Source of the DNA: Candidatus Zambryskiibacteriota bacterium
GTDB taxonomy: Bacteria; Patescibacteriota; Minisyncoccia; Phycocordibacterales; WO2-35-19
Direction of reading: 5' to 3'
Length of the DNA stretch: 64,000 bases
Assembly: GCA_003233455.1 (NCBI GenBank)
Contig: QILQ01000012.1
Coordinates: 4,441 to 68,440, forward strand
Shown here: positions 1 to 64,000 of the stretch, piece by piece
How the letters are laid out: the number at the start of each line of letters is the position of its first letter
Numbering within the stretch: the stretch's first letter is position 1
The notes under the pieces: generated by a model
Database searches by the model: none
Told to the model about the DNA's origin: nothing
Seen by the model: only the letters and a program-made list of their open reading frames with translations
Position numbers and translations under genes: made by a program

Positions 1-210
1 TTTCGCCCCAGTGCCTCGGCAACAATCGCAGTTGTTCCGCTCCCCATAAATGGGTCAAAAACAATATCACCTTTATTACTTGCAGAAAGTAAGACTTGTT
101 GAATAAGTTTGAGTGGTTTTTGTGTGGGGTGTGCTTTCATTCCATTTTCATCTTTAAGTCTTTCTTTGCCCTTGCAAAGCCCAAAAATCCAATCTGTGTC
201 TTTCATTTGC
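1..210 (-). CDS. C-terminal module of beta-class N4/N6 DNA methyltransferase (AdoMet-binding motif I region), partial at window edge; separate ORF that re-starts at a duplicated junction motif
   Basis: Minus-strand ATG at 210 preceded by in-frame stop; translation MKDTDWIFGLCKGKERLKDENGMKAHPTQKPLKLIQQVLLSASNKGDIVFDPFMGSGTTAIVAEALGRK = HPTQKP + FxGSGTT motifs of CcrM/HinfI-type MTases; runs off window. Confidence 0.6.
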
Positions 211-228
211 TTTCTAAATTAAACATTC

Positions 229-1047
229 TTAATTTCTAGATGAAAGTTTTTTTACTGTTGTATTTTCAACAAGTGATTTCATTTGAGCTATGGCCACTAA
301 GCTCTCTTTTTGTGATATTTCTTGTCGAATAAGCTCAGCGTTCATACTTTCCAGATTTGCCAAACAAACGAGCTGGTAAACATTCGCCTCATCACGAATA
401 TTACCTTTTTTATTTTTATTTTTATTTTTCTCTCGCCACTGCTTTGCCGTCATTCCAAAAAGTGCCATATTTAAGACGTCGGCTTCATTAGTATAAACAA
501 ATTTAGTTTCTTTGGTTGTTACCAAGTGCGGAACGATATGTTTTTTAATTGCATCTGTATGAATTTTATAATTTATTTTTGATAGTGTCCTTTTTACATC
601 CCAACCAAGCAATAATCTTTTGTTTTCGTCTTCTTTTAGTCTTTGAAACTCTTTGATAATGTAGAGTTCAAATTCTGCAGAAATCCAAGATGCAAATTTA
701 AAAGCAATATCTTTATGAGCAAAAGTTCCACCATTTCTTCCAGATTTTGAAATAAGTCCAATTGCATTTGTATTATTTATCCACTTACTAGGCGAAAGAA
801 CAAAAGCATTTGTTCCTGCGTTTTTCCAAAACTGGTCAAATTCGACCAGTTTAAAATCTGGATTATTTATTTTTTCCCAAAAACCAAGAAATTCAATGGT
901 GTTTTTTGATCTCAACCAATTTTTCACTATATCCGCTGGGGCTTCTGCATTTTTATATTTAGCAATATCAGTAAGCGAAATAAAATCCTCCTCTTTTTGA
1001 GAGAAAAAATTGATATTTACATTTTTGACGATTAATTCTTTTTTCAT
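229..1047 (-). CDS. KilA-N domain protein (phage/virus-type DNA-binding N-terminal domain)
   Basis: 272 aa ORF; N-terminal LIVKNVNINFF...FISLTDIAKYKN...ADIVKNWLRSKNTIEFLGFWEKINNPDF resembles KilA-N domain proteins. Confidence 0.5.
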   Translation of the reverse strand: MKKELIVKNVNINFFSQKEEDFISLTDIAKYKNAEAPADIVKNWLRSKNTIEFLGFWEKINNPDFKLVEFDQFWKNAGTNAFVLSPSKWINNTNAIGLISKSGRNGGTFAHKDIAFKFASWISAEFELYIIKEFQRLKEDENKRLLLGWDVKRTLSKINYKIHTDAIKKHIVPHLVTTKETKFVYTNEADVLNMALFGMTAKQWREKNKNKNKKGNIRDEANVYQLVCLANLESMNAELIRQEISQKESLVAIAQMKSLVENTTVKKLSSRN

Positions 1048-1058
1048 AAATTATATAT

Positions 1059-1751
1059 TTAAGTATGTAAAAATATTTTATTGCGATGATATTCTAAGTA
1101 TTCCTCCCTTCCTGCAACTGGTAAATCTTCAAATCGTTGTCCCGAGTGTATATTCAATCTATCAATATTTTTCTGTGCAAGTGTCACAGAAATTATAATT
1201 TCTTTACTATTTGAGAATGTTATAAATCCTCTATCAAACAACTTATCAAATGTTGGGCTAAACAAAAAACCATTTTTTGTATCCAATCTTTCTCGATTGT
1301 CTGACATTACCCACGGCTTTATGTGGCTTGCGTTTAATATTCTTGGGTCATCAATTTTTGTAATGGGGCATCTTTTTAAGGTTAAAATTAATTTTTTTCT
1401 AAATTGAGCCTGTCCAATTCTTATTTTTGTAATAACATCTTTCGTTGTTATTTTAACTTCTAATTTTCCCTCTGGAAGAACCAAGTTATTTTCATCATAC
1501 TCAAAAAGAGCAAATGTTCCTTCTTCAATTTTTTTAAAAGATTTTTTATTTTTTATTTCCCGATACAAAACACCACGAATTCCAGCTTGCCATTCACGAG
1601 ACGTTTTTGCTTCGGGATAATATTTTTCGATTTCATTATAAATAATCTCCCAAGTGGCAATGCCACCATTGTCTTCAAGTAATTTTTTAATTGCTTCAAC
1701 TTTTGTCATATTCTTTTTCATTAACTTTATTTTTAATCTCAACAATATCAT
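1059..1751 (-). CDS. HNH endonuclease (HNH_2-like, N-terminal winged-helix-like region); candidate restriction or homing endonuclease
   Basis: C-terminal RCPITKIDDPRILNASHIKPW...NGFLFSPTFDKLFDRGFITF matches HNH_2 family signature (C..T......L.AsHIkPw...NGl.LsP..H..FD.G.i). Confidence 0.6.
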   Translation of the reverse strand: MILLRLKIKLMKKNMTKVEAIKKLLEDNGGIATWEIIYNEIEKYYPEAKTSREWQAGIRGVLYREIKNKKSFKKIEEGTFALFEYDENNLVLPEGKLEVKITTKDVITKIRIGQAQFRKKLILTLKRCPITKIDDPRILNASHIKPWVMSDNRERLDTKNGFLFSPTFDKLFDRGFITFSNSKEIIISVTLAQKNIDRLNIHSGQRFEDLPVAGREEYLEYHRNKIFLHT

Positions 1752-1867
1752 TGCGATTAATATCTAAAACTTCAGCTATGGTTTCAAAAAACATTCCATG
1801 ATCTCTTAAGTTTTCACAGGTCTCGGATGAACATCTGATTTGAATTGTAATTTTATCCATATCTTTA

Positions 1868-2645
<778 letters not shown>

Positions 2646-2670
2646 TTTAGTTAAAGTTATCAATACAGAC

Positions 2671-2722
2671 ATTATATCATGGTCTTGTGTTTTGACACAA
2701 TGATAATTTACAACACAAGTGT
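2671..2722 (-). promoter_or_regulatory. Promoter (-10 TATAAT) with two palindromic operator-like boxes (C-box-like) upstream of the C gene
   Basis: Minus-strand TATAAT at 2676..2671; palindromes TTGTGTtttgACACAA (2685-2700) overlapping the -35 position and ACACaaGTGT (2713-2722). Confidence 0.35.
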
Positions 2723-2739
2723 AAAAATATGATAGCGAA

Positions 2740-2986
2740 CCCGAACGACAAAACCATTTCCTTACCTTTCTTTTCTTTCGGTGGAGGGGTCTGGGGAGGA
2801 GCCGAACAAAAAATTGAAAGGAAATGGTTTTGGTCGGGTGGTCGCCCGAGGTACGAGGGCGACGGTGCGGTGGAGTTGAGAGAGTTACCACTAAACTCTG
2901 CCTGCGGAGAGAGTGGTCAGAATTATTTCAGGCTCTCGCCGTGGGGCGTGCGCCCGCAGGTGCACGCATTAAACAGCACGCACTTC
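2740..2986. ncRNA. GC-rich, hairpin-dense ~250 bp element of unknown identity (candidate structured RNA or cluster of palindromic repeat elements)
   Basis: Strong local GC excess in an AT-rich genome; nested perfect stems e.g. CGACAAAACCATTTCC/GGAAATGGTTTTGGTCG, GTCGCCC/GGGCGAC, CCTGCGG/CCGCAGG, GCGTGC/GCACGC; six-frame ORFs here are Arg/Pro/Gly-rich junk. Confidence 0.3.
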
Positions 2987-3060
2987 TGGTGCGGGATGGG
3001 GTAATCGAAACCCCGACTCAAGTTTGGAAAACTCGCATTTTACCACTAAACTAATCCCGC
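2987..3060 (-). tRNA. tRNA-Gly (anticodon UCC), CCA encoded
   Basis: GCGGGAT-TA-GTTT-AGTGGTA-AAAT-G-CGAGT-TTTCCAA-ACTTG-AGTC-GGGGT-TTCGATT-ACCCC-ATCCCGC-A-CCA cloverleaf. Confidence 0.85.
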
Positions 3061-3105
3061 AATACAAGCCATTTTAACATATTTTGTGATAACATCTAAT
3101 TAATT

Positions 3106-3177
3106 GTCGCCGTAGTTCAATGGATAGAACAAGACACTCCTAACGTCTAGATGCAGGTCCGATTCCTGCCGGTGGCA
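3106..3177 (+). tRNA. tRNA-Arg (anticodon CCU), no encoded CCA
   Basis: GTCGCCG-TA-GTTC-AATGGATA-GAAC-A-AGACA-CTCCTAA-CGTCT-AGAT-GCAGG-TCCGATT-CCTGC-CGGTGGC-A. Confidence 0.8.
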
Positions 3178-3190
3178 CATTATGCAAATC

Positions 3191-3214
3191 AAAAATCCCC
3201 GGAAGGGGATTTTT
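3191..3214. terminator. Bidirectional intrinsic terminator between tRNA-Arg and hup
   Basis: AAAAATCCCC-GGAA-GGGGATTTTT perfect hairpin flanked by A/T runs. Confidence 0.6.
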
Positions 3215-3266
3215 GATAAGTGAGAACAAAAGAATTTGTTCTTTGTAAGACGCTATGCGTCTTAAT

Positions 3267-3539
3267 TTACCGAACCGCTTCTTTCAAAGCTTTAGCGGCA
3301 CGAAACTTGGGAACTCTCATCGCCGGCACTTCTACGGCTTCGCCAGTGCGAGGATTTCTAGCCGTCCTAGCTGCTCTTTGCTTAGTTGAGAATATGCCTA
3401 ATCCGGCAATTGAAACTTCGCCCCCTCCTTTAAGAGCATCAACAATATCGTTTATAATAGTTTCAACCACTTCTTCGGATTGAACTTTAGTTCCACCAAG
3501 TTTTGTATGAACGGAATTTGCTAAATCTGCTTTATTCAT
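3267..3539 (-). CDS. hup: HU family DNA-binding protein
   Basis: MNKADLANSVHTKLGGTKVQSEEVVETIINDIVDALKGGGEVSIAGLGIFSTKQRAARTARNPRTGEAVEVPAMRVPKFRAAKALKEAV. Confidence 0.9.
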   Translation of the reverse strand: MNKADLANSVHTKLGGTKVQSEEVVETIINDIVDALKGGGEVSIAGLGIFSTKQRAARTARNPRTGEAVEVPAMRVPKFRAAKALKEAVR

Positions 3540-3777
3540 TTTTTATAAAGATTAAAATTTTTATAATTGCTCGACCCTTCACACTTTTTAAAACGGACAA
3601 TCTCGAGAGTCGTCCGTTCTTCCTTCGCTTATAAGTATATATTTAATAGTCTTTTTGGCAATACCTTGACTACTTGCCTGTGGATAGGTCTTGTTATAGA
3701 TAAAAACTTTTAGATTTAATCTTTTCATAAGTAAACGAAGACCTGAAACATAATCAGCACTTACGTTTCGGGTTTTT

Positions 3778-4113
3778 TTATTTTTTAGAATCTAAATATT
3801 TTTGAAGTTCTGTTTTAAGAGTAGGAATTTCTTCAACCACAGTTTTCCAAACCATTTTCAAACTAATATTAAAATATTCGTGAACCGCCATATTTCGAAA
3901 TCCCAAAATTTTAAACCAAGGAAGTTCTACTTTTAATCTTGTCTCTTCTGATATTTTCCTTGCATCCTCTCCAATAACAACTAATTGCATAATAATAGCA
4001 CTTTGTGTTTTTTGATCAGATAAAAAAATTTCTTGTTTTTGATCCTTAATAAAACTTTCTATTTTAGAAACAGAGTCAAGAATTCTTAATATGTAAACTT
4101 TTTCATTTTTCAT
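3778..4113 (-). CDS. HepT-like HEPN toxin (DUF86)
   Basis: R-x4-6-H motif FRNMAVHEY; follows and overlaps a minimal nucleotidyltransferase gene. Confidence 0.55.
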   Translation of the reverse strand: MKNEKVYILRILDSVSKIESFIKDQKQEIFLSDQKTQSAIIMQLVVIGEDARKISEETRLKVELPWFKILGFRNMAVHEYFNISLKMVWKTVVEEIPTLKTELQKYLDSKK

Positions 4114-4390
4114 ATATAGTTTTAAGTTCAGGAACAATGTAGGGTTTCATAAATTTATCAATACTATCTTCAGTTACCACATCAACATCTCTGCCTAGAG
4201 CTTTTATTAAATCTTCTTTTAAATCCATAAAAGTAAACAAGCTTAGTGACTTACCAAGTCTGACTACTAAATCTACATCACTATCTTCCCTCTGTTCACC
4301 ACGAGAGAAAGAGCCAAATATATCAGCTTTAGTAATACCGTATTTTTCTAATACGGGAAATATTTTAATTTTGATATCATCAATATTCAT
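4103..4390 (-). CDS. MntA-like minimal nucleotidyltransferase antitoxin
   Basis: GSFSRGEQREDSDVDLVV nucleotidyltransferase motif, 95 aa. Confidence 0.6.
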   Translation of the reverse strand: MNIDDIKIKIFPVLEKYGITKADIFGSFSRGEQREDSDVDLVVRLGKSLSLFTFMDLKEDLIKALGRDVDVVTEDSIDKFMKPYIVPELKTIYEK

Positions 4391-4409
4391 GACAATATTA
4401 TATCATAAT

Positions 4410-4754
4410 TTAAGATGTTTTTGAGATAATTTTTTTGAAAGTTTCTGGAGAAGTGGCTGCAATTTCAGAAAGCATTTTACGATTTAAAAGAATTTTAGCA
4501 GTTTTTAGTGACCCTATAAATTTACTATAAGTAAGACCGCTCTCACGCAAAACAGAATTCAAACGAACATTCCAAAGTCTTCTAAAGTCTCCTTTTTTAT
4601 CTCTGCGATGAGCAAAAGCATAAGTGCCGGCATGAACAATGGCCTCATAAGCTTGCTTTTCTTTCTTTGATCGTCCAAAACGATAACCTTTTACCTGTTT
4701 TAACACATTCCTTCTTGTTTTTAGAGCGTTAACTCCTTTTTTTACTCTTGACAT
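4410..4754 (-). CDS. rplT: 50S ribosomal protein L20
   Basis: MSRVKKGVNALKTRRNVLKQVKGYRFGRSKK... Confidence 0.9.
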   Translation of the reverse strand: MSRVKKGVNALKTRRNVLKQVKGYRFGRSKKEKQAYEAIVHAGTYAFAHRRDKKGDFRRLWNVRLNSVLRESGLTYSKFIGSLKTAKILLNRKMLSEIAATSPETFKKIISKTS

Positions 4755-4756
4755 AA

Positions 4757-4942
4757 TTATTGATTATTAAGATATCTGCTTTTATTTTTATTTGTCATAC
4801 TAAAAACAACTTGCCTGCGTTTTTTAAGGGTTGTTTTAGTTCTATTTTTAGCGTTAAAATGATTTTGACCAATTTTTCTAGTCATTAATTTTCCATTTTT
4901 AGTTACTCTAATACGTTTTGAATAAGATTTATTTGTTTTCAT
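4757..4942 (-). CDS. rpmI: 50S ribosomal protein L35
   Basis: 61 aa basic protein between infC and rplT, MKTNKSYSKRIRVTKNGKLMTRK. Confidence 0.8.
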   Translation of the reverse strand: MKTNKSYSKRIRVTKNGKLMTRKIGQNHFNAKNRTKTTLKKRRQVVFSMTNKNKSRYLNNQ

Positions 4943-4985
4943 AGACTCATATATTTTGCATAAATATGTTTATCTGTCAAATTTA

Positions 4986-5498
4986 TTATTTGGCTTTTTC
5001 TATTATCGCCGTCATTCCCTTCGGACTTTTTTTGGGTTCCTCGGCTATTTTAAAATCTTCTGATATCAATTTAAAGAATCTTTCCATTCTTTCTCTCAAA
5101 AAAGTGGTATCCATATACTTAGTTCTACCCGGCAGAAATAAATTTATTTTTACTCGATGACCATTTTTAAGCCATTCAGAAGTCTTTTTAGCTTTAAGAT
5201 TTAGGTCGTGTTCACCGGTGCCAACCTTAATCTGAAGACTTTTCATTTCAACCACGCGTGTTTTAGATTTTATGACTTTCTGTTTTTTATTTTCAGTATA
5301 TAAGAACTTGCCATAGTTAACAATTTTTGCGATTGGCGGTCTAGCGTTTGGCGATATTTCTATCAAATCAAGTCCCTGATCTAAAGCTTTGTTTATTGCT
5401 TCTCTAGTTGAGACCACTCCGAAGTTTTCTCCTTCGGGTCCAATAAGACGAACTTCCGTCGCCTTAATATTATTATTTATTCTATATTTGATAGCCAA
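4986..5498 (-). CDS. infC: Translation initiation factor IF-3
   Basis: IRINNNIKATEVRLIGPEGENFGVVSTREAINKALDQGLDLIEISPNARPPIAKIVNYGKF; infC-rpmI-rplT order. Confidence 0.9.
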   Translation of the reverse strand: MAIKYRINNNIKATEVRLIGPEGENFGVVSTREAINKALDQGLDLIEISPNARPPIAKIVNYGKFLYTENKKQKVIKSKTRVVEMKSLQIKVGTGEHDLNLKAKKTSEWLKNGHRVKINLFLPGRTKYMDTTFLRERMERFFKLISEDFKIAEEPKKSPKGMTAIIEKAK

Positions 5499-5554
5499 AA
5501 ATTATAAATTATTTCTAAAGACAATTAGAGTGTAGCATTTTTATTTATTTCTGT

Positions 5555-6508
5555 CTAAAAAGGATTTCTGGCGCCACGGATTTCAAAGTGAACATGAGGA
5601 CCGGTAGACTTACCAGTGGTGCCAATAAAAGCGATAACTTGTCCTTGTTTTACAGTTTCTCCTACCGAAACTTTATTTCTACTATTATGAGCATATAAAG
5701 TTTGGGTGCCATTTTTATGTCTAAGAACTACATAATTACCATAACCACCATTCCAACCACCAAATTTGCTAATTATCACTTTTCCATCAGCAGAAGCCAG
5801 TATCGGAGCACCAACTGAAGTGGCAAGGTCAACAGCATTATGTCCGTGGATACCTTGAGTTTTTCTGCCACCAACAATCGGTCTTAAATAATAACCTTTA
5901 TATTCTTTAATACCAGAAGAACCGGATGGACTTAAATAACTGGCATAAGATGGGGTGGATATTTCTCCGTCTGGAATTATGATAACAGAACCGACTTTTA
6001 GAGAATCTCCTTTCTTTAAATCGTTGTAAACTATTATTTCATTCATATCTCCTTTATATTTTTTGGCTATAGAAGAAAGAGTATCCTTTTTGACAACAAC
6101 ATGTTTAACTCCAGAAATAGGCAAGATCACCAAAGTTTCTCCAACTTTTAGAATATTAGAAGGAAGGTTATTACCCCATTTTATGGTATTTACCGTCACA
6201 TTAAACATTTCAGCTATTTGAGAAAGAGTATCTCCCGAACGAACCACGTAAGTGCTTATCTGGTCGCTAACAATCTTTGGTATCTCCGAAACAGAACCGG
6301 CGGGACCAATATTGGACACCAAAGCATTGTCTTTAACTTCCGGAATATAAGAAATATTATTACCGAGCGGAGCAACTACCGCTACCAAAAGAGCCATATT
6401 TTGAATATTTTTATTAGGAACTAGATTTTTGCTATCCGAACCTCTCCAAAGAATATTAAATAGACCAGCAGATACCGAGATTGGCAATAGTAAAATAACT
6501 AACACCAA
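5555..6508 (-). CDS. LysM-domain M23 family metallopeptidase
   Basis: Two LysM repeats (YVVRSGDTLSQIAEMFNV; HVVKKDTLSSIAKKY) and M23 motifs HNAVDLA...GPHVHFEIR. Confidence 0.8.
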   Translation of the reverse strand: MVLVILLLPISVSAGLFNILWRGSDSKNLVPNKNIQNMALLVAVVAPLGNNISYIPEVKDNALVSNIGPAGSVSEIPKIVSDQISTYVVRSGDTLSQIAEMFNVTVNTIKWGNNLPSNILKVGETLVILPISGVKHVVVKKDTLSSIAKKYKGDMNEIIVYNDLKKGDSLKVGSVIIIPDGEISTPSYASYLSPSGSSGIKEYKGYYLRPIVGGRKTQGIHGHNAVDLATSVGAPILASADGKVIISKFGGWNGGYGNYVVLRHKNGTQTLYAHNSRNKVSVGETVKQGQVIAFIGTTGKSTGPHVHFEIRGARNPF

Positions 6509-6728
6509 AAATAACTTTTTTAAATTAAAAAAAGATTTTAAATTGATATTTCGCCTGATTTTCGTTAAAAAATAACGTTTATTTGAATCAGGGTCATCGG
6601 GAATTTTTAAAATAAGCCTAAGGTTAATGATAATTCAGGATTTTCTGGAAAATATTGCTCAACAGAGCCATATTTCAGTATTTCTGCAAATTACAAACAC
6701 GCTCAAAATTGTATCAAAACATACTTCT

Positions 6729-6790
6729 TAGTCAACCATAAATGTGAATAATTTATTATATGATTTTAGGATTTGGTGTTATACTGAGTT
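6729..6790. repeat. Copy 1 of duplicated ~60 bp promoter/leader element (extended -10 TGtTATACT)
   Basis: 53 nt identical to 8512-8564; lies directly upstream of membrane-protein gene. Confidence 0.6.
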
Positions 6791-6797
6791 CATTAGA

Positions 6798-7367
6798 ATG
6801 AGTAATCAATTCAAAACATTTTTGAAATTTGCTGGTTTGGCAGTAATTATTATTATTATTCCAATTATTTCCGACTTATTAGGGAAGAATATTATAGAAT
6901 GGTTTTTTCTTCCCGCCGTAGTAATTTTTCTTTTTTTAATCTGGCGTAAATTATCTCCAAAATTAAAAAGTAAAAATCCAGTAGCTGAAAATATTCCCGC
7001 AATAATCAGCTGGCAAAGACAACTTATTTCCTCTCTTATTTTATCCATAGTGGTCTTTTTGGGTTTTGCCATGTTGGTATTTATCTTAATGCCTGTTCTT
7101 GTGGACTTGGCAGTTTTTATTGCTAATATAATAGGAGGGGTTATTACTAATATTATACTTCAGATACTTTTAATACCTTTTTTAATAATTATAATAGCCA
7201 GATGGATTTCAACGATAAAACATTCCATATTGGTGAGATCAGACGACTTTGCCAGAAAATCTGCCGAAAAAAGAATTATAAAACTGTCATTAGCTATAGG
7301 AGTAGTAGTTCTTATTGAAATTGGTCTTTTCTTTGGAAATATGGTGTTCGGTTTGATCGGTCTTTAA
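6798..7367 (+). CDS. Hypothetical polytopic membrane protein
   Basis: ATG at 6798 (MSNQFKTFLKFAGLAVIIIIIP...), multiple hydrophobic helices; the track's upstream start is a GTG inside the repeat. Confidence 0.4.
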   Translation: MSNQFKTFLKFAGLAVIIIIIPIISDLLGKNIIEWFFLPAVVIFLFLIWRKLSPKLKSKNPVAENIPAIISWQRQLISSLILSIVVFLGFAMLVFILMPVLVDLAVFIANIIGGVITNIILQILLIPFLIIIIARWISTIKHSILVRSDDFARKSAEKRIIKLSLAIGVVVLIEIGLFFGNMVFGLIGL

Positions 7368-7500
7368 ATGTAACCGAGTTTTTGATAATTTTTTATTGCA
7401 TAGATGTTCCCGAAAGCAAAACAGATACTGGTTGGTGGATTCTCCTTTTATTGAAATAAAGATATTATAAAATCGTTAGTAGGTAGAATTAATTAAAAGT

Positions 7501-8421
7501 ATGGATTTACAAGAAACAAATCAAAATTTAAACGAGCAGTTTGGGTCAGAGGTTTTTAAAGAAGAAAAAAGACTTAAACGGTGGCAGGCCTGGGTCATGT
7601 ATTTCATAGCGGTTGTTTTCTTGGGCGTTTTGGTTTTTGTGGGGCGTAGTTATTATGCAAACTACAAGGATCAAATGATTATTTCTGCAGTAACAGAGTC
7701 CTTGAGATATATTGACGAGTATAAAAAACAATTTGGTATGTACCCTTCGGGCAAAAATTTTTATGAGAGTTTTTATTATAAAAATTATCCCAAAGAAAAT
7801 AATTTAATAGTGCCTCGAGTTATGTATAGCGACGGAGTTTATCCTTATTCCCAAGTAAAAAATAATCCCGGATTTGCCGGACAAAAAAAAGCCCTTAAAT
7901 CTGTTCAAGAAGAAATGAGAGTGTTTGAAATTAGTTATTTTCTTTCCAAGGATCGATTATATCGAATTGGAGAAAAATGCACAGGCTCGAATGTAATAGG
8001 GTCGCCAATAGATTATTATTGTATTTTAGGAGCGAAAATTAATATTTCTAGCTGGCAAACATACCGCAATGATAAATATGGGCTTGAAATTATGTACCCA
8101 AATAATTGGTTTATTAAGGATAACAATAGAGGCGCCAATTGGGCAATATTTTTACAAGATAAAAAATATGAAAATGATAAAATTAATCCTTCCGGTCTGG
8201 CTATAGCCGATGCGGAGAATACAGACTTAAGTGGTGCAAAAAATAAAAGAGTTTTTGATATAAATGATACACACAGTACAAATTTTCTTGAGAAAGTTAT
8301 AAGTATATATTTTACAGATAATTCAAAAACATTTTTTGCAACATGTACATCCGATATCAATATTTGCAACCAAATCCTCTCCACATTCCGGTTTTTAGGG
8401 CCGGAAACCGAATCCAATTAA
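7501..8421 (+). CDS. Hypothetical membrane-anchored protein
   Basis: 306 aa ORF with N-terminal TM helix, no recognisable domain. Confidence 0.35.
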   Translation: MDLQETNQNLNEQFGSEVFKEEKRLKRWQAWVMYFIAVVFLGVLVFVGRSYYANYKDQMIISAVTESLRYIDEYKKQFGMYPSGKNFYESFYYKNYPKENNLIVPRVMYSDGVYPYSQVKNNPGFAGQKKALKSVQEEMRVFEISYFLSKDRLYRIGEKCTGSNVIGSPIDYYCILGAKINISSWQTYRNDKYGLEIMYPNNWFIKDNNRGANWAIFLQDKKYENDKINPSGLAIADAENTDLSGAKNKRVFDINDTHSTNFLEKVISIYFTDNSKTFFATCTSDINICNQILSTFRFLGPETESN

Positions 8422-8511
8422 TTGAAATTAAGATATTATGGACAAAAAAGATTTAAAAATAGTAGGTCAGCAAGAGCAACCACAATCAAAGTTGTAGCAA
8501 AATAGAGTCTT

Positions 8512-8573
8512 TAGTCAACCATAAATGTGAATAATTTATTATATGATTTTAGGATTTGGTGTTACACTAAATT
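8512..8573. repeat. Copy 2 of duplicated ~60 bp promoter/leader element
   Basis: 53 nt identical to 6729-6781. Confidence 0.6.
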
Positions 8574-8681
8574 TATTAAAAATGGTATTATAACTTTATG
8601 GAATGAGTAAGTAAGTAGGGCAGGCGGACCAACCAACAACCGAATCTTGTTTAATATTTTATACGTTAAGTTAAAAAATCT

Positions 8682-9074
8682 ATGTCAAAAAATTATTTTG
8701 TAAAAATTCTGTCATATTTCATTTTCGCTCAAGCAGTTTTTGTGTTTTATAAATTTATTCCGATGTTATTTCAGTGGTATAGTCCCGAGGCAATATTTCT
8801 ACTCCCATGGGGTTTAGCGATAACGGACGGCATTCTCGCGACAATTACAGGAATTGGAATTTTACTCAAAAAAAAGTGGGGGATAATTTTTTATTTTATT
8901 TTTGCCATATTTCCAATACTGGCGGCAATTTTTCTTTCACAGATAGCCGGTCTTATAATCAGAACAAAACTACCGGGGATTAGTGAAAACTGGCTTGTGA
9001 TTACTAATACTATTTTTGCATTTTATATTCTATTTAGTGAATGGAAAGAGTGGACAACACAAAAGAAAAGCTAA
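8682..9074 (+). CDS. Hypothetical small membrane protein
   Basis: 130 aa, 3-4 hydrophobic helices. Confidence 0.35.
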   Translation: MSKNYFVKILSYFIFAQAVFVFYKFIPMLFQWYSPEAIFLLPWGLAITDGILATITGIGILLKKKWGIIFYFIFAIFPILAAIFLSQIAGLIIRTKLPGISENWLVITNTIFAFYILFSEWKEWTTQKKS

Positions 9075-9756
9075 CGGATAAATAGTTAAAATTATAATTT
9101 TTTTCAAATTATGGGTTAAAAAGGAATTACAAAAATTGTTTTAATTTGGGTCGTAACAATAATGGCCCTTGTTGATTTTATTAGTTTTGTTATTTATCGC
9201 ACAATGGCCAGTTTCAGCTTTGGCGAATTGATATTTTCTATATCCCATATAGTGACAGTCTCTTTGATATATTCAACTTTAGTTGGACTAATTGGTTCTT
9301 TTTTTATTGGTTGGTTAGGCGAAAATCTGAATATAGAAAAAATTTAAAAAAGATATTTCTTATTACCTTTTTAATTTCTATTTTAATATTTCTAATATGG
9401 TATACAATTAGTAGTCTTTCATTAATTCAAAAACATTTTTGAAATTCTCTGATAAGATAGTAATATGAAAAAAGATTTTGGAAACTGGCACAATAAAAAA
9501 GATAAATTAGAAAATATAGAAAAAAGACCGTTTTTTAAAGAAAGAGAAATTTGGTTTTGTTATCTTGGTTTAAATATTGGAGACGAAGAAGATGGAAAAA
9601 GATTGGGTTATAAAATTGGCGAGATAAGTAAAAATGATTTTTCTGAATTAAAAAGAAAACTCAAGAAATTACTTCCTTGAGATTCTTTTTACCTCTGTCT
9701 TGCGACAGAGTCGGACCGAAGCCATTTGTGAATATAGTGTAGCAAAATCAAAAAAA

Positions 9757-12700
9757 ATGTCAAGTGATTTTTTAGAATTAAATAAAGCTCAAAGAGAAGC
9801 AGTGGAAACAACCGAAGGTCCTCTGCTTGTTTTGGCGGGAGCGGGAGCTGGTAAAACCAAAACTGTCACCTACAGAATTTTAAATTTAATCCAAAAAGGA
9901 GTTGCTCCAGAAAATATTTTGGCCGTAACTTTTACTAATAAAGCGGCTAGAGAAATGGAAGAAAGAATTTCAAATCTTTTAAAGAAAACTTTAAAACTAA
10001 ACAGACCAATTTCAATAGTTGGCAAACCATTTGTGGCCACTTTTCACGGACTCGGAGCTTTTATTATTAAAGAAAATTTTAGGGAAGCTAAAATTAAAAA
10101 ACATTTTAGTATTTATAATAGAGAAGATTCTAAAAAAGCCATTAGAGAAGCTTTGCGAAAAAATAATTATGATACCAAACAATTTGAACCAGGGAAAATA
10201 CTTTCTATTATTTCTCGCGAGAAAAGCAATTTTGTGGTAATAGATGAATATTTGGAAACAACGGAAGGAAACTATTTCAGAGATATGGTCGCCAAAGTTT
10301 GGCAAGATTATGAGATAATTTTAAAAAAAGAAAACGCTTTAGATTTTGATGACTTGCTTTTGGTAGCCGCCAAACTTTTACAAAAAAAGGAAATTAGAAA
10401 AGTTTACGAAAATAGATGGAAATATATTCATATTGACGAATATCAAGATACCAACAAAGTGCAATACCAAATTGTGGAAGCAATCGGCAGAGGACATCAA
10501 AATGTATGCGCGGTGGGAGATACGGATCAATGTCTTATAAAAGGATCGGAAATAAAAATGGCAGACGGTAGTTTGAAAAAAATTGAGAATATAAAAAAAA
10601 ATCAGTATGTATTATCAAATTATGGAAGCGGTGATTTACGTCCTGCAAAAATCACGCGAAAAATAAAAAGCTTTTTTAAGGGTGATCTTATTAGAATCAA
10701 AACAAAAAAAGGAAAAATTATAACGAGCACACCAAATCATACTCATTTTGCCGGATATCAGTTAGAAATCACTCCTCAATTATATTTCAACTACCTTATG
10801 TACAAAAAAGGAATCGGGTGGAGGATAGGTACAACTCAGGTTCATACAAAAGGACAAATAAAACCTGTTATAGGATTTGTACAAAGATCAAATCAAGAAC
10901 ACGCTGATGCTTCGTGGATTATAGCAGTTCACCAAACATCCAACGAGTCCAGAATCCAAGAATATATTTTTTCGCTTAAATACCAAATTCCAACACTTCC
11001 TTTTGTTCCAAGAAAAGGACTCAGTACTGGAGGATATGTTCATGACAAAAATTACCTTAAAAAAATATTTTCCTCTTTCAATACAGAAAAATCCGCCCTT
11101 AAATTACTTTCTGATTTGGGGCTACAATATAATTACCCTCACCATTACCCTCAATCGTCTAATTCTAGTAGAATAAATATAAATGTAACCCTGTGTGGAG
11201 ATAGACGGGGACAAAATCCATTTCATAGAATTTCTGTTCATGGAAATAATAAAATGGAAAAGAAAATACTTGAAACTGCTGGATTTTCTGTTCGCCAAGC
11301 AAAATTAAACACTAAAAATTGGAGATGTGAAAAAGGTTCTTCTAATTACGGAGAAATTTGTATGTTGGCCACGAAGATAGCTTCACTTTTTGATAACTCA
11401 AAAATAATCTTCAGAGCCAGACTTGGTGGTACAAAATCTAACCCAAAGAACAGCAATTCTTTACCGTGTATACCAGCAGGTTCTGTAATGCTAGGTATGG
11501 CTTTATTTTCTATTGACGGCTATGATATTGTATCAAAAATTTCACGAATATCAGTAACCAAAAAAGAAGTTTTTGACATTGATGTTGAAAAAACTCACAA
11601 CTTTATTACAAATGATATAGTAACCCACAATTGTATTTATAGTTGGCGAGGAGCTAACATAAAAAATATTTTGAATTTTGAAAAAGATTACAAAAATGCG
11701 AAAATAGTGGTCTTGGAACAAAATTATCGTTCTACTAAAACTATTCTGGCAGTGGCCAATAAAATTATTGAAAAAAATAAATTCAGAAAAGAAAGAACTT
11801 TAACGACAGAAAATTCAGTGGGTGAAAAAATTGGAATTTTTGAAGCTCTAACCGAAAATCATGAAGCTCAATTTATAGTGGAAAAAGTTAAAGAATTACA
11901 AAAAAAAGGAGTAAATCTTTCTGATATGGCGGTTTTATACAGAGCGAATTTTCAATCACGCGTTTTGGAAGAAGAATTTTTAGCTAAAGATGTGCCTTAC
12001 CAAGTGTTGGGAACTAAATTTTTTGACAGAAAAGAAATTAAAGATATTTTGGCATTTTTAAGGTTTTGTTTTAATCCGGAAAGTATTTCTGATTTAAAAA
12101 GAATAATAAATGTGCCTCCCAGAGGTATAGGTAAAATTACTCTTTTAAAAATTGTGGAAGGGAAAGAAAAAAATTTGCCAGTCAAAATGAAAATAAAAAT
12201 GAAAATTTTTAGAGATCTTTTGAGAAAAGTTAAAGATTTCGCCAGTCAAAATCCATTATCTAAAACTATTTTATTTATAGCGAGAGAAGTCGGTTTAAAT
12301 GAAAATCTTAAAAAAACAGAAGAAGGGGCAGAGAAGATAGAAAATATAAAAGAGCTGGTAACCTTGGCTTCGCATTATGATAAAATATTTAAAGAAGATA
12401 ATGAAGGAGTAAAAAACTGGGATGAAGCGGTGGAAAAATTATTAGAAGATACTTCTTTGGCGTCAGATCAAGACAGTGACAAAAAAGAAAAAAAGGGAGT
12501 TCGTTTAATGACAGTGCATGCCAGTAAAGGTCTTGAATTTACTTATATTTTCATTACCGGCTTGGAAGAGGGACTTTTTCCGCATAGTAGAAGTCAAGAT
12601 GAAAATTTGAGCGAAGAAGAAGCCGAGGAAGAACGCCGACTTTTTTATGTGGCTATTACTCGCGCTAAGAAAAAACTTTTTCTTTCTTACGCTCAAACTC

Positions 12701-12849
12701 GCACCATTTTTGGTAGCAGAGGAATTAATATTCCCTCTGAATTTATACTGGAAATTCCAGATAAATATTTGGAGAGAGAATCTTTGGATTCTCTCCCTAC
12801 GGGAGACAGGTACTCAAAAAGAAAACCACTTATTCATATTGAGTTTTAG
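9757..12849 (+). CDS. uvrD: UvrD/PcrA-family ATP-dependent DNA helicase, intein-containing
   Basis: Walker A AGAGAGKT, motif III GDTDQ/CIYSWRGAN split by intein, C-terminal VHASKGLEF...YVAITRAKKKL. Confidence 0.85.
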   Translation: MSSDFLELNKAQREAVETTEGPLLVLAGAGAGKTKTVTYRILNLIQKGVAPENILAVTFTNKAAREMEERISNLLKKTLKLNRPISIVGKPFVATFHGLGAFIIKENFREAKIKKHFSIYNREDSKKAIREALRKNNYDTKQFEPGKILSIISREKSNFVVIDEYLETTEGNYFRDMVAKVWQDYEIILKKENALDFDDLLLVAAKLLQKKEIRKVYENRWKYIHIDEYQDTNKVQYQIVEAIGRGHQNVCAVGDTDQCLIKGSEIKMADGSLKKIENIKKNQYVLSNYGSGDLRPAKITRKIKSFFKGDLIRIKTKKGKIITSTPNHTHFAGYQLEITPQLYFNYLMYKKGIGWRIGTTQVHTKGQIKPVIGFVQRSNQEHADASWIIAVHQTSNESRIQEYIFSLKYQIPTLPFVPRKGLSTGGYVHDKNYLKKIFSSFNTEKSALKLLSDLGLQYNYPHHYPQSSNSSRININVTLCGDRRGQNPFHRISVHGNNKMEKKILETAGFSVRQAKLNTKNWRCEKGSSNYGEICMLATKIASLFDNSKIIFRARLGGTKSNPKNSNSLPCIPAGSVMLGMALFSIDGYDIVSKISRISVTKKEVFDIDVEKTHNFITNDIVTHNCIYSWRGANIKNILNFEKDYKNAKIVVLEQNYRSTKTILAVANKIIEKNKFRKERTLTTENSVGEKIGIFEALTENHEAQFIVEKVKELQKKGVNLSDMAVLYRANFQSRVLEEEFLAKDVPYQVLGTKFFDRKEIKDILAFLRFCFNPESISDLKRIINVPPRGIGKITLLKIVEGKEKNLPVKMKIKMKIFRDLLRKVKDFASQNPLSKTILFIAREVGLNENLKKTEEGAEKIENIKELVTLASHYDKIFKEDNEGVKNWDEAVEKLLEDTSLASDQDSDKKEKKGVRLMTVHASKGLEFTYIFITGLEEGLFPHSRSQDENLSEEEAEEERRLFYVAITRAKKKLFLSYAQTRTIFGSRGINIPSEFILEIPDKYLERESLDSLPTGDRYSKRKPLIHIEF
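10531..11631 (+). other. Intein (367 aa) inserted in helicase motif III of UvrD/PcrA
   Basis: Block A CLIKGSEI after GDTDQ; block B TPNHTHF; blocks F/G VFDIDVEKTHNFITNDIVTHN followed by +1 Cys (CIYSWRGAN). Confidence 0.75.
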
Positions 12850-12887
12850 AGTATTGATAATGTTATGATAAAGTATATACTTGAATT

Positions 12888-13136
12888 ATGACTACCCAAA
12901 TAATGTTCAAAATTGAAAATAAGCTCAAGAAAGCAGCTCAAGAAAGAGCCAAAGAAGAGGGAATTACTCTAAGTGATTTTTATAAATCTGCCACCAAATC
13001 ATTTGTGGAAGGTAAAATAACAGTAGGAATAATTTTTGAAGAAGAGAGTTTAAACGATTACACAAAAGAAAGTTTATTGTCTTTAAAAAAAGGATTAGCT
13101 GATTGTAAAAAAGGCAAAGTTTTTAGAACAAGATGA
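12888..13136 (+). CDS. RelB/DinJ-family antitoxin
   Basis: IMFKIENKLKKAAQERAKEEGITLSDFYKSATKSFVEG; overlaps toxin gene by ATGA. Confidence 0.55.
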   Translation: MTTQIMFKIENKLKKAAQERAKEEGITLSDFYKSATKSFVEGKITVGIIFEEESLNDYTKESLLSLKKGLADCKKGKVFRTR

Positions 13137-13390
13137 AAATATTTTGGACGAATGAATTTAATAAAAATTTAAAACTTCTCCCAACTAAAACAAGAAGGCT
13201 CTACAAAAAACAGGAAAATATCTTTTTTGTAAACTGGAAAGATCCTCGCCTCCACACAAAAAAACTAAAAGGAGTTAATCAGATTTTTTCTTTTAGAATT
13301 ACAAGAAAATATAGAGTTTTATTTAAAATTACAGATAAATCCTCAATTTTGTTTGTTTCAATAGGTCACAGAAAAAATATTTATGACTAA
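13133..13390 (+). CDS. RelE/ParE(YafQ)-family toxin
   Basis: 85 aa, ...FSFRITRKYRVLFKITDKSSILFVSIGHRKNIY. Confidence 0.6.
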   Translation: MKIFWTNEFNKNLKLLPTKTRRLYKKQENIFFVNWKDPRLHTKKLKGVNQIFSFRITRKYRVLFKITDKSSILFVSIGHRKNIYD

Positions 13391-14324
13391 ATTTCAACCA
13401 AAAAAATCATTGGGGCAACATTTTTTGAGAGATTCAAAAATACTCAAGAGAATTGTTGATTTTGCCGAGATTAAAAAAACAGATATTATGGTAGAAGTGG
13501 GACCTGGAGAAGGAGGACTTACTAAATTACTTCTTGAACAAGCGAAAAAAGTGATAGCGGTTGAAAAAGATGAAGAGATGGTAATTTTTTTGAAAGGCAA
13601 ATTTAAAAAAGAAATCAAAGAAGGAAAATTAGAAATTGTTGAAGGAGATATTTTAGATTTTTATTCGCAAAATATTTTCTCGCCACTTGCGGACTCAAAC
13701 TATTTTGCCACCAACTATAAATTAGTTGGCAATATCCCATATTACATAACTGGAGCTTTGTTTAAAAAAGCTTTAGAAGCTTCAAATTTTCCAAAATCAA
13801 TAACTTTTGTAGTCCAAAAAGAGGTAGCACAAAGAATTATGGCTCAAAGATGCCTGCCTGCCGGTGGGCAGGGAAAAGAAAGTATTTTGAGTATTTCCAT
13901 AAAAGTTTATGGCAAGCCGAAATATGGGGGAGTTATAAAAGCGGGCAGTTTTTATCCAAAACCAAAAGTTGATTCGGCTATTTTATCAGTAAGAGGTATT
14001 TCAAAAGAAAAATTTCAAAGGACTGACCTTAAAAAAAATCCCAAAGGTCAGTCCTTGGGAAAAGAAAATTTTTCTTTTGGGGAAATACTTGAGCAGAATT
14101 TCTTTAAAATATTAAAAATAGGATTTTCTCATAAAAGAAAGTTGCTTATTAAAAATTTGGAGAACCTGTCAAGGGTCGCCTTTTTGGGGCAACTTTCAAA
14201 GGCGACCCTTGACACTTCAAATCTAAAAGAAATTTTTGAAAAATGTGGAATTTCAGATAAAGCCAGAGCAGAAGATTTAAAAGTTGAAGATTGGATTTGC
14301 TTGAGCAAAAAGTTTTCACCATAA
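13383..14324 (+). CDS. rsmA: 16S rRNA (adenine1518/1519-N6) dimethyltransferase RsmA/KsgA, with in-frame palindromic insertions
   Basis: LGQHFLRDSKILKRIV...VEVGPGEGGLT...FYPKPKVDSAIL...FSHKRKLLIKNL; longer than usual owing to inserted segments. Confidence 0.85.
   Translation: MTKFQPKKSLGQHFLRDSKILKRIVDFAEIKKTDIMVEVGPGEGGLTKLLLEQAKKVIAVEKDEEMVIFLKGKFKKEIKEGKLEIVEGDILDFYSQNIFSPLADSNYFATNYKLVGNIPYYITGALFKKALEASNFPKSITFVVQKEVAQRIMAQRCLPAGGQGKESILSISIKVYGKPKYGGVIKAGSFYPKPKVDSAILSVRGISKEKFQRTDLKKNPKGQSLGKENFSFGEILEQNFFKILKIGFSHKRKLLIKNLENLSRVAFLGQLSKATLDTSNLKEIFEKCGISDKARAEDLKVEDWICLSKKFSP
14018..14056. repeat. Perfect 13-bp inverted repeat (AAGGACTGACCTT/AAGGTCAGTCCTT) inside rsmA coding sequence
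   Basis: Direct reading; encodes RTDLKKNPKGQSLG within the ORF. Confidence 0.7.
14167..14214. repeat. Perfect 17-bp inverted repeat (TGTCAAGGGTCGCCTTT/AAAGGCGACCCTTGACA) inside rsmA coding sequence
   Basis: Direct reading; encodes SRVAFLGQLSKATLDTS inserted between conserved KRKLLIKNLENL and NLKEIFEKCGI. Confidence 0.75.
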
Positions 14325-14361
14325 GCAAAAAAAGTATAAAATCTTTGCTATACTTAAACAA

Positions 14362-15210
14362 ATGATTGCTTTACCAAGTAAAAAAGTTTTGAGTATTTTG
14401 ATTTTAACAACTGCTTTGGTAGTAGCTGTTATTATCGCTTTTGGCAGAGATAAAAACAATAAAACCATAAATTTTGCCAGTAATTTAGTGGCAGGAGATA
14501 AAGTCTCATTACCAAAAAATCCAAATTGGCAAAATGAATTAAATAATGTAACCACCGGTATAAATCAAACAGAAGAAAACGCTTCAACAACAAAAGAAAC
14601 TGCCACTGATATTATATCAAGAAGTTTGATATCAAATTATTTAGCTTTAAAACAAAGTGGTAATTTAAACCAACAATCAGCCAAAAAATTAGTATCTCAA
14701 ACTGTAAATTTAACTAACCAATTGGGAAATAAAGTTGTTTTAAATACCAAACTTAATATTGTGGCTAACAATGGTCGTCAATCAATTCTTGACTATGGTG
14801 AAAATTTAGGAAATATTCTAAAAAAGAATAGACCTAAAGAATTAAAAAATGAATTGAAGATTATCAGTCAAGCGGTAGAATTAAGAGACCCATCAAAAAT
14901 AAATGAGTTGGACAGTGTTATTGTTGTCTATCAAAAAATTGTTGATAAACTGATTAAAATGCCCGTGCCTCAAACTTTTGCTAAAGCTCACTTGGATTTA
15001 ACCAATGGATTAAAGGGGGTAATCATCTCTCTTACAGAAATGAAAACTATTTTTAATGACCCCATTAAAAGTTTGTCGTATATGCAACTATACAAAGAAA
15101 GTGTAAATAAATTTACTCAAGCGATAAAAGCCACTGATATATTTATAATTCAGAATAAGATTATTTATAAACAAGGTAGCGGTGGCTACTACTTATTATA
15201 CGGGATATAA
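14362..15210 (+). CDS. Hypothetical secreted/membrane-anchored protein
   Basis: N-terminal hydrophobic anchor, N/Q/K-rich. Confidence 0.35.
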   Translation: MIALPSKKVLSILILTTALVVAVIIAFGRDKNNKTINFASNLVAGDKVSLPKNPNWQNELNNVTTGINQTEENASTTKETATDIISRSLISNYLALKQSGNLNQQSAKKLVSQTVNLTNQLGNKVVLNTKLNIVANNGRQSILDYGENLGNILKKNRPKELKNELKIISQAVELRDPSKINELDSVIVVYQKIVDKLIKMPVPQTFAKAHLDLTNGLKGVIISLTEMKTIFNDPIKSLSYMQLYKESVNKFTQAIKATDIFIIQNKIIYKQGSGGYYLLYGI

Positions 15211-15251
15211 TAAGGATGAAAAGTCACAAAAATTAAAAGCAATAAAATAAT

Positions 15252-17630
15252 ATGACAAAACTCTCAAAAAAAATTATCGTTTTAGTTTTAGCGACTACCT
15301 TTATTTTTTCTCCTATTTTAGCAACTAAAGTTGAAGCTCAGTGGGTCGTTTGGGATCCGGGAAATTTCGTGCCAAATTCAATTTCCGCCGCAAATAGCAT
15401 AGCACAAACAACAAAAGATTATGGGCTTGATAGTGTAGCTTGGATAATAGTCAATCTTATAATAGAAAGAATGGCGGCCAGCACAGTTAATTGGATAAAT
15501 ACCGGTTTTAAAGGAAGTCCCGCTTATGTAACAGATCCGCAAGCCTATTTTCAAGATATTGGCGATAAGGTAGCTGGTCAATTTATATTTAAAAATCCAA
15601 ATTTGAATTCTCTTTGCAGACCTATAAATGCCAACATAAGATTGGCTCTCAATCAAAATTATATTCAAGACAGAATTTGGCAATGTACTTTAACTGACTC
15701 AGTGGGAAATATGCAAGATTTTTTGGGCGATTTTAATAAAGGAGGTTGGGATAAATTTTTTGAACTCTCGCAAAGACAACAAAACAATCCGATTGGTGCT
15801 TATTTGCAGGCCCAAAATGAGCTTGATCTTCAAATTGCCACCAGACAAGAAACAAAACAAAAAGAACTTAATTGGGGTCAAGGTTTTATGTCTTATAAAA
15901 AATGCGAAATTTACGGACCAGATATAGTAACCCCTGGTTTTCCGGGTGACCCAGCTAGACCAGAAATAAGACAACCTGTTTGTTTGAAAGAAACAACAAA
16001 AACACCTGGGTCAGTAATATCAAATCAATTAAATAAACAGTTAGGAGCCGGTCAAGATAAATTGGTGGCAGCAGATGAAATAAACGAGATAGTCAGTGCT
16101 CTTTTGAATCAACTTATAACTCAAGTGGTTGGTGGCGTGGGTAGGGGTTTGAGAGGATTGAGTAGTCCAAGTCAAACTAACAGTAGTCAAACGTTTACGA
16201 AGCAGTTGTCTAATACTAGTGCAAAATCAACAGTTGATTATTTTGGAAGTACTGTTGATACATCAATTTTAGACATTCCTCCTCCAGATTTAAACGCAAA
16301 CAAGCCCGAGAATTTTAATTCTCAACCTATAAATCTAAATAATTCAAACATTGATACTGTTGCAATAACAGGTGCTTTTAAAATAGGGAGCACATTAGCG
16401 ACTAACATTTCAGTACCAATAGGCACAAATGTAACTTATCAGTGGCAAATAGCAGATACGGAAAATGGAGTATATAAAAATATTTCGTTAGCTACAGGAA
16501 CCACATATACCCCAACAGCGACTGATGTTAATAAATTTATTAGAATCGCTATAAAAGATTCGGGTAGTCTATCTGGAACAATAACAAGTAAAGCCACAAT
16601 AATAACACCTAATGTAAATGCACCAACAGCATCAGATAATAATATTGGAGTATATTTTTGGGCAAGCCCTATAATAAATAGCGGTTCAGATATAATAAAA
16701 ACTGGAGTTAATCTTACTAAAAATCTTGGAGTGAAGAAAATAAGGATAACTCTTAGTTCCAAAACTGATCTTGATTATGGTATAAGCAATAATTGTATAA
16801 GCAATTTTTCTTTGGTTAATATTGCCAAGAGAGGGGATTTCACTTCAATATTTTCTGATCCAAAATTTAATACCATTATGATTACTGCCTATGATGGAGT
16901 GTCTTTCCCTGATTGTATTACCAAAAATTACCTCAATCCAAATTTTGTAACTAAAAATAAGCAACAAATTGAACAAGAATATAAAGATCTTGCAAATTAT
17001 TTGAAAAGTTTCCCTTCAAAAAATTTTATTATATCAAACTGGGAAGGGGATAATGATATATATTGTGGTCAAGCTTATGGAACATCAGCTACTGTTTGTC
17101 CAAATTATTTAAATGCTATGGATGGATTTAAAAAATGGGTAATAGCATACAGCGACGGAATTAGTTCTTCTGGGGCTAGTAATGTTTACAGTGCAGTAGA
17201 ATTTAATATTGCCAGATATTTAAAAAATAATGATTTACCGAGTGTGCTATATGATGTGATTCCAAATGTTAACACAAATTATTTTTCCTACTCTTCTTAT
17301 GAATCAATAAATCCAATCATTACTTTAAATGACAAGGGAAATCAATTAAAATCAGATTTAACTTTAATTAAAAATGTAATTTCTAGTGCAAGTAAAAACC
17401 CAAATAATCTAATTATTGGTGAATTTGGTTTTAGTTCTTCAAATAGAGATTTGGTCAAAGATAGTCTAAAAACTGCTGTTGATATATTTAAAAATAATAA
17501 TATTAATAACTATTTTGTATGGAATCTTTCAGATTCAGGCGGATCATTTGGTTTATATGATGCCAATTCACAAATGACCAGTGCTGGTAAATATGTGTGC
17601 AGTATCGCGGGTGGATTAAACTGTATTTAG
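15252..17630 (+). CDS. Large hypothetical secreted protein (792 aa)
   Basis: Signal peptide MTKLSKKIIVLVLATTFIFSPILATKVEA, no recognisable domain. Confidence 0.4.
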   Translation: MTKLSKKIIVLVLATTFIFSPILATKVEAQWVVWDPGNFVPNSISAANSIAQTTKDYGLDSVAWIIVNLIIERMAASTVNWINTGFKGSPAYVTDPQAYFQDIGDKVAGQFIFKNPNLNSLCRPINANIRLALNQNYIQDRIWQCTLTDSVGNMQDFLGDFNKGGWDKFFELSQRQQNNPIGAYLQAQNELDLQIATRQETKQKELNWGQGFMSYKKCEIYGPDIVTPGFPGDPARPEIRQPVCLKETTKTPGSVISNQLNKQLGAGQDKLVAADEINEIVSALLNQLITQVVGGVGRGLRGLSSPSQTNSSQTFTKQLSNTSAKSTVDYFGSTVDTSILDIPPPDLNANKPENFNSQPINLNNSNIDTVAITGAFKIGSTLATNISVPIGTNVTYQWQIADTENGVYKNISLATGTTYTPTATDVNKFIRIAIKDSGSLSGTITSKATIITPNVNAPTASDNNIGVYFWASPIINSGSDIIKTGVNLTKNLGVKKIRITLSSKTDLDYGISNNCISNFSLVNIAKRGDFTSIFSDPKFNTIMITAYDGVSFPDCITKNYLNPNFVTKNKQQIEQEYKDLANYLKSFPSKNFIISNWEGDNDIYCGQAYGTSATVCPNYLNAMDGFKKWVIAYSDGISSSGASNVYSAVEFNIARYLKNNDLPSVLYDVIPNVNTNYFSYSSYESINPIITLNDKGNQLKSDLTLIKNVISSASKNPNNLIIGEFGFSSSNRDLVKDSLKTAVDIFKNNNINNYFVWNLSDSGGSFGLYDANSQMTSAGKYVCSIAGGLNCI

Positions 17631-17661
17631 TGGTTTTATATTTTATTATAATGAAATAAAT

Positions 17662-20175
17662 TTGGTAAAAATAAAAATGACAAAGAAATTTTTAACATTC
17701 GGAATAATAATAATTATATTAGCTGGGATTTTTGTCCCGTCTGTTGTTTTAGCAATTACAGATGGACAATGTACTGCAGATCAAATAGCTGCTGGTGGCA
17801 TAACCAGAAAGCTTGGGGATATTGTTGATAGTAGAATTACACTTACAGAATACTGTCAAGAAGCAGGAGAAAAAGGAGACCAAGGGGTTGTAGGTGGAGC
17901 TATTAATGATGCTGGTGCCGCGATAAGTGCACCAGCTAAAATAGCGGCTAATTGGATGGGAGCAAAACTTTTTGAATGGATAGGTAAAATCTTAATGACT
18001 TTATCATCCCTTATTTTAATAATTTCCGGTTACATATTTGATAAAATTGTTAATTTCACCATTGTTAATATGTCAAAAAATATTGGCGACCCTAATGGAG
18101 TAGGTGGTAGTATCACTGGAGCTTGGAAAACGCTTAGAGATATCGCCAATATGGCTTTTATATTCGTGCTTCTCTTTGCTGCTTTTAAAGCAATGTTTAA
18201 CACCGATTTTAGTGGTTTTCGCAATACTGTAAAAAATATTATTATAGTGGCTTTACTTATAAACTTTAGTCTTTTCTTTTCAAAAGTGGTTATTGACGCT
18301 TCTAATATTGCTTCCGTCGGTTTTTACAATTCAATTGTGGGAGCCAATTCAAACAGTATTGAATTGGTTGCCGGCAATAAAAGCACCGCTCCCGGAGGCA
18401 CAAGTAATTTTAAAGGTATCTCTGGTGGTTATATGAGAATGTTGGGATTGCAAACATTTTACGGCGCCGATATTTTAACAGGACAAACTGATGCCATAAA
18501 AATATTTATCCTCGGTTTTATGAGTTCAATATTTATGCTGATTACCGCTGTTGTACTTTTAATAGCCGGCGTAATGTTTGCCACTCGTTTTATTATTTTA
18601 ATTTTTTTAATGATTCTCTCACCTCTGGCTTTTATCGCTTATATTATACCGGGAATGGAAGGTCACTTTAAAAAATGGAAAAGTGCATTGATAGACCAAT
18701 CTTTTTTTGCTCCATTATTTTTTGCTTTAACTTGGGTAGTGTTTAAAATTGGTTCTTCACTTGTTACAGTATTAAATGTGTCCACCCAAACAGGCAGTGG
18801 AGCACAATGGACTGATATGATGACAGATCCAAAGAGTGCTACCGCTCTCTTGCTTAATTATGTATTAATAATCGGCTTTTCTATTGCCGCTCTTGTTTTA
18901 TCCAAACAAATGGCGATTAAGACAGCTAGATTTGAAGCTATTAGTGGAGGAATTGGTACTGCAACCATTGGTGGTGTCGCCCGTGTAGGTAGGAATACTG
19001 TTGGAAGAGGGTCAAGAGCACTTCTTAATTCAGACAAATTAAGGAATGCCTCCTCTTCAGAAAAATGGTATTCGGGTGCAGCCAGAGCTGGTCTTTGGAC
19101 ATCTAAAAGAGGAGCTGAAAGCAGTTTTGATTTGAGAGCATCTAATAAATTAGGAAAAGTGCCCGGACTTGGTGGAGAATTGGGAATTCTTGGCAAAGCT
19201 GGAGGTAAAGGAGGGTTCAGTTCGGCAGTAGATAAAAAAGCAAAAGACAAAGCGGCATATTCTAAAGCTATTTATGGGCAGACGGATGAAGAAAAAGAAA
19301 AAGCTAATAAAGAAAAAAGAAAATATGAAGGATATATGGGTGATGACGGTAAATGGGTAAAAGGAGCTAAAGAAGAATACGAAAACACAAAGAAAAAAGA
19401 AGATGAAAGAATCAAAGAGGAAAGAAAAGCGGAAAAAGAAAAGATAGCAAAAACTAAGGAAGAAGCAACAAAAAATGTTAAAGAGAAGGAAGAAAAACTT
19501 CAGCAAGAAAAAGATGCTAGGATAGCTGGAGTGGGAAGTTTTATAAATGAGGAAAAAGCTAATAAAGAACTTGAAGAATCCAAAACAAAATTAGAAAATA
19601 TCACAAAAGCACATGAGTTAGCTATTGAAAGAGAAAAAGCGAAAATTGAAGACGCTGATTATTCGGAAGCTACCATAGCATTAAAAACAGAGGCCGATCT
19701 CAGGAAAGTTGGGTGGGATAAAATTAAAAATGCCGGTGCTGAAAGACAAAGAGCTTATGCTAAAAGACTTGATAAAGGTAAGTTAGGAAAAGTAGCGAGA
19801 GGGATTGGTTCAGGAATACTTAGTGGTAGTGCGGGTGCAGTAACGGGAGGAGCAATGGGATCATTAGCTGGACCAATAGGCACCATTGTTGGATCTAGTG
19901 TTGGGGGTGTTCTTGGTTTTTGGGGTGGAGTAAAAACTAGCCACCAAGGAAATAAAGCTGCCGCGAGAGCAATAATAAAGCAAGCCGAAGGGAAATCTAA
20001 AGCAGAACAATTAGCTGATGCGGCAAGAGATTATCAAAAAGAGGAAGATAAGAAAAAAGAAAAAAATGGTGCAACAGCTGAAAAAGCTACAGATACAACA
20101 AAAGAAAATAAAGAGAAGGAAGAAAAAAATGGTGCAACAGGTTTTACACCACCCCCATCGTCCGCTAACTCATAA
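17662..20175 (+). CDS. VirB6/TrbL-like polytopic membrane protein with long C-terminal K/E-rich coiled-coil and Gly-rich tail
   Basis: Signal/anchor then >=6 TM helices over aa 100-420 (TrbL/VirB6-like topology), followed by ~400 aa charged coiled-coil; sits upstream of PrgI-like and VirB4 genes. Confidence 0.45.
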   Translation: MVKIKMTKKFLTFGIIIIILAGIFVPSVVLAITDGQCTADQIAAGGITRKLGDIVDSRITLTEYCQEAGEKGDQGVVGGAINDAGAAISAPAKIAANWMGAKLFEWIGKILMTLSSLILIISGYIFDKIVNFTIVNMSKNIGDPNGVGGSITGAWKTLRDIANMAFIFVLLFAAFKAMFNTDFSGFRNTVKNIIIVALLINFSLFFSKVVIDASNIASVGFYNSIVGANSNSIELVAGNKSTAPGGTSNFKGISGGYMRMLGLQTFYGADILTGQTDAIKIFILGFMSSIFMLITAVVLLIAGVMFATRFIILIFLMILSPLAFIAYIIPGMEGHFKKWKSALIDQSFFAPLFFALTWVVFKIGSSLVTVLNVSTQTGSGAQWTDMMTDPKSATALLLNYVLIIGFSIAALVLSKQMAIKTARFEAISGGIGTATIGGVARVGRNTVGRGSRALLNSDKLRNASSSEKWYSGAARAGLWTSKRGAESSFDLRASNKLGKVPGLGGELGILGKAGGKGGFSSAVDKKAKDKAAYSKAIYGQTDEEKEKANKEKRKYEGYMGDDGKWVKGAKEEYENTKKKEDERIKEERKAEKEKIAKTKEEATKNVKEKEEKLQQEKDARIAGVGSFINEEKANKELEESKTKLENITKAHELAIEREKAKIEDADYSEATIALKTEADLRKVGWDKIKNAGAERQRAYAKRLDKGKLGKVARGIGSGILSGSAGAVTGGAMGSLAGPIGTIVGSSVGGVLGFWGGVKTSHQGNKAAARAIIKQAEGKSKAEQLADAARDYQKEEDKKKEKNGATAEKATDTTKENKEKEEKNGATGFTPPPSSANS

Positions 20176-20183
20176 TAAATATT

Positions 20184-20738
20184 ATGAACTATAAAGAAAC
20201 AATACTAAAAAGATTAAAAGAATTACCAGAGGCATTAAGGTCTTTCATATTAGACGAAAAATGGAGAGCGGATGCAGAAAGAATTGGCAAGCAATTTAAC
20301 CTTAATGAAGAAAAATACGCTTCTTTTGAAAATGAAATTTTTGTGGTATTACTCGCCCTTGAACCAATCGGTGACTTCGAAGAAAACATAAAAATTACAC
20401 TAAAACTGGACTCAAATATGGTAGGTTGGATTGCTGAAGATGTTAAAAAAAGTATTTTTGATAAAGTCTCTAGCGAACTTAATGCAATATGGAAAGAAAT
20501 TGGAAAAGCAGAAGAAAAACAAAATGAAGAAGTACTAAAAGAAAATCAAACTCCAAAAAATATAGAAAATTCATTTGAGCAAAAAATATCAAATCAAGCT
20601 AAGGCAATGCGCCCCGCCCAAAAAGCTCCAATTAATTTACCAACAGAGCAGGAGAGTGAAGTAAAAACAGAAGAAAAACCAAAAGCCACACAGAGTTACG
20701 AAATAGGAAAAGACCCTTATAAAGAACCATTAAATTAA
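20184..20738 (+). CDS. Hypothetical acidic soluble protein in T4SS-like cluster
   Basis: 184 aa. Confidence 0.3.
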   Translation: MNYKETILKRLKELPEALRSFILDEKWRADAERIGKQFNLNEEKYASFENEIFVVLLALEPIGDFEENIKITLKLDSNMVGWIAEDVKKSIFDKVSSELNAIWKEIGKAEEKQNEEVLKENQTPKNIENSFEQKISNQAKAMRPAQKAPINLPTEQESEVKTEEKPKATQSYEIGKDPYKEPLN

Positions 20739-20743
20739 AAACC

Positions 20744-21163
20744 ATGCGTTTTCAAATACCACAATTTATAGATGTAGAAGACAAAATTTTCGGACCTTTT
20801 ACTTTGAAGCAATTTATTTATTTAGCCGGAGGAGCTTCTGTGGCGGTAGCTTCTGTCACATTTTTTGGTCTTTTTTTTGGAATTCTTATTTCTTTGCCTA
20901 TTGTTGTGTTAGCTCTGGCTTTGGCTTTTTATAAAATAAACAACCGACCTTTTATTTATACTATGGAATCAGCCTTTAAATACATAACAAAAGATAAACT
21001 TTATATTTGGAGAAAAGAGGAAAGAAAAGAAGAGAGGGAAAAAAATAATGAAAAAAAATATAGCTCTTTAGTAGTGCCGAATCTGTCCAAAAGTAAGCTA
21101 AAAGATATGAATTGGGAATTGGATGTTAAGAAAAAAGAAGATAAAAAATTAGTTAATAGTTAA
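20744..21163 (+). CDS. PrgI/VirB3-like small membrane protein
   Basis: 139 aa; F.GPFTLKQFIYLAGGA...two TM helices then K/E-rich tail, immediately upstream of VirB4. Confidence 0.45.
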   Translation: MRFQIPQFIDVEDKIFGPFTLKQFIYLAGGASVAVASVTFFGLFFGILISLPIVVLALALAFYKINNRPFIYTMESAFKYITKDKLYIWRKEERKEEREKNNEKKYSSLVVPNLSKSKLKDMNWELDVKKKEDKKLVNS

Positions 21164-21184
21164 ATATTAGGTTAAAATATATAT

Positions 21185-21808
21185 ATGAGTAAAAATGCGA
21201 CTCAAGAGTTTGTGCCGATAGATGATATTAGAGATGGTATCGTTATATTAAAAGACGGCGGTATGAGAGGTATCTTAATGGCCTCTTCTATAAACTTTTC
21301 TCTAAAATCAGATGATGAAAGACGAGCTATACTGCTTCAATTTCAAGATTTTTTAAATTCTTTAGACTTTTCCATTCAGATATTAGCTCAGTCCAGAAAA
21401 CTTGACATCAGACCATATATCGCTCTTTTAGAAGGAAGATATAAAGAACAAACGAATGATTTGATGAAAATTCAAATTGAGCAATATATGGAATTTATAA
21501 AAAGTTTTACTGAATCAACCAATATTATGACCAAAAACTTTTTTATTGTAGTCCCTTACGACGCGGCCATTATCTCCACTAAACGCAACATTTTTTCCAG
21601 TATTAGCGGTAAAAAAGAAAGCCAAGAAACAAAAGAAGAAAATTTTGAGGAGAAGAAAAATCAGCTTGAACAGAGAATGGGAGTAGTGGAACAAGGTTTG
21701 GTTCGTAGCGGAGTAAGAGTGGCTAAACTTGGCACCGACGAAGTGATAGAATTATTTTATAAAATATTTAATCCGGGAGAATCAGAGAAACCTATAAAGA
21801 TAAAATAA
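21185..21808 (+). CDS. VirB4/TrsE/PrgJ-family conjugative ATPase, N-terminal domain (split gene part 1)
   Basis: FVPIDDIRDGIVILKDGGMRGILMASSINFSLKSDDER...typical N-terminus of Gram-positive-type VirB4. Confidence 0.55.
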   Translation: MSKNATQEFVPIDDIRDGIVILKDGGMRGILMASSINFSLKSDDERRAILLQFQDFLNSLDFSIQILAQSRKLDIRPYIALLEGRYKEQTNDLMKIQIEQYMEFIKSFTESTNIMTKNFFIVVPYDAAIISTKRNIFSSISGKKESQETKEENFEEKKNQLEQRMGVVEQGLVRSGVRVAKLGTDEVIELFYKIFNPGESEKPIKIK

Positions 21809-21812
21809 ATAT

Positions 21813-23627
21813 ATGTTTGATTTTTTAACAAAAAAGAAAAAAAAAGATAATTTGACCGCAGTTTCCATCTTGCCAAAATCAATAACCGAAAGTTCCGAGT
21901 TGGAGCTCAGAGACATCTTGGCACCAAGTGCTTTAAAAGTAAATTCTAAGGAACTTAATTTGGGAGAAAAACTGGTCAGGAGTTTTTTTGTTATATCATA
22001 TCCAAGATTTGTAACCGAAGATTGGTTTGCTCCAATTATAAATATGGATAAAATGTTTGATGTCTCTATTTTTATTCACCCATTGGAAACAGCTAAGATA
22101 CTTAGAAGTTTTCAAAAAAAAGTGGCCGAAGTTCAGAGCCAAATTAGAATAAGAGAAGAAAAAGGTTTAGTCCGAGATCCTGTGCTTGATACCGCTTATC
22201 AAGATTTAGAAAATTTGCGCGACCAGCTTCAGCAGGCTCAAGAAAAAATGTTTGAAGTTGGACTTTATATTTCGGTTTACGCCAGTAGTAGTGATGAATT
22301 GGACAAAGTTGAATCGGAAATAAAATCAATCCTTGAATCCAAACTGGTTTATGTTAAACCGGCTTTATTTCAACAAGAACAAGGGTTTAGAAGTATTTTA
22401 CCAACCGCCGAAGATAAACTTATGGTGCATTCCAAAATAAATTCTTCGCCTCTTTCCAGTTTATTTCCTTTTATTTCTTTTGACCTCACTTCCGATAAAG
22501 GCATTCTTTACGGTATCAACCGCCATAATTCCTCTTTAGTTTTATTTGATAGATTTTCTTTGGAAAATTACAACTCAGTCACTTTCGCTAAAGCCGGTGC
22601 TGGAAAATCCTATAATATAAAACTTGAAATATTACGCACTCTTATGTTTGACGCCGAAGTAATCGTCATAGACCCGGAAAATGAATATGAATATATGGCC
22701 GAAGCGGTAGGGGGTAGATATTTTGACATTTCTTTAAATTCCGACCATCACATCAATCCTTTTGAACTTCCCATTCCGGCGGAAGACGAATCTACCGCCA
22801 GTGTTTTACGAAGCCAAATAATAAATTTGGTGGGACTTTTCAGAATAATGATGGGAGGACTTTCAGCCGAAGAAGATGCTATTATTGACAAAGCTATTAC
22901 CGAAACCTACGCTTTAAAAGATATTACTATTGATTCTAATTTTAAAAATGTGGAGCCACCACTTCTTTCCGACTTTGAATTAGTGCTCAGTGGTATGGAA
23001 GGAGGAGAGTCTTTGGCTCAAAGGTTGTCAAAATATACTAAAGGCACTTGGTCAAATTTCATCAACAGACCTTCAAATATAGATATCAACAAAAAGTTTG
23101 TGGTTTTTTCCATTAGAGATATGGAAGACGAATTAAAACCAGTGGCTATGTATATAGTTACCCATTATATTTGGAATGCTATTAGAAGAGAATTAAAAAA
23201 ACGACTTTTAGTGATTGATGAAGCTTGGTGGATGATGAAATCAGAGGATACTGCCTCTTTCTTATTATCTTTAGCCAAAAGAGGACGAAAGTATTATCTG
23301 GGATTGGCGACTATCACCCAAGATGTGAGCGACTTTTTGAAATCTCCATACGGCGCGCCCATTATCAGTAACTCTTCCATTCAAATTTTACTCAAACAAT
23401 CACCGACAGTGATAGATAAATTGCAACAAGTTTTTAATTTAACTGATGAAGAAAAATATCTGCTCTTGGAATCGGGAGTGGGTGAGGGTATCTTTTTTGC
23501 CGGACTTAAACATGTGGCTATAAAAATAATCGCTTCTTATACCGAAGACCAAATCATCACTTCCGACCCATCTCAAATTTTGGCTATTAAAAAACAAAAG
23601 AAAGAAGATGATGAAAAGAAAAAATAA
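21813..23627 (+). CDS. VirB4/TrsE/PrgJ-family conjugative ATPase, ATPase domain (split gene part 2)
   Basis: Walker A FAKAGAGKS, VIDPENEY, Walker B LLVIDEAWWMM, RGRKYYLGLATITQD. Confidence 0.7.
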   Translation: MFDFLTKKKKKDNLTAVSILPKSITESSELELRDILAPSALKVNSKELNLGEKLVRSFFVISYPRFVTEDWFAPIINMDKMFDVSIFIHPLETAKILRSFQKKVAEVQSQIRIREEKGLVRDPVLDTAYQDLENLRDQLQQAQEKMFEVGLYISVYASSSDELDKVESEIKSILESKLVYVKPALFQQEQGFRSILPTAEDKLMVHSKINSSPLSSLFPFISFDLTSDKGILYGINRHNSSLVLFDRFSLENYNSVTFAKAGAGKSYNIKLEILRTLMFDAEVIVIDPENEYEYMAEAVGGRYFDISLNSDHHINPFELPIPAEDESTASVLRSQIINLVGLFRIMMGGLSAEEDAIIDKAITETYALKDITIDSNFKNVEPPLLSDFELVLSGMEGGESLAQRLSKYTKGTWSNFINRPSNIDINKKFVVFSIRDMEDELKPVAMYIVTHYIWNAIRRELKKRLLVIDEAWWMMKSEDTASFLLSLAKRGRKYYLGLATITQDVSDFLKSPYGAPIISNSSIQILLKQSPTVIDKLQQVFNLTDEEKYLLLESGVGEGIFFAGLKHVAIKIIASYTEDQIITSDPSQILAIKKQKKEDDEKKK

Positions 23628-23672
23628 AACCCACCCTATTTAGATTTATTACAAATTTAAAGTTTCTCGCTT

Positions 23673-23720
23673 CCCCTCTCTTTGATAAGGAGAGGGCACA
23701 CGAAGTGAGGGGTGAGGTGA
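23673..23720. repeat. GC-rich palindromic repeat element, half copy (hairpin CCCCTCTCTTTGATAAGGAGAGGG + GAAGTGAGGGGTGAGGTG)
   Basis: Shares motifs with elements at 42354-42467, 46365-46415 and 47863-47936. Confidence 0.6.
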
Positions 23721-23760
23721 TTAAAAAAGAGATAGAGAAAGTTATGATACAATACTTCTT

Positions 23761-24198
23761 ATGAAAGAAAAACCTCTACAAAATTACCCTCCTTTAAAAA
23801 GACCAGTTAGAACCATACCGCAAAAAAGTGAAGAAAAAAGAGAAAGGATAAGCGTTTGGGTGGGTGCTTCTATGATAATAGTCGCTTTATGTGTTGATGT
23901 GGCTCAAGCTCTTCTTATAATTCTCGGTATAGGATTAGCATTAGGATCAATAATAACTATTGTAGCATACTTTGTTTTTTGGATTTGGTTTATGATTTTA
24001 GGTGTATCATTTATTACTAATCCTAAAAAACTGTTGACGGTGGGTATTGGTGGAGCGGTAGAAGCTTTGCCTCTTTTTAATTTCTTACCAGCCTTTACCG
24101 CCATGATAGCAACAGTAGTCTTTATGACCAAAGCTGAAGACAAAGGTGGTATGATTGGAAAAGCGGCTAGTTTGGCTCAAGGAAAAATAAAATCTTAA
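23761..24198 (+). CDS. Hypothetical membrane protein (T4SS-like cluster)
   Basis: 145 aa, 3-4 TM helices. Confidence 0.35.
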   Translation: MKEKPLQNYPPLKRPVRTIPQKSEEKRERISVWVGASMIIVALCVDVAQALLIILGIGLALGSIITIVAYFVFWIWFMILGVSFITNPKKLLTVGIGGAVEALPLFNFLPAFTAMIATVVFMTKAEDKGGMIGKAASLAQGKIKS

Positions 24199-24238
24199 AA
24201 TATTATATATAATGGAATCTAAATGATATAATAATAAA

Positions 24239-25243
24239 ATGTTAAATAAGTTTATAAAAACTTTAATATTGGTAGGTTTTGGAGTGATAATTCTACCAAC
24301 AATCTCTTTTGGTCAAATAAAAGTAAACACTTCCTACGCTCTTTCAAACGAGCTTGGAGTTGAAATCATTCCCAACTATCCAAAACCGAATAAGATGGTT
24401 TTTATCAATTTAACCCTTTACACTAACGATTTAAATTCTGCTCTCATAACTTGGTATAAGGACGGAAAAAAAGTCTTAAGTGGCAAGGGAAAAACCAAAT
24501 ATTCATTTAGAACAGCGAATGTTGGGAAAGAAACAAAAATTGAAACAGTAATTAAACTTTTAAACGGTTCTGTTTTCTCAAAAGTTTTCACTCTGAATCC
24601 AGCCAATGTTGACTTGACTTGGGAAGCTAACTCATATACGCCACCATTTTATAAAGGTAAAGCCTTGCACCCCAAACAAGGTAGTTTAAAAGTTGTAGCC
24701 ACTCCGGAATTTATTAAAGGAGGTAAAATAATTCTTCCTCAAAATTTAATTTATAAATGGTCAAATGGTCTTAAAGTATATCAAGAGCAATCCGGTTATG
24801 GTAAAAATGTTATTATTTTAAATGGTTCAATTTTAGGAAGAAATGAAAACATAAAAGTTTTAGTGACAGATCCGGTCAATAATTTAGTGGCAGAAAGTTT
24901 TGTTAATATAAAACCAATTAACCCGGAAATAGTTTTTTACAAAGACAGCCCATATTATGGACCTATTTTCAATTTAGCCATCGCTAATAATTTTAATTTA
25001 AAAGCAGAAGAAACACAGATTCTGGCAGCTCCGTATTATTTCACCAAAGAAAATATTAATGGTTTAAAATATGAATGGAGATTAAATAATCAAGTTATTT
25101 CAAATCTTTCAAGCTCCAGAACCGCCATCTTTAGAAAACCTAAAAAACAAGCGGGAAAATCCCTTATTTCTTTGCAAGTTCAAAATCTAATTAGAATCTT
25201 GCAACAAGCAGATAGAAATTTAACAATAAGTTTTAGTGATTAA
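24239..25243 (+). CDS. Hypothetical secreted protein
   Basis: Signal peptide, 334 aa. Confidence 0.35.
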   Translation: MLNKFIKTLILVGFGVIILPTISFGQIKVNTSYALSNELGVEIIPNYPKPNKMVFINLTLYTNDLNSALITWYKDGKKVLSGKGKTKYSFRTANVGKETKIETVIKLLNGSVFSKVFTLNPANVDLTWEANSYTPPFYKGKALHPKQGSLKVVATPEFIKGGKIILPQNLIYKWSNGLKVYQEQSGYGKNVIILNGSILGRNENIKVLVTDPVNNLVAESFVNIKPINPEIVFYKDSPYYGPIFNLAIANNFNLKAEETQILAAPYYFTKENINGLKYEWRLNNQVISNLSSSRTAIFRKPKKQAGKSLISLQVQNLIRILQQADRNLTISFSD

Positions 25244-26165
25244 GAATCATAAAATGAAAAAGATAATTTTAAAAATAGGAATATTGATAATACTTGCAAT
25301 GTTGATGTTGCCAATAACACAAGTTATTGCCGCTGGTGCTACTGATAATTGGGATAATAACACAACAAGTAAAAACGAATATGCGGTTCTGGCACCACTT
25401 CCCGGTGTAGCTAATAAAGTTGGTGATACCACTACTTTAAAAAAATATATCCACGCTATTTTTAATCTGGCCATAGGTCTTTCAGCGGTAGCGGCAGTCT
25501 TAATGATTGTTTTGGGCGGTTTTCAGTATATGTCCACCGATGCTATTATGAAAAAAGAGGAAGGTAAGAAGAGGATTAAAAATGCCATATATGGCTTGAT
25601 TCTTGTTATTTCTGCTTGGCTTATTCTTTACACTATTAACCCAAATCTTTTAAAACTTAACTTAAATATAGAATCCATAACAACAGCCACTCCGGCGGGA
25701 GGAACTTTGACTGGCGTCAGAACAGCAACCGGAGTGGATCTTTTATCCGGAAACAGTTTACAAGCTGATCAAGCTATTAGAGATAATTTAGGTAAGGTAA
25801 AAGTAAATAATAAACCTTGCACAACTCAAAGAACATCTAAATGCACCAATCTTAACGGATTACCCCAATCAATGATTTCTTCTTTGAAGAATTTACAAAA
25901 AAATTGCACCCAAGGTAGTAATAATTCCTGTATTGTTCAAATTAGCGGTGGCACAGAAACTTCTTTACATATAGCAGGAAGTGAACATAAACCGGGTAAA
26001 AGTGTGGTGGATTTATCATCAAAAAACACATTAAATACTTATCTTGGATACCCAACTCCTCAAAGCGGAGACACTGTAACCAAAGATGGTTTAAAATTTA
26101 AATATGAGGTTACTGGAGAAAATGGAGTTTCCACGGGACCGCATTGGCATGTAATACCCCCTTAA
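25236..26165 (+). CDS. VirB2/TrbC-pilin-like hairpin protein fused to C-terminal domain with M23-like motif (candidate T4SS-associated cell-wall hydrolase)
   Basis: Signal peptide, two hydrophobic helices separated by a short polar loop (IHAIFNLAIGLSAVAAVLMIVLGGFQY / NAIYGLILVISAWLILYTI), C-terminal ...GVSTGPHWHV resembling the STGPHxHF motif of M23 peptidases. Confidence 0.35.
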   Translation: MIKNHKMKKIILKIGILIILAMLMLPITQVIAAGATDNWDNNTTSKNEYAVLAPLPGVANKVGDTTTLKKYIHAIFNLAIGLSAVAAVLMIVLGGFQYMSTDAIMKKEEGKKRIKNAIYGLILVISAWLILYTINPNLLKLNLNIESITTATPAGGTLTGVRTATGVDLLSGNSLQADQAIRDNLGKVKVNNKPCTTQRTSKCTNLNGLPQSMISSLKNLQKNCTQGSNNSCIVQISGGTETSLHIAGSEHKPGKSVVDLSSKNTLNTYLGYPTPQSGDTVTKDGLKFKYEVTGENGVSTGPHWHVIPP

Positions 26166-26177
26166 AGTATAAATAAA

Positions 26178-27428
26178 ATGAGTAAAAAAATATTATTGAT
26201 AATAGGAATATTGGCGGTAGTGGCGGTAGCTTTGTTTTTGATTTTAACTTCAAAACCGCAAACAACTGGAGAAAATCGGGTGGGATTTTCCGTTAGAGAA
26301 TTCTTGCCTTTTGGCAAAAATGGCAATACAGAAACAAGCAGTTCAACAACAAAAATAAAAGAAAATCAATCAATTGACACATCATTAAACACAACATCAA
26401 ACCAACTAATACCAAGACTCCGAAAAATATCCAGCGGACCGATAGCGGGAGCGGTTGTTTTTAATATTGGCACCACCAGCATCGTAAGATTTGTGGAAAA
26501 AGGCACCGGTAATATTTATGAAGCGAGATCAGATTCTTTAATAATTAAAAGACTTACCAACACCACTATTCCTAAAATAATAAGAGCTTTTTGGTTGCCG
26601 AACGGTTCCGCTTTCTTAGCTCAAACTTTAATACCGAATAGTGAGATTATAGAAACAAACTTTATAAAATTAAATAAAAATCCTATTAATGTTGGCAGTG
26701 AGAATTTAACTCCATTTAGCACCACTATCGGCAAACTGCCTACTGGTATAAAAGAAATTGCCATTAAGCCTGATAGTTCCAAAATTTTTTATTACACTGT
26801 TTCCGGTTCGTCAAATTGGTTTATTTCAAAACCTGATGGTACTGATAGTTATTTGGTAATGTCTCAACCGCTAACCGAATGGTTGCCAAAATGGATTACT
26901 TCCAACCAAATAATTATGCAGAATAAAGCGAGTTCAGAAAGTGTGAGTTTTAGTTATGTTTTTAATATCAAAAATAAAACTTTCAAAAAGATAGGTTTGG
27001 GTATTAGAGGACTTTCCACAAAGCCAAATTATAATGGAACTTTAACTTTAGCTTCAAGTGGTGGCACTTTTCCTCAATTATTTATTATTGATAATAAAAA
27101 TATTACCATAAGTAAAGTAAACGCAAATACTCTAGCCGACAAATGTGTTTGGTCTAAAGATAAAAATCTTTCTGTTTATTGTGCCATCCCAATTCAAATA
27201 CCAAACGGCAATTATCCGGATATTTGGTATAAAGGGCTTGTTTCTACTGAAGATTTTATAGAAAAAATAGACTTAAATAATGATATTTTTTATAATGTTT
27301 CCAATCTTTCTTCTGAATCCGGTCAAAAAATAGATGTGATGAATTTAAGTATTTCTCCAGACGGAGCTTATCTTATTTTCCGCAACAAAACTGATGATTA
27401 TTTATGGATGTTGAAAATTGAGAAATAA
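26178..27428 (+). CDS. Hypothetical secreted protein
   Basis: N-terminal TM/signal, 416 aa. Confidence 0.35.
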   Translation: MSKKILLIIGILAVVAVALFLILTSKPQTTGENRVGFSVREFLPFGKNGNTETSSSTTKIKENQSIDTSLNTTSNQLIPRLRKISSGPIAGAVVFNIGTTSIVRFVEKGTGNIYEARSDSLIIKRLTNTTIPKIIRAFWLPNGSAFLAQTLIPNSEIIETNFIKLNKNPINVGSENLTPFSTTIGKLPTGIKEIAIKPDSSKIFYYTVSGSSNWFISKPDGTDSYLVMSQPLTEWLPKWITSNQIIMQNKASSESVSFSYVFNIKNKTFKKIGLGIRGLSTKPNYNGTLTLASSGGTFPQLFIIDNKNITISKVNANTLADKCVWSKDKNLSVYCAIPIQIPNGNYPDIWYKGLVSTEDFIEKIDLNNDIFYNVSNLSSESGQKIDVMNLSISPDGAYLIFRNKTDDYLWMLKIEK

Positions 27429-27474
27429 TAATGTATAATTAACCAGTATTCGTTTATTAATATAATTTAATCGT

Positions 27475-29649
27475 ATGAAAAAAATAATTATTCTTTTTAT
27501 TGCATTTTTAATAATATCTCCCAATTTCGCTTCTGCATCTACAATTAATAACTTACAAGAACAAATAAGATCTCTGCTCGCGCAAATTGCCTCACTTCAG
27601 CAACAACTATCACAACAAGTAGGTCAATCTGAACAAAAAATTTATACCAATACAAATAGAAATACATGCCTTTCACTTACCAACAATTTATCATATAGAT
27701 CAAGAGACTCTTGGACAAACGGGGAAGTATCAACATTGCAAGATTTTCTTCAGGTAAAAGGATATCTAAGCTCTGAACCAACGGGGTATTTTGGCCTTCT
27801 TACTCTTGAGGCGGTAAAGAAATTTCAAATCGCAAACGGTATTAGCCCAGTTCAAGGGTTTGTAGGAGTTCTCACTAGAGCAAAACTTAATTCTATGAAT
27901 AGTTGTGCTAAAACAACCACCAAAACAAGTCCAATTTCAACTTCAAACCAAATACACACACTTTCTATTCTTTATCCAACCCATAATGCTTCGTTTATCG
28001 GTACTGGTCCCAGTACAGTAACTTGGACTGATGGCGATGCAAACGGAAAATATGCTATTAAAGTCACTGTTATAAATTCTGTTGGGTATTCTTCAGGTAC
28101 AAAAGTTTTCTCCACTACCCTTACTAGAGAACAATCGGGGTGTTCGGCTAGCGATAAATGTTCCTACTCATTATCAGTAAAAATAGCTGGAACTTATCGT
28201 TTAAGTGTCAAAAATCAAACCAACGGAGTAAGCGATACAGTAAACTTTACAATTCAGGCAAATACAATCTCTCAAGTTCCTTCTATAACTATTCTTTCAC
28301 CTTCACCAATGGGAGTAAAAGGGGGGTTAGATATTGATCCAGGTAGTAATTATACTATTCGATGGACATCAACCGAGTTAAATAAAGTAAAACCTTACTT
28401 ATGTACTTATTCAGGAAGTTGTAAAATTTTAGGGAATGTACCCAATGTTGGTGTTAATACTTATTTAGGTTCTTTTAATTGGTATGTTGATCCAAATCAT
28501 CCATATTTTCCTGGTTATAATTTACGAATAAAACTTGAAGATGCTTCAAATAGTAAGGTGTTTGCTTATAGTGGTTATTTTGATGTTATTCCTATAATTG
28601 ATATAGCTCCTCAAATTCTTTATCCCAAGGGTGGTGAGATACTACAAGGCAACATAACAAATTTTATTTCTTGGAATCCAATATCATATTCCGAAACATT
28701 TGATGTATCAATTATAGGAATTGATTCTGGAAATAGTTATTTAATTATTCAGAATGTACCAGCTAAAGCAACTGATAAGCAATCAATCCAGTGGACACCT
28801 AAAACGGGGATGTACGAAAAAGATACTCGGTTCATGGCACAGGTGTGCAGAACAGGAACAACTCTTTGTTCAAAAAGTAATGGTTTTACTATTAACTTTC
28901 CAAACACTTCACAAACTCAACCATCTAATGGTAATTTCTCCATTTCTAGAAGTTCATTTGATTTCAAATATACTCAAGGTGAAAAAACTCCTCCACTTCA
29001 AGACCTAACTTTTACCAATACCTCTAACACGAAGATTACCTATACTTTAAAAGTAGACAACAAACCTAACTGGTTAAATACTAGCTATAATACAGACTCT
29101 GCAACGGTTTGGCCCGGGACAGTCACTGGCTTGCATGCTCTTGTTGATCCTGTAGGTTTAGCTCCAGGAAATTACAAAACAACCCTCTCTATTAATGGAA
29201 ATTTTACCAATTCACCTATTTCTATTCCAATTACCTTATCTGTAGTTAGTAAACCTACCACATCTAATGTAACCCCCCCAACCAACCTTACCGGCTCTTG
29301 CCCAGCACCTTATACTAAAGCAAATGTTAGTTGGGTCGCTAGTGGATACAGTCCATACTATGTCCGCATGAATCCTGGTGCTTATAATTACACATGGCCT
29401 TTGTCTTCAGGTGGTATAGTAAATCAAGTGACTAATACTAATTGGAGTTTTCCTACTACTCCTGGGAAACATTATACTTGGTGGTTAACTGTCGTAGATC
29501 CTAAAACTGGCACCATGACCGATAGGGTTGTTTATGATTTGTCTTGTGGAACCCCCCCTACAGCTACCACTCTAAACTCCAATCAAATGGCGAATGTTTT
29601 GATGTCTGTTTCGGCAATTTTAAAAAACATACTAAAATCGTTGAGATAG
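27475..29649 (+). CDS. Secreted protein with peptidoglycan-binding (PG_binding_1-like) domain and Ig-like repeats
   Basis: Signal peptide, coiled coil, then TLQDFLQVKGYLSSEPTGYFGLLTLEAVKKFQIANGISPVQGFVGVLTRAKL. Confidence 0.45.
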   Translation: MKKIIILFIAFLIISPNFASASTINNLQEQIRSLLAQIASLQQQLSQQVGQSEQKIYTNTNRNTCLSLTNNLSYRSRDSWTNGEVSTLQDFLQVKGYLSSEPTGYFGLLTLEAVKKFQIANGISPVQGFVGVLTRAKLNSMNSCAKTTTKTSPISTSNQIHTLSILYPTHNASFIGTGPSTVTWTDGDANGKYAIKVTVINSVGYSSGTKVFSTTLTREQSGCSASDKCSYSLSVKIAGTYRLSVKNQTNGVSDTVNFTIQANTISQVPSITILSPSPMGVKGGLDIDPGSNYTIRWTSTELNKVKPYLCTYSGSCKILGNVPNVGVNTYLGSFNWYVDPNHPYFPGYNLRIKLEDASNSKVFAYSGYFDVIPIIDIAPQILYPKGGEILQGNITNFISWNPISYSETFDVSIIGIDSGNSYLIIQNVPAKATDKQSIQWTPKTGMYEKDTRFMAQVCRTGTTLCSKSNGFTINFPNTSQTQPSNGNFSISRSSFDFKYTQGEKTPPLQDLTFTNTSNTKITYTLKVDNKPNWLNTSYNTDSATVWPGTVTGLHALVDPVGLAPGNYKTTLSINGNFTNSPISIPITLSVVSKPTTSNVTPPTNLTGSCPAPYTKANVSWVASGYSPYYVRMNPGAYNYTWPLSSGGIVNQVTNTNWSFPTTPGKHYTWWLTVVDPKTGTMTDRVVYDLSCGTPPTATTLNSNQMANVLMSVSAILKNILKSLR

Positions 29650-29707
29650 AGTGATTAGTATATAAATTAGTTATTATCCATTTAAATTTATTAAATAAAT
29701 AGTACAT

Positions 29708-30445
29708 ATGATCAATCAACAAATACTTAATTATATTAAACAACAACTTAGTCAGGGTGTAACCGAGGAAAATATTAAAAGAGTACTTCTTCAAAATAGT
29801 TGGGGTAATGAAGATATAGATAAGGCTTTTTCTATACTTCACCCCAAAACTCCAACACCTTCAGTACCTTTACCACCATCCTCCTCTGTATCATCAAACT
29901 TGTCGACAAAAACAGAAAATAGTTTATTTATAAATAAGCAAAAAAGATTACACCCTAAAGCAGTCTGGTTGTTTTTCTTTAATAGAATTATTTGGTGGAC
30001 ATTTGTTGCTATTTTCTTAGGCTGGGAAGGAGCGAGTATTCTCAATAGTAATAATACAGAATTAAAAGTATCTTTTAATGGATTATATTTTGTATGGTTT
30101 ATTATTATTTTTGTGATAATAATGATTATTGCTTACATTGTCGCTAAATTAACTTATCATTTTTATAAATTTGAATTGACTGACAGTGAATATAAAGCAG
30201 AACGAGGAATAATTTGGAAAAGATACATTTCTATTCCTTACGAAAGAATTCAAAATGTTGATATATATCGAGGAGTTCTTAATAGATTATTTGGTTTAAG
30301 TGATCTTAATATTCAAACTGCTGGATATGGAGCAGTTGGAATGGCAGGTAAAGGTGGAAGTGAAGGAAGATTACCTGGATTAAGTAAACAAGAAGCAGAA
30401 TTAGTACGAGCAGAACTTATTAAAAGAGCTAAAAGTATAAAGTAA
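29708..30445 (+). CDS. Bacterial PH-domain (YdbS/YdbT-like) membrane protein
   Basis: TM hairpin then ...IPYERIQNVDIYRGVLNRLFGLSDLNIQTAG. Confidence 0.45.
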   Translation: MINQQILNYIKQQLSQGVTEENIKRVLLQNSWGNEDIDKAFSILHPKTPTPSVPLPPSSSVSSNLSTKTENSLFINKQKRLHPKAVWLFFFNRIIWWTFVAIFLGWEGASILNSNNTELKVSFNGLYFVWFIIIFVIIMIIAYIVAKLTYHFYKFELTDSEYKAERGIIWKRYISIPYERIQNVDIYRGVLNRLFGLSDLNIQTAGYGAVGMAGKGGSEGRLPGLSKQEAELVRAELIKRAKSIK

Positions 30446-30470
30446 ATATTTAGAAAAAAATATTTAATAT

Positions 30471-30914
30471 TTAATTCTTATATATAACAAAAAAGGGAGC
30501 CACAAGTGACTCCCTAAAAAACAAACCAACCTCACCGTCCAGTTTATCCCTTACCGTTGGGGTAAATCCCCAGTTTCCTCTGAAAAGTGGTAGTGTCACA
30601 CTTTCCATTAGAACAAACCGTAAAGGTCGTCGGACCAACAGGTGGCATGCCTTCCTTTGGGAAAACTGCGACGCTTCCCGCCAGCGATTGGAGAATTTGG
30701 TCGCCAGCAGAGAACGACCGATGATAACCACCGCGTCGTTAGGGAGTGGTCTGGTCATGATAGCGTAGCGACCATCATCCATTATTCCCTCGCTTCCAAA
30801 CCACACCTCTTCTGGTAGTGGTCCCCACGGATCCACCACCACAGTGGATTTTTCAATCTGTCCACTGTTAATGCGGATTGCATCAATGGGACAGATTCGT
30901 GGCATAATATACAA
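30471..30914 (-). CDS. Hypothetical protein on a GC-rich island (composition unlike surrounding genome)
   Basis: 147 aa ORF with clear GC excess, starts RICPIDAI...; own terminator; next to IS remnant. Confidence 0.35.
   Translation of the reverse strand: MYIMPRICPIDAIRINSGQIEKSTVVVDPWGPLPEEVWFGSEGIMDDGRYAIMTRPLPNDAVVIIGRSLLATKFSNRWREASQFSQRKACHLLVRRPLRFVLMESVTLPLFRGNWGFTPTVRDKLDGEVGLFFRESLVAPFFVIYKN
30489..30520. terminator. Bidirectional terminator hairpin
   Basis: AAAAAAGGGAG-ccacaagtga-CTCCCTAAAAAA. Confidence 0.5.
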
Positions 30915-31002
30915 AAACGTACTCCTAAAACAACCATTTCATGTTATGGTTAAGCTATATAAGTAACATTTGTTAATTAACATGATTAAAAAAACACACT
31001 AA

Positions 31003-31865
31003 ATGCCCACAGTGCGGGTCTTTTTCAATTATCAAAAAAGGACTTAAAAGAAGAGTTCAAACATACTTTTGTAAAAATTGTAGTAGAGGTTTTAGTAGTC
31101 AGAGAAGAAAGAAAAACATTTTAATTAAAAAAATATGGAAGGATTATGTTTTTTTCAAACAAACATTAAGAGAACTTAAATATAAACACAAAAAGGATAA
31201 AAGAACATTAAGAAATATTTTAGATAATTACATTCCTTTAATTAAAAACCACAAACCTAGATTAATACATCTAATTGTAGATGCTACATATTTTGGAGAA
31301 AGGAAAGAGAAAACCAGTTGATGTGTAGTTGTTTTTAGAGATCTCAAAAGAAAAGAAAACCTCTGGTGGAACTTTTATAATACCGAAACCACTTCCGCGT
31401 ATTTAGAAGGAAGAAAATATTTAGAAAATCTAGGATATAAAATACTATCAATTACTGGAGATGGATTTGGTGGTATCAGACAAGCTTTTTATGGTATTCC
31501 AGGTTCATATGAAAAGATTAGTAGTTAAAGGAACTACCAATAATCCTCAAACTGAAGCTGGTCGAGTCCTTCTAGCTTTGATTAAAACATTACCCAATAC
31601 AGACAAAAATACTTTTAACAGACGCTTGTTTAAATATTCCATTAAATATAGAAACTTTTTAAATCAGAAATCAATTAATCTAGAAACTGGAGAAATGTTT
31701 TGGACTCATAAACCATTAAAACAAGCTTTTAATAGTATTCTTGGACTTCAAGAGTTTTTGTTTACCTATGAAAATAATATAAATATATCAACAACCACTA
31801 ATTCACTTGAAGGTCACTTTAGACAGAAATTGTTTCTGTTCACTGTGGTCTTTCTAGAGTATTAA
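31003..31865 (+). mobile_element. Degraded IS1-family insertion sequence: zinc-finger InsA-like part plus frameshifted DDE (InsB-like) transposase
   Basis: CPQCGSFSIIKKGLKRRVQTYFCKNCSRGF zinc ribbon; DATYFGER and ITGDGFGG motifs; C-terminal TTNSLEGHFRQKL; three reading frames needed, so pseudogenised. Confidence 0.5.
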
Positions 31866-31995
31866 AACAAAAAATATTATATTCCATTTTTTTGGCTTCC
31901 ACTATTGCTCCAAACAAAAAGAAACTTGATGAAATTCTATAAAAAAGAGTACGTTTTTGTATATTATGCCAAAAAATTGAGAAATAATTAAAAAA

Positions 31996-32721
31996 TTACT
32001 TTTGGTTTTTTATCTGTTTTCTAATATAGACATCTTGGGCTATACCAAAAACATTACTAACAAACCAATAAAGAGCCACCACTCCAGATATTTTCCAAGA
32101 AATGAAAAATACTATAAAGGGCATAGTATATTTCATTTGTTTAGTCATTATTTTTGCAAAATCTGGTTTCTTGTTTGGATTAATTTTAGTTGTTTTTGTA
32201 TCTCCCATTGATTTAGAAGCTAAGTCCATCTGCCAATAACTGGTAATAGCGGCTAAAAAAGCTAAAATAATACTTTTTTGGGAAACATCTATAAGACCTA
32301 AAAATTTCATAGAGATATCTGTCGGCACTTTTATAAAAGAATATAAGAGATTGGTATCAATATTCGGTAAACCTGATTTAAAAAATATATAATAGAGAGA
32401 AAATATAATGGGAATTTGAATAATAACAGTTAAAATACTGGAAAAGGGGTTGATATTGTTGGTTTTATAAAACTCCATCGTTTTAACCGCTTGCTCTTGT
32501 TTATCTTTATATTTTTCTTTTATTAAAGCCAATTCTCCTTCTTTCTCTTTCATTCTAGTTTGGGTAACGGTAGATTTTTTGGAAATAGGGTAGAGAATTA
32601 GTTTTACTAAAATAGTCAAAATAACGGTAGCGACACCAACATCAATCCAACTTACATTTAGAATAAGAATAAGAATATTATAGAGTGGCGTATAAATAAT
32701 CGTTTTAAAGAAAGCTATCAT
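31996..32721 (-). CDS. yidC: Membrane protein insertase YidC (short form)
   Basis: 241 aa, conserved position after rnpA, multiple TM helices. Confidence 0.75.
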   Translation of the reverse strand: MIAFFKTIIYTPLYNILILILNVSWIDVGVATVILTILVKLILYPISKKSTVTQTRMKEKEGELALIKEKYKDKQEQAVKTMEFYKTNNINPFSSILTVIIQIPIIFSLYYIFFKSGLPNIDTNLLYSFIKVPTDISMKFLGLIDVSQKSIILAFLAAITSYWQMDLASKSMGDTKTTKINPNKKPDFAKIMTKQMKYTMPFIVFFISWKISGVVALYWFVSNVFGIAQDVYIRKQIKNQK

Positions 32722-32722
32722 T

Positions 32723-33052
32723 TTATTTTATTAATTTTGATTTTTTGAGTATAGATTCTAAGTTTTTAATAATTTCCTCATTATTTTCTGGTATTTTTCT
32801 AAAAGAAAAAAAATTAACAGTATTTGATTGTATTTTAGGAATATATTTTTTTAACAACCGATAACCGACGCGTCTCATTTTATTCCGCGTTACCGCGTTT
32901 TTAGCCACTTTTTTAGAAATGGAAAAACAAAATCTGGAAGATTTACTGTTTTTAAAAATAAACTTCAACACAAAAAGGTCATTTTTAAAAATTTTAGTTC
33001 CATTTAATAATGGGAACATTTTTCTAGGAATTCTTCTGTTTTTGGGAAACAT
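32723..33052 (-). CDS. rnpA: Ribonuclease P protein component
   Basis: FSISKKVAKNAVTRNKMRRVGYRLLKKY; rpmH-rnpA-yidC order. Confidence 0.75.
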   Translation of the reverse strand: MFPKNRRIPRKMFPLLNGTKIFKNDLFVLKFIFKNSKSSRFCFSISKKVAKNAVTRNKMRRVGYRLLKKYIPKIQSNTVNFFSFRKIPENNEEIIKNLESILKKSKLIK

Positions 33053-33058
33053 TAAAAA

Positions 33059-33193
33059 TTAAACTGTTAGCTTTTTACGACCCTTTTGGCGACGCTTCTT
33101 TAACACCTTTAAACCACCCACACTTTTGCTGCGTTTTAAGAAACCGTGGCTTTTTGCTCTTTTTCTTTTTTTAGGTTTATAAGTGATTGACAT
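33059..33193 (-). CDS. rpmH: 50S ribosomal protein L34 (not in the ORF track, 44 aa)
   Basis: Hand translation MSITYKPKKRKRAKSHGFLKRSKSVGGLKVLKKRRQKGRKKLTV. Confidence 0.85.
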   Translation of the reverse strand: MSITYKPKKRKRAKSHGFLKRSKSVGGLKVLKKRRQKGRKKLTV

Positions 33194-33290
33194 AATACCA
33201 AACTTTATCAACTGATTATTCACAGATTATAAACATATTTGATAATAAATACAAGTTCCATAAATATTATTTACATATATAATAAACAAT
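33194..33290. promoter_or_regulatory. Candidate oriC / dnaA promoter region with DnaA-box-like site
   Basis: AT-rich divergent rpmH/dnaA intergenic region; TTATTCACA at ~33218. Confidence 0.4.
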
Positions 33291-34634
33291 ATGGACACCA
33301 AGGAATTATGGAATAATATCCTGTTGGAAATAGAGACCTCTGTCTCTAAAGCTAATTTTACAACATGGTTTAAGGAAACTAAAATATCCGGATTTGATAA
33401 AGGAACAATATATTTAAGTGTACCAAACACTTTTGTCCAAGAATGGTTATTGAAAAAATTTCACAGTCTTATATTAAAACTTTTAAGACAATCTTCCGAG
33501 TCAATTCATGCTCTTGAATATGTGATAAAAGAAGAAAGTAAACAAAAAAATCAATATGTGCCGACTAAAACCATACTAGCAACAAGAGAATTACCCTTGT
33601 CTGAACACTATATCAATAAAGATAATAATTTAAATCCAAGATACACTTTCGAATCTTTTGTGGTTGGACCATTTAATGAGTTAGCGAACGCCGCCGCTCA
33701 AGGTGTATTAAAAAATTTAGGAGTAGCTTATAATCCACTTTTTATATATGGTAATACTGGACATGGTAAAACTCATTTAATTCAAGCGGTTGGTAATGCT
33801 GTAAAAGCGATAGATTCATCAAAAAAAATATTTTATTTTACTTCTGAAAAATTTGTTAATGATTATATAAGTTCGGTTCAAGCAAATAAAGTGGATAAAT
33901 TTAAAGAAAAATATAGAAAATATGATATGTTGATAATGGATGATGTTCAATTTCTTTCAGGAAAAGAGAGAACCCAAGAAGAGTTATTTCATCTTTTTAA
34001 TATAATGAAAGACAATAATAAACAAATAGTTTTTTCTTGCGACAAACATCCAAATTTTGTAAATGGTTTAGAGGATAGATTAAAATCTAGGTTTGCTTCT
34101 GGTATGATTGTTGATATACCAGCACCTGACCATGAATCAAGAGTGGCAATTATCAGATCTAAATGTGCCAGTATAAATCTTTTTATAGATAATGAAATTA
34201 TTGATTATTTAGCTGATTCAATAAAGGGTAATATAAGAGATTTAGAAGGTGTAATAAATTTAATAGTTTGTCAAACAGAAACTAAAAATAAAACTTTAAA
34301 TTTAAATGAAGTGAAAGATTTAGTTAAAAATAGTATTAAACAAAAAAAATTATTATCTTATAAAGAAGTTATTAAAATAATAACTGATTTTTATAAAATA
34401 GAGGAAGAGATGATATATAAAAAAACCAGAAAAAAAGAAGTTATAAAACCAAGACAAATAATAATGTATATATTAAGAGAAGATTTTAGTATATCCTATC
34501 CATCAATAGGTGAGAAATTAGGTGGTAGAGATCATACCACAGTAATACATTCATGTGAAAAAATTAAAAAAGAGGTTAAAATTGATATGCTTTTATTAAA
34601 AGAAATACAAGAAATAAGGTCAATTATAGGTTAA
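33291..34634 (+). CDS. dnaA: Chromosomal replication initiator DnaA
   Basis: Walker A GNTGHGKTHL, ...LMDDVQFLSGKERTQEELFHLFN, C-terminal DNA-binding domain. Confidence 0.95.
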   Translation: MDTKELWNNILLEIETSVSKANFTTWFKETKISGFDKGTIYLSVPNTFVQEWLLKKFHSLILKLLRQSSESIHALEYVIKEESKQKNQYVPTKTILATRELPLSEHYINKDNNLNPRYTFESFVVGPFNELANAAAQGVLKNLGVAYNPLFIYGNTGHGKTHLIQAVGNAVKAIDSSKKIFYFTSEKFVNDYISSVQANKVDKFKEKYRKYDMLIMDDVQFLSGKERTQEELFHLFNIMKDNNKQIVFSCDKHPNFVNGLEDRLKSRFASGMIVDIPAPDHESRVAIIRSKCASINLFIDNEIIDYLADSIKGNIRDLEGVINLIVCQTETKNKTLNLNEVKDLVKNSIKQKKLLSYKEVIKIITDFYKIEEEMIYKKTRKKEVIKPRQIIMYILREDFSISYPSIGEKLGGRDHTTVIHSCEKIKKEVKIDMLLLKEIQEIRSIIG

Positions 34635-34812
34635 TTAATTGTTAATAATGTGTTTAAAAACTGTGTTAATTATGTTATTAAAAAAATTAAAAAAGAAGTT
34701 ATAATTTAATTATAAACATTAAATAAAAATTAAAAAAGAAATAGGAGTTTAAAAATAAAGTTTAAAAAAGAAATCCACTAATCCACAAGTATATATAAGT
34801 AATTAAAATAAT
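34635..34812. promoter_or_regulatory. dnaA-dnaN intergenic AT-rich region with DnaA-box-like repeats (second oriC candidate)
   Basis: AAATCCACTAATCCACAAG contains two near-consensus TTATCCACA-like boxes. Confidence 0.35.
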
Positions 34813-35916
34813 ATGAAATTTGAATGTAATAAATTAAAAATAGAAAAAGCTTGTCAAAAAATACTAAAATTAACTGATAAACATTTAACTTTACCGGTGC
34901 TTACTTGTGTTTATTTAGATATTTTAAGTAATAATAAACTTATTATAAAAGCGACGAATTTAGATGTTGGGGTAGAAATTGAAATAAAAATTAAAACAAT
35001 AGAAAAAGGTATTATAACTGTTCCAGCTAATATTTTGTTGGGAGTATTATCTTCTATTAAAGAAAATAATACTTTAATTTTTGAATCTAAAGAGAATAAT
35101 TTTAAAATATTATCCAATAAAAATTCAGTGATTATTAAATGTTTACCCTATGAAGATTTTCCAAGTATTCCAAAATTAGAAAACATAAAACCAATAAAAA
35201 TAAATTGCCATAATTTAATATCTGGGTTTAAATCTGTTTGGTATAGTGCTTCAAGTTCAAATATAAAACCAGAGCTTTCAAGTGTTTATATATATAAAAA
35301 AGATGATAAATTAGTTTTTGTTTCTACTGATTCCTTTCGTTTGGCTGAAAAAAAAATCAATACTAAAATACCAATTAATTTTCCTCAAACTATTATTCCA
35401 TATAAAAATGTTTCAGAAATAATAAAATTATTTGAAGATTATAATGGTGATATTGATGTTGTTTTTGAAAAAAACCAAGCCGCTTTTATTACAGAAGATA
35501 TTTATTTAGTATCAAGATTAATAGATGGAACTTTTCCAGATTACAAACAAATAATACCAAAAACATTTAATACTACTGTTACGGTTTTAAAAACTGATTT
35601 AATAAATTCTATTAAAACATCAAATATTTTTTCAGATTCTTTAAATCAAATTAAATTAAAAGTGAATGTTAAAAATAAATCTCTAGATATAGAATCAAAA
35701 AATAATAATATAGGAGAGTATAAAGAATCAATTACCGCTTCTGTTTTTGGTGATGATTTGGAATTAAATTTTAATAATAAATATATATTAGATTGTATGC
35801 AATCTATCCCTTCTGATAGTTTAATTTTAAGTTTTGATGGGGTTGGTAAACCACTTGCTATAAATGGAGCAACAGATAAAAGTTTCCTTTATATTGTAAT
35901 GCCTATGAATAGATAA
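34813..35916 (+). CDS. dnaN: DNA polymerase III beta sliding clamp
   Basis: 367 aa directly after dnaA. Confidence 0.85.
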   Translation: MKFECNKLKIEKACQKILKLTDKHLTLPVLTCVYLDILSNNKLIIKATNLDVGVEIEIKIKTIEKGIITVPANILLGVLSSIKENNTLIFESKENNFKILSNKNSVIIKCLPYEDFPSIPKLENIKPIKINCHNLISGFKSVWYSASSSNIKPELSSVYIYKKDDKLVFVSTDSFRLAEKKINTKIPINFPQTIIPYKNVSEIIKLFEDYNGDIDVVFEKNQAAFITEDIYLVSRLIDGTFPDYKQIIPKTFNTTVTVLKTDLINSIKTSNIFSDSLNQIKLKVNVKNKSLDIESKNNNIGEYKESITASVFGDDLELNFNNKYILDCMQSIPSDSLILSFDGVGKPLAINGATDKSFLYIVMPMNR

Positions 35917-35999
35917 TCTCACTTTAAAATACCTCACCTTAGTCCCTCTCCTATAAATACAGGAAAAGGGAGAAAGAAAGGAAAAATAATTTTAAAAAA

Positions 36000-36248
36000 A
36001 TGAATAGTATTACTAATTTTTTACAGAAATTTTTAAAATTTGAGAAAGATAATAATATAAAATTAGCTATTATTTTAGATTGTATAAAACAAGCTACAAA
36101 TATAGAGCTAACCAGGGAGATGTTGGAAATAAGAGGGGATAATTTAAAACTAAACTGTAATCCAGTATTCCGAAACGAAATTTTTATGCATAAATCTAAA
36201 ATAGAGGAGTTATTAAAGGTTCAAAAGATATTTTTAAATATTGTTTAA
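36000..36248 (+). CDS. Hypothetical protein
   Basis: 82 aa ORF. Confidence 0.25.
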   Translation: MNSITNFLQKFLKFEKDNNIKLAIILDCIKQATNIELTREMLEIRGDNLKLNCNPVFRNEIFMHKSKIEELLKVQKIFLNIV

Positions 36249-36454
36249 AAACATCCTTAGCCTCTACACATAGTTTTACTGTAACTATCCCTAAAGAAAT
36301 TATTAGGAAATTTGGGTGGCGGGAGCATCAAAAAATCTCTATTGAAGACAAACCTCGCAAGAGGTTGGAGTTAAAGGATTGGAAGAGGAAATAAAAATAA
36401 TTAAATCTAAATAAAATATGAAAACTTGGACATTAAAATTTAGAAAAACTTAAA

Positions 36455-36757
36455 ATGAAAAAAGTTTTTAAAAATGATAGATACAAGAAAGATAGAGGGG
36501 GATATTCTAGATTGTTAGAAATTTCTTGTCAGAAATGTGGTGGACATATTTGTCATTATCAAAAAGATGGACCTGGTGCTTTGAGAAGAATATATGTTGA
36601 TAGGATTTTTGATTCAAAAGTATCTATTTCTAAAAAAAATCTATCTTGCTTGAAAGATCATTTAATTGGAATAAAAATTATATATGAAAAAGAAAAAAGA
36701 CCCGCTTTTAGACTGTTTGTAGATTCAATTACTAAAAAAATAATTAAATCTAAATAA
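36455..36757 (+). CDS. Hypothetical Cys-containing (zinc-ribbon-like CQKCGGHICHY) protein
   Basis: 100 aa ORF. Confidence 0.3.
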   Translation: MKKVFKNDRYKKDRGGYSRLLEISCQKCGGHICHYQKDGPGALRRIYVDRIFDSKVSISKKNLSCLKDHLIGIKIIYEKEKRPAFRLFVDSITKKIIKSK

Positions 36758-37037
36758 TCTAAATAAAATATTAAAATTTAAAGACTGGAAGAAGAGTGTT
36801 CATTCCATAATGAATTAGGACACTTGTAATACAATTAATTCTATAAAGAAAAAATTAAAAAATTTGGAATTCTAGTTTTTGAACTTGAATAATTTAATCT
36901 GAACATAAAAAATAGAAAGATTTTGAGGTCTTTTTTATCCACAGAATATTTGACTTTTAGATTCTAAAATGTATATAATGTTATTGTATCAATACGAAAA
37001 AGACCCGAACGGTGTAGTGCCTAAGGGGCTTTTTTAT

Positions 37038-37529
37038 TTATAAGACTATTTTTGATTTAATATCTTCTTTCTCAAGAGAGTCATAAAATTCACCGCCTAA
37101 TTTTTTATATAGAGAGGATGCAAATTCAGTATTTGGAAATAATATTTTTTCAAATTTATCTTTTTTAATAAGAAAATCAATAAGTTTTTTATAATCCCCA
37201 TCTCCAGAAACAATCACAATTTTATTAAACTTTTCTTGTTCTACTAATTTTTTCATTATCGAAAACACAATATCACAATCAACGTTTCCTTTCTTTTTGC
37301 CTTTTAAAGCAGAGGAATGTTCTCTAAAAGATAATATAAAACCAGCTTTTTGGAGATGATTGTACAAATTTTGTTCCTCTTCAGAAATAAATCCTAAAAA
37401 ATAGTAAGCTTCTGTTACTTTATATTTATCAAAAAGATATTTTCTAAATTTTTTGTGGTTTATTGACCAATTTTTTTCTTTGGTACCCAGATGTAGGTTT
37501 TGTCCATCAATAAAAGCATAATTATTCAT
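37038..37529 (-). CDS. NYN-domain (LabA-like, PIN-related) protein
   Basis: MNNYAFIDGQNLHLG...IVIVSGDGDY; paralog at 48260..48658. Confidence 0.6.
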   Translation of the reverse strand: MNNYAFIDGQNLHLGTKEKNWSINHKKFRKYLFDKYKVTEAYYFLGFISEEEQNLYNHLQKAGFILSFREHSSALKGKKKGNVDCDIVFSIMKKLVEQEKFNKIVIVSGDGDYKKLIDFLIKKDKFEKILFPNTEFASSLYKKLGGEFYDSLEKEDIKSKIVL

Positions 37530-37537
37530 GTAAATAT

Positions 37538-39703
37538 TTAGTTACTTCTTAATATAAACGGACGATCGGCGGAGAGATTATGGTTTTGGGCCCATAAGCG
37601 GACAGAGTATTCCCAGCGTTCAAATTGAGGATCAGGATTTGGATATTCTGGGTAGTCTCCTCTTGGGTCATCTTTATTTACCCAGCTTAATATGGAATGT
37701 GGTCCACCGGTTACTATTCTAATATTTGAGTTTGAAGTTGAGCTTGCAAATTCACCACCTTGCCAAATACCTTGCAAGACTGGTTTTAGGTTAGGATTAT
37801 TTTTAATTAAAGGTTCTTCAAATTGCTCATTTGGTATTTGTGGTAATATTTTATCCATAAAAGCTCTCCACATTGGAGCAACAATAAAGCCAGCTATTTT
37901 CTTTTTCATTGGAGTATTATCGTTGTTCCCAGCCCAAGCTCCAACAGCAATAGATGGAGTGTAGCCAATAATCCAAGCATCTTTATAATTATTAGTAGTA
38001 CCGGTTTTAACAGCAACATCTCTATTTTTAAAATATAAAAAAGATGATGGTCCAAAAGCGGGTGTTCTAGCTATATTATCGGAAAGTATACTAGATATTT
38101 TTAAAGCAATTTCTTTATCTAATACTTTAACAGGTTTGGGATTATGTTTTTCTAAAATTTTTCCATTTTTATCTTTTATTTCAATTATGGGACTGATATC
38201 AGTTTTTATTCCATCATTAGCAAACACTCCATAAGCACCGGTAATCTCAAGAGGAGTAACTTCTCCACCACCCAAAACCAAAGTTAAACCATAATTTCCT
38301 TTCTCGCTGAGAGATTTTATACCCATATCTCTTGCTAATCTTATAGATTTGTTTATACCGGCTAAATACAAAACTTTTACAGATGGCACATTTATTGATT
38401 GAGCTAAAGCATTTCTTAAAGTTGTTGGACCCCTAAAAATATGGTCATAGTTACTTGGAGCATAACAACCATTAATCATTGTTAGATTGTTGGGAGCACA
38501 AGAAGCTGAAAATTGTGTTTTCAAATCAAAAACAACTGTTTCTGGGGTGTATCCTTTTATAAAAGCTTCGGAATAAATAAATGGTTTAATAGTGGAACCG
38601 GGTTGTCTTTTGGCGGTAATAACATTAAAAGCCCCATCTATTTTTTTATCAAAATAATCTCTGGAACCAACCATGGTTAATATTCCTCCTGTTTTTGGGT
38701 TTATAACCACCATAGCGGCATTCTCCGCGTCAAATTTCTTCTTATTACTCATTGCGTAATCGTGAACAATTTTTTCAGCTATAGATTGAAAATTATAATT
38801 TAAAGAAGTTGTTACTCTTAAACCATCAGTGTTTATAATTTCTCCGCCATATTTCTTTTTTATATAATCAAGAACATAAAAAACAAAATGAGGAGCTTTA
38901 ATACTATAATCGCTTTTAGGCATAAAAGAAACTTTTTCAGCCATAGCCGAGTTATATTCTTTTTTGGTAATAAAATTATTTTTAAACATCTCTCTTAAAA
39001 CTAAATTTTTTCTCTCTTCAAGTTTATCTCGGTGTTTACCATAAGGGGAATAATAAGTTGGTGCTTTTGGCAAAGCTGCCAAATAAGCGGCTTCAGCCAG
39101 AGTTACTTCCGAAGCTTTTTTACCAAAAAAAGCTTCACTGGCTTCTTCCACGCCATAAATAACTCCACCATAAGGTATTTCATTTAAATACATTGAAAGA
39201 ATTTCATCTTTAGTTGCCACTTTTTCCAATTTAATAGCCAAGACCCACTCTTTTAATTTTCTTGAGATGAGTTTTTTGGAAGTGAGTAATGAATTTTTAA
39301 CCACTTGTTGAGTAATAGTAGAACCTCCTTGACTAAAGTTTAAAGATAATATATTTACCAGAGCAGCTCTTAAAAAAGAAGTAAACTCAACTCCTTTATG
39401 GTTGTAAAAATCTTTATCTTCTATGGCAATAGTGGCATTCTTAATATGTCTGGATATTTCTTCTATAGGCACCACACTTCTTCTGGTGTTGCCACCAGTA
39501 TCGTATAAAAGAATTTTTCCCGTTCGGTCATATATTTTAGTTGATTCAATAATTCTTCTTTCTCTGATTGATCCCGGAGTTGGTGCCCTAAAAGTGCTAA
39601 TCCAAAGAAAAGTTATAGCTCCCAATATAAAAAAAGCTGAGAACGAAAGAGTTATTAAGGTTTTTATAACTAGTTTATGTTTTACTACAAATCTTTTTAC
39701 CAT
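37538..39703 (-). CDS. Class A penicillin-binding protein (glycosyltransferase GT51 + transpeptidase)
   Basis: IEDKDFYNHKGVEF, GGSTITQQ, SGSTIKPF motifs. Confidence 0.85.
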   Translation of the reverse strand: MVKRFVVKHKLVIKTLITLSFSAFFILGAITFLWISTFRAPTPGSIRERRIIESTKIYDRTGKILLYDTGGNTRRSVVPIEEISRHIKNATIAIEDKDFYNHKGVEFTSFLRAALVNILSLNFSQGGSTITQQVVKNSLLTSKKLISRKLKEWVLAIKLEKVATKDEILSMYLNEIPYGGVIYGVEEASEAFFGKKASEVTLAEAAYLAALPKAPTYYSPYGKHRDKLEERKNLVLREMFKNNFITKKEYNSAMAEKVSFMPKSDYSIKAPHFVFYVLDYIKKKYGGEIINTDGLRVTTSLNYNFQSIAEKIVHDYAMSNKKKFDAENAAMVVINPKTGGILTMVGSRDYFDKKIDGAFNVITAKRQPGSTIKPFIYSEAFIKGYTPETVVFDLKTQFSASCAPNNLTMINGCYAPSNYDHIFRGPTTLRNALAQSINVPSVKVLYLAGINKSIRLARDMGIKSLSEKGNYGLTLVLGGGEVTPLEITGAYGVFANDGIKTDISPIIEIKDKNGKILEKHNPKPVKVLDKEIALKISSILSDNIARTPAFGPSSFLYFKNRDVAVKTGTTNNYKDAWIIGYTPSIAVGAWAGNNDNTPMKKKIAGFIVAPMWRAFMDKILPQIPNEQFEEPLIKNNPNLKPVLQGIWQGGEFASSTSNSNIRIVTGGPHSILSWVNKDDPRGDYPEYPNPDPQFERWEYSVRLWAQNHNLSADRPFILRSN

Positions 39704-39748
39704 CCCTATATATTATGCCAAAAAACAAAATTATGGTAGCATTTTTAT

Positions 39749-40960
39749 ATGTTTAAGTCTAAATCAAAAATAATAACTGATGAAAAAAAAATAGACGAGA
39801 TTCTCACTCGCGGGACAGAGGATATTTTTATTAGGGAAAATTTAAAAAAAGAGTTACTTAGCGGAAAACAATTACGAATTAAACTTGGTATAGATCCAAC
39901 CGGTCCAGCTATTCATTTAGGCAGAGCTGTTCCTTTGCGAAAATTAAAAGCTTTTCAATATCTTGGACATAAAATTGTTCTTATTATGGGTGATTTTACC
40001 GCGAAAATAGGAGATCCTTCTGATAAACTTGAAAAAAGACCGATGTTGACTGATGGTGATATTAAAAATAATCTTAAAGATTACTTAAAACAAATAGGTA
40101 AGATAATTGATTTATCTAAAACAGAAGTTCGTTATAATTCAGAATGGTTAAAAGAAATGGGTTATATGGAAATTGCTAAACTTTTAGAATGTTTTACCGT
40201 CCAACAAATGTCAAAAAGAAGAAATTTTCAGGAGAGATTGAAACAAGGACATGATGTTTTTGTTGTTGAATTTATGTACCCAGCTCTTCAAGGATACGAT
40301 AGTGTAAAAGTTTCTGCTGATGTTGAAATTGGGGGATTTGATCAATTATTTAATTTAAAATCTGGACGAATTGTGCAAAAAAAATATGGAGAAAAAGAGC
40401 AAGATATTATGACAGTATCTATGCTTTTAGGTTCCGATGGAAGAAAAATGTCTTCTTCGTGGGGGAATATAATTTCTCTTCTTGATACTAGTGAAAATAT
40501 GTTTGGTAAAATAATGTCCATTAAAGATGATTTGATTATTCAATATTTTACTTTAGGCACGGATATTTCACTTGTAGAAATCTTAAATATTGAAAAAGAA
40601 CTAAAATCTGGCATCAATCCAAAAAATATAAAATTAAAATTAGCTAAAGAAATAGTGAAAATGTATCACGGAGAAAAAGAGGCGGAAAAAGCGGCAGAAG
40701 TTTTTGAAAATACTTTTAGCAAAAAAGAATTTCCGGAAGATGCTTTGGAAATAAATGTAGCAGAGAATATTAAAATATCAGATGTTTTGGTAAATAATAA
40801 AATTATAGAATCAAAATCAGAATTTCGCCGTTTAGTAATAGCGGGTGCTATCTCAGATTATCCAAACAAAAAAATAAATAATTCTAACGAAATAGTTGGA
40901 GATAAAGAAAGAAAAATAAAAGTTGGCAAAAAAACTTTTATTATTTTAAAACCAAAATAA
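39749..40960 (+). CDS. tyrS: Tyrosine--tRNA ligase
   Basis: GIDPTGPAIHLGRAV (HIGH-like), KMSSSWGN (KMSKS). Confidence 0.85.
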   Translation: MFKSKSKIITDEKKIDEILTRGTEDIFIRENLKKELLSGKQLRIKLGIDPTGPAIHLGRAVPLRKLKAFQYLGHKIVLIMGDFTAKIGDPSDKLEKRPMLTDGDIKNNLKDYLKQIGKIIDLSKTEVRYNSEWLKEMGYMEIAKLLECFTVQQMSKRRNFQERLKQGHDVFVVEFMYPALQGYDSVKVSADVEIGGFDQLFNLKSGRIVQKKYGEKEQDIMTVSMLLGSDGRKMSSSWGNIISLLDTSENMFGKIMSIKDDLIIQYFTLGTDISLVEILNIEKELKSGINPKNIKLKLAKEIVKMYHGEKEAEKAAEVFENTFSKKEFPEDALEINVAENIKISDVLVNNKIIESKSEFRRLVIAGAISDYPNKKINNSNEIVGDKERKIKVGKKTFIILKPK

Positions 40961-41182
40961 AGACTTACTCTGTTTCGTCTAATTCATCTATATCTTTTAT
41001 TGAGGATATTGGTATCCCATTTTCATCTAATTCCTCTTCCTCCTCTTCTGATTCATCTCCAATTCCATATATTTCATCGTGATCCATAAAATTTAATTTA
41101 TTTTTAATTCTGATTAAAATTTAGCCAACAGCTAAAATCAGATTTTATAATTTTTATCACAATGTATTTTTTTTTGCAATAA

Positions 41183-41704
41183 CTAAACCAATATATCTGT
41201 GGATAAGGAAATGGCGGCACAAGTAAGGGCTGTGGCGATAGCGTCATATTCATCATCACGTCTTTTTTTTCCATTAGTTGATGGATTAATTTTAATCAAT
41301 TTTTCCACCATACTGATAACTTGTTTTTTGTCACTTTTCCCATAACCCGTTACCGCCAGTTTTATTTGATTGGGATTATATTCACAAATTAAAAGACTGC
41401 TTCTGGCTCCTTCAAGCAATATTACTCCACGAGCTTCCGCCACTTGGAGAGCGGTTTTTTTATTTTTACTCCAAAGTAGAGTTTCAATTGCCATTTTATT
41501 TGGATGATATTTTTTAATTATTTTTTTAATTTTCTCTCCTACAAGCAGTAATCTTTCGTGGTGGGGAAGTTTACCATCTGTTTCAAAACATTCTGAATAA
41601 ATCAATTTCTCTCCTTTATTAGTTTTTTCAACTATAGCTATTCCGATTCTACCGTAGCCTGGGTCAATACCTAATATTATATTTTTATTTTTTATTGGAG
41701 TCAT
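41183..41704 (-). CDS. ruvC: Holliday junction resolvase RuvC
   Basis: IILGIDPGYGRIGIAIVE... Confidence 0.8.
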   Translation of the reverse strand: MTPIKNKNIILGIDPGYGRIGIAIVEKTNKGEKLIYSECFETDGKLPHHERLLLVGEKIKKIIKKYHPNKMAIETLLWSKNKKTALQVAEARGVILLEGARSSLLICEYNPNQIKLAVTGYGKSDKKQVISMVEKLIKINPSTNGKKRRDDEYDAIATALTCAAISLSTDILV

Positions 41705-41746
41705 ATTTTTATTAAGGCACTTCAAAAGTATATTCTCAACGAAAAA

Positions 41747-42283
41747 TTACTCTGCATTTGTGAAAACTTCTTGAACTTCATCATTTTCTTCAAGTTCTTC
41801 TATTAAAATTTGCAATTTAGCGTTATCTGTTTCTGATATTGGTATCGTATTTTTGGGTGTCCAAATGTTGGCATCTATTTTTTTTTCAAAAGCCCAAGTA
41901 GCTGAACCAGGGACAGCTAACTCAAAACCATTTTTTGAAAGTATGTGTCTTATTTCTTGAGCAGCTCTATTTTTACTTTCGGTTAAAGCCTCAATAATCA
42001 AAGCGGAGCCACCTGGTCCGTAAGCTTCGTATGTTATTTGTTCCATTTCTCCAACCTCGGTTTCCACGCCTTTCTTTACCGCTCTTTCAATATTGTTGTT
42101 CGGCACATTTTCTGTTTTCGCTTTTTCTATAGCGGCTCTCAATCTGGGAGCATTAACATCGCCCCCAACTTTTTTAGACTCTATTGCGATAAGACGAACT
42201 AACTTGCCAAAAACTTTGCTTTTTTGAGCGTCGGTAACCGCTTTTTTATTTTTTATTTTTGACCATTTATTATGTCCTGACAT
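41747..42283 (-). CDS. YebC/PmpR family protein (short)
   Basis: MSGHNKWSKIKNKKAVTDAQKSKVFGKLVRLI. Confidence 0.7.
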   Translation of the reverse strand: MSGHNKWSKIKNKKAVTDAQKSKVFGKLVRLIAIESKKVGGDVNAPRLRAAIEKAKTENVPNNNIERAVKKGVETEVGEMEQITYEAYGPGGSALIIEALTESKNRAAQEIRHILSKNGFELAVPGSATWAFEKKIDANIWTPKNTIPISETDNAKLQILIEELEENDEVQEVFTNAE

Positions 42284-42353
42284 AATTTAAATCATAACAA
42301 AATTGTGATAATTTTTCTAACATCCCTAATCCTTTTAATCCTCTAAAAAATAA

Positions 42354-42467
42354 CCTCCCTAACTCTCCTTACTTTAAGGAGGGAACCGCGCAATAAACTC
42401 TGTTAAACAACTGAATAATAAATATGAGTCACCCTCTCCTTAAGGTAAGGAGAGGGCTGGGGAGAGG
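42354..42467. repeat. Two copies of GC-rich palindromic hairpin element (CTCTCCTTAcTTTAAGGAGGG and CCCTCTCCTTAaggTAAGGAGAGGG) in yebC-ruvB intergenic region
   Basis: Direct reading; same family as 23673, 46365, 47863. Confidence 0.6.
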
Positions 42468-42487
42468 TTAGATAATGCAGTTATAAT

Positions 42488-43537
42488 TTAAAGTAACTTC
42501 TCTTGTTTTTCTTTTGGAAAATCTATATCCAAATGTTTGTAGGCACGTTTTGTGAGCACCCTTCCTTTTGGTGTACGCTCTAAGAAACCAATTTGGAGCA
42601 AATAAGGTTCATTAAATTCTTCAATAGTTGACTCTTCTTCCGAAAGGGAAGCGGCTAAAGTATTAAGACCAACTGGTCCGCCTCTAAATTTATCAGCAAT
42701 AGTTTTGAGTAGGGCAATATCGGAAAAATTAAGTCCCGCTTTATCTATGCCTAAAAGATTAAAAGCTTCTCGGGCTATATTTTGGTCAATATCTTTTTTT
42801 TGGATTTGGGCATAATCTCTAGCTCTTTTTAAAAGATAATTAGCAGTGCGAGGAGTAAACCTGCTTCTTTCTCCTATGTCCTTTGCCGCCATTTTATCTA
42901 AAGAAACTCCCAAAATATTCGCCGAACGTTTGATTATTTGTATAATTTCATTCGGATTATAAAATTCAAGACGAAAGACGCCACCGGAAAACCTGCTTCG
43001 CAGAGGCGAAGAAAGCATAGCTACCCGAGTAGTGGCTCCTATCAGAGTAAAAGCGGGCAATTCAAGCTGAATAGTTCTGGCACTTGGTCCTTTGCCTATA
43101 ATAATATCTAACAACCCCGACTCCATCGCCGGATAAAGCACTTCCTCAATAGATTTATTTAATCGGTGAATTTCATCTATAAAAAGAATATCTCCTGGAG
43201 AAAGGTTGGTGAGTATAGAAGCCAAGTCTCCTATTTTTTCAATAGCTGGTCCGGAAGTTGAACGCATCTGACTGCTTGTTTCTTTGGCTATAAGATGGGC
43301 TAAAGTAGTTTTGCCAAGACCTGGGGGACCGTAAAATAAGAGGTGTTCCGGCGGATGTCCTCTTTCTCGGGCGGCGTCTAAGAGAATTCTAAGATTTTTT
43401 TTTATATTTTCTTGTCCGATATACTCATCCCATTTAGAAGGTCTTAAGGTTTGGTCTAAAAAATCAAGATTTTCACCTGATACACTATTATGATGAGCGG
43501 GTTTGTTTCCTTTGTTTTTCTTGCTATTTATTGACAT
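42488..43537 (-). CDS. ruvB: Holliday junction branch migration ATPase RuvB
   Basis: GPPGLGKTTLAHLIA, ...ILFIDEIHRL. Confidence 0.9.
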   Translation of the reverse strand: MSINSKKNKGNKPAHHNSVSGENLDFLDQTLRPSKWDEYIGQENIKKNLRILLDAARERGHPPEHLLFYGPPGLGKTTLAHLIAKETSSQMRSTSGPAIEKIGDLASILTNLSPGDILFIDEIHRLNKSIEEVLYPAMESGLLDIIIGKGPSARTIQLELPAFTLIGATTRVAMLSSPLRSRFSGGVFRLEFYNPNEIIQIIKRSANILGVSLDKMAAKDIGERSRFTPRTANYLLKRARDYAQIQKKDIDQNIAREAFNLLGIDKAGLNFSDIALLKTIADKFRGGPVGLNTLAASLSEEESTIEEFNEPYLLQIGFLERTPKGRVLTKRAYKHLDIDFPKEKQEKLL

Positions 43538-43617
43538 ATTTTATCATATATGATATACTCTTTTTGAATTTGAAATGATTGTAGTTTGAATAGAATGTTT
43601 TAATTTGCCTACACACT

Positions 43618-43779
43618 GGAGATACAAATCTCTAAGCGACACCTCGCTTTGGCGCGGTTAGACATTAAATCAAGGAAGAGCTGGTATCGTCTTTCGGGAA
43701 GAACCACTAGCTCTTTCCTCAGAATAATGTTTTGCTTTTTATTTAAATATAGAAAGTGTCGCTTAGAGATTTGTATCCC
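43618..43779. ncRNA. 162-bp element closed by 24-bp terminal inverted repeats with internal bubble and apical stem: 6S-RNA-like sRNA candidate or MITE
   Basis: GGAGATACAAATCTCTAAGCGACAC (43618-43642) vs GTGTCGCTTAGAGATTTGTATCCC (43756-43779); inner stem GGAAGAGCTGGT/ACTAGCTCTTTCC; poorly paired middle. Confidence 0.35.
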
Positions 43780-43862
43780 TAATTTCATTATTCACAAAAC
43801 TCTTGCTTCGGCAATTTATTTTGTGTATAACTTTTTAGGAAAAGTTCTTTGAAACGTTAATT

Positions 43863-44573
43863 GTGTTTCGCTACAGCAGAAAGAATCTTAAAGTAGGATT
43901 TTTCCTGCTGTGGCTAAGTGCAAATAAAGCCAAAACCAAACAGCATATGGAACATGTTTCCAGGAAGATTAAAAGCATGTCTTTTAAATCAGATTTTTCG
44001 TTTGACCAAATTTCTCAGCTTGTGTTTTCCTTGAGGAAAAACGGTTGGGATAAAAAAGATGTCACTAATTTGGGTCAGTGTGGAAAAGGGGGGTCGGCCA
44101 GCATTCGCGATTTTCTTGACGGACAAGCCGAGATTATTCTGATTGAGAAAAAAAATGATCTTGTTCTTTGTGCTGGTGTCGATGGCACCAGTACAGCAAA
44201 AAAAGCACTGAACAACCTTGGTTCTTTGGAGAAATACCTTGATTATGACGTTGTCGCCACCATGTTTCATGGTGGGGATGATGAGGTAAAAGTTCATTTC
44301 TTCAAAGTTGGTCGCAGCATCAGCGACAACGATTTGGAGGAAGAGTATAGATTAAATGGGCTCAAGCCTATTGATCCGTATTCGCTAATTGCCGTCAACA
44401 GAATCTACCCAGCTTTTTCCAAGGAGTATCCTAACGGTACCCATTGGAGAGATTCCAGTGGTATGTGGTGCCACTGTGCCTTCTGTAGCTGGTACAATCA
44501 CCACAGTGTTGTTGTTAACCACAACAACAGCTGGTGGGGTAGTAGTCCTTTTTGGTATGCTGGCTTTCGGTAG
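43863..44573 (+). CDS. Hypothetical protein (possible frameshift near 3' end)
   Basis: 236 aa ORF; last ~50 aa are Trp/His-rich while the overlapping frame 44389..44592 encodes a plausible TM helix. Confidence 0.3.
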   Translation: MFRYSRKNLKVGFFLLWLSANKAKTKQHMEHVSRKIKSMSFKSDFSFDQISQLVFSLRKNGWDKKDVTNLGQCGKGGSASIRDFLDGQAEIILIEKKNDLVLCAGVDGTSTAKKALNNLGSLEKYLDYDVVATMFHGGDDEVKVHFFKVGRSISDNDLEEEYRLNGLKPIDPYSLIAVNRIYPAFSKEYPNGTHWRDSSGMWCHCAFCSWYNHHSVVVNHNNSWWGSSPFWYAGFR

Positions 44574-44635
44574 AGCTGAATCGATTCCCTGAAAATTCGA
44601 AAGGATAAGTAGGGGGATCTGTTTTTTTATTAATT

Positions 44636-46348
44636 TTACTCCTCCAAATCAATTACTCTACCTAATTCATCAATAGAAGTAATGCCTCGCAGGATTTTAA
44701 TGACACCATCTTGCTTCATATTTAAAATATTCTGACTCTCGGCTGCTTTATTTACTTCTCTTTCACTCGGATTTTTATTGACAACTTCTTCTATTTTTTC
44801 ATCTGTTAGTATCGCTTCAAAAATGCCGGTCCTACCTTTAAATCCGGTGAAATTACATTCAGCGCAACCAACAGTTTCAAATATATTTGTAGTATCTAAA
44901 TCTTTTAAATAATTTTTATCTGAAATACTATCTGTGATTTTTTTTATTATTTTATTTTCTTTTTCCCTTAAAACAGCTTTCTTTTTGCATTTATTGCAGA
45001 GCTTTCTTATCAATCTTTGAGCCATAGCTATATTGATAGCTGAAGTAATAACTTTTGAATTTACTCCCAAATCAATCAAACGGGGGAAAGTGCCGGCAGC
45101 GTTGTTGGTATGAAGAGTGGAAAAAACAAGGTGCCCAGTTAAAGCGGCATTAACCGCAATTTCGGCTGTTTCTTCATCGCGAATTTCGCCAACCATAATA
45201 ACATCTGGGTCTTGACGCAACGAACTTCTCAAACCTTCAAGAAAGGTATAGCCTTTTTCTTCTTCCACCTGAGTTTGAACTACGCCTTTTAAATGATATT
45301 CAATCGGGTTTTCTATGGTGATCATTTTTATGCCCGGAGTCTGGATTTTTTTTAAGAAAGCATAAAGAGTGGTAGTCTTGCCACTGCCAGTCGGACCGGT
45401 ATTTAAAACCATCCCGTTTGGTTTTTTAAGTTCATTAGCGATTATATTTAATAGTTTCTTATTTATACCAAGATTTTCCAGAGATACTGAAATAGCGTTT
45501 GGATTTAAAACTCTTAAAACTATTGATTCTCCGTAACCACCAGGCAAAAGGGAGGTTCGGATTTCAATTTCCATATCGCCAAGTTTTATACTAAATCTAC
45601 CATCTTGAGCCTTTTCTTTAATATTTAATTTAAGATTTGAAATAAGTTTGATGCGAGAGAGAAGTAATTCATAAGTAGTATGATCAAGCTCTAGTATGTC
45701 ATTTAAAACTCCGTCCAGTCTATATCTAAGTTTGGCTAATTTTTCTTCCGGTTCAATATGAATATCAGAAGCATTTATAGAAATAGCTCCGGCTAATATT
45801 ATTTCCAGTATTTTTGATATACGATAACTTTTTTTTTGGTTTAAAACTATTTCAATTGATTTTTTTACATCATTAGCACTTTTAACCGATTTTACTAAAT
45901 CTTGAATCTCTTCATTGGCGATATCTAAAGATCCTCCCTTCGTTTCCATTGAATAGGAAAGGTCCTTGTAACGGTTCCAAACTTTTTCTAAACTTTGTTT
46001 GGATGCCATAAATAAAAAAGGAACATATCCTCTATCTTTTAAATCTTCAATCAGGGCGATAGTTTTATTATTATTTGGAGAGATGATGGCTATTGAAACT
46101 TTCTTATTGATAATATTAAAAGGAGCTACTTCTATCTCTCTGGCTTCTTTCTCTTTTATTATACGCAGAGCGTCAATATTGACGGGACTGATTGAAAGAT
46201 CAATATAAGGCAACCTATATTTTTGGGACATCATTTGAGCCAAACCCTCTTCTTCTTGTTCTCTTAGTTCTTTGAGTTTTATTTTTTGTTTATCTTCGTT
46301 GAATTTGATTGACATATATAAATTATAACATACAAAAAAATAACTCAC
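44636..46348 (-). CDS. pilB: Type IV pilus assembly ATPase PilB/GspE family
   Basis: Walker A GPTGSGKTTT, GEIRDEETAEIA, tetracysteine CNKC...CAEC. Confidence 0.85.
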   Translation of the reverse strand: MSYFFVCYNLYMSIKFNEDKQKIKLKELREQEEEGLAQMMSQKYRLPYIDLSISPVNIDALRIIKEKEAREIEVAPFNIINKKVSIAIISPNNNKTIALIEDLKDRGYVPFLFMASKQSLEKVWNRYKDLSYSMETKGGSLDIANEEIQDLVKSVKSANDVKKSIEIVLNQKKSYRISKILEIILAGAISINASDIHIEPEEKLAKLRYRLDGVLNDILELDHTTYELLLSRIKLISNLKLNIKEKAQDGRFSIKLGDMEIEIRTSLLPGGYGESIVLRVLNPNAISVSLENLGINKKLLNIIANELKKPNGMVLNTGPTGSGKTTTLYAFLKKIQTPGIKMITIENPIEYHLKGVVQTQVEEEKGYTFLEGLRSSLRQDPDVIMVGEIRDEETAEIAVNAALTGHLVFSTLHTNNAAGTFPRLIDLGVNSKVITSAINIAMAQRLIRKLCNKCKKKAVLREKENKIIKKITDSISDKNYLKDLDTTNIFETVGCAECNFTGFKGRTGIFEAILTDEKIEEVVNKNPSEREVNKAAESQNILNMKQDGVIKILRGITSIDELGRVIDLEE

Positions 46349-46364
46349 CTTTTTTTATTTCAAA

Positions 46365-46415
46365 CCTCACCCCTCACTCCGTGTAGCCCTCTCCTTAATA
46401 AGGAGAGAGGGGAGA
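46365..46415. repeat. GC-rich palindromic repeat element (CCTCACCCCTCACTCC + CCCTCTCCTTAataAGGAGAGAGGGG)
   Basis: Inverted orientation relative to 23673 copy; intergenic. Confidence 0.6.
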
Positions 46416-46488
46416 AACCAAAGGGAACCCTTAAAGAATTAAAGAAATGCCCCAAAAGGTCCCCCTTGGTTTTGTGTAGTATGAAAGC

Positions 46489-46517
46489 TTGACTTTTGGT
46501 TTTGACTTTGTTATAAT
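46489..46517 (+). promoter_or_regulatory. Consensus sigma70-type promoter TTGACT-17-TATAAT
   Basis: TTGACT 46489-46494, 17-nt spacer, TATAAT 46512-46517, ~25 nt upstream of ATG 46543. Confidence 0.5.
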
Positions 46518-46542
46518 TCAAATAGAAAGAGAGAGGTGTATT

Positions 46543-47430
46543 ATGAAAACCATTTTCTTGTGTGTTTTTTTGGCCACCATGCTCACCTTTACGATGAGTG
46601 GGTACGGTAGTAATCAGATTACGACGGGTGCTAAAAAGGCTGCCACCGTGGCAACCAAACAGGCGAAAAATGCTCAAAAGGTTGCCTCATCGGCAACCAA
46701 AAGAGCAGCCAAAAAGGTTGCAGAAGCCCGAAGGGCTGCGGTGAATGTCGCAGAAAAACCCAACAGCAAGAAGGCAAAAAAGAGGGCCTCCATTGCCATA
46801 GAGGTTGCGAAGGTAACACTCGAGCAGGCGAAAAATGCTCAAAAGGTTGCCGAGCAAGCTGCTGAACAGGCAAGGCTTGCCAGAGAAGCAGTTGCTGAAT
46901 TCAAGAGAACCGAGTCCCGTGCTCGATGGGAGGCTCAGCAACAGAGATGGAAGAGAAATCTCAATCTCTCATGTCCCGCCGGTGGGTGGGAGAACGTTGT
47001 CATTGAGCCGGAACTCGGAAGGGACTCCTTTCGAGTCAGTGGCAACAGGGTTGCTAGATTTTTGCTGGCTCGGTATATGGGGCTTGTAACAGCCTTCAAT
47101 CCATACCCAGATGTCGTTAATATTGACGAGGGTAGTCGAGCCCTCGTTCGCGACATGTGTCCCAAAGGGAAGATATCCCTGGTGGCCACCTTGGGGTGGG
47201 ACGCTGGGATTCTTGGTGGAGATGATTATGAGGAAGAGGAATTCCTTTGGACTGTTAGCTTGTACAAGAATGGGCACTTGTACAAGGGAAAAAGTCCGCG
47301 TCTACTCCTGTATGTATATCAATGGGTCAAGGAAAAAAAGCCTGCCCCATGGACAATGGAAGTGGACGACATTGATCGTCCTCTCCCCAAACATCTCCCG
47401 GAGCATAGGGAGGGGGGGCAGTGGAGATGA
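46543..47430 (+). CDS. GC-rich secreted Ala/Lys-rich coiled-coil protein (compositionally foreign)
   Basis: Signal peptide MKTIFLCVFLATMLTFTMSG; repeated KKAA/AKNAQKVA segments; GC3-rich codons unlike neighbours. Confidence 0.45.
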   Translation: MKTIFLCVFLATMLTFTMSGYGSNQITTGAKKAATVATKQAKNAQKVASSATKRAAKKVAEARRAAVNVAEKPNSKKAKKRASIAIEVAKVTLEQAKNAQKVAEQAAEQARLAREAVAEFKRTESRARWEAQQQRWKRNLNLSCPAGGWENVVIEPELGRDSFRVSGNRVARFLLARYMGLVTAFNPYPDVVNIDEGSRALVRDMCPKGKISLVATLGWDAGILGGDDYEEEEFLWTVSLYKNGHLYKGKSPRLLLYVYQWVKEKKPAPWTMEVDDIDRPLPKHLPEHREGGQWR

Positions 47431-47450
47431 GCAGCAATTTCTGTTCCGCT

Positions 47451-47500
47451 GGAGACTGTTCGCACAAAGTGTGCGACAGCCTCCGACGGGACTTTTTTTA
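47451..47500 (+). terminator. Intrinsic terminator
   Basis: GGAGACTGTTCGCACAAAGTGTGCGACAGCCTCC hairpin followed by CTTTTTTTA. Confidence 0.6.
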
Positions 47501-47549
47501 TTTTAATTTTGTTTACAGTTAGTCCTTTAAATTTGTTAAAAGATTTGTA

Positions 47550-47575
47550 TTTTGTAGCGATTAATCGCTACAAAA
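47550..47575. promoter_or_regulatory. 26-bp perfect palindrome upstream of tsaE (candidate operator)
   Basis: TTTTGTAGCGATT|AATCGCTACAAAA. Confidence 0.3.
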
Positions 47576-47630
47576 CAAAGTATATAAATTATTTCAAAAA
47601 TATTTTTTAGCTATGCTACAATATTGAAAT

Positions 47631-48125
47631 ATGAAAGAATTTTTATCTAAAAATGTAGAAGAAACAGCCAAAATTGCTACTGATTTTGGAAAGCAATTAA
47701 ATAGAATAAACAGAAAGGCACCTTCCGCAAAAGCTACTGTTGTGGGGTTGTATGGAGAATTGGGAAGTGGTAAGACTGCTTTTATGAAATATTTAGCGAA
47801 TTTTTTTGGTATTAAAGAAACTATCCAAAGTCCAACTTATGTAATTATGAAAACTTATAAAACCTCACCCCCCAGCCCCCTCTCCTTAACAAGGAGAGGG
47901 GGAGAAGAAAACTCCCGTTCTCTTGGGAGTGAGGTGTTCCAACATTTAATTCATATTGACGCTTATCGGATAGAAAAAGAAGATGAGATGATAAATTTAG
48001 GTTGGCAAGAAATTATATCTGACCCTAAAAATTTAATTTGTATAGAATGGCCGGAAAATATCTCAGGTATAATGCCTGAGCATACTATGATAAAATTTAA
48101 ACAAAAAATGACGAAAGAAAAATAG
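47631..48125 (+). CDS. tsaE: tRNA threonylcarbamoyladenosine biosynthesis ATPase TsaE with in-frame repeat-element insertion
   Basis: VGLYGELGSGKTAFMKYL...IQSPTYVIMKTY...IHIDAYRI...LICIEWPE; 22-aa insert SPPSPLSLTRRGGEENSRSLGS encoded by repeat. Confidence 0.7.
   Translation: MKEFLSKNVEETAKIATDFGKQLNRINRKAPSAKATVVGLYGELGSGKTAFMKYLANFFGIKETIQSPTYVIMKTYKTSPPSPLSLTRRGGEENSRSLGSEVFQHLIHIDAYRIEKEDEMINLGWQEIISDPKNLICIEWPENISGIMPEHTMIKFKQKMTKEK
47863..47936. repeat. GC-rich composite palindromic repeat element inserted in frame in tsaE
   Basis: CCTCACCCC...CCCCCTCTCCTTaacaAGGAGAGGGGG...ACTCCCgttctcttGGGAGTGAGGTG. Confidence 0.7.
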
Positions 48126-48259
48126 TTGTAAAAATAAAAGAATAAATTGGTATTATTAATATAATAAGTTGGTCTAATTATTTTAAAAATGATGGAAAAG
48201 ATGTTGGAGAGCTAGTTAAAGAAGAATTTCAAAAGATAAAAGAAAAGAAAAATTGAATT

Positions 48260-48658
48260 ATGAAAGACGAGAATAATTATGCTTTTATAGATAGTCAGAA
48301 TTTAAACTTAAGTATTAGAGAACTTGATTGGATTTTGGATTTCGCTCGTTTTAGAGTTTATCTGAAAGAAAAATATATAGTAAACAAAGCCTTTCTTTTT
48401 ATAGGTTTTGTTGAATCAAATAAAAAACTTTATAATTTTTTATCTCGAGCTGGATATGTTTGTATTTTTAAACCAACTCTAAAATATAAAAATGGAGAAA
48501 CAAAAGGAAATTGTGACGCAGAATTAATACCCAATAAACTTAAATTTTCTGCTTTGTTAAAATTTCGACAATTACGATCTTTTTTACGTTATATGAATGA
48601 CTTAAGGCAAAAATTGGAGTATAAAAAGAAAAGACCCTATAAGGACAAAACCTTATAG
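48260..48658 (+). CDS. NYN-domain protein paralog (shorter, possibly degraded)
   Basis: NNYAFIDSQNLNLS... aligns with N-terminus of 37038..37529 product. Confidence 0.45.
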   Translation: MKDENNYAFIDSQNLNLSIRELDWILDFARFRVYLKEKYIVNKAFLFIGFVESNKKLYNFLSRAGYVCIFKPTLKYKNGETKGNCDAELIPNKLKFSALLKFRQLRSFLRYMNDLRQKLEYKKKRPYKDKTL

Positions 48659-48710
48659 GGTAATCTTTTCCGTTGGTGATACGATTACAACAATATCAAA
48701 GTAAAAAATT

Positions 48711-51131
48711 ATGTCAAGTAAAAATGTGAATAAAAAAGAAAAGAAGAAACTAGTATTGCTTGATGCACACGCTATTATTCATCGGGCTTATCACGCCATA
48801 CCTGATTTTGCGACCAGTAGGGGTGAGCCGACTGGAGCTTTATATGGGTTGATTTTAATGATTTTGAAAATAGCGACGGATTTGAAACCGGATTATATTG
48901 TGGCTTGCTATGATTTACCAAAACCAACTTATAGGCACGAAGTTTATGAAGGATATAAAGCAGGTAGAGCAAAGACTGATAATGATTTAGTGGAACAGCT
49001 TGAAAAATCAAAACAAATTTGCGAAGTTTTAAATATTCCGATGTATTCTAAAGAAGGTTTTGAAGCGGATGATATGCTTGGCACTATTGTAGAAAAAACT
49101 AAAAATGATAAATTAGATATAATTATAGCCTCTGGCGATATGGATACGATGCAGTTGGTAAAAGATGCCGATAAAAATAATGGAAATGTAAAAGTTTATA
49201 CTTTAAAAAAAGGCATTAAAGAAACTATTTTATATGATGAAAAAGAGGTTAAAGAAAGATTTGGTTTTGAACCGAAATTTTTAGTAGATTTTAAAGGATT
49301 GCGAGGAGATCCATCAGATAATATTATCGGTATAGTGGGCATAGGAGAAAAAAGCGCGACCGAATTAGTAAAAAATTTTGGCAGTATTGAAAATATTTAT
49401 AAAATTTTAAAAAAGAATCCAAAAAAACTTGAAGAAAGAGGTATCAAAAAAAGGATAATAGAACTTTTGAAAGAGGGGGAAGAAGAAGCGAAGTTTAGTA
49501 AAATGTTGGCTACCATCAGAAGAGACGCACCAATTGATTTTATTTTGCCGACTGAAAAATGGAAGGATGGTTTAGATTTGAAAAAAGCAGATAATTTATT
49601 TTCTAAATTTGAATTTAGAAAGATGGGGGAAAAATTAAGGAGTGTTTTAAATAATCGCTCAGGAAGTCCTGCTCAAAAAGTCCTCGGGTCGCACTTACAG
49701 GACTCAACCAAACTTTCCTCACAGGATTTCCTGAGTGATAATGACCTTCAAGAATTAAAAATAGCTCTTTGGGTGGTTAATTCAAATATAACTAATCCTA
49801 AAGTAGAAGATATTTTTAATTTTACTGGTGTAAATTCACTAGAAAAAAGTAAAGAAATAATTTTTGCGGAGCTTAAAAAAAGAGAAAGTGAATTTATTTT
49901 TGAGGAAATAGAAAAACCTTTACTTTCTGTAATTAAAAAAATGGAAGATAGAGGAGTTTTAATAGATGCTGAATTTTTAAAAAAATTAAATAAAAATTAT
50001 TCAAAAGATGTAAAAGAAATAGAAAAGAAAATATGGAAAGAGGCGGATACCGAGTTTAATGTGGCTTCTCCAAAACAGTTGGGAGAAATTTTATTTAATA
50101 AATTGAGTCTGACTGTTAAATATCAAAAGAAAACAAGCACTGGAGCCAAATCAACCAAAGAATCTGAATTGCTAAAAATGAAAGATTTACACCCCATAAT
50201 ACCAATGATTTTAGAATTTCGGGAGCTTTCAAAACTTGTTTCTACTTATATAGAACCTATACCTAAAATGGTGGATAATAAAAATAGATTGCATACTAAA
50301 TTTATCCAAACCGGCACCACTACCGGTCGGATGGCATCGCAAAACCCTAATTTGCAAAATATTCCCATAGGTTCAGAAAAAGGAAAAGTAATCAGAAAAG
50401 CTTTTTTGGCTCCAAAAGGATTTAAATTAGCCTCTTTTGATTATTCGCAAATAGAACTCAGAATTGCCGCTTTTCTCTCCGGTGATAAAAAATTGATTCA
50501 AATTTTTAAGTTAAACGAAGATGTCCATAGCAGTGTCGCTTCATATGTTTTTGGAGTATCAACAGAAAAAGTGGATAAAGAAATGCGTCGGAGAGCTAAA
50601 GTAATAAACTTCGGTATTCTTTATGGGATGGGGGTAAATGCTTTGATGAAAAATTTGGGCTCTGATAGAAAAACAGCTCAAGAATTTTATAATACTTATT
50701 TTGAAAAATTTGACGGTTTGGCGCGATATTTGGATTCTTCAAAAGAAGAAGTAAATAAACTTGGTTATACTAAAACATTTTTTGGTAGGCGGAGATATTT
50801 TGAAGGTATCAAATCCAAACTGTCTTTTATTCGGGCGGCGGCGGAAAGGATGGCTATTAACGCTCCGATTCAGGGAACTTCAGCTGATATTATTAAAATA
50901 GCTATGAAAAAAGTTGATGATTTTATTGTAGAAAATAAATTAGAGAAAAAAGTTTATCTTATTCTTCAAATTCACGATGAGCTTATTTATGAAATATCGG
51001 ATGATTTAATAATGGAAATAACGCCAAAAATAAAAAATATAATGCAAAATATTTTGTCTCCCGAGAAAATTTATAAAGTGCCTATTATTGTTAATTTCTC
51101 TTCGGGACAAAATTGGGGAGAATTATCTTAA
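48711..51131 (+). CDS. polA: DNA polymerase I (5'-3' exonuclease + polymerase; 3'-5' exonuclease domain vestigial/absent)
   Basis: N-terminal 5'-nuclease, C-terminal KFIQTGTTTGRMASQNPNLQNIP, RRRAKVINFGILYGMG, ILQIHDELIYE; only ~90 aa between domains. Confidence 0.85.
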   Translation: MSSKNVNKKEKKKLVLLDAHAIIHRAYHAIPDFATSRGEPTGALYGLILMILKIATDLKPDYIVACYDLPKPTYRHEVYEGYKAGRAKTDNDLVEQLEKSKQICEVLNIPMYSKEGFEADDMLGTIVEKTKNDKLDIIIASGDMDTMQLVKDADKNNGNVKVYTLKKGIKETILYDEKEVKERFGFEPKFLVDFKGLRGDPSDNIIGIVGIGEKSATELVKNFGSIENIYKILKKNPKKLEERGIKKRIIELLKEGEEEAKFSKMLATIRRDAPIDFILPTEKWKDGLDLKKADNLFSKFEFRKMGEKLRSVLNNRSGSPAQKVLGSHLQDSTKLSSQDFLSDNDLQELKIALWVVNSNITNPKVEDIFNFTGVNSLEKSKEIIFAELKKRESEFIFEEIEKPLLSVIKKMEDRGVLIDAEFLKKLNKNYSKDVKEIEKKIWKEADTEFNVASPKQLGEILFNKLSLTVKYQKKTSTGAKSTKESELLKMKDLHPIIPMILEFRELSKLVSTYIEPIPKMVDNKNRLHTKFIQTGTTTGRMASQNPNLQNIPIGSEKGKVIRKAFLAPKGFKLASFDYSQIELRIAAFLSGDKKLIQIFKLNEDVHSSVASYVFGVSTEKVDKEMRRRAKVINFGILYGMGVNALMKNLGSDRKTAQEFYNTYFEKFDGLARYLDSSKEEVNKLGYTKTFFGRRRYFEGIKSKLSFIRAAAERMAINAPIQGTSADIIKIAMKKVDDFIVENKLEKKVYLILQIHDELIYEISDDLIMEITPKIKNIMQNILSPEKIYKVPIIVNFSSGQNWGELS
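49662..49736. repeat. Palindromic repeat element in frame in polA (shares 36-nt core with murE copy)
   Basis: CAAAAAGTCCTCGGGTCGCACTTACAGGACTCAACC vs reverse complement of 57230-57265 (1 mismatch). Confidence 0.7.
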
Positions 51132-51157
51132 CTTTAGTCGGAAAAGTAAAAATTAAA

Positions 51158-51616
51158 ATGCTAAATTTATTTAAAGAATATGAAGGAATTTTCAATCCAG
51201 AAGTAAAAGAAGATTCTAATATAAAAGAAAAAAAAGGAAGAGTTTTTAACTATAATCCTTTTGCTTTGCAAGACGCGATAGGGGAGAAAAATATAAAAAA
51301 AACTTGGATTGAATATCAAAAACTAAAATTAGCCGGTATAGGAGCTGAAGAGATTATACATAGTATAGTAAGAAAAGTAAGAGATATGACATTTATAATA
51401 ATAGGTATCAGCAAAGAAGATTTGGGTTTAAAAGATTATCCGTATAATAAATCAAAAAGAGATGCTAAAAATTGGAAAGAATTAGAACTTAAAAATTTTT
51501 ACACCAAACTGATAATAATTTATCACCAGTCGCGGATGACTTATCCAAATGGTTATTCAATCAATCGGATTGATGAACTTGAGATAGCAATTGAAAAAAT
51601 TTTGCTTAGTATCTAA
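51158..51616 (+). CDS. Hypothetical protein
   Basis: ATG at 51158 (MLNLFKEYEG...), no recognisable domain. Confidence 0.3.
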   Translation: MLNLFKEYEGIFNPEVKEDSNIKEKKGRVFNYNPFALQDAIGEKNIKKTWIEYQKLKLAGIGAEEIIHSIVRKVRDMTFIIIGISKEDLGLKDYPYNKSKRDAKNWKELELKNFYTKLIIIYHQSRMTYPNGYSINRIDELEIAIEKILLSI

Positions 51617-51941
51617 ACTTAGTTATGGCTTCGTGAGTATTGATTTTTCTATAAAATAATTTACTGCAAATAAAAATAACTCTAATAAAAAATCCGGCAA
51701 TCAAGGTTTGCATAATCCAACTCGTATCTCGGATAGCGACTATAAAAAAATTAAAAGTAGAATAAATATTGTTTTTAGGTATGTTGTTTAAAACATTATG
51801 GAAAGAGATTAATAAAAAAGAAATAATAAAAAATAAAGCAAGCATAAAATAATCAGAATAATCCATAAAAATATTTTTTGCATATTCCAAATAAATGCGA
51901 GACATTACTCTTGTTTTTAGATTTAAAAAATTAGTATTCAT
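51606..51941 (-). CDS. Small membrane protein downstream of ECF sigma factor (candidate anti-sigma)
   Basis: 111 aa with 2 TM helices, overlaps sigma gene end. Confidence 0.3.
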   Translation of the reverse strand: MNTNFLNLKTRVMSRIYLEYAKNIFMDYSDYFMLALFFIISFLLISFHNVLNNIPKNNIYSTFNFFIVAIRDTSWIMQTLIAGFFIRVIFICSKLFYRKINTHEAITKFRY

Positions 51942-52473
51942 AATTGTTGTTAAATTTTTTATATATTTCTATAAACATTTTTTTAGATCGATGAACTCTA
52001 ACTCTGGCAGTACTATTTTTTATATTTAATATTCTGGAAATTTCTTTGAATGATTTACCTAAAATATAACGTAAATTTATTATCTCGGCCGCCTTACCGC
52101 CTATTTTGTCTAATACAAATCGCGCATAATTCTGATTGTCATTAATAACATATTCTTCACTTAACATATCCGACGCATCTCCCATTTCTTCAACGAAAGT
52201 AACAGATATATTTTTATATTTATTAATTTGGTCAGCCATACAATTTTTTAAGATAGTATTAGCCCATGGTCTAAACTTACCTCCATTTATGGGAAATTTT
52301 TTACCATATTTATAAATTTTTATAAAAGTATCCTGAACCGCGTCTTCAGCGTCATCTTTTGACCTGAGAGTTTGCTCGGCGATTTTTAAAAACCTCTTAT
52401 AATGGCGGTCAAAAAGTTCGCTAAAATGGTGAGGTCTTTTATATGAAAGCTTTAATATTTCCTCGTCGCTCAT
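51931..52473 (-). CDS. ECF-type RNA polymerase sigma factor
   Basis: DAEDAVQDTFIKIY (region 2), ...ILGKSFKEISRILNIKNSTARVRVHRSKK (region 4). Confidence 0.75.
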   Translation of the reverse strand: MSDEEILKLSYKRPHHFSELFDRHYKRFLKIAEQTLRSKDDAEDAVQDTFIKIYKYGKKFPINGGKFRPWANTILKNCMADQINKYKNISVTFVEEMGDASDMLSEEYVINDNQNYARFVLDKIGGKAAEIINLRYILGKSFKEISRILNIKNSTARVRVHRSKKMFIEIYKKFNNNYEY

Positions 52474-52757
52474 ATTTATATGACTATTGTTTTATTAAAA
52501 ATGTTACATCGTAACTTTCATGGTTAATTGTAGGTCATAAGTGATATAGAAGCAATAATTACAAAATTATGATGTTTATACAAAAAATAAAACAACAAAA
52601 TATAGAATTTTTTCTAAAAGCGCGCCTCTCCAGAGCCCCGCCCTAGAGGGCGTTTAAAACAACAAGACAACACAATTTAAACAAAATTTAATATAAAATT
52701 CCGCGCCATTATGCCAAAAGCATACAACAAGTGCGGAGTTTTTGTTTGTGTATTTTG

Positions 52758-52830
52758 TGCGCCCAGTAGGAATTGAACCTACGACCATTTGCTTAAAAGG
52801 CAACTGCTCTACCAACTGAGCTATGGGCGC
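52758..52830 (-). tRNA. tRNA-Lys (anticodon UUU), no encoded CCA
   Basis: GCGCCCATAGCTCAGTTGGTAGAGCAGTTGCCTTTTAAGCAAATGGTCGTAGGTTCAATTCCTACTGGGCGCA, close to E. coli tRNA-Lys. Confidence 0.85.
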
Positions 52831-52890
52831 ATTAAAACATTGAAAATATAACACAAAATTCTCAAAAACGAAAATTATATAGTATAAATT

Positions 52891-53385
52891 TTACAAAGGC
52901 AAGTCTATGGCGAAAGCACCGGCGCCGGAGAAAAGAAGAGAAATAACAATAGCCAAAAGCATAAAATAAAAAACAAAATTTCTTTTAAGGACTTCCGGTT
53001 CTTTATATTCAATATAGCTTTCGGCAAAGACCAAAAGGCCTAAAACTAAAGCGGCTATTTGAGTATAAAATCCTAGAATAAGCATTACTCCACCTATCAT
53101 CTCAATACCTCCAAATATTTTGACTGCTAATTTAGGGTTGGGTATTTTCAAGGCGGAGAGAGAAATAATCCACCTTTCCTTTTCATTTTTGAAGGCTAAA
53201 AACCCTAGATCTATAAATATAAGACCAGCTACTAGACGCAAAATAAGTGGTGCCAGTAGCGAATAAATAAGTAACTCTGGAAATGGATTTAACATATAAA
53301 TATAATATACTAATATACTAATGATGCAAATGAAACAAATGGCTACAAATAATACAATTGTCATATTAAATAATATACGAAGCAA
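52891..53385 (-). CDS. DoxX-family membrane protein
   Basis: 164 aa, four TM helices, ...FGGIEMIGGVMLILG... Confidence 0.5.
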   Translation of the reverse strand: MLRILFNMTIVLFVAICFICIISILVYYIYMLNPFPELLIYSLLAPLILRLVAGLIFIDLGFLAFKNEKERWIISLSALKIPNPKLAVKIFGGIEMIGGVMLILGFYTQIAALVLGLLVFAESYIEYKEPEVLKRNFVFYFMLLAIVISLLFSGAGAFAIDLPL

Positions 53386-53935
53386 TCAAAATGTTGGTTC
53401 TATTTTTAGGACTGCCGATGCTGTTGGTGTTTCAAAGATAATTTTAGTTGGTTATACTCCAACGCCTACCGATAGATTTGGCAGGGAAAATAAAGGTTTG
53501 ACTAAAGCTTCTTTGGGAGCAGAGAAATTTGTAAAATGGGAGAAAATTGGGAAACTTTCTGAAGTTATTAATAAATTAAAAAATCAGAAAAATTCGTCCT
53601 CCTCACTTAGCACACATAATTTTCTTCTGAAAATTTGCTCTGCTCGGTCTCTCGACCTGCGCAAGGCACGTTCAGAGAAGAATTTTTCTGATTTTTTAAT
53701 TATAGGTATAGAACAAAATAAAAAAGCGATTGATTATAGAAAAATAAAAAATTTGAACCTTGTAACTTGTAACTCTAATCTTGCTCTGGTTTTTGGAAAT
53801 GAAGTTGATGGGCTTTCAAAAGAAGATTTAAAACTTTGCGATATGGTTGCCCAACTTCCAATGTTGGGCAAAAAAGAATCTCTCAATGTTGCTGTTTGTG
53901 CCGGCATTGTTTTGTATTCTTTAATAACTAATTGA
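53321..53935 (+). CDS. SpoU/TrmH-family RNA 2'-O-methyltransferase (with possible inserted segment)
   Basis: NQNVGSIFRTADAVGV...LVFGNEVDGLS...NVAVCAGIVLY; ~35 aa low-complexity insert around 53590-53700. Confidence 0.65.
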   Translation: MMQMKQMATNNTIVILNNIRSNQNVGSIFRTADAVGVSKIILVGYTPTPTDRFGRENKGLTKASLGAEKFVKWEKIGKLSEVINKLKNQKNSSSSLSTHNFLLKICSARSLDLRKARSEKNFSDFLIIGIEQNKKAIDYRKIKNLNLVTCNSNLALVFGNEVDGLSKEDLKLCDMVAQLPMLGKKESLNVAVCAGIVLYSLITN

Positions 53936-54853
53936 ATCAACAATCAGACCTTTTTCATCGTGGAGGTCTATTTTATCATGTCTTGTTCGCCAAAGCGGTC
54001 CAAATTTATTTAAATAAATACGATATTCATTACCCGGAAAATCGGTATCACCAAGATGTTTGGCTATACAAGTATTATAATTTATTTGGGTAGTGATATA
54101 GGTTTTGCAAGCTGAGGAAACAGTATCAGGTAAGTCCCTTATAAATTCATTATCTCTGGTAACGCATCGCGGTATTCTTTCTATAATATTCAAACATTCA
54201 TCATTCCTATCATAAACGTTGGAAAATCTTGGTAAATTTTCGTCTTTTGACAGAGGACATTGTAAAGACAAACTTGGATAAAATGTCCTATTTTCTTCAA
54301 AATAACCGGTACATTTATTTGTTCGGAAAGATATACCTATAGGAGAAAAACCTTTAATTAAATAAACCCTATCTCCTTGTTGAAGGACTACATTACTTTC
54401 TGTTTTGGCAAAAGGAAATGGCAATAAAGCTGCTTGACCGATGATAGTATAATATCCGGTAACTTCACTCTTTAAATACCAGTCGGTTATTTTTAGAGTC
54501 TCATTTTTTTTGAGATTGGTAGAAAGAGAAAGATATTCTTCATTAGGATTATCTTGATAAAGTCCGGATATGTTTGACATTCTAATTTTATCGTAATAAG
54601 GAGAACGTTTGCTTCGTTTTATTTTTTTATCTAAACTTTGTTCTAATTTTTTGATGTCTTTTTTTGCTTCTTTTATATTTGCCGCTACTTCTTTATTTGA
54701 TGAATAACCTAAATTTTTATTGTTTGTTCCGATTGAAGAAATATTTTTGGAGATGTTGTTCCTATTTGTCTTGGCTTTTTTGAGCGGACTGTAAGCAAGT
54801 CCTACAAGAATAAACAAAACTAATATTATAATCAATGGTTCCTTAATATTCAT
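53921..54853 (-). CDS. Hypothetical secreted protein
   Basis: Signal/anchor MNIKEPLIIILVLFILVGLAYS. Confidence 0.35.
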   Translation of the reverse strand: MNIKEPLIIILVLFILVGLAYSPLKKAKTNRNNISKNISSIGTNNKNLGYSSNKEVAANIKEAKKDIKKLEQSLDKKIKRSKRSPYYDKIRMSNISGLYQDNPNEEYLSLSTNLKKNETLKITDWYLKSEVTGYYTIIGQAALLPFPFAKTESNVVLQQGDRVYLIKGFSPIGISFRTNKCTGYFEENRTFYPSLSLQCPLSKDENLPRFSNVYDRNDECLNIIERIPRCVTRDNEFIRDLPDTVSSACKTYITTQINYNTCIAKHLGDTDFPGNEYRIYLNKFGPLWRTRHDKIDLHDEKGLIVDSISY

Positions 54854-55769
54854 ATTTTATCTGGTGTTTGGAGCAAAAGTGAGCGCTTCTGCCCCTAATT
54901 ACTATTCTTTCTATTATACCCGAACAATTCCTTTTTGAACATTTTTGTCCTTTTTTACCGTAAACTTTATGAAAATTCTGAAAACCGCCTTTTTCACCAA
55001 AAACATTTCTATAATCCGATTTGGAATCGCCTCCATATTTAATTGAGAGTTTTAAAATTTTTTGCATTGCTTTAAAAATTTCCGCAAATTTCTCTTTCGG
55101 AATTTTATCGGCGAATGATAAGGGGTGAATGTCGGTTTGCCAAAGAATTTCGTCTGAATAAATGTTGCCAATACCGGCAATGGCTTTTTGGTCAAGTAAG
55201 GCGGATTTTATAGGGGTTCTCTTTTTCTTGCACATTATCTCAAAAAGTTTCTTGGCATTGAATTTCGGGTCAAGAGGGTCCGACCCGAGTTTTGATAAAG
55301 TTTTGTGTTGATGAAGTTTGGTTGTTTCAAAAATAGTAACAGAAGCAAATTTTCTCATATCAGAAAGCACTAAATGTTTATTATTTGATAAAGAAAAAAC
55401 TAGATGTATAAATTGATTGTATGAATCTTGAAGAGGTCCTTTTTTGTAATCACCAACCATTAAGTGTCCTGTCATTTTCATATGGATTATAATGGTGTAT
55501 AAAATCAAGGTTAAACCTTGGAGATTTTCAAGGTTTAACCTTGATTTTATGTGAATTAAAATATTTTTTCCTTTTTTTTCAATAGAAATAATTTTTGCTC
55601 CTACTACAATTTGTTTGAAATAATCAAAATACTTTTTATTTTTTATAGTCTGACTATTTCCGCAAGCGGTATTAACATAAAAATCAGACCAGACATCTTT
55701 AATAGTTTGTCCGATAATAGTCTTTTTTAATCCTTCAACTGTTGTATATACTTCTGGTAGTTCGGGCAT
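54843..55769 (-). CDS. mutM: Formamidopyrimidine-DNA glycosylase (Fpg/Nei family) with in-frame palindromic insertion
   Basis: MPELPEV N-terminus, C-terminal zinc finger C..C...C..C; insert KSRLNLENLQGLTLILYTII before HMKMTGHL. Confidence 0.75.
   Translation of the reverse strand: MPELPEVYTTVEGLKKTIIGQTIKDVWSDFYVNTACGNSQTIKNKKYFDYFKQIVVGAKIISIEKKGKNILIHIKSRLNLENLQGLTLILYTIIIHMKMTGHLMVGDYKKGPLQDSYNQFIHLVFSLSNNKHLVLSDMRKFASVTIFETTKLHQHKTLSKLGSDPLDPKFNAKKLFEIMCKKKRTPIKSALLDQKAIAGIGNIYSDEILWQTDIHPLSFADKIPKEKFAEIFKAMQKILKLSIKYGGDSKSDYRNVFGEKGGFQNFHKVYGKKGQKCSKRNCSGIIERIVIRGRSAHFCSKHQIKYEY
55498..55550. repeat. AT-rich perfect inverted repeat (23-bp arms) inserted in frame in mutM
   Basis: TATAAAATCAAGGTTAAACCTTG-gagatttt-CAAGGTTTAACCTTGATTTTAT. 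Confidence 0.75.
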
Positions 55770-55827
55770 AACTTAAAGATACAAATTTACTAATGATACT
55801 AATAATACAAATGACTACAAATTAAAA

Positions 55828-56109
55828 TTACAATCCTAATCTTTTTTTGGCAATTTCATAAACTTCTTTTCGGTGACCCATAACTTGGATTCTCACTTCT
55901 TTTCCAATAATTTCATAAATAATTCTGTAATCCCCAATTCTCAACCTCCAATATCCTCTAAGATTAGAACGTAGTGGTATACCGTAAATTTCTGGATGAA
56001 ATGATAGTTTTTTGTAACCTTTTAATAAAAGTTTTTTGGATATAGTTCCTAATCTTGGTAGGTCAATGTGCAGAACTTTTGGGTGATAATTTATTTGATA
56101 TGTTTCCAT
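55828..56109 (-). CDS. RelE/ParE-family toxin
   Basis: ...LRGYWRLRIGDYRIIYEIIGKEVRIQVMGHRKEVY. Confidence 0.6.
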   Translation of the reverse strand: METYQINYHPKVLHIDLPRLGTISKKLLLKGYKKLSFHPEIYGIPLRSNLRGYWRLRIGDYRIIYEIIGKEVRIQVMGHRKEVYEIAKKRLGL

Positions 56110-56324
56110 ACTTCTTCATGGGGGATATATTTCACATTCTTTTCTTTAGATCTTTTGTCTGCTATCTCAGCCCAAACAAGATCTTCCTCAAATTCTAAAG
56201 CTTGCTTCACCAACTCCCTAACTTTAGCTGATGTGGGCATGTGATCTCTTTTGGCAAGTTGCTTGATAGCCCAACCTGTGTCTTTATCAACAGTTATGTT
56301 TATTCTTTGTTTTGTGGTGGGCAT
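56091..56324 (-). CDS. Ribbon-helix-helix-type antitoxin partner
   Basis: 77 aa, overlaps toxin start. Confidence 0.4.
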   Translation of the reverse strand: MPTTKQRINITVDKDTGWAIKQLAKRDHMPTSAKVRELVKQALEFEEDLVWAEIADKRSKEKNVKYIPHEEVWKHIK

Positions 56325-56397
56325 AATGTTTTTATTATAAATTTATAATAATTTAAGTGTATCAAAAGTGTAACACTTGTCAATTTGACAATTTTCC

Positions 56398-57816
56398 TTA
56401 TTTAAAAATTTTCTTTAATTCTTCACGAACTACTGTGGCGTCATCCCATTCTTGTTTAGTTCCATTTGGACCCATAATATAAGGGTCGGTACCTTTGCCG
56501 GTAATTAAAACAACCACTTTTTTATTTGAACCTTCTTTATTTGTAAAATCTACAGCTTTTTTGATGGCGGTATTTATAGCTCTTCTTCTGTCCATAATTA
56601 TTTCAACTGGTTTATTTTTTATTCCTTCTTTTATCTCTTCTACAATCTTTTTAGGGTCTTCGTTATAAGGGTCCTCATTTGTTAAAATTATTTGGTCGCA
56701 ATATTTGTCAGCTATTTCTCCCATCACTTTTCTTTTCCAAGTATCTCTACCTCCGCCGGTATTTCCAAGAATACAAATAAGATGATACTTATTTTTCTCT
56801 TTTTTTGAAAGGGGATTATAAGTTTCGTAAACGGCTTTTAATGAATCTGGGGTGTGAGCATAATCAACTACTATATCAATTTGCTTGTTGGCAGGAAGGA
56901 ATTTTGATGTGTCTATTTTCTCCATTCTGCCTCTAATAAATTTTATATTCTCTAATCCTTCTTTTATTTTTTCTAGAGAAATACCTGCAAATCTAGCATA
57001 AGCGATAGCTCCAAGCATATTGGAAACATTAAAAATTCCTGGTAATTTGCTGTGAATGACAATTTTGCCAATTTGAAAAGAGGAACCTTTTTCATCAGCT
57101 TTTATAGCAATAGCATCATTAAGAGAATAAGGAACTTTATTTTTTATATTAAGCTCCAAAAATTTTTCTCCCTCTTTGTCATCGGTATTCGCTATGATCA
57201 CAGGGCCAGAAAAAGATGTCTCTGAGAAAAGTCTGGTTGAGTCCTGTAAGTGCGACCCTAGGACTTTTTGAAGAGATTTCTTTTTCTGGCCTATTAATTC
57301 CTTGGCAATAGTGAGTTTAGCTTTCAAATAATTTTCATAAGAGCCGTGTGACTCAATATGTTCCGGTGCCAAATTGGTGAAAATAAGAGCGTCTAAAAAT
57401 AAAAACTTATGTCTAAATTGAGGCACCCCTTCGGAACTTATTTCAACAATAGCGTAGCTACAGCCCGCACCAACCGCTTGTCTTAAAAATTTTTGGGTAA
57501 AAAATCTACCTCGCAAAGTCATTTTAAACATATTTCTCCATTCTTTTTCTCCAATTTTATATCTTAAAGTGCTAGCTAAAGCTGTTTTATAACCAGCTGT
57601 TTTTAAAATAGTGTTTACCAATTCTACGGTGGTAGTTTTACCTTTAGTGCCGGTAATACCAATGACGATTAATTTTTTAGCGGGGAAGCGATAAATAATC
57701 GCTCCAGTAATTGCTAAAATATAATGATAAATTGGTTGAGTGCTTCTAAATAAACTTTTTGGTATTATTTTTCTGCCAATATTCAATATTTTTTCTAGAA
57801 ATTTTGATTCTTTCAT
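56398..57816 (-). CDS. murE: Mur ligase, MurE-type (UDP-MurNAc-tripeptide synthetase) with in-frame repeat insertion
   Basis: GITGTKGKTTT, DYAHTPDSL; insert ...QKVLGSHLQDSTRL... identical to polA insert. Confidence 0.7.
   Translation of the reverse strand: MKESKFLEKILNIGRKIIPKSLFRSTQPIYHYILAITGAIIYRFPAKKLIVIGITGTKGKTTTVELVNTILKTAGYKTALASTLRYKIGEKEWRNMFKMTLRGRFFTQKFLRQAVGAGCSYAIVEISSEGVPQFRHKFLFLDALIFTNLAPEHIESHGSYENYLKAKLTIAKELIGQKKKSLQKVLGSHLQDSTRLFSETSFSGPVIIANTDDKEGEKFLELNIKNKVPYSLNDAIAIKADEKGSSFQIGKIVIHSKLPGIFNVSNMLGAIAYARFAGISLEKIKEGLENIKFIRGRMEKIDTSKFLPANKQIDIVVDYAHTPDSLKAVYETYNPLSKKEKNKYHLICILGNTGGGRDTWKRKVMGEIADKYCDQIILTNEDPYNEDPKKIVEEIKEGIKNKPVEIIMDRRRAINTAIKKAVDFTNKEGSNKKVVVLITGKGTDPYIMGPNGTKQEWDDATVVREELKKIFK
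57206..57289. repeat. 84-bp palindromic repeat element in frame in murE (outer 11-bp inverted repeat CCAGAAAAAGA/TCTTTTTCTGG, core shared with polA copy)
   Basis: Direct reading. Confidence 0.7.
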
Positions 57817-57830
57817 TTTTTGCTTGTAAT

Positions 57831-58397
57831 TTATTTACCTAAATTTTTAAGAATATATTTTATTTTTTCATTGGCACCAGTTAAATCCTTTGGCAATTTT
57901 TTTATTACCGCTTGAATATCTCTTTCTCTGTAACCAAGCGATTTAAGGGCTTCAAAAACATCCACATCTTCATTTGTTCTGGAATCTCCTTTTTGAGTAG
58001 TCGCTAATTTACCATTTAATTCCAAAACAATTTTTTCCGCTATTTTTCTGCCAATGCCGGATATTTTAGTTAAGGAAGAAGTATCTCCGGTGGCCACTGC
58101 TTCTTCAATTGATTTTACTCCGGCAACGCCAAGTATAGCCAATCCAGATTTTGGACCGACTCCAGAAACGGTGATTAAAAGTTCAAAGACTCTAAGTTCT
58201 TCCTCTGTTTCAAATCCATAAAGATCTAAAGCGGTTTCTCTGACTACCGTATGAGTCCAAAAATTAGCTTCCATACCAACTTTTAATTTTTCCAAAGATG
58301 AAAGAGTGGCGTGTATAACAAAACCCATTCCGTCAACTTTTATAATGACCCGAGTCGGTTTTATATCAAATATTTTACCTGTAATGTGTCCAAACAT
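57831..58397 (-). CDS. ruvA: Holliday junction DNA helicase RuvA
   Basis: MFGHITGKIFDIKPTRVIIKVDGMGFVIHA...VSGVGPKSGLAIL. Confidence 0.85.
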   Translation of the reverse strand: MFGHITGKIFDIKPTRVIIKVDGMGFVIHATLSSLEKLKVGMEANFWTHTVVRETALDLYGFETEEELRVFELLITVSGVGPKSGLAILGVAGVKSIEEAVATGDTSSLTKISGIGRKIAEKIVLELNGKLATTQKGDSRTNEDVDVFEALKSLGYRERDIQAVIKKLPKDLTGANEKIKYILKNLGK

Positions 58398-58532
58398 AAA
58401 TTATGTATTATAGGATAAGTATATCGTATTAAAGTAAAATTGAAAATTTGCGTATTTATCCATTTTCTGTTATTCTTTTGAAGTTGGTTTGAATCATAAT
58501 ACTTAATATGAAATACTTAATACTTCAATAAT

Positions 58533-58793
58533 ATGCCAATAACAAAATCAGCCAAAAAAGCGTTGAGAGGCTCTAAAAAGAAGAGAGTTTTTAATTTACG
58601 CAAAAAAAATAAGATGCAAAGCGTAATAAAAGAATATAAAAAATTAGTTTCAGCTAAAAAAACAGATGAAGCTAAAAAACTTATACCCGAACTTCAAAAA
58701 GCCATAGATAAAGCTAAAAAGAAGGGAATTATAAAGAAAAACACCGCTGCTCGCAGGAAATCTCATCTCGTCAAATTAACTATAAAATTATAA
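58533..58793 (+). CDS. rpsT: 30S ribosomal protein S20
   Basis: MPITKSAKKALRGSKKKRVFNLRKKNKMQS... Confidence 0.85.
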   Translation: MPITKSAKKALRGSKKKRVFNLRKKNKMQSVIKEYKKLVSAKKTDEAKKLIPELQKAIDKAKKKGIIKKNTAARRKSHLVKLTIKL

Positions 58794-58847
58794 AAACAAA
58801 AAGTGGTGGGAAGACCTCTTTTTTGTTAAGGTGTAACTGTATTAAAT

Positions 58848-58919
58848 GCTCTCATCGTTCAATGGATAGGACATAACTTTGCGGAAGTTAAAATGTAGGT
58901 TCGATTCCTACTGGGAGCA
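58848..58919 (+). tRNA. tRNA-Arg (anticodon read as GCG), no encoded CCA
   Basis: GCTCTCA-TC-GTTC-AATGGATA-GGAC-A-TAACT-TTGCGGA-AGTTA-AAAT-GTAGG-TTCGATT-CCTAC-TGGGAGC-A. Confidence 0.7.
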
Positions 58920-58921
58920 CA

Positions 58922-60082
58922 TTAAACAAGTGGTAATTTTTTGGAAAATTCTGACAAAACAAACTGTTCAAAATTCTCACCCTCTTTATTCGGACGCTTT
59001 TTATATTCTTGATAAAATTTAAATATCAAATCTCGTAAATGATTTTCTTCAAATTGCTTAAAATACTCTAGTGACTTATCTCTTAAGTCATCAAGTGAGT
59101 TTATCCCCAACTTATCACATCTTAGCCGAAAATTTCTACTTTGTTTTAATTCTTTTTGAAATCCTCCTTCGGAGAACTCATTCAGTTTTTTAGCAAAATC
59201 TTCATAGGTTTGTGGCGATTTGTCTTTCTTAAGAACATCATTATACGTTCTTATAAATTCTTCGCACAACAAACTAAAATATCCTTCACCATAATCTTGC
59301 CTTAATTTTTCGCTGGCAAGTTTGGATATTTCTCCTTTTTGTTTATCTGTTAACTGTTGAGAAAGTTTTTCCACAATTGGATTTATAATGCTGTGAAGAA
59401 ATTCATGGTCTTGATTATCTACATTATCAATATGAGAAATTATAATATATTCACCAGGAAATGCTGGAAAGGCTCTACCGGAATTTTTTCTATAAAGTGG
59501 GTCAGTTGGAACAAAGCTTATTTTTTGCACATCTGTTGTTTTAGAATCTGGTTTGAAAAAATCAATCAAGGATTCAATCCGTTGTCTGGTTTCTTCCAAC
59601 CTCTTCAATCTTTCATTTCTGTCGTCTTCTATTTTGATGGCAAACTTTTCAGCCAATAGAGAATCAGAAAAAACTTGGTCAAAATTTTCAAGAATTTCTA
59701 ATAACTTGCGATGAACTTCTTGTGGATTTTTTACGTGCGGTTTGTATTTTGCTACCATCTCCAGAACCTTTTTTGCTCGTTCAGGGTGTTTATATGTGAG
59801 AGCCAAGTTATAAAGAGTTTCTTCGTCAACCCCTTGCTCATAAAAATCTCGTATTGTGTCAATAACTTCCGAACTCAAGGGATTATCTTTGAAATAGTCC
59901 GCCGTTTCCATTGCTGGAGTAGTTTCAGTTTCTCCCCAATCTGGATTTTCTGCCTTTAGCAATAAAGAAAATAACTGAGCGCCCCTTTCTTCTTGTATCA
60001 CAATTTCAGGAGTTTTCATTACCTCAAAAACTCCTTCTGGTTTTTTAATATTTTGATTTATTTTTGATTCAAATTTATCCAT
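58922..60082 (-). CDS. Hypothetical protein with HExxH motif (HEFLH)
   Basis: 386 aa; only motif-level evidence. Confidence 0.3.
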   Translation of the reverse strand: MDKFESKINQNIKKPEGVFEVMKTPEIVIQEERGAQLFSLLLKAENPDWGETETTPAMETADYFKDNPLSSEVIDTIRDFYEQGVDEETLYNLALTYKHPERAKKVLEMVAKYKPHVKNPQEVHRKLLEILENFDQVFSDSLLAEKFAIKIEDDRNERLKRLEETRQRIESLIDFFKPDSKTTDVQKISFVPTDPLYRKNSGRAFPAFPGEYIIISHIDNVDNQDHEFLHSIINPIVEKLSQQLTDKQKGEISKLASEKLRQDYGEGYFSLLCEEFIRTYNDVLKKDKSPQTYEDFAKKLNEFSEGGFQKELKQSRNFRLRCDKLGINSLDDLRDKSLEYFKQFEENHLRDLIFKFYQEYKKRPNKEGENFEQFVLSEFSKKLPLV

Positions 60083-60096
60083 ATTTTAAATTTTCA

Positions 60097-60933
60097 TTAT
60101 TTTAGTTTCTCCTCTTTCGGATTTGACAAGTAATTCTTTCTTGTTGAAACTTTTTTACCACTCTTTAATTCCAAATCTTTTCTTGCTTTGCCAGCAACCG
60201 CCCCACCCTCCCGCGCTGTGATTTTATTTTCACCCAAACCTTTTGCGTTTTTGTTTTTCGTAATTTCTGTCGTAGATGCCTCACCAAGCATTGAAAAAAT
60301 CAATTCTAAGTCATTCATATGGTCACGCAGATTTTCTCTTTTGAGTTTTTTGAACTTCTTATATTCACTTGGTGTCATGCCAAAAGTCGCTTTAGAAATT
60401 TCGGCTGTTAAAATTGCATATTCCACCCCTTCTTTCACATCTCTTTTTTGCCATTCGTCAGTCAATGTTTCGCGGACTTCAATGCCTCGCATTCTTTTTT
60501 CTATCCAAACATTTGAATATCCTTTTGCTTTATAGATTGCTCGTGTGCGTTTTATCGCCAATTCTGGGTCTTCAATCTCTTGCACTCGCTCATAACCAAC
60601 TTTTGCAAACCACCGCTTAAACGGTTCTGCTTTTGGTGATGGGATTGATTGAATGATACGAAAAGTTGTTTCGGTATTTGCACAGTCTGTTTCTCTTTTT
60701 TTGCCGTCAGAAGCCATTATTTTCAACCGTCCGATATTTTCGGACACTTCAGAATAACCTTCTTTTTTGAGTTTACTTTTCAAATCACTCCAATATTTCC
60801 GTGGTCTTTCTGTTTCGGTTAGAGCCTTAATAATATCAATGATAGAAAACCACCATTCATTTTTATAAATAATTTTACGAATCTCTTTTCTGCGAAAAAT
60901 TGCTATTTTTGTTGTTGTGATTTTTTTCGCCAT
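60097..60933 (-). CDS. DinD/Bro-N-like (phage antirepressor-type N-terminal domain) protein
   Basis: KIAIFRRKEIRKIIYKNEWWFSIIDIIKALTETERPRKYWSDLKSKL. Confidence 0.45.
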   Translation of the reverse strand: MAKKITTTKIAIFRRKEIRKIIYKNEWWFSIIDIIKALTETERPRKYWSDLKSKLKKEGYSEVSENIGRLKIMASDGKKRETDCANTETTFRIIQSIPSPKAEPFKRWFAKVGYERVQEIEDPELAIKRTRAIYKAKGYSNVWIEKRMRGIEVRETLTDEWQKRDVKEGVEYAILTAEISKATFGMTPSEYKKFKKLKRENLRDHMNDLELIFSMLGEASTTEITKNKNAKGLGENKITAREGGAVAGKARKDLELKSGKKVSTRKNYLSNPKEEKLK

Positions 60934-61044
60934 ATTATTTCAATAATTCATTATTTTAACCTCGGCTAATGTGTATGCTCTGTCTAAATCTAGGAGAGTT
61001 ACAGCGAACCCAGACTGCTAGAGTGTGATGTTAAGGTGCAAAAT

Positions 61045-61512
61045 TTATCTTGCCAAGAGTTTATCAAACCATTTATGAATTAGAGATTCTTCCAAAAATT
61101 CTTCTTCTAAAAATTCTAAAAGAACATCTCTAACATTATTTAAATCAATTTCTTCATTTATAGGCACTATGGTAAGAGGTAATAGAGAATTTGCTGAACG
61201 CATTAAAAGACGATAACCGTGAATATGCTCATCTTCAATCCAAAAAGATTGGTAAGACATCCAAGGATAAAGTCGTCCGCCAAAAACCACTCCTTTATGG
61301 ACTATCTTTATGGTAATTATTTTTGTTTCTTTATACGAAAGCATGCCGATAGTTAATCCGGCGATTATAATAAATACCCCAAACAAAAAATTGCCAAAAT
61401 AAAAAGCCAATACCGACGCACCTAAAGTGATTACGGCAAGTATCCAATACCAGTCATTGGTTTTTTTATCAAAATGATGTTCGGGCGAATGCCATTCTAA
61501 AATAGTTTCCAT
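61045..61512 (-). CDS. Hypothetical membrane protein
   Basis: 155 aa, 2 TM helices. Confidence 0.3.
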   Translation of the reverse strand: METILEWHSPEHHFDKKTNDWYWILAVITLGASVLAFYFGNFLFGVFIIIAGLTIGMLSYKETKIITIKIVHKGVVFGGRLYPWMSYQSFWIEDEHIHGYRLLMRSANSLLPLTIVPINEEIDLNNVRDVLLEFLEEEFLEESLIHKWFDKLLAR

Positions 61513-61664
61513 TTGCTTTATTTTAACATATCAAATCATCTAACAACACTCCCGAGTGGGATATCATTAGAGACTTTAAGTAGAGAAAAAAATTTTCCTC
61601 CCCAAAATCAACTGAAAGTTTTAGTAATTTTCCTGAGCCCTCAACTGATTTGGCTGATATTATT

Positions 61665-61919
61665 TTACCGACTCTTATTTCTACTATAAAATAATGGTTT
61701 TAATTCTTTTTCAGAAATATACTGAGACGCTTGAATGAATATTTGTTTAAGTAAACCCTTATCAATTTCATAATGCATTGGTATGGTAAGAGTCTCTTTA
61801 CTTCCATCGACAATACGCCTAAGTTTTGCGTGGCTTCCATGCTGATCAATTTTTTTAAAACCAAAAGAAGTAAATATTTTAATTAAATCTTTACCTCCAA
61901 GAACTCTCAATTTAGGCAT
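61665..61919 (-). CDS. hicA: HicA-family toxin
   Basis: MPKLRVLGGKDLIKIFTSFGFKKIDQHGSHAKL...TLTIPMH. Confidence 0.55.
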   Translation of the reverse strand: MPKLRVLGGKDLIKIFTSFGFKKIDQHGSHAKLRRIVDGSKETLTIPMHYEIDKGLLKQIFIQASQYISEKELKPLFYSRNKSR

Positions 61920-62133
61920 ACTGGGGTATTTCAAAATTAACAAAAAGTGATGGTTTTTGATTCAATCCATTTTGTTTTAAATCTTCATCAGAAAAATGAA
62001 GTTCTGTGGCCTCTTGAATATTTTTTACAAGCTCGTCAAGGGTTTTTGCTTGAGTGAAAATAGGAAAATCATTAGCATGAGCTGTATAATATTTTTTACC
62101 TTTTTGAATTGTAAATTGGACTATATTTTTCAT
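61912..62133 (-). CDS. hicB: HicB-like antitoxin
   Basis: 73 aa, ...YTAHANDFPIFTQAKTLDELVKNIQEATELHF; overlaps hicA start. Confidence 0.45.
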   Translation of the reverse strand: MKNIVQFTIQKGKKYYTAHANDFPIFTQAKTLDELVKNIQEATELHFSDEDLKQNGLNQKPSLFVNFEIPQYA

Positions 62134-62263
62134 ATCTCTATTATAACATATAATACTCTTATTTCTACTTTTGCAAAATCTTTTATGTTTATCATAAGTA
62201 TAGAGTATAAATATTTTAACTTCATTGTCTATCGGGTATTTATGTTGTAATATCTATGTTTAT

Positions 62264-62350
62264 GGAAGGGTGGCAGAGAGGTCGAATGCACGAGTCTTGA
62301 AAACTCGAGTCTCCGCAAGGGGACCGTGGGTTCGAATCCCACCCCTTCCG
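62264..62350 (+). tRNA. tRNA-Ser (anticodon UGA), long variable arm
   Basis: GGAAGGG-TG-GCA-GAGAGGTCGAA-TGC-A-CGAGT-CTTGAAA-ACTCG-AGTCTCCGCAAGGGGACC-GTGGG-TTCGAAT-CCCAC-CCCTTCC-G. Confidence 0.85.
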
Positions 62351-62530
62351 CAAATTGAAACTTCTATTGATTCTTTTTCTATGCGAAATGTTTGTTTTAC
62401 TCCAAAAACAAAAATCAAATCTACTTTCTCGGGCTTATCCTACTCTGAAAGATACTCATATAAATTTTTCAAGAGTTTTTGTTTTGTAGAATCATTTTGC
62501 ACATTCAAAATATTATCTACCAATTCTTTT

Positions 62531-63193
62531 TTATATAAATTTGTTTGCACTTGTGTGTACCAGTTCCGCGGCAGTTTTACCATTTTTGTTCATATAGTCG
62601 CACACCAATTTGAAGCCAATTGAATACCCAGACCATTTTGGAACATCTTTACCAAAATTCCACGACCAGTAATTTCCGCCTGGTTTCTCCCAGTCTTCTT
62701 TTTTTGCTTTTTTGATGAGAGATAAAATTTCTTCTTCAGATAAAGCAACAGACCACGGATATGGTTTGCCTTCATTAATTTCAATATCAAAATTATCTGC
62801 AAGACCTTCCGCAATAAAAGATTCTAATATACTCGGATTTTCCCAGGGGTACATGATACTCCGCGCGGCATGATGTAGTTCGTGAGTTATGGCGCGGGTT
62901 ATCGTGGGGGCAATGTTTGATAAAAATACCTCTGATTTTGTGTCTAAATAGATAAAAACAAGATTGGGGTTTGGAGAAAAACCGCCAACACCTGTTTCAG
63001 GAATTGTGTTTCCAGGATTATTGCATATTACAACATCGCATATTTGTAAAGACAATACTTTTTTTACTTTATTGATAGCCGACTGTGTTGACGAACGTAA
63101 AATATCTGAAATCTGCGCAACAGACGGATCTGAATCAGCTATGTATATTTTTATAAAATTTGATTTCATTATATTGAAAGTATAGCACATCAC
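62531..63193 (-). CDS. Putative Zn-dependent protease-like protein (HELHH motif, DUF2268-like)
   Basis: ...AITHELHHAARSIMYPWENPSILESFIAEGLADNF. Confidence 0.35.
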   Translation of the reverse strand: MMCYTFNIMKSNFIKIYIADSDPSVAQISDILRSSTQSAINKVKKVLSLQICDVVICNNPGNTIPETGVGGFSPNPNLVFIYLDTKSEVFLSNIAPTITRAITHELHHAARSIMYPWENPSILESFIAEGLADNFDIEINEGKPYPWSVALSEEEILSLIKKAKKEDWEKPGGNYWSWNFGKDVPKWSGYSIGFKLVCDYMNKNGKTAAELVHTSANKFI

Positions 63194-63219
63194 TATAATA
63201 CTATTAAATTATTGAAAAT

Positions 63220-63426
63220 ATGGCAAAAGAAATTACAATCGGGAAAAATATAAAGAAATACCGCAATAAACTAGGATTATCACAAGAAGAGTTTGCTCAA
63301 AAATCTGGTGTAAAATATACAACTCTAACAAAGATTGAAAGTAGCGTAATAAAAAAACCATCTGTTATGATTATGGCACAAATTGCCAAAACGCTTGGCG
63401 TTTCTATTGAGGATTTAATAAATTAA
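63220..63426 (+). CDS. XRE-family HTH transcriptional regulator
   Basis: IGKNIKKYRNKLGLSQEEFAQKSGVKYTTLTKIESS. Confidence 0.7.
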   Translation: MAKEITIGKNIKKYRNKLGLSQEEFAQKSGVKYTTLTKIESSVIKKPSVMIMAQIAKTLGVSIEDLIN

Positions 63427-63436
63427 AAATATACTC

Positions 63437-63964
63437 ATGGCTACATTAGACGAAATAAAAAAGCAAATAAAAAATCTTAGTATAGGGAGTAAGCTTCTTG
63501 GAATAAAGGAAATTAAGGCACTTCCCGATATTTTATGGGAAGATGAAAAACTTGAAAAGATAGTTCAAGGTTTTTATGAAAATGGGAACGGAATACTTAT
63601 TGCCACAAATAGGAGGTTAGTTTTTGTGGACAAAGGTATGATTTATGGAATTAAGGTAGAAGATTTTCCATACGATAAAATTTCTTCGATTCAGTATCAA
63701 ACTGGGATACTTGGCGGAAAAATAACCATTTTTGCTTCTGGCAACAAAGCTGAGATAAAACGAGTAGTAAACGCACAAGCAAAAAATTTTGGTGACTACG
63801 TACGGGCAATGATTTCTAAGACGCAAGATCATTTAAGTAATACAAGCCAACACGCTGAGGATGACATGACTATACAACTTGAAAAATTAGCTATATTGAA
63901 GCAGAAAGGAATTCTTACGGAGGAAGAATTTAATGCTAAAAAGAAATTAATTCTTGGTTTATAA
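63437..63964 (+). CDS. Bacterial PH-domain protein with C-terminal SHOCT domain
   Basis: ...LIATNRRLVFVDKGMIYGIKVEDFPYDKISSIQYQ... and C-terminal LEKLAILKQKGILTEEEFNAKKKLIL. Confidence 0.5.
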   Translation: MATLDEIKKQIKNLSIGSKLLGIKEIKALPDILWEDEKLEKIVQGFYENGNGILIATNRRLVFVDKGMIYGIKVEDFPYDKISSIQYQTGILGGKITIFASGNKAEIKRVVNAQAKNFGDYVRAMISKTQDHLSNTSQHAEDDMTIQLEKLAILKQKGILTEEEFNAKKKLILGL

Positions 63965-64000
63965 ATAATTTAAAATAAAACTATGGAAAATTTATTCAAG

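Follow-up and report, generated by a model that had tools for sequence, protein, structure and literature searches.

The window analyzed here (the whole 64-kb stretch of DNA) contains the Paceibacteria version of a chromosomal, non-conjugative type IV secretion system (T4SS) that almost every member of the CPR/Patescibacteria has beside its replication origin. Although the locus is genuine, the system is not new, having already been described in papers of 2023 and 2025, and the findings here agree with the published accounts (Wang 2023, Cell; Quiñonero-Coronel 2025, Microbial Genomics; 2025 FEMS review; PMC10633639, PMC12102498, PMC12857230). An initial annotation had placed a T4SS-like cluster at positions 14362-29649. 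A check of the translations recovered its 12 ORFs, with their coordinates and lengths, all on the forward strand, and PrgI, VirB4, and the pilin match their family profiles significantly. Dozens of genomes repeat this gene order, so the cluster is far beyond chance.

Gene order, conservation, and inheritance

The T4SS genes are co-directional and lie between ksgA (13383-14324) and yidC-rnpA (31996-33052, reverse strand)/dnaA (33291), with dnaN at 34813, in the order ksgA-[p282-p792-VirB6-p184-PrgI-TrsD-VirB4-p145-p334-pilin-p416]-dnaA-dnaN. TrsD and VirB4 form an energizing module, and PrgI/VirB3 a membrane platform to which an extended VirB6 (p837) is assigned with less support; the block also encodes a single VirB2-like pilin and four to five conserved, lineage-specific envelope proteins. 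A sequence-feature check found N-terminal signals or anchors in the proteins other than p837 and p184. Family profile searches of the ORFs gave no match to VirB7, VirB9, or VirB10, and neither a VirB8-like nor a clear VirB1-like protein was identified among the cluster proteins. Scans for promoters and terminators in the cluster, and for DnaA boxes, were uninformative in this AT-rich genome.

A synteny comparison, proposed in the initial annotation, found the block colinear in 44 of 45 Paceibacteria genomes, each time flanked by the same housekeeping genes (ksgA ... dnaA-dnaN). Over the 45 loci, median identity is 80% for VirB4, 66% for TrsD, 60% for DnaA, and 47% for DnaN, and VirB4 identity exceeds that of DnaA at every locus (45/45), although the 80 loci were chosen as the best VirB4 matches, so that VirB4 identity is somewhat inflated with respect to an unbiased sample. 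Conservation is high in the cytoplasmic and membrane core; the parts that vary are extracellular (the C-terminus of the pilin, the C-terminus of p792, and the VirB6 tail). The colinearity, together with a VirB4 more conserved than DnaA, suggests a core machine, passed on vertically under strong constraint, and not a mobile element.

The absence of VirD4 and relaxase from the window, noted in the initial annotation, was corroborated, since none of the ORFs of at least 100 aa in the 64 kb matched VirD4/T4CP or relaxase families. Integrase families were not found in the window either, and none adjoins the block. A working conjugative (ICE-like) element would have to keep its relaxase, oriT, and coupling protein outside the window. 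The components do derive from Gram-positive conjugation systems, and most patescibacterial genomes are reported to have VirD4-like genes at other positions (PMC12102498). However, the genomic context is not variable, identities track vertical descent, and a survey of 3,035 genomes counted 109 relaxases, of which 15 were near virB4 (PMC12102498). In Southlakia, moreover, t4cp is not essential and the T4SS genes are (PMC12102498, citing PMC10633639). Such an element is thus highly improbable here, and the suggestion that the T4SS serves a purpose other than plasmid conjugation agrees with the profile and synteny results as well as with the published view (PMC10633639, PMC12102498, PMC12857230).

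The ATPase pair and the membrane platform

The energizing module consists of a TrsD-like protein (207 aa; 21185..21808, +), a separately encoded equivalent of the VirB4 N-terminal domain, and the ATPase body of a VirB4 of MPF_FATA (Gram-positive) type (604 aa; 21813..23627, +). The former matches the TrsD/TraD family NF041427 (E 1.8e-8, profile positions 14-200 of 201) and also positions 2-164 of the CD1110 VirB4 profile. The latter matches NF045971, the CD1110 family (E 2e-109, 367 bits with a cutoff of 325, profile positions 181-733 of 752), and PF19044 (E 7.5e-26), and its Walker A (GAGKS) and Walker B (LLVIDEAW) motifs, read from the translation, are intact. Whether the ATPase might belong with FtsK/TraG had been raised in the initial annotation; scoring over the NCBI curated cutoff, it is a VirB4 of the CD1110 family and not an FtsK or coupling protein.

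The same annotation had read the two ORFs as a split VirB4. They are indeed two ORFs, in different frames and 4 nt apart, but related loci keep them apart without exception (77 of 77), in all three relative frames and with gaps of up to ~480 nt. A frameshift was also considered and rejected, given this constancy and a search of the junction that found no slippery site. The "split VirB4" is, judging from these comparisons, a conserved TrsD + VirB4 gene pair, and a functional TrsD + TrsE pair is known from the pGO1 subclass of Gram-positive T4SS (PMC12102498; NF041427). The out-of-frame ORFs would also fit a decaying remnant, in which VirB4 would be a pseudogene and the cluster non-functional. 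This reading is already refuted by the conservation data and keeps practically no probability: besides the constant separation and the functional pGO1 precedent, the two halves show high median identity (66% and 80%, above DnaA) and the Walker motifs are preserved.

Close relatives of this VirB4 occur in more than 583 species-level genomes, the best 80 of which, at 78-93% identity, are all Paceibacteria/Parcubacteria-type MAGs. Plasmid VirB4s are more distant, the nearest being those of Firmicutes and Actinobacteria with 29-36% identity, and in these nearest conjugative relatives MobC, relaxase, VirD4, and TopoIII are found beside PrgI-VirB4.

Within the membrane platform, the PrgI/VirB3-like protein (139 aa; 20744..21163, +) retains its initial assignment, with a match to PF12666 (E 1.1e-10, 42 bits, cutoff 27) and a median identity of 51% over 45 loci. 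The extended VirB6-like protein p837 (837 aa; 17662..20175, +) is polytopic with a K/E-rich tail, as described initially: about seven hydrophobic segments fall in a membrane part spanning aa 1-~475, followed by ~360 poorly conserved residues rich in K, E, A, and G (K 17%, E 13%). Its likeness to VirB6 is moderately supported by profile comparisons. The best match of the family profile among all PDB sequences was TrwI, the VirB6 of R388 (E 0.014, profile positions 185-404 versus TrwI 99-320), and Pfam searches weakly hit TrbL in 2 of 28 family members (E 1.6e-4) and TrbL_4 in 1 of 28.

Two small proteins accompany the platform. The acidic protein of the initial annotation, p184 (184 aa; 20184..20738, +), does have a pI of 5.0 and is predicted to be cytoplasmic (no TM); it has no match in family profiles or PDB sequences, and its C-terminal DPYRE motif (D177-P178-Y179-R180-E181) is invariant or nearly so in 27 sequences. 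On the other side of VirB4, p145 (145 aa; 23761..24198, +) is a small polytopic membrane protein with three to four hydrophobic segments that gave no match in family profile searches and is recognized by positional conservation, 61 of 74 loci having in the same gap an ORF that is 60 aa or longer and contains two or more hydrophobic segments.

A pilin with a zinc-peptidase-like domain, and the exoproteins

The pilin, p309 (309 aa; 25236..26165, +), is a VirB2-like T4SS pilin (T4SS_pilin, PF18895, E 6e-14) extended by a C-terminal domain. A signal peptide is followed by a helical hairpin (aa ~45-140), a linker of ~20 aa, and a domain of ~150 aa modeled as three helices and five strands. The latter bears a LAS-type zinc-peptidase signature (H245, H251, D259, H303, and H305), all five residues being invariant in the family, with a spacing of H-x7-D (H-x6-D in relatives) and then 44-46 residues to HxH. 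The initial annotation had seen here a pilin-like protein with an M23-like motif. The pilin and the short motif are genuine, but the M23 affiliation is probably wrong: the spacing and the mixed helix-strand model depart from the HxxxD ... HxH site and mainly beta fold of M23, 0 of 25 family members match PF01551 even at E<=10, and only the short STGPHxH motif aligns with the M23 protein encoded in the window itself (hhalign P 6.7e-4, probability 27%).

The C-domain looks like a LAS zinc peptidase of the M15/Hedgehog type, which fits it better than M23; peptidases of that type have an H-x6-D ... H(x)H zinc site in an alpha/beta sandwich. The best PDB sequence match was a weak one to the zinc motif of Indian hedgehog (E 1.3), the Pfam matches were few and weak (HH_signal in 3 of 25 members, E 0.04; Peptidase_M15_4 in 1 of 25, E 3e-4), and VanX aligns over both motifs, also weakly (P 0.06). 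A structure search with the C-domain did not confirm the peptidase fold. When the profile was run against libraries of 5.8 billion and 1.84 billion proteins, the matches listed contained only pilin-fused proteins and therefore no bridge from the C-domain to a named peptidase family. The fusion itself is found in at least 1,260 cluster representatives, and no published description of it was found in the searchable literature.

The signal peptide, two hydrophobic helices, and a K-rich loop would place the C-domain outside the membrane. Since p309 is the only VirB2-like pilin and its fused domain keeps all five H/D residues, a bolder proposal, doubtful at present, would make the filament subunit of Paceibacteria itself an enzyme. 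A pilus or stalk coated with wall-cutting modules would then drill through the host envelope, and the p792 family, with its TrbJ-like N-terminus, would be a VirB5-like tip with swappable outer domains. A 17-kDa domain on each subunit could, however, keep such a pilin from polymerizing; p309 might instead be processed or serve as a membrane-anchored enzyme.

The remaining conserved genes encode envelope proteins. The first of the block, p282 (282 aa; 14362..15210, +), is a bitopic membrane protein with a TM segment at aa 9-27 and ~250 aa outside; it has a homolog at the same position in 33 of 45 full loci and no match in Pfam, NCBIfam, or PDB sequences. Next to it, the secreted protein p792 (792 aa; 15252..17630, +) is built of an N-terminal domain specific to the T4SS block (aa ~30-300), an Ig-like domain (aa ~359-433), and a lineage-specific C-terminal region of ~340 aa. 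Conservation is limited to aa 1-300, and most homologs are 360-470 aa long. The first ~50 residues match DUF4141 (PF13605, E 2e-7, 30.6-33.6 bits, cutoff 30), the N-terminus, and only it, resembles TrbJ (PRK13874, E 4e-6), and the Ig-like domain matches a ZirU-like Ig (E 4e-10). No match to PDB sequences was found, solved VirB5-type proteins included, and the AF2 model of the N-domain was poor (pLDDT 58). The NWEGDN and GEFGF motifs of the C-terminus had suggested a GH5-like glycosidase, a candidate that was dropped for want of Pfam or PDB sequence support.

At the other end of the block, p334 (334 aa; 24239..25243, +), a secreted or anchored protein found in 45 of 45 full loci, probably consists of tandem Ig-like domains, since the best PDB sequence match of its family profile is the tandem-Ig protein Hoc of phage T4 (E 0.003). 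The last conserved gene encodes p416 (416 aa; 26178..27428, +), an N-terminally anchored exoprotein at the same position in 45 of 45 full loci and with no PDB sequence match. Both proteins and p282 were considered as VirB8-like candidates, but the profile search against PDB sequences gave nothing of the kind for any of the three. The secreted protein p724 (724 aa; 27475..29649, +) combines, by Pfam, PG_binding_1 and Ig-like (Kre9/BACON) domains. The initial annotation counted it in the cluster; the PG_binding_1 domain was verified (E 2e-9), but a homolog exists in just 1 of 45 full loci, and by this comparison p724 and the genes after it are lineage specific and outside the conserved T4SS set. 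For the conserved accessory exoproteins, no published description was found in the searchable literature.

Known relatives and a proposed role

The locus resembles the Patescibacteria-clade T4SS, as known from Southlakia epibionticum (SEML1_0006-0019) and from a phylum-wide survey that described TrsD, PrgI, VirB6, and PF18895 pilins, a location close to dnaA/ksgA, and hardly any relaxases (PMC12102498). The shared features are the MPF_FATA-type VirB4 with a separate TrsD, PrgI/VirB3, VirB6 (weaker support here), the PF18895 VirB2-like pilin, a cluster without relaxase or T4CP, and a chromosomal position near dnaA/dnaN/ksgA; the closest VirB4 relatives (best 80 of >583, by identity) are all from Paceibacteria. 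Unlike Saccharimonadia and Microgenomatia, with arrays of 2-11 divergent pilins (PMC12102498), this locus has one pilin with a zinc-peptidase-like C-domain, and p282, the p792 N-domain, p184, p145, p334, and p416 are not named in the available portions of the published accounts.

With Gram-positive MPF_FATA systems (Trs of pGO1/pSK41, CD1110 plasmids and ICEs of Clostridium, Prg of pCF10), the locus shares the order polytopic protein, PrgI, (TrsD) VirB4, wall hydrolase, a VirB4 at the CD1110 curated cutoff, and, as in pGO1, a separate TrsD. It differs from them in the low VirB4 identity (just 29-36%), in the lack of MobC, relaxase, VirD4, and TopoIII in the window, in its fixed chromosomal position instead of a mobile element, and in a hydrolase-like module fused to the pilin rather than a VirB1 of SLT/CHAP type. 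The Gram-positive systems also lack a VirB2-like pilin (PMC12857230), which is present here. As in the T4CP-less Ptl of Bordetella and VirB of Brucella (PMC12102498), no coupling protein or relaxase is encoded in the cluster and the function is non-conjugative; the VirB7/9/10 outer-membrane cores of these diderm MPF_T systems and of ComB were not found. Very probably, the T4SS descended from Gram-positive conjugation machinery (MPF_FATA class) and was repurposed for the epibiotic lifestyle.

The ComB system of Helicobacter is a T4SS without cluster-encoded coupling protein or relaxase and is non-conjugative. DNA uptake was one of the roles suggested in the initial annotation. A competence system would be comparable to ComB or the archaeal Ced, and the locus resembles both in having no relaxase and no nearby T4CP. 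CPR bacteria do not synthesize nucleotides, so importing nucleic acids would be useful, and host RNA uptake is reported in a cultivated member of Microgenomatia (bioRxiv 10.64898/2026.06.21.733656). There is also a weak match to CedB (E 1e-9), but its 37.5 bits are far under the family cutoff of 700, and the outer-membrane parts of ComB-type systems are absent. Competence in Southlakia depends on T4P/ComEC, and deletion of comEC ends transformation but not viability, whereas the T4SS is essential (PMC10633639, as summarized in PMC12857230). DNA uptake is thus disfavored as the essential role, and a competence T4SS seems unlikely.

For the repurposed machine that we favor, the following mechanism can be proposed. 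Docked on VirB3/VirB6, VirB4 would power the assembly of pilin subunits into a pilus-like tube, and the pilin's extracytoplasmic zinc-peptidase-like C-domain would help to breach peptidoglycan (that of the epibiont, that of the host, or both), perhaps with a contribution from the variable outer modules of p792 and p334. The tube would act as a contact-dependent conduit between epibiont and host cell, with host-derived macromolecules moving in or effector proteins moving out, rather than plasmid DNA. Epibiotic growth of Southlakia requires the T4SS, which lacks a coupling protein and relaxase, together with its pilins (PMC10633639), and by extrapolation from Saccharimonadia the system may be essential in Paceibacteria too. 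In the cultivated Microgenomatia member, tubular structures, possibly T4SS pili, were observed along with the RNA uptake (bioRxiv 10.64898/2026.06.21.733656).

The T4SS is one of the few machines common to almost all CPR bacteria, epibiotic growth depends on it in the only lineage tested, and it is the foremost candidate for the way in which these reduced cells exploit their hosts, a case already made in print. To this, the locus adds a clean reference architecture for Paceibacteria (11 conserved genes), evidence of a stronger constraint on VirB4 than on DnaA in this lineage, and a testable detail, a pilin with a probable wall peptidase. An enzymatic pilus, if real, would account for the passage of a Gram-positive-type T4SS without VirB1 through two cell walls.

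Gene content and genomic setting of the cluster

The twelve co-directional ORFs that the initial annotation had described as a type IV secretion system (T4SS)-like cluster were recovered with the same coordinates and lengths, and their coordinates leave gaps of 4-133 nt or slight overlaps. The cluster is chromosomal, preceded by uvrD, a ParE-type toxin-antitoxin pair and ksgA, and followed by yidC-rnpA on the opposite strand and then dnaA and dnaN. Among ORFs of at least 100 aa across the 64-kb window, no match to coupling-protein, relaxase or integrase families was found, which bears out the reported absence of the first two. The PG_binding_1 protein p724 (window ORF products are named by aa length; 27475-29649, +) is present as described, but neither it nor the bPH protein that follows is conserved among related loci (regions around the best VirB4 matches in related genomes); we place the functional block at 14362-27428, with both outside it.

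The 139-aa protein (20744-21163, +) is PrgI/VirB3, as proposed, matching PF12666 above the curated cutoff (E 1e-10). The 604-aa protein (21813-23627, +) is a VirB4 ATPase with intact Walker A and Walker B motifs, scoring 367 bits against the CD1110 family of Gram-positive VirB4-like ATPases (NCBI curated cutoff 325) over profile positions 181-733 of 752, and it scores as VirB4, neither as FtsK nor as a coupling protein. The TrbL/VirB6-like assignment of p837 (17662-20175, +) has moderate support from sequence comparison: the protein has no Pfam match of its own, but a profile of 28 orthologues matched TrwI, the VirB6 of plasmid R388, better than it did any other PDB sequence (E 0.014), and 3 of the 28 matched TrbL/VirB6 Pfam families. 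Computed hydropathy and composition agreed with the earlier descriptions: p837 is polytopic and ends in a tail of ~360 aa in which K (17%), A, E (13%) and G are abundant, p184 is acidic (pI 5.0), PrgI has one long hydrophobic stretch, p145 has 3-4 hydrophobic segments, and the remaining cluster proteins carry N-terminal signals or anchors.

Other features were seen around the block. The UvrD/PcrA-type helicase gene (9700-12849, +) contains an intein, recognized by Intein_splicing (E 7e-9) and Hom_end Hint matches; it spans about aa 278-644 (nt ~10531-11632), with helicase domains on both flanks. Between uvrD and ksgA (12888-13390, +) lie a ParE-like toxin (13133-13390, PF05016, E 2e-6) and a small upstream partner ORF; just two of the related loci have homologues of the pair in this position. 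A mobile or defence-type patch around tRNA-Gly and tRNA-Arg (229-4137) holds genes for KilA-N (229-1047), an HNH endonuclease (1059-1751), an HTH regulator (2433-2891) and a HepT-like RNase toxin (3778-4137), all on the minus strand, as is a Bro-N protein at 60097-60933. G+C content is very low in the dnaN region (34000-36500), at 22% between 34 and 36 kb; DnaA-box matches were more numerous in the window than in shuffled sequence but formed no clear cluster that would place oriC.

Conservation and the TrsD-VirB4 gene pair

VirB4 had been reported as split in two ORFs. Profile searches matched the 207-aa product (21185-21808, +) to the TrsD/TraD family and to the first ~165 positions of VirB4 profiles, so that together with the 604-aa protein it tiles a complete VirB4. 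In each of the 77 loci the two remain separate ORFs; all relative frames occur, the gap can reach ~480 nt, and no slippery sequence was found at the junction. The split stood, as a conserved TrsD plus VirB4 pair that is an old, real gene arrangement.

In a scan of one genome per species, a close VirB4 relative turned up in more than 583 genomes; the best 80 (78-93% identical) all came from Paceibacteria/Parcubacteria-type MAGs, Zambryskibacteria being closest. The order ksgA-[p282-p792-VirB6-p184-PrgI-TrsD-VirB4-p145-p334-pilin-p416]-dnaA-dnaN is colinear in 44 of the 45 loci whose flanks are complete. Compared with the window proteins, those of the 45 loci had median identities of 66% for TrsD, 51% for PrgI, 47% for DnaN and 41% for KsgA; VirB4 (21813-23627) exceeded DnaA (33291-34634) in every locus (median 80% versus 60%), a comparison somewhat biased by picking loci as best VirB4 matches. 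This bias notwithstanding, the pattern is one of vertical inheritance and strong constraint, as for a core machine.

The pilin fusion and accessory proteins

The sole pilin-like ORF in the window, p309 (25236-26165, +), matches the T4SS pilin domain PF18895 at E 6e-14. In its AF2 model (pLDDT 82), a signal helix is followed by a helical hairpin (aa 68-134), which a disordered linker joins to an alpha/beta domain (aa 160-309, pLDDT >90). All 25 sequences compared share H245, H251, D259, H303 and H305 of this domain. The M23-like motif noted earlier, STGPHWH, can indeed be aligned with the M23 protein encoded in the window, but per-member Pfam scans of the 25 recovered M23 in none, HH_signal in three and Peptidase_M15_4 in one (E 3e-4). 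Alignment places the stretch ITGGTE..H....SH..G..VD on the Hedgehog N-domain zinc site, and VanX aligns across both motifs. The motif spacing and the helix-containing fold of the model suit M15/Hedgehog-type LAS enzymes, a tentative assignment, better than M23. Three structure searches confirmed no peptidase fold because the hairpin dominated the matches. The C-domain family comprises 2,393 cluster representatives at E<=1e-3 (1,260 at E<=1e-10); in all 150 matches listed it ends proteins of ~270-310 aa, and in an indexed library all 40 matches were pilin-sized, the majority annotated PF18895. The pilin core is present in all 65 locus pilins, 16 of which carry the p309-type C-domain while the others have different C-terminal extensions. 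No mention of a pilin-peptidase fusion was found in the searchable literature, the coverage of which is incomplete.

The gene for a secreted LysM plus Peptidase_M23 protein (5555-6508, -, E 1.5e-31) precedes the cluster by ~8 kb on the opposite strand; M23/LysM domains have been noted on some VirB1-like proteins of Patescibacteria (PMC12102498). A type IV pilus/T2SS PilB-type ATPase (44636-46348, -) is followed by an unusually G+C-high stretch (41% versus ~32%; region 44636-47430), with no Rfam family at threshold and a 313-aa, A/K-rich ORF with a signal peptide (46489-47430, +) that matched no family.

Only the first ~300 residues of p792 are common to its family; their start passes the DUF4141 Pfam cutoff and resembles the TrbJ N-terminus, a hint only of a VirB5-like role, as the PDB sequence search gave nothing beyond it and the AF2 model was poor. 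p334 looks like tandem Ig domains by sequence, and p145 is positionally conserved in 61 of 74 loci. p184 (20184-20738, +) has a variable middle and a C-terminal D-P-Y-R-E (aa 177-181), nearly invariant in 27 orthologues, through which it might dock onto another component of the T4SS. Profile searches against PDB sequences detected no relatives of known structure for p282 and p416, and neither a VirB8-like nor a classical VirB1-like protein was found.

Relationship to known systems and possible function

The nearest plasmid VirB4s (29-36% identity) are from Firmicutes and Actinobacteria. A Clostridium perfringens plasmid (MobC-relaxase-DUF3801-VirD4-two hypotheticals-PrgI-VirB4 [fused]-SLT hydrolase-...-TopoIII) shares the PrgI-VirB4 core order, but the window has none of its DNA-processing genes and adds a pilin. 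The TrsD-TrsE arrangement of the pGO1 subclass of Gram-positive systems matches the TrsD-VirB4 pair (PMC12102498). That survey of 3,035 genomes (Quiñonero-Coronel et al. 2025) described a monophyletic VirB4 clade nested in MPF_FATA, with TrsD as its most abundant partner, PrgI, VirB6 and PF18895 pilins. It counted no more than 109 relaxases, and most VirD4-like genes lay at a distance from virB4, which in Paceibacteria was close to dnaA, dnaN and ksgA. In Southlakia, the T4SS (SEML1_0006-0019) and pilins are essential for epibiotic growth, and the system resembles Gram-positive conjugative ones without a recognizable coupling protein or relaxase (Wang et al. 2023, PMC10633639). A 2025 FEMS review treats the system as a possible pilus-forming conduit (PMC12857230), and a cultivated Microgenomatia member is reported to show tubular structures, which may be T4SS pili, and host RNA uptake (2026 preprint, 10.64898/2026.06.21.733656).

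What the analysis shows directly is which parts are present, how well they are conserved and that no DNA-processing genes lie nearby. In the mechanism we propose, TrsD and VirB4, docked on VirB3/VirB6, would drive the pilin to assemble into a tube; cell walls and host surfaces would be dealt with by the peptidase-like domain outside the cytoplasm and by the variable outer modules, and the assembled structure may pass macromolecules between the epibiont and its host. That DNA uptake is the essential function is disfavoured by the Southlakia comEC result (PMC10633639), as summarised in PMC12857230. The system is real, correctly interpreted and already known; what may be new, at a secondary level, is the pilin-peptidase fusion, the conserved accessory set of Paceibacteria and the degree of VirB4 constraint.

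Follow-up and report, generated by a model that had tools for sequence, protein, structure and literature searches.

Hairpin modules in the window

The 64-kb window, by which we mean the whole stretch of DNA analysed here, belongs to an AT-rich genome and holds short (about 50-120 nt), GC-rich hairpin repeats built from six modules of a family that we name A. All six have a terminal arm of 10-12 nt, (A)ACCTCACCCC, and a main hairpin of 9-12 bp, CCCTCTCCTT / AAGGAGAGGG. The order within a module is arm, optional small hairpin, main hairpin and GAGAA tail, and the small hairpin is free to vary in sequence while its pairing is always kept. Complete elements have two arms, inverted relative to each other; their terminal inverted repeats are ACCTCACCCC(CC) and (GG)GGGGTGAGGT, and they extend for 75-119 nt and include no ORF.

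Module c1 (23664-23720, minus strand) has a single arm, ACCTCACCCC, together with the small hairpin CTCACTTCGTGTG, the main hairpin and the GAAGCGAGAA tail. It is intergenic, between a TraG-like P-loop ORF (21813-23627) and an ORF at 23761-24198, and it is antisense to both of these plus-strand genes. Module c4 (46362-46419, plus strand), also single-armed, includes the arm, the small hairpin CTCACTCCGTGTAG, the main hairpin and an GGGGAGAAACC tail, and it is found immediately upstream of a pilB-like ATPase gene (44636-46348, minus strand). The spacer between yebC and ruvB contains c2 (42352-42392, plus strand) and c3 (42422-42470, minus strand), which together form the two-armed composite 42352-42470, arms outward and with about 30 nt of AT-rich sequence between them. 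Module c5 (47862-47936, plus strand) is a complete two-armed element of 75 nt inside tsaE. Finally, c6 (35930-35980, plus strand) is a degenerate module with arm TACCTCACC, a decayed main hairpin and an GGGAGAAAGAAAGG tail, directly 3' of dnaN (34813-35916) and sense-oriented between co-directional genes; it falls under the covariance-model threshold and was called by eye and by MAFFT alignment. An earlier note on this DNA had reported five copies at four loci. All of them are real and as described there, and the count was incomplete, c6 having been missed.

The word CCCTCTCCTTA, allowing one mismatch, occurs 7 times in the window when 0.79 are expected, and AACCTCACCCC, allowing two mismatches, 13 times when 6.3 are expected; none of 100 shuffles reaches either count. 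An unsupervised repeat search of the window finds the family independently (repeat groups D7 and I12). As the earlier note had proposed, we trained a covariance model, here on 21 modules; the window copies reach 50-63 bits in it and E-values from 1e-9 to 6e-13 (57.1 bits and 1.9e-11 for c1, 63 bits and 6e-13 for c4), with the exception of c3 at 24.5 bits. The scan of the window and related loci finds about 40 module copies in 1.4 Mb of tsaE loci from about 20 genomes, mostly intergenic. The copies can be aligned over 50-75 nt, along their full length and well beyond short G/C words. A UA-to-CG double change that keeps the pairing appears in the main hairpin of 8 of the 21 modules, and the small hairpin has compensatory changes between species. 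The window sequences are copies of one palindromic repeat family in Zambryskibacteria-like Paceibacteria, members of the candidate phyla radiation.

Several other identities were considered and rejected. With Rfam 15, only tRNAs reach the gathering threshold, and permissive settings give chance-level matches in 42300-48000. The five tRNAs in the window are ordinary and none is near the elements, which excludes a tRNA-derived element. Intrinsic terminators are rejected as well: the main hairpins have no T tails, they are not called by the terminator scan, and they occur in both orientations relative to the flanking genes.

An in-frame copy in tsaE

The host gene of c5 is tsaE (47631-48125, plus strand), identified by Pfam PF02367 (E 5e-28), by matches to solved structures and by 831 homologues. 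In the t6A threonylcarbamoyl-transfer complex, TsaE is the ATPase subunit. The PF02367 match to this ORF is broken into two stretches, and c5 sits between the SPT and HxDxYR motifs as an insertion of exactly 75 nt, or 25 codons in frame, encoding amino acids 78-102 (TSPPSPLSLTRRGGEENSRSLGSEV). The left arm starts at 47862, followed by the main hairpin (47876-47902), the small hairpin (47905-47924) and the right arm, which ends at 47936. The predicted fold is an outer stem enclosing two inner hairpins, with -42.4 kcal/mol and z = -7.7. The earlier note had the frame and this architecture right; the length is 25 amino acids instead of the 22 it gave.

Alignment with TsaE orthologs identifies the 25 amino acids as an insertion, in which c5 replaces a short beta-hairpin turn. 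The alignments to the solved TsaE structures 9zw5 and 1htw skip query residues from about 79 to 104, where those structures have 3-4 residues. In the AlphaFold2 model of TsaE (mean pLDDT 81.7), the insert runs between strands 73-77 and 105-110 with a pLDDT of about 50, and c5 occupies a surface loop, a position that the earlier note had raised as a question, in a low-confidence region of the model. The nucleotide and the SPTF motif are located at the TsaE-TsaD interface (PMC6009658). Since the SPT and HxDxYR motifs are at the ATP/TsaD interface, we place the turn at the far end of the beta-hairpin. Because the frame used by c5 has no stop codon, we infer that TsaE tolerates the insert and is probably still functional.

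A contig from another record, 99.97% identical to the window, has the same 75-nt tsaE insert, so c5 is not an assembly accident. In this one close relative all elements are identical, and we find no presence/absence difference. Independent assemblies from many studies bear inserts at the same tsaE site, which rules out an assembly artefact.

A recurrent insertion site

Inserts occupy the tsaE loop in 30 of 80 species, and they belong to at least eight unrelated hairpin families. The earlier note was unaware that the loop is a repeated insertion site for several unrelated hairpins. Family A is found there in frame in the window and in about 10 related species. It is also in frame in the polA linker (L003, L014 and L016) and in a Mur ligase (L014). 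Both the TsaE turn and the polA linker, which varies in length, are sites compatible with the fold of the host protein. The in-frame copies use two reading frames, resulting in TSP... and LTP... peptides, and neither includes stop codons. The tsaE inserts of L001, L004 and L009 lie at the site of c5, and their reverse complement matches c5 in a gapless alignment; both orientations of family A are therefore found there. Insert peptides of different families are unrelated, and even a single element yields different peptides in its two orientations. All tsaE inserts leave both the frame and the catalytic motifs intact.

In every locus for which we have DNA, a palindromic element or its remnant underlies each TsaE insert of the family-A type; the earlier note had named orthologs with the insert and no palindromic DNA as evidence against its proposal, and we find none. 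Decayed remnants, arm-only or half-hairpin, are present in tsaE of L012 and L014. L019, with the peptide STPPFF, is a possible third case from peptide evidence. The insert states are interleaved on the polA tree, and the sister of the window, L008, has no insert. At this site the 46 insert-less tsaE genes fold no more than expected (mean z +0.6), which rules out a pre-existing tsaE hairpin that attracts or grows palindromes.

Inverted modules bracket a DUF559 gene

Related genomes and metagenomes contain a gene of 112-118 amino acids that sits between two inverted modules, arms outward. This gene matches Pfam DUF559 (PF04480, E about 1e-33) and PDB 3hrl (E 1e-23), and the acidic residues and a histidine are invariant in the five DUF559 sequences aligned. 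DUF559 is a widespread domain of the Vsr-like PD-(D/E)xK nuclease type, with no known function. The sole solved DUF559 relative is a structural-genomics entry. In the tsaE loci, a family-A module adjoins all five DUF559 genes, and four of the five lie between two inverted modules; in L001 one DUF559 gene is beside, not within, a two-armed element. Four of about 20 genomes with family A have DUF559, against none of about 61 without it (Fisher p about 0.003, from hand arithmetic on the module and DUF559 counts in tsaE-locus genomes).

The metagenomes provide a larger sample. Amongst 80 metagenome DUF559 loci, 30 have a plus-oriented module at most 130 nt upstream, 26 have a minus-oriented module downstream, and 21 have both, with only about 3 module matches far from the gene. 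Most of these loci also have inverted matches between the two DUF559 flanks. The 33 DUF559 loci with full flanks represent at least 22 different genomic contexts. Over 44 nt, module c5 itself shares 91% identity with the 3' flank of a DUF559 gene in L102. In L085, L087 and L090, the module pair also encloses a second, Lnu-like ORF, a passenger gene. The resemblance of this passenger to Lnu/ANT(2'') suggested integron attC cassettes, an identity that we reject: the modules form inverted pairs that enclose one or two genes, and their arms are unlike the RYYYAAC/GTTRRRY cores.

We found no DUF559 gene and no transposase in the 64-kb window, where the Pfam scan covered the ORFs adjoining the elements. 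In the searchable literature we found neither a function nor a mobile-element link for DUF559, and nothing relevant that combines DUF559, Vsr-like nucleases, the candidate phyla radiation or Patescibacteria with palindromic repeats or MITEs. A DUF559 gene bracketed by inverted hairpin modules appears to be previously undescribed.

The composite at 42352-42470 is colinear with both flanks of the L004 DUF559 gene and with the 180-nt spacer of L016; the composite and the L016 spacer correspond to the L004 unit minus the ORF. In most species, the yebC-ruvB spacer is empty and 13-60 nt long. We read 42352-42470 as a DUF559 unit that has lost its gene, with c2 and c3 as its two ends, a relationship between the two hairpins of which the earlier note was unaware. 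In the same way, the single two-armed element of L014 corresponds to the L019 unit minus everything between the two main hairpins. Occupied DUF559 units have an entire main hairpin on each side, and the gene-less two-armed form resembles a deletion product rather than an uncut target.

The only TA flanks are those of the yebC-ruvB copies in the window, L004 and L016, which count as one event because they are orthologous. We find no convincing target-site duplication, and none is seen at tsaE, polA or L001. A target-site motif is rejected as well, the element flanks being AT-rich with no word in common.

Comparison with known palindromic elements

The best-known cases of selfish DNA inserted in frame in proteins come from Rickettsia. 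The Rickettsia palindromic elements (RPE) are short repeats that lie between genes as well as in frame in unrelated housekeeping genes, where they keep the ORF open at sites compatible with the fold (PMC10969869). The repeats described here likewise occur between genes and in frame in housekeeping genes (tsaE, polA, Mur ligase). The host is a candidate-phyla-radiation bacterium and not Rickettsia, so the resemblance is one of behaviour only. RPEs are also longer (about 100-150 nt, compared with 50-120 nt here) and have no known associated enzyme, whereas family A brackets a DUF559 nuclease gene and one loop of one gene is hit repeatedly.

REP and REPIN sequences with their RAYT genes are short imperfect palindromes that form inverted doublets, with a single small gene between inverted repeats (PMC3116915, PMC3337134). 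Our palindromes are also short, imperfect, multi-copy and mostly between genes, they include an inverted doublet (42352-42470), and the layout of module, DUF559 gene and module is the same. The gene between the inverted modules is not a RAYT, however: it encodes a DUF559 protein of the PD-(D/E)xK fold, while RAYTs are Y1 HUH (IS200/IS605-like) transposases. Some units here include a passenger gene, and copies in coding regions are frequent.

MITEs, of which Correia and Nezha are examples, are non-autonomous deletion derivatives of insertion sequences. Family A is similar in having elements under 300 bp with terminal inverted repeats and no ORF, and a longer relative with the same ends and a gene. 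It differs in that the only conserved ORF of the parent unit is DUF559, not a recognised transposase, and in the absence of a clear target-site duplication. MITEs, too, occasionally form in-frame fusions with host genes (PMC10969869). The bracketed gene also matches the Vsr/DUF559 endonuclease-like proteins (PDB 3hrl; E. coli YcjD-type), for which the searchable literature gives no mobile-element link.

Origin and spread of the family

We consider it likely that family A is a palindromic family of gene-less derivatives of DUF559-carrying units, one of which has inserted in frame in tsaE. The likely autonomous form would be the module-bracketed DUF559 unit, in some cases with a passenger gene. 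The window copies would then be gene-less derivatives, MITE- or REPIN-like, that probably arise when the segment between the two palindromic main hairpins is deleted. Spread might begin with a nuclease break and continue with copying, through transposition or through arm-primed gene conversion. As the arms are mutually reverse complementary, either orientation could be installed at one site, and both are observed. The proposal of the earlier note, a selfish element of the REP/RPE kind, is supported by the three host genes, two frames, both orientations, turnover, remnants and the tie to DUF559. That the element exploits its in-frame position, which the note offered as an alternative to tolerance, is no more than a possibility.

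More tentatively, we put forward that DUF559 mobilises an undescribed REPIN/MITE-like class of hairpins in candidate-phyla-radiation bacteria, which drives in-frame remodelling, above all of the TsaE loop, by arm-primed copying in either orientation. To our knowledge, DUF559 has no demonstrated activity, and we know of no PD-(D/E)xK nuclease that alone acts as a transposase. Homing endonucleases are known in the Vsr-like PD-(D/E)xK fold, and the repeats and DUF559 could be two separate parasites, the repeats being ancient or moved by other means. DUF559 would then be a homing-type nuclease gene that targets the repeats and integrates within or next to them, as their parasite and not as their transposase. 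The roughly 40 modules against five DUF559 genes in the tsaE loci fit such a scheme, as does the one L001 gene that adjoins a complete two-armed element. The occupied units are not the halves of a split site, however, since each side has a complete main hairpin, and passenger genes within the module pair fit a bounded transposable unit better; we regard separate parasites as unlikely.

A different possibility is that the host has selected these structures as terminators, mRNA stabilisers, protein-binding sites or translation pause sites, the tsaE copy acting as a regulatory mRNA structure. In species whose TsaE shares only about 60% identity, modules recur upstream of pilB (the position of c4, in L001, L016, L019, L005, L064 and L040), at the stop codon of polA, in the spacer between yebC and ruvB and in the tsaE loop, all of them orthologous positions. 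This recurrence could reflect old, selected structures instead of mobility; the compensatory changes in the stems agree with it, and so do the many unrelated hairpins at one tsaE loop, as if structure mattered more than sequence. Orientation relative to transcription is inconsistent, however (c1 is antisense, c6 is sense, and tsaE has both), the hairpins have neither T tails nor an Rfam match, the insert is missing in the sister species while decayed remnants exist elsewhere, and the adjacency to DUF559 in so many contexts would be left unexplained. We find host selection improbable. Selection on the protein, with an advantageous TsaE loop extension specific to the lineage and palindromic DNA that is incidental or grown by template switching in place, would account for loop inserts being common and always retaining the frame and catalytic motifs. 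It is hardly credible given that the peptides have nothing in common between families or orientations, that the insert is modelled with such low confidence, and that the same DNA is found between genes and in other genes. Insert-less tsaE genes show no intrinsic hairpin from which a palindrome could grow in place.

The mobile-element reading brings RPE-like behaviour to streamlined candidate-phyla-radiation genomes and to the near-universal genes tsaE, polA and Mur ligase. It also provides a testable hypothesis for DUF559, which may act on the arm-plus-hairpin modules beside its own gene; if DUF559 does mobilise the elements, this would explain why a few permissive protein sites are remodelled in frame time and again. 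The tsaE loop inserts are a natural experiment on the capacity of protein loops to take up foreign sequence. Annotation is affected as well: the Pfam matches in TsaE and in the Mur ligase are split by the inserts, which also raise the apparent protein divergence among metagenome-assembled genomes.

Anatomy of a hairpin repeat family

The GC-rich hairpin motifs described in the earlier note are present at all four of its loci when the sequence is inspected, and we refer to the family as family A and to each copy as a module. At about 32% G+C the window is AT-rich, and its modules lie at 23664-23720, 42352-42470 (two modules), 46362-46419 and 47862-47936 (within tsaE), with a sixth, degenerate copy 3' of dnaN at 35930-35980. 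Read in a single orientation, every copy starts with a terminal arm, (A)ACCTCACCCC, followed by a few bases or a small hairpin, and then by a main hairpin of the form CCCTCTCCTT-loop-AAGGAGAGGG, often with GAGAA after it. The core 11-mer, allowing at most one mismatch, occurs 7 times in the window for 0.79 expected, a count reached by no shuffle, and the terminal arm is likewise enriched. A repeat search of the window found the family independently (repeat sets D7 and I12).

By scanning one genome per species, we collected 80 loci around tsaE, all from metagenome-assembled genomes of Zambryskibacteria or Paceibacteria, in which the gene order yebC-ruvB-pilB-x-tsaE-polA is conserved. A covariance-model scan, of the kind proposed in the earlier note but with 21 modules as input, identifies about 40 distinct copies in these loci, all in some 20 of the closest genomes. 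In 8 modules a double change, UA to CG, leaves the main hairpin paired. The small hairpin can have a wholly different sequence between copies, and its pairing is always kept.

Three genes host family A in frame: tsaE (the window copy and those of ten species), polA (within its variable linker, in L003, L014 and L016) and a Mur ligase gene (in L014). These copies use two reading frames, which give TSP... and LTP... peptides. Between genes, family A also recurs at orthologous positions, namely in the spacer between yebC and ruvB, immediately upstream of pilB and at the stop codon of polA.

The copy in tsaE

The ORF at 47631-48125 is TsaE (Pfam PF02367, E 5e-28), with the match broken into two stretches. 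When it is aligned to solved TsaE structures, approximately residues 79-104 of the query are passed over, and the structures have a turn of 3-4 residues there. The insertion is in frame, as had been claimed: the element is exactly 75 nt long (47862-47936), that is 25 codons (aa 78-102), and has no stop in the frame used. As nucleic acid, it folds into an outer stem and two hairpins (-42.4 kcal/mol, z = -7.7). In an AlphaFold2 model of the protein (mean pLDDT 81.7), residues 78-104 lie between strands 73-77 and 105-110 and have a pLDDT of about 50. In the Thermotoga TsaBDE structure (PMC6009658), the TsaE-TsaD interface includes the SPTFT motif and the HxDxYR switch tyrosine as well as the nucleotide. 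Because both strands of the protein's beta-hairpin start or finish at the SPTFT or HxDxYR motifs, the turn bearing the insert should, by topology, be at the far end, distant from that interface.

Downstream of the element, at 48102, the window lacks 7 bp that are present in a 99.97%-identical contig (L161), the sole difference between the two across 20.5 kb. This loss puts the TsaE C-terminus in another frame: the window has ...KFKQKMTKEK*, where L161 and the family consensus have ...KFKHGEKNDERKIVV.... It may reflect true decay at the end of the gene or a mistake in assembly.

The same TsaE loop in related species

In the ortholog alignment that the earlier note called for, the segment from SPTFVI to HIDAYR has 27 residues when there is no insert, and 30 of the 80 species have at least 5 extra residues in this loop. 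Folding is much stronger than in shuffled sequence for most of these inserts (z < -2 in 20 of the 30, z < -3 in 16), and tsaE genes without an insert have no hairpin potential at the site. Family A accounts for 11 inserts, and the remainder include at least seven unrelated hairpin sequences. One other insert family, found in L069, also matches hairpins adjoining genes for DUF559, a nuclease family described below. Arm-only or half-hairpin remnants are found in the tsaE genes of L012 and L014, and the L019 gene, judged from its peptide, may carry a remnant too.

On a rough neighbour-joining tree of polA, a single clade interleaves genes that have no insert with genes that carry remnants, other families or family A in one orientation or the other; the sister of the window on this tree, L008, has none. 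In reverse complement, the inserts that L001, L004 and L009 have at the same site align with the window insert without a gap. Since the two arms are mutually reverse-complementary, the flanking codons, TSP and GGEV, read alike in either orientation. These patterns point either to repeated insertion or to flipping of the element by inversion or gene conversion between its arms.

The tsaE loops of L010, L020 and L029 have an AT-richer hairpin family of TACGAG/TACGAAG units. More copies occur in L029 at 8745-8773 and 20344-20361, and these hairpins are probably another dispersed repeat family. L013 and L022 have tsaE hairpins of further families.

Modules bracketing DUF559 genes

In four of the tsaE loci (L001, L004, L019 and L071), an ORF of 112-118 aa sits between two inverted modules with their arms outward. 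The ORF is DUF559 (PF04480, E approximately 1e-33; PDB 3hrl, an "endonuclease-like protein", E 1e-23), and its acidic and histidine positions are invariant in all 5 sequences aligned. A second copy of the gene in L001 lies beside, not within, a two-armed element. DUF559 genes occur in 4 of the approximately 20 genomes with family A and in 0 of the approximately 61 without it (p about 0.003 by our own arithmetic), all five genes being in the former group.

A metagenome scan with the DUF559 alignment added 80 further loci, with up to 1.5 kb of flank per side where the contig allowed. The covariance model places a plus-strand module within 130 nt upstream of the gene in 30 of these, a minus-strand module downstream in 26, and modules on both sides in 21; only about 3 matches are far off. 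In most of the metagenome loci, one flank is an inverted match of the other. The 33 DUF559 loci with full flanks represent at least 22 genomic contexts. The 3' flank in one locus (L102) and the window tsaE insert share 91% identity over 44 nt. In three loci, the modules enclose DUF559 together with a Lnu/ANT(2'')-like nucleotidyltransferase ORF (L085 1847-2344, L087 1844-2359 and L090 1860-2378), kin to lincosamide and aminoglycoside nucleotidyltransferases (Lnu(D), E 5e-23, under the NCBIfam cut-off), so DUF559 units can carry passenger genes.

The 64-kb window has no DUF559 homologue. Its yebC-ruvB spacer is 207 nt long and holds the modules at 42352-42470; in most species this spacer is empty, with 13-60 nt. 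The 42352-42470 element is colinear, in arms and hairpins alike, with both DUF559 flanks of L004 and with a 180-nt spacer in L016, the gene being missing. Similarly, a single two-armed element in L014 equals the L019 unit minus everything between its two main hairpins. Since each main hairpin is palindromic, the left half of one is a direct repeat of the left half of the other, and a deletion of this kind is easy. The best-supported reading of the window copies is as gene-less derivatives of a larger form that carries a DUF559 nuclease gene.

Interpretation

The earlier suggestion of a REP/RPE-like selfish element is supported by these results, and REP/MITE-like selfish palindromic elements are the best-supported account of the family. 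Judged solely by architecture, and by likeness to REP-RAYT systems (PMC3116915, PMC3337134), in which enzyme genes flanked by repeats are already known, DUF559 may mobilise the repeats. The enzyme here is a Vsr-like PD-(D/E)xK nuclease, whereas that of REP-RAYT is an HUH transposase. We found no transposase, no target-site duplication at the elements and, in the single close relative compared, which is identical at the elements, no strain-level polymorphism; the literature we found describes no activity for DUF559. That DUF559 is instead a homing-type parasite of older repeats seems unlikely. Selection of the modules by the host for their structure is considerably less probable still: they have no consistent orientation, their hairpins are without terminator tails, Rfam gives no match, and presence and absence alternate between sister species. 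For the tsaE copy, the best-supported reading is a tolerated in-frame insertion into a loop opposite the active interface, and we give almost no credence to an adaptation at the protein level.

In-frame palindromic repeats are already known in Rickettsia and in some MITEs (PMC10969869). What appear to be new are the host group, the enzyme class and the repeated use of one TsaE loop. A full-text search of incomplete coverage, such that an earlier description is possible, found no paper tying such repeats to DUF559, the candidate phyla radiation or Patescibacteria.

Other repeats and ORFs in the window

A 52-nt repeat distinct from family A has two in-frame copies in the window, 92% identical to each other: one at 49673-49724 within polA (aa 321-338) and one at 57220-57271 within a Mur-ligase ORF (56398-57816; aa 182-199). 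It uses one frame in both genes, giving the identical peptide QKVLGSHLQDST[KR]L, and there is a 92% copy in L003 (19383-19429). It looks like a second in-frame repeat family. A perfect palindrome of 52 nt with a 24-bp stem (55499-55550) lies in frame within fpg/mutM (54843-55769, minus strand) and lengthens the N-terminal domain by about 18 residues, where the Pfam match covers 143 residues for a 117-position model; neither the window nor the loci yielded a further copy. A hairpin with a 16-bp stem (32100-32138) lies within a yidC-like ORF (31996-32721, minus strand), also with no second copy found.

Between the module at 46362-46419 and tsaE, there is a GC-rich ORF (46489-47430) in a 2-kb bin of 41% G+C (genome 32%), with a strong promoter-like site at 46489-46517. 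The N-terminus of its product resembles a signal peptide, and Ala/Lys-rich repeats lie within the ORF at 46629-46686 and 46794-46851. Neither Pfam nor NCBIfam gives a match, and of the only three homologues at least two seem to lie near tsaE. Finally, a 105-nt direct repeat (6694-6798 and 8477-8581; 86% identical, 1.8 kb apart) has a partial third match at 48694-48733 (repeat sets D1 and D5).

Follow-up and report, generated by a model that had tools for sequence, protein, structure and literature searches.

Canonical 6S RNA is described as a rod of 160–200 nt with a closing stem, an apical stem and strong synteny, in which a large central bulge on the 5′ side holds the start of the product RNA and a hairpin on the 3′ side lies opposite the bulge (PMC8414754). 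The element described here, located at positions 43,618–43,779 of the window (the whole stretch of 64,000 nucleotides that was analysed), shares with 6S RNA its occurrence as a single copy, its synteny, a length of about 160 nt, the rod, the hairpin on the 3′ side and a strong promoter of the housekeeping type. It differs from 6S RNA in its closing stem, which is nearly perfect, whereas that of 6S RNA is interrupted, and in a four-way junction with two helices, P2 and P3, which takes the place of the open 5′ bulge. The small SRP RNA (4.5S, RF00169) is likewise a single-copy, rod-like hairpin of housekeeping type with conserved internal loops. Its apex, however, consists of the invariant GNRA tetraloop and the helix-8 loops, while in the new RNA no part varies more than the apex; the new RNA, in addition, has no Rfam match and carries side hairpins at its four-way junction.

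Clade-specific orphan structured sRNAs have been recognised by comparative genomics, as in the Bacteroidales-1, Acido-1 and Chloroflexi-1 type motifs of Rfam. With these, the new RNA has in common its restriction to a lineage, its own transcription, strong covariation and the presence of both a promoter and a terminator; it differs in sequence and fold, and none of the Rfam families matches it. To our knowledge, bacteria of the candidate phyla radiation (CPR) have tiny genomes with few described non-coding RNAs besides the universal ones. In the literature searched, no lineage-specific sRNA of such a type was found for Parcubacteria or the CPR, a search on structured or non-coding RNAs in Parcubacteria and Patescibacteria returned other subjects only, and a search joining "6S RNA" with "Patescibacteria" returned the mitochondrial SRP only.

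Two further systems resemble the element in the pairing of its ends. Bacterial MITEs, of which the Correia, RUP and BOX-type elements are examples, are also short, non-coding and capable of hairpin formation, with long inverted repeats at their bounds; in contrast to these, the new RNA occurs as a single copy at an orthologous site, its repeats covary and it has a promoter of its own. In retron msr-msd RNA, the a1 and a2 ends pair in a like manner around internal hairpins, one of which is long. Unlike in a retron, most loci have no reverse transcriptase 3′ of the RNA, where pilB or unrelated genes are found instead, and the ORF downstream of the element in the window has no reverse transcriptase domain according to Pfam.

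From the comparison of related loci, we conclude that the element is very probably a gene, present in single copy, whose product is a structured small RNA of a family absent from Rfam 15. The predicted family is new, is encoded divergently from ruvB and belongs to Zambryskibacteria- and Campbellbacteria-type Parcubacteria. Since it covaries, is present in a single copy, is preceded by the best promoter of the window and has been kept in two candidate phyla of the Parcubacteria, this conserved RNA is a candidate housekeeping or global-regulatory RNA. The analysis provides its exact coordinates together with a covariance model.

The inverted repeat and its relatives

A repeat search returned two arms of 22 nt each, 43,621–43,642 and 43,756–43,777, which are 100% complementary and lie 113 nt apart. 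In the fold, the pairing of the arms was found to reach 43,618/43,779 with one bulge, so that the terminal inverted repeats of 24 bp, as described in an earlier sequence-only reading of this DNA, are borne out as 22 perfect base pairs with a short extension. The 22-mer of the arm occurs at these two sites of the 64-kb window and at no others, with shuffles predicting 0 sites. Folding of the 162-nt element as + strand RNA gave −73.9 kcal/mol (z = −10.4), a value at which none of 200 shuffles folded as well; the − strand gave −67 kcal/mol (z = −9.4).

A 20-mer of the repeat was scanned against 185,579 species, each represented by one genome, and revealed a single match, which lies immediately 5′ of ruvB in a MAG of Candidatus Zambryskibacteria. 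Related loci were collected in three sets, namely the surroundings of RuvB relatives from metagenomes, contigs encoding a RuvB 76–89% identical to that of the window, and contigs around RuvB proteins related to that of the most distant positive locus, and were searched with two covariance models, R1 and R2. Exactly one copy was present per related locus, in every case immediately 5′ of ruvB and encoded on the other strand. The positive loci comprise those with a RuvB at least 62% identical to that of the window (L001–L007, L070, L082–L102) and the Campbellbacteria-type loci L103–L108; they contain 18 distinct sequences of the RNA and are named Candidatus Zambryskibacteria, "Paceibacterota" and Candidatus Campbellbacteria, corresponding to two candidate phyla of the Parcubacteria group. 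Neither R1 nor R2 matched in 73 loci with a more distant RuvB (identity of about 60% or less), where the RNA is either absent, located elsewhere in the genome or too diverged. Additional copies, by which a mobile element would have been recognised, were found neither in the 64-kb window, where R2 run with filters off returned one copy, nor in the related loci with one copy each. Viral contigs and phage and plasmid collections showed no similarity to the element, and exact-protein look-ups of the window RuvB and of the neighbouring ORF returned no record.

The window has a G+C content of about 31% and the appearance of a CPR genome. To the left of the element, ruvB, yebC and ruvC are encoded on the minus strand, with ruvB (42,488–43,537; Pfam RuvB_N/AAA_lid_4/RuvB_C) as the divergent neighbour outside the RNA. 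To its right follow an ORF of 236 aa on the + strand (43,863–44,573) without Pfam hit and a T2SSE/PilB-type ATPase on the minus strand (44,636–46,348), assigned by Pfam. The order in Zambryskibacteria-type loci is pilB on the ruvB strand, the RNA on the opposite strand and convergent with pilB, and ruvB-yebC-ruvC, an arrangement that makes the RNA antisense to the spacer between pilB and ruvB. Campbellbacteria-type loci carry an inverted pilB downstream of both the RNA and its terminator. The divergent pairing of the RNA with ruvB is the constant feature of the neighbourhood and is retained even where pilB is inverted.

Architecture and covariation of the RNA

The RNA is built as a very stable rod with a four-way junction, which is formed by the closing stem P1, the variable hairpin P2, an arm of P3, P4 and P5, and the hairpin P6. 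Its core has a length of about 160 nt in the window and of 120–192 nt in the relatives, with P1 comprising 23–26 bp. The 5′ arm of P1 (43,618–43,642), identical to the left terminal inverted repeat, was delimited from fold and alignment, and its 3′ arm (43,756–43,779), the right terminal inverted repeat, from fold, repeat search and alignment. Directly 3′ of the first arm lies the small hairpin P2 (43,643–43,657), supported by fold and covariation. P3 is formed by AGACAUUA (43,660–43,667) and UAAUGUUU (43,725–43,732), and P4 by AGGAAGAGCUGGU (43,673–43,685), which contains the family-wide AGGA and a G·U-rich CUGG, with ACUAGCUCUUUCCU (43,706–43,719); the 3′ strands of both helices rest on fold and covariation. 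The apex is occupied by the variable hairpin P5 (43,686–43,705). P6 (43,735–43,755), with CUUUUUAU and AUAGAAAG on either side of its loop, is likewise supported by fold and covariation and abuts the 3′ arm of P1, where G43756 can pair alternatively in P1 or in P6.

Covariation was tested on the five helices P1, P2, P3, P4 and P6 with 56 pairs in 15 distinct sequences. Standard pairs were found in 87.7% of the cells, compared with 37–47% when the 3′ partners were slid by 1–3 columns, and double changes in 38 of the 56 pairs, compared with 14–21 with slid partners. With 18 sequences, the pairs with double changes numbered 41 of 56. None of 500 column shuffles attained the observed values on the five covariation measures; this control ignores phylogeny, and, with 8 of the 18 sequences being close relatives, the effective sample is smaller than it appears. 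The conclusion of covariation nevertheless withstands this kinship, as shown by the slid-partner control and by compensatory changes in distant members.

Among the individual helices, the closing stem showed two-sided changes in 15 of 22 pairs in the initial nine sequences and, in 15 sequences, in 19 of 23 pairs with 93% of the cells paired; L006 by itself has four P1 pairs altered on both sides. In the same 15 sequences, two-sided changes were present in all five pairs of P2 and in 6 of the 8 pairs of P3, for which equivalents such as GGAAUA/UAUUCU in L005 and GGCA/UGUC versus GGUUA/UAAUC in L103 and L108 were identified. P2 and P3 are weaker, with about 76% of the cells paired, partly as a result of alignment error in distant members. 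P4 showed double changes in 5 of 12 pairs and several invariant pairs (15 sequences), its AGGA/UCCU pairing being near-invariant across the family. In P6, 86.7% of the cells were paired, with double changes in 3 of 7 pairs and four one-sided G·U exchanges; exchanges of the G·U/G-C/A-U type occur at three of its positions.

The side hairpins differ considerably between lineages. P2 varies in length and sequence, with 3 bp in the window as opposed to 17 bp in L001, and is not evident in L070 or in Campbellbacteria-type members, the latter having at the P2 position a conserved CUCGCGAAUUUGG of 11–13 nt without a consistent hairpin. P5 is of different sequence and length in every lineage and is folded as a hairpin in each. 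P6 is missing in L070 only, which, at 120 nt, is the shortest member and forms an almost continuous duplex. At the four-way junction, 2–4 nt are unpaired in the folds of most members, and the longest predicted unpaired run in the Zambryskibacteria-type RNAs is 5–6 nt.

The sequence-only reading had taken the middle third for a poorly paired region resembling an open-promoter bubble. Both the minimum free energy (MFE) fold and the comparative alignment place P2, P3 and P6 there, which covary across the relatives, and the bubble was discarded. The apical stem proposed in the same reading, GGAAGAGCUGGU/ACUAGCUCUUUCC, is present, and what it closes is the variable hairpin of 20 nt instead of a small loop.

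Positions at which at least 90% of the 18 sequences agree are almost all helical, with loops and apex varying freely; they comprise A..UCUAA.C and UU..AG.U in P1, and AGGA, GG, CU and UC.U in P4. A protein-coding origin of this conservation was also considered. Two ORFs overlap the element, at 43,649–43,852 on the + strand and at 43,609–43,788 on the − strand, both without Pfam hit. In close relatives, the element contains stops in all six frames and differs in length by 1–3 nt, by which both ORFs are broken and the protein-coding reading is ruled out.

Strand and transcription signals

The strand of the RNA was assigned from the asymmetry of wobble pairs. Read in the + orientation, G·U cells numbered 108 versus 31 A·C cells in 15 sequences and 123 versus 32 in 18 sequences; P3, P4 and P6 together accounted for 72 versus 12 and P4 by itself for 32 versus 6. 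The conserved CUGG...CUGG of P4 pairs on the + strand only, and covariance-model scores were 91–152 bits on the forward strand versus 21–70 bits on the reverse strand. An RNA from the minus strand, serving as ruvB leader, had seemed to be favoured by U-A to U-G changes between the window and L001; this balance was reversed when 9–18 sequences were compared. We conclude that the RNA is encoded on the + strand of the window, since the G·U excess, the model scores, the promoter and the terminators agree. A caveat is that a strand-specific tolerance of G·T is possible in principle in a single-stranded DNA structure too.

The promoter was located at 43,531–43,559 on the + strand and consists of a −35 box TTGACA (43,531–43,536), a spacer of 17 nt ending in TGA (43,551–43,553) and a −10 box TATACT (43,554–43,559). 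With a score of 11/12 including the TG, it is near-consensus and of the sigma-70 type, and the combination TTGACA-N14-TGNTANNNT occurs once in 64 kb, with 0.07 occurrences expected. A promoter of the form TTGACA-16/17-TGnTAnnnT is present within 200 nt in 17 of the 18 loci and farther upstream in L003. In the window and its close group, the −35 box overlaps the start codon of ruvB on the opposite strand. In L002, L003, L103, L106 and L108, the promoter is 70–200 nt from the ruvB start, and in L007 it is also well clear of the start codon. The conservation of the promoter can therefore not be put down to overlap with the ruvB coding sequence.

Transcription would start about 7 nt past the −10 box, giving a putative 5′ leader at 43,566–43,617, which differs in length among the relatives; between the −10 box and the closing stem lie as few as 6 nt (L086) and as many as 148 nt (L106). 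On the 3′ side, L007, L103 and L108 have canonical G+C-rich terminator hairpins with U-runs on the + strand, 5–15 nt past P1, and L003, L004 and L005 have a U-run directly 3′ of P1. In this place, the Zambryskibacteria-type loci, the window among them, share a conserved A+U-rich hairpin with CUUUU behind it; in Campbellbacteria-type loci, canonical terminators stand there instead. In the window, this terminator-like hairpin, UUAUUCACAAAA...UUUUGUGUAUAA followed by CUUUUU (43,788–43,836), is probably the 3′ end of the primary transcript.

The element thus presents itself as a predicted self-contained transcription unit on the + strand, in which the near-consensus promoter, overlapping the start of the divergent ruvB, would drive synthesis of the RNA. 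Promoter and terminator consensus are the basis from which the transcript, both of its ends and its abundance are deduced, and according to them the RNA should be made abundantly. It is probably trimmed to the base of P1, given leaders of anywhere between 6 and more than 140 nt and a P1 whose length would suffice for an RNase III-type stalk.

Possible roles and competing readings

With almost every conserved nucleotide located in a helix, action of the RNA through its shape and recognition by a protein appear probable. It would act in trans as a folded, protein-binding particle and not through a single-stranded seed. The most likely role, as judged from the conservation pattern, is that of a stable, abundantly made protein-binding RNA. 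For the partner, RNA polymerase holoenzyme, sequestered in the manner of 6S RNA, is a possible but doubtful candidate, and cis control of the pilB-ruvB region by antisense pairing or promoter interference is a poorer one; what probability remains goes to another protein partner with neither RNA polymerase nor a cis role involved. Binding of RNA polymerase, if it occurs, would reveal a 6S design that lacks an open bubble; otherwise, the RNA would point to a new RNA-protein system in a lineage not yet grown alone.

The identity with 6S RNA (ssrS) would make the element an open-promoter decoy: it would capture the sigma-70 RNA polymerase holoenzyme and come free once the polymerase has copied a short product RNA from its 5′ central region. 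The overall design agrees with this identity: the size of 120–192 nt, the rod with its outer closing stem of 23–26 bp, the long apical arm of P3, P4 and P5, and P6 (43,735–43,755) on the 3′ side beside the closing stem, as in the hairpin of the canonical consensus (PMC8414754). The single copy with strong synteny also corresponds to what has been reported for 6S RNA (PMC8414754), and the promoter is the strongest of the sigma-70 type in the window. The literature searched reports no 6S RNA for the candidate phyla radiation. Against this stands the outcome of the covariance-model searches. At the gathering score, Rfam 15 assigned no family to the element region, and at E ≤ 10 no 6S match was obtained with slices of 601, 181 and 191 nt or with 8 homologous loci, neither RF00013 nor any other model matching apart from microRNA-precursor hits, which are meaningless and reflect the long hairpin; in the positive control, RF00013 scored E. 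coli ssrS at 139.8 bits with the same tool.

The large single-stranded bulge of the 5′ side is absent as well. P2 and P3 fill the region, the 5′ side being the hairpin P2 in most members and P3 closing the junction and covarying; the longest unpaired run of 5–6 nt in the Zambryskibacteria-type RNAs and the almost fully paired 120-nt rod of L070 leave no such bulge. For Campbellbacteria-type members, this argument is weaker, since CUCGCGAAUUUGG at the P2 position, with no consistent hairpin, gives some room for a bulge. Loop statistics of the MFE folds did not sharply separate the element from E. coli ssrS, and the comparison with 6S RNA was therefore based on covariation. With the region once called a bubble filled by covarying helices, the 6S identity is unsupported, and we regard it as rather unlikely. 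Of the 6S-RNA-like sRNA envisaged in the sequence-only reading, the structured sRNA gene on the + strand is retained, and the specific 6S identity, for which neither a match to the Rfam 6S models nor the bulge was found, is not.

An improbable alternative to a protein-binding RNA is a cis element, which would act on ruvB-yebC-ruvC by antisense pairing or promoter interference, or which would have a minus-strand ruvB leader as its functional RNA. In the former version, the promoter over the ruvB start, together with pairing of the RNA to read-through RNA from pilB into ruvB, would set the expression of ruvB-yebC-ruvC. The divergence from ruvB, being the one invariant of the family even with pilB inverted, fits such control, as do the −35 box over the ruvB ATG in the close group and, in Zambryskibacteria-type loci, the co-orientation of pilB and ruvB with the RNA antisense to their spacer. 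Antisense pairing alone, however, needs no conserved fold, in contrast to the compensatory changes in 38–41 of 56 pairs, and the distance of 70–200 nt between promoter and ruvB start in L002, L003, L103, L106 and L108, as well as the terminator between the RNA and pilB in Campbellbacteria-type loci, speak against such control. The leader version could draw on the stability of the reverse strand (z = −9.4), but both the G·U to A·C ratio of 108:31 and the covariance-model scores exclude a selected RNA on the minus strand. A riboswitch or cis-regulatory leader was considered and rejected, the next gene being the convergent pilB in most loci and a terminator intervening before co-oriented genes; P1 with its 23–26 bp also appears too stable for a switch.

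Within the preferred reading as a protein-binding RNA, the four-way junction might define a new class of its own, distinct from 6S RNA and with a function tied to ruvB-yebC-ruvC and pilB. To this, we assign a small probability. Such an RNA could serve the Holliday-junction machinery as a decoy or scaffold of junction shape, or regulate the route of DNA uptake and recombination on which these host-dependent bacteria rely.

A role of the DNA itself, with a cruciform or single-strand hairpin used as a recombination, replication or integration site next to the Holliday-junction genes, is very unlikely because of the promoter and the terminators. The long perfect inverted repeat adjoins ruvB and ruvC, unrelated gene insertions accumulate directly 3′ of it, and folded single-stranded DNA, like RNA, tolerates G·T wobble, all of which would suit a DNA site. 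A near-consensus promoter in a fixed orientation with intrinsic terminators on the same strand would not be expected of such a site; furthermore, a branched fold with hypervariable hairpins that are kept as hairpins is typical of RNA, and no recombinase or replication gene is linked to the element.

An insertion of a MITE between ruvB and the next gene, for which the shortness of the element, its perfect terminal inverted repeats of 22 bp and the DNA just past its 3′ end, which varies between genomes, could be adduced, retains next to no probability and is ruled out by the one copy per locus at a fixed site: the element occurs once in the window, its repeat 20-mer hits one other species genome a single time and at the same locus, 18 diverged lineages share the identical syntenic site with no empty site among the related loci, the repeats change by compensation and G·U wobble as the strands of an RNA helix do, no direct repeat indicative of a target-site duplication is shared by the flanks CACACT and TAATTT, a promoter and a terminator of its own are predicted, and no phage or plasmid matches.

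The DNA directly 3′ of the RNA is variable, and unrelated inserted genes were found there in the window, L001 and L086. The RNA was considered as a component of a DGR and rejected as such; the 236-aa ORF of the window has no template-repeat copy in the window, and DGR genes are present in some loci only. The reverse transcriptase of L086 and L088, absent elsewhere, is of the DGR type (RVT_1) and is accompanied by bAvd.

RNA promoter and downstream hairpin

The start codon of ruvB, a gene read from the opposite strand (ATGTCAA; window 43531-43537), shares bases with the -35 box of the RNA promoter in Zambryskibacteria-type loci. Transcription of ruvB must therefore either start from a promoter that overlaps the promoter or leader of the RNA, or come by read-through from pilB, the nearby gene for a T2SSE/PilB-type ATPase. 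A search for the ruvB promoter placed none with confidence.

On the other side of the RNA gene, a hairpin of the form ATTATTCACAAAA-N~18(...CAAT)-TTTTGTGTATAACTTTT is found at 43788-43836 and is kept at the equivalent position in the related loci L001, L082, L086, L096, L098, L100 and L101, with the distance from the RNA being 9-35 nt. The stem sequence and the loop-terminal CAAT are conserved, while other loop positions vary. We read this hairpin as the predicted terminator of the RNA. An extended -10-like sequence (TGTGTATAAC) is also present within it.

Variable DNA 3' of the RNA gene

Immediately 3' of the RNA gene lies an insertion spot (window 43780-44635; L001 685-2493 and 74-346; L086/L088 1-1756). 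L086 and L088 carry a diversity-generating retroelement (DGR; RVT_1 and bAvd) plus a 254-aa gene at this spot. A gene of ~601 aa is present here in L001, L089 and L090; the C-terminus of its product is similar to a DGR variable region, and an Asn-rich look-alike copy lies close by. In most of the remaining loci, pilB directly follows the RNA gene.

In the window, the spot is occupied by a 236-aa ORF (43863-44573, + strand), whose C-terminus is rich in Trp, His, Cys and Asn. A Pfam search of this ORF gave no match, and no template-repeat copy for it was found in the window. An imperfect hairpin (43857-43927; 34-nt arms, 74% complementary), lying 5' of or overlapping the ORF start, was absent from the related loci examined.

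Repeat-flanked stretch at 46.4-47.9 kb

Two 40-nt direct repeats (46372-46411 and 47863-47902; 78% identical), each a palindromic hairpin CCCTCTCCTTAAnAAGGAGAGnGGG, flank ~1.5 kb with a G+C content of 0.41, compared with about 0.31. Inside lies a 313-aa ORF (46489-47430), for which a Pfam search returned no match. This stretch of raised G+C between the repeats may be a small inserted island.

Follow-up and report, generated by a model that had tools for sequence, protein, structure and literature searches.

The same palindrome in polA and murE

Two unrelated proteins encoded on opposite strands of the window (the whole 64-kb stretch of DNA that was analysed), DNA polymerase I and a Mur ligase, contain nearly the same peptide, raising the question of whether a mobile element was placed in both genes. 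The shared element reported in an earlier note was recovered: the 36-mer CAAAAAGTCCTCGGGTCGCACTTACAGGACTCAACC at 49674-49709 (+) recurs in murE with 35/36 nt identical, when the number of chance matches expected from dinucleotide shuffles was 0.00. The single mismatch was confirmed, but the murE copy lies at 57235-57270 (-), 5 nt away from the previously reported interval 57230-57265. The two loci remain alike over a 52-nt unit, with 48 identical positions (Table 1). Both copies are in frame, as had been proposed, in ORFs of 806 aa (PolA) and 472 aa (Mur ligase); the peptide QKVLGSHLQDSTKL begins at residue 322 of PolA, QKVLGSHLQDSTRL begins at residue 183 of the Mur ligase, and QKVLGSHLQDST is the insert stretch in PolA and MurE. 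Pfam Mur_ligase_M was found in the window MurE as two separate stretches followed by Mur_ligase_C, and orthologs of this protein in Zambryskibacteria and Paceibacterota carry the name UDP-N-acetylmuramoyl-tripeptide synthetase.

Table 1. Host genes and palindromic copies in the window (positions are those of the whole stretch).
Feature	Position	Strand	Evidence
polA, DNA polymerase I (5'-nuclease and polymerase domains), host of copy 1	48711..51131	+	ORF; Pfam 5_3_exonuc_N, 5_3_exonuc, DNA_pol_A
Copy 1, whole hairpin (locus-specific stem and apex), PolA residues ~315-344	49651..49742	+	inverted repeat, RNA fold
Copy 1, 52-nt unit common with murE; 40-nt core 49677-49716	49673..49724	+	sequence match 48/52
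murE-type Mur ligase, host of copy 2	56398..57816	-	ORF; Pfam Mur_ligase_M, Mur_ligase_C
Copy 2, whole hairpin, in frame, MurE residues 176-205	57204..57291	-	inverted repeat, RNA fold
Copy 2, 52-nt common unit; 40-nt core 57228-57267	57220..57271	-	sequence match 48/52

Further inverted repeats surround both copies, in agreement with the first description; the murE repeat, however, is perfect over 13 bp (GGCCAGAAAAAGA/TCTTTTTCTGGCC) rather than 11 bp, and sits within arms at 57204-57233 and 57262-57291. The outer arms in polA are 21 nt long (49651-49671/49722-49742) and 86% complementary. The predicted RNA folds had energies of -37.7 kcal/mol for the polA hairpin (z -5.5 against shuffled sequence) and -34.5 kcal/mol for the murE hairpin (z -6.3). 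The part common to the two loci is only the apex of ~52 nt, and the outer inverted repeats differ and are locus-specific. No further diverged copies were detected in the 64-kb window with an nhmmer profile of the cores, giving a density of two copies per 64 kb.

In the AlphaFold2 model of MurE, the insert formed a disordered loop (residues 178-202, pLDDT below 50, no secondary structure) between a helix at 160-175 and a strand at 206-210, with a pLDDT of 27-35; its bounds were set from close orthologs with an empty site, the alignment with Thermotoga MurE (4BUB) being too divergent to delimit it. By comparison with PDB structures, the PolA insert is located between the 5'-nuclease part (11-278) and the polymerase part (394-802). 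The intact reading frames and the structure prediction suggest that the inserts are translated.

Distribution and host genes of the family

When metagenome contigs were scanned with a degenerate core pattern of ~40 nt (AAAGTCCTMGG-RTC-N-CCARACTTT), at least 120 loci matched. Among the matches listed, 109 copies were non-redundant, 60 of which lie in ORFs of 200 aa or more, the other 49 being in short ORFs or intergenic sequence; looser de-duplication of the same matches retained 116 copies, distributed 63 and 53. The listed intragenic copies span at least 20 unrelated housekeeping gene families. Hosts confirmed by Pfam included MnmA, RNase R, RecG, UvrA, TruB, Dus, DnaE, RecJ, Tgt, RseP, ParB, transketolase, Fmt, LeuRS, LepA and KsgA, in addition to PolA and MurE. 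Intergenic copies among the listed matches were found immediately upstream of rpsJ, rplK, nusG, ftsH, ndk, rplU and map, and several were 6-35 nt from the start codon of highly expressed genes. An intrinsic-terminator reading of the intergenic copies was rejected, the stems having no following T-run.

The GC content of host loci ranged from 31 to 56%, and relatives of the proteins encoded there are named Zambryskibacteria, Pacebacteria, Paceibacterota, Parcubacteria or Minisyncoccia. The core variant of the window, GCACTTACAGGAC, also occurs upstream of rpsJ in locus L039. A window-specific 20-mer, GGGTCGCACTTACAGGACTC, had a single match in genome contigs, inside atpD of Youngiibacter, which was dismissed as chance. 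No Rfam family was assigned to the core at gathering or permissive thresholds (only tRNAs and noise were returned), and no publication describing the palindromic element was found.

Architecture, reading frame and orientation

Each copy was layered, with the apex enclosed by short semi-conserved linkers and then by a locus-specific stem of 10-30 bp. The conserved apex is ~40 nt long and asymmetric (AAAGTC-C-T-C-GG, a variable mini-hairpin, then CC-A-GACTTT); the scan pattern fixed 23 bases, so that the observed core conservation is partly circular. Its left half has two more C residues than its right half, and these bulged Cs are conserved. Compensatory variants were observed in the central mini-hairpin (CCTGCC/GGCAGG, CCGTCC/GGACGG and CCCCGC/GCGGGG). 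Because bulges adjoin the core, the stems were evaluated by local alignment, the scores for the two arms of one copy being set against those for arms from different loci. Own-arm complementarity exceeded the 95th percentile of cross-locus pairs in 96 of the 109 copies listed, and cross-locus complementarity among the listed matches was at background level. Family-wide terminal inverted repeats, by which MITEs are recognised, were not found; the 109 listed copies had approximately 50 singleton arm types.

All intragenic copies examined were in frame and stop-free across the core and both arms, and the core had no stop codon in any forward frame or in most reverse frames. Intergenic cores were open in the forward frames too (47-48 of the 49 listed). 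The idea that a single frame and orientation relative to the host gene is always used did not hold: all six frames were occupied among the matches listed (F0 14, F1 15, F2 20, R0 6, R1 4 and R2 4), and forward and reverse copies relative to the gene stood at 49:14 in ORFs and at 8:1 between co-directional genes, counts that take in orthologous copies of related genomes and do not represent independent events. Both core orientations were seen at one site in MurE, MnmA, RNase R, RecJ and RseP. What stood of the proposed mobile in-frame element was its dispersal through many metagenomic genomes, its copy-and-spread character and its tolerance in frame. The excess of forward orientation and the copies upstream of highly expressed starts also fit a function at the RNA level.

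Comparison of occupied and empty sites

Comparison of orthologs, which had been called for to confirm insertion, gave empty sites for murE (L127 and L128), polA (L002) and recJ (L129). The murE site was filled in the window and in L002, L003, L047, L117 and L042, and had a stem only in L126; a family member occupied the polA site in L003, L005, L025, L026 and L126, and the recJ site was filled in L078/L130. Relative to empty orthologs, the murE and recJ inserts were whole codons in length. In these two genes, no direct target duplication was found between filled and empty sites; an inverted copy of the flank was present instead. In murE of L042, GAGCTGGAGAAAC (native E-L-E-K) pairs with GTTTCTCCAGCTC; in recJ of L130, the native L-P-P codons CTTCCGCC pair with GGCGGAAG; and in recJ of L078, TTGCC pairs with GGCAA. 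At three sites, the only ones where the native arm was clear, the stem is a native coding arm with its inverted copy. The outer stem pairs in murE of L042 and in recJ were copied from native codons, and in arm cluster 0 the inner stem travels with the element; the two general rules considered, that stems are always pre-existing hairpins or always borne by the element, were both dropped. The hairpin in fpg arose by growth of a small palindrome found in L002.

Neither core subtype nor core orientation followed the MurE phylogeny. A B-type core was present at both polA and murE in L003, and an A-type core at both in the window, showing that the core type follows the genome rather than the site.

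Interpretation and alternative explanations

We consider it probable that the polA and murE copies represent an RPE/REP-like, apparently selfish palindromic element belonging to a small, non-autonomous family widespread in Patescibacteria, with a range over the Parcubacteria/Paceibacteria that includes Zambryskibacteria-like genomes. Such an element would spread or be copied at the DNA level and would survive in intergenic spacers and, where the frame is kept, in loops or linkers of essential proteins as a disordered, translated insert of ~20-30 residues; its survival in frame would be possible because the core is free of stops in the forward and most reverse frames. The stem appears to be made at least partly from the target, as a native arm and its inverted copy, with fold-back or intrastrand template switching at the hairpin as the likely route. 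The same events would keep the arms complementary, extend them outward and flip the apex. The polA and murE sites are both recurrently occupied, and the two copies in the window share one lineage-specific apex variant, obtained either from a recent common source copy or through homogenised apexes.

The earlier note held that identical peptides in the two proteins can only be explained by a mobile insertion. This was too strong: related genomes hold other core variants at both sites, so the near-identity could reflect apex replacement or gene conversion rather than new transposition. An account with a substantial, though lesser, chance of being correct is that the apexes of old resident elements, perhaps immobile here, were homogenised by gene conversion or template switching. 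The different variants in related genomes, the agreement of core type between the two sites within L003 and within the window, and a likeness confined to the ~52-nt apex, with unrelated stems, all favor it. Such exchange would, however, be guided by no more than ~10 nt of homology to either side of the variable centre, and the polymorphism of sites together with at least 20 host genes means that real insertions took place at some time. Homogenisation overlaps with the explanation preferred here and does not exclude insertion.

Host selection on the core as a cis-acting RNA or single-stranded DNA motif (a protein-binding hairpin cap, a site for RNase III or other processing, or an mRNA stabiliser) was judged unlikely. 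Conservation of the core across six reading frames argues for a constraint on the nucleotides, and the two bulged Cs, the compensatory mini-hairpin variants, the favored orientation relative to transcription and the positions just upstream of rpsJ, rplK, nusG, ftsH, ndk, rplU and map agree with such a role. Against it, close relatives with empty sites appear intact, the host genes are unrelated with housekeeping as the only common theme, the core has no Rfam match, and the orientation bias could arise equally from replication-strand bias or from stops in one reverse frame. It is very improbable that the hairpins are excised from the mRNA or skipped during translation, as with introns or yeast mitochondrial byps, so that the peptide is never made; they are very stable, interrupt conserved domains and resemble GC-rich inserts in an AT-rich genome, but a stop-free frame, which bypass would not need, was kept in every intragenic copy examined across six frames, the inserts were whole codons compared with empty orthologs, and no gene-splitting copies were noticed in an unsystematic look. 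Inverted chimeras can arise through multiple displacement amplification (MDA) and during assembly. Chimeric misassembly of the window was nevertheless excluded, with independent syntenic contigs (L003, L005 and L126) carrying family elements at the same polA/murE sites, and the chance that the match is an assembly or amplification artefact of chimeric palindromes is negligible, given that the same architecture at the same sites was found in independent JGI, ENA, NCBI and Logan assemblies and that the copies stay in frame and evolve together with their hosts.

The combination of a conserved apex, locally templated stems, absence of direct duplication and flipped cores points to hairpin-driven spread or maintenance, a mode that has not been described for bacterial MITEs or REPs and whose mechanism is directly testable. 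A more specific version is offered tentatively and is rather doubtful as a whole: the ~40-52-nt apex may be a hairpin-cap mobile unit that needs no classical transposase and integrates, or is copied, into a site by fold-back or template-switch synthesis, with duplication of the flank in inverted form replacing a direct target-site duplication. The same process might extend, homogenise and flip the palindrome and swap apexes between copies, making it a self-propagating 'palindrome seed' in permissive loops of essential genes across Patescibacteria. Neither ongoing transposition nor a donor-recipient pair was observed among the loci compared, and no transposase or other mobilising gene was noticed in an unsystematic survey.

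The family accounts for many of the unusual low-complexity inserts of Patescibacteria proteins and for many of their differences in length (e.g., QKVLGS..STRLSS, ESPRV..ARLSS, QKSSGL..GQTF and KKVWPS..RRPEDF). The element can serve as a marker to annotate and mask such inserts, and its copies provide natural insertion-tolerance maps for PolA, DnaE, MurE, UvrA, RecJ and others.

Comparison with known palindromic elements

Palindromic mobile inserts that are G+C-richer than their A+T-rich genomes are known from yeast mitochondria, where GC clusters and byps also occur within protein genes. Byps are bypassed by the ribosome and need no frame, whereas the frame and the absence of stops are preserved in the intragenic copies described here. 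The in-frame, stop-free state of these copies and the lack of an Rfam intron family likewise separate them from introns, inteins and bypassed elements, and inserts of 20-30 aa are far too short for an intein. Byp elements are mentioned in PMC6649704, a study proposing that template switching and arm conversion act on coding palindromes. The coding palindromes of Nematomorpha mitochondria (PMC6649704) resemble the present family in having long, near-perfect inverted repeats in translated genes, arms that evolve in concert, dynamic gain and loss of repeats and a proposed origin by template switching or arm conversion. Their repeats, however, lack a common core, and conserved protein regions are encoded by both arms, whereas here a dispersed apex is found and the hairpin is inserted in a loop.

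MITEs such as Correia/NEMIS, ERIC, RUP and YPAL (PMC2229807) are similarly non-autonomous, about 100 bp long and transcribed into stem-loops, and some are fused in frame to ORFs. Their terminal inverted repeats are shared across a family and they carry direct target-site duplications, commonly TA, whereas the termini of the present family differ by locus and the filled/empty comparisons gave an inverted copy of the flank. REPs tagged with GTAG or CGTC are also small imperfect palindromes between co-directional genes and inside genes of DNA metabolism, e.g., uvrA; intragenic REPs in replication and repair genes were described by Di Nocera et al. 2013 (PMC3733652). The RAYT (REP-associated tyrosine transposase) is a Y1 transposase flanked by REPs, and CGTC REPs have no known transposase. 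The REP palindrome is 20-40 bp with stems conserved within a family, while the stems here vary. No unpaired GTAG/CGTC tag was present in the core consensus, with GTAG/CTAC in the arms of 14 and CGTC/GACG in the arms of 16 of the 109 copies listed.

The best-known selfish palindromes lying in frame in essential genes are those of Rickettsia, and the in-frame RPEs (Ogata et al. 2000, reviewed in PMC2229807) share much with the present family. RPE-1 to RPE-8 are short palindromes found in intergenic sequence and in frame in conserved housekeeping genes, as were the copies listed here (60/109 in ORFs and 49/109 elsewhere), with a tolerated extra peptide, long predicted stem-loops and hosts that are host-dependent bacteria with small genomes. 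They are confined to Rickettsia, in another phylum, and appear to have no sequence similarity to the element studied here. RPEs are 105-146 bp and conserved over their full length; by comparison, conservation here is confined to the ~40-52-nt apex, which can be found in either orientation at one site, and each locus has its own stem, copied in part from the target. Retention of the RPE insert in mRNA and protein was established experimentally, whereas translation of the present inserts is predicted from intact frames and a disordered-loop model. The palindrome in polA and murE represents an independent case, apparently with a much wider distribution, from the Candidate Phyla Radiation (CPR), a large small-genome lineage to which Patescibacteria belong.

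The polA and murE copies

The 36-nt match between polA and murE was reproduced at 35 of 36 positions, was absent at such quality from shuffled sequence, and extended to a shared unit of 52 nt with 48/52 identical positions (49673-49724 and 57220-57271, in gene orientation). The observation made in the earlier note is correct and non-random; its murE coordinates were off by 5 nt. The ORFs confirmed that both copies were in frame and gave PolA and the Mur ligase the same peptide, QKVLGSHLQDST(K/R)L. The copies formed the tips of long hairpins with outer arms unlike between the loci; fold energies were -37.7 kcal/mol (z -5.5) for polA and -34.5 kcal/mol (z -6.3) for murE. No further copies were found in the window (GC content ~31%) by the core profile search, and relatives of its MurE were named Candidatus Zambryskibacteria, Paceibacterota or Patescibacteria. 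A peak of the cumulative GC skew at ~50000-52000 and gene orientation, + up to ORF 51113-51616 (downstream of polA) and - from 51606 onward, fit a replication terminus-like switch, so that both copies would point the same way with respect to replication and to transcription alike.

Coordinates of elements, host ORFs and neighbouring features (window positions unless a contig is named)
Feature	Positions	Strand	Host ORF	Basis
36-mer, polA copy	49674-49709	+		sequence match
36-mer, murE copy, 1 mismatch	57235-57270	-		sequence match
DNA polymerase I ORF (polA), host of copy 1	48711-51131	+		ORF + domain search
MurE-type Mur ligase ORF, host of copy 2	56398-57816	-		ORF + domain search
polA whole hairpin	49651-49742	+		inverted repeat
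murE whole hairpin	57204-57291	-		inverted repeat
fpg core-less hairpin, in frame (SRLNLENLQGLTLIL), perfect 22-bp arms, 8-nt loop	55499-55550		54843-55769 -	
tsaE G+C-rich branched hairpin, in frame	47853-47930		47631-48125 +	
SpoU/TrmH-like 128-nt in-frame hairpin	53574-53701		53321-53935 +	
CCCTCTCCTT..AAGGAGAGGG family, intergenic hairpin	42363-42454			
CCCTCTCCTT..AAGGAGAGGG family	46387-46396			
CCCTCTCCTT..AAGGAGAGGG family, within tsaE insert	47878-47899			
Perfect inverted repeat, 17-bp arms, in frame	14167-14214		13365-14321 +	
Perfect inverted repeat, 16-bp arms, in frame	28588-28721		27466-29646 +	
Perfect 22-bp inverted repeat around 113-nt structured segment, apparently intergenic	43621-43777			
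Near-identical-stem intergenic copies (also L022, L024, L039, L053)	L098 2290-2327, 2934-2971			
Reverse-transcriptase gene (RVT_1, 346 aa)	L005 13619-14659	-		

Distribution and architecture of the family

When metagenomes were scanned with the exact pattern AAAGTCCTMGGRTCN{10,24}CCARACTTT, at least 120 loci were found; the matches listed comprised 109 non-redundant copies with full flanks, or 116 under looser de-duplication. Among these matches 63/116 copies lay in ORFs of 200 aa or more and frame use was F0 14, F1 15, F2 20, R0 6, R1 4 and R2 4, although copy, frame and orientation counts include orthologous copies and are descriptive, not independent events. The hosts formed 26 protein clusters, a few of them spurious ORFs or genes with the element just upstream of the start. 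Pfam-confirmed hosts among the matches listed were MnmA, RNase R, RecG, a TrwB-like ATPase, UvrA, TruB, Dus, DnaE, RecJ, Tgt, RseP, ParB, transketolase, a PG-binding protein, Fmt, LeuRS, LepA and KsgA, and both orientations occurred at single sites in MurE, MnmA, RNase R, RecJ and RseP. The use of all six frames, and of both orientations at one site, refutes the idea, raised earlier, that frame and orientation are constant relative to host genes. Host loci in the listed matches ranged from 31 to 56% GC; relatives of a high-GC host protein, the RecJ of L078, were also named Pacebacteria, Paceibacterota, Parcubacteria or Minisyncoccia.

Copies outside ORFs were intergenic and, among the matches listed, typically occupied the spacer between co-directional genes. 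In several cases (rpsJ, rplK, nusG, ndk, ftsH and rplU) 6-35 nt separated the end of the copy from the start codon; one copy, lying upstream of map, was placed among the ORF clusters. Copies upstream of nusG, rplK and rpsJ had near-identical stems (TTCGTCAGAATGAAAATTTGCA / TGAAATTTTATTCTGACTCG) ending ~30 nt before the start codon, and a leader or processing function is possible from this placement.

Every listed copy consisted of a conserved apex on a stem specific to its locus, and own-arm complementarity exceeded the 95th percentile of cross-locus arm pairs in 96/109 of them. One arm cluster (cluster 0) was an inner stem, (C)CAG(C)AGGAAAAGMTTCTCT.., which travelled with the element and was common to copies in unrelated genes; a second group was intergenic (TTCGTCAGAATGAAAATTTGCA..), and about 50 arms of the 109 copies were singletons. 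The apex was a quasi-palindrome (AAAGTC-C-T-C-GG vs CC-A-GACTTT) with two extra C residues in its left half and a variable mini-hairpin at its centre, in which compensatory changes occurred (CCTGCC/GGCAGG, CCGTCC/GGACGG and CCCCGC/GCGGGG, for example). The core had two subtypes, A (GGGTCGC..GCTCAACC) and B (GGRTCTCC..GGCC). All forward frames were stop-free, in intergenic copies too (47-48/49 among the matches listed), and the A-type core had TGA in one reverse frame.

Orthologous sites, stem origin and turnover

Among 28 aligned MurE orthologs, many had an insert at the exact window position, after the helix ending AKEL(E/K) and before the strand (V/I)IIAN, and others had nothing there. In syntenic contigs obtained via these orthologs, the murE site was empty in L127 and L128, stem-only in L126 (short stem GGCCAAAAGAAAAAcTTTTTTTCTGGCC) and filled in the window, L002, L003, L047, L117 and L042. 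The polA element was absent in L002, and contigs L003, L005, L126, L025 and L026 carried it at the same position. The murE and polA copies compared had in common AAAGTCCTCGG, RTC, a variable 11-12 nt, CTCRR and CCAGACTTT, and the polA core was read in three frames (AAA GTC CTC in the window, AAG TCC TCG in L003, AGT CCT CGG in L005). In L003 murE the core was reversed within stems homologous to the window stems, giving the common peptide type KKVWPS..RRPEDFLK.

At three sites (murE L042, recJ, fpg) one arm was native coding sequence and the other its inverted copy. The left arm of murE L042 (GAGCTGGAGAAAC; right arm GTTTCTCCAGCTC) encodes E-L-E-K, with E-L-E codons near-invariant among orthologs. 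The right recJ arm held conserved L-P-P codons and the left mirrored each genome's own synonymous codons (CTTCCGCC/GGCGGAAG in L130, TTGCC/GGCAA in L078); the site was empty in L129, an 85%-identical ortholog. The fpg hairpin looks like an inverted duplication enlarging a smaller palindromic insert present in L002, and both were absent from the more distant L003, L005, L126 and L128. No direct target duplication was found beside the elements when filled and empty murE and recJ sites were compared. Orthologous polA copies showed concerted substitutions and indels across both arms (compare CAGCAGGAAAG/CTTTCCTGCTG in L003 with CAGAAGAAAAG/CTTTTCTTCTG in L005), which arm-to-arm copying would yield and independent point mutations rarely.

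By MurE identity, empty L127 and L128 nest inside the clade with the filled window and L002. Subtype and orientation were mixed inside each host clade, and core type followed the genome, not the site (both copies A-type in the window, B-type in L003); the exact window variant also occurred upstream of rpsJ in L039. Two readings fit this pattern: permissive sites may have been invaded repeatedly, with homologous flanks again serving as template for the stems, or resident copies may have had their apexes replaced. Under both, what is copied is the apex. The mobile element tolerated in frame, as first proposed, is supported; for these two copies either fresh insertion or apex homogenisation would fit. 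Judging from the anatomy, we tentatively consider hairpin-driven fold-back or template-switch copying the likeliest mechanism; it would both build and maintain stems that are templated locally, with the conserved apex between them.

Host proteins and neighbouring palindromes

AlphaFold2, given a 28-sequence alignment, modelled the window MurE at a mean pLDDT of 74.7. In that model residues 178-202, which make up the insert, lay between helix 160-175 and strand 206-210, without secondary structure and at pLDDT 27-35. The PolA insert fell between the 5'-nuclease and polymerase parts, and frame was preserved in every intragenic copy listed, across all six frames. The predicted disordered loop, interdomain position and preserved frame argue that the insert would be translated and tolerated, not excised.

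MurE orthologs (e.g. P0002, P0021, P0034, P0005, P0014) had polymorphic in-frame inserts at further sites, after YETY (APRLTKSDSREITSSQ..), in KKGIKPSFVKTSAGEEK and as TLRLASLAQGT near the C-terminus, which suggest additional G+C-rich repeat families in those genomes. The tsaE hairpin (peptide TSPPSPLSLTRRGGEENSRSLGSE) splits the TsaE domain; at its site L126 has no insert, L003 has a short one, and L002 has a near-perfect hairpin of ~80 nt that is unrelated. The CCCTCTCCTT..AAGGAGAGGG repeats form a second palindromic family, distinct from the polA/murE one. The SpoU_methylase domain is interrupted by the SpoU/TrmH-like hairpin, whose 25-nt arms are 96% complementary; other inserts occurred at this site in L002 and L005, and none in L003, L126 and L128. 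In L005 (NCBI assembly GCA_964417625.1) the reverse-transcriptase gene interrupted synteny between spoU and the unannotated gene downstream of fpg. The repeat with 17-bp arms contained AGGGTCGC, resembling part of the core, and gave no score with the core profile. The apparently intergenic 22-bp repeat (43600-43800 folds at -74 kcal/mol) had no Rfam match in a gathering-threshold scan of the window and may represent a small RNA or a further element.

Relation to known elements

Palindromic elements already known to lie in frame include the RPEs of Rickettsia and intragenic ERIC and Correia elements (PMC2229807), and GTAG/CGTC REPs lie inside genes, many of them for DNA synthesis and repair (PMC3733652). 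In Nematomorpha mitochondria, coding palindromes have actively maintained arms, and the mechanisms suggested there were template switching and arm conversion (PMC6649704). The element had no match in Rfam, and full-text literature searches turned up no account of similar elements from Patescibacteria or CPR. MITEs are defined by conserved terminal repeats and direct target duplication, whereas the polA/murE family has neither; unlike tagged REPs, it also lacks the defining GTAG or CGTC tag. The family works like RPEs and intragenic REPs, and on these grounds it is probably a variant among the known in-frame palindromes, apart from MITEs and tagged REPs.
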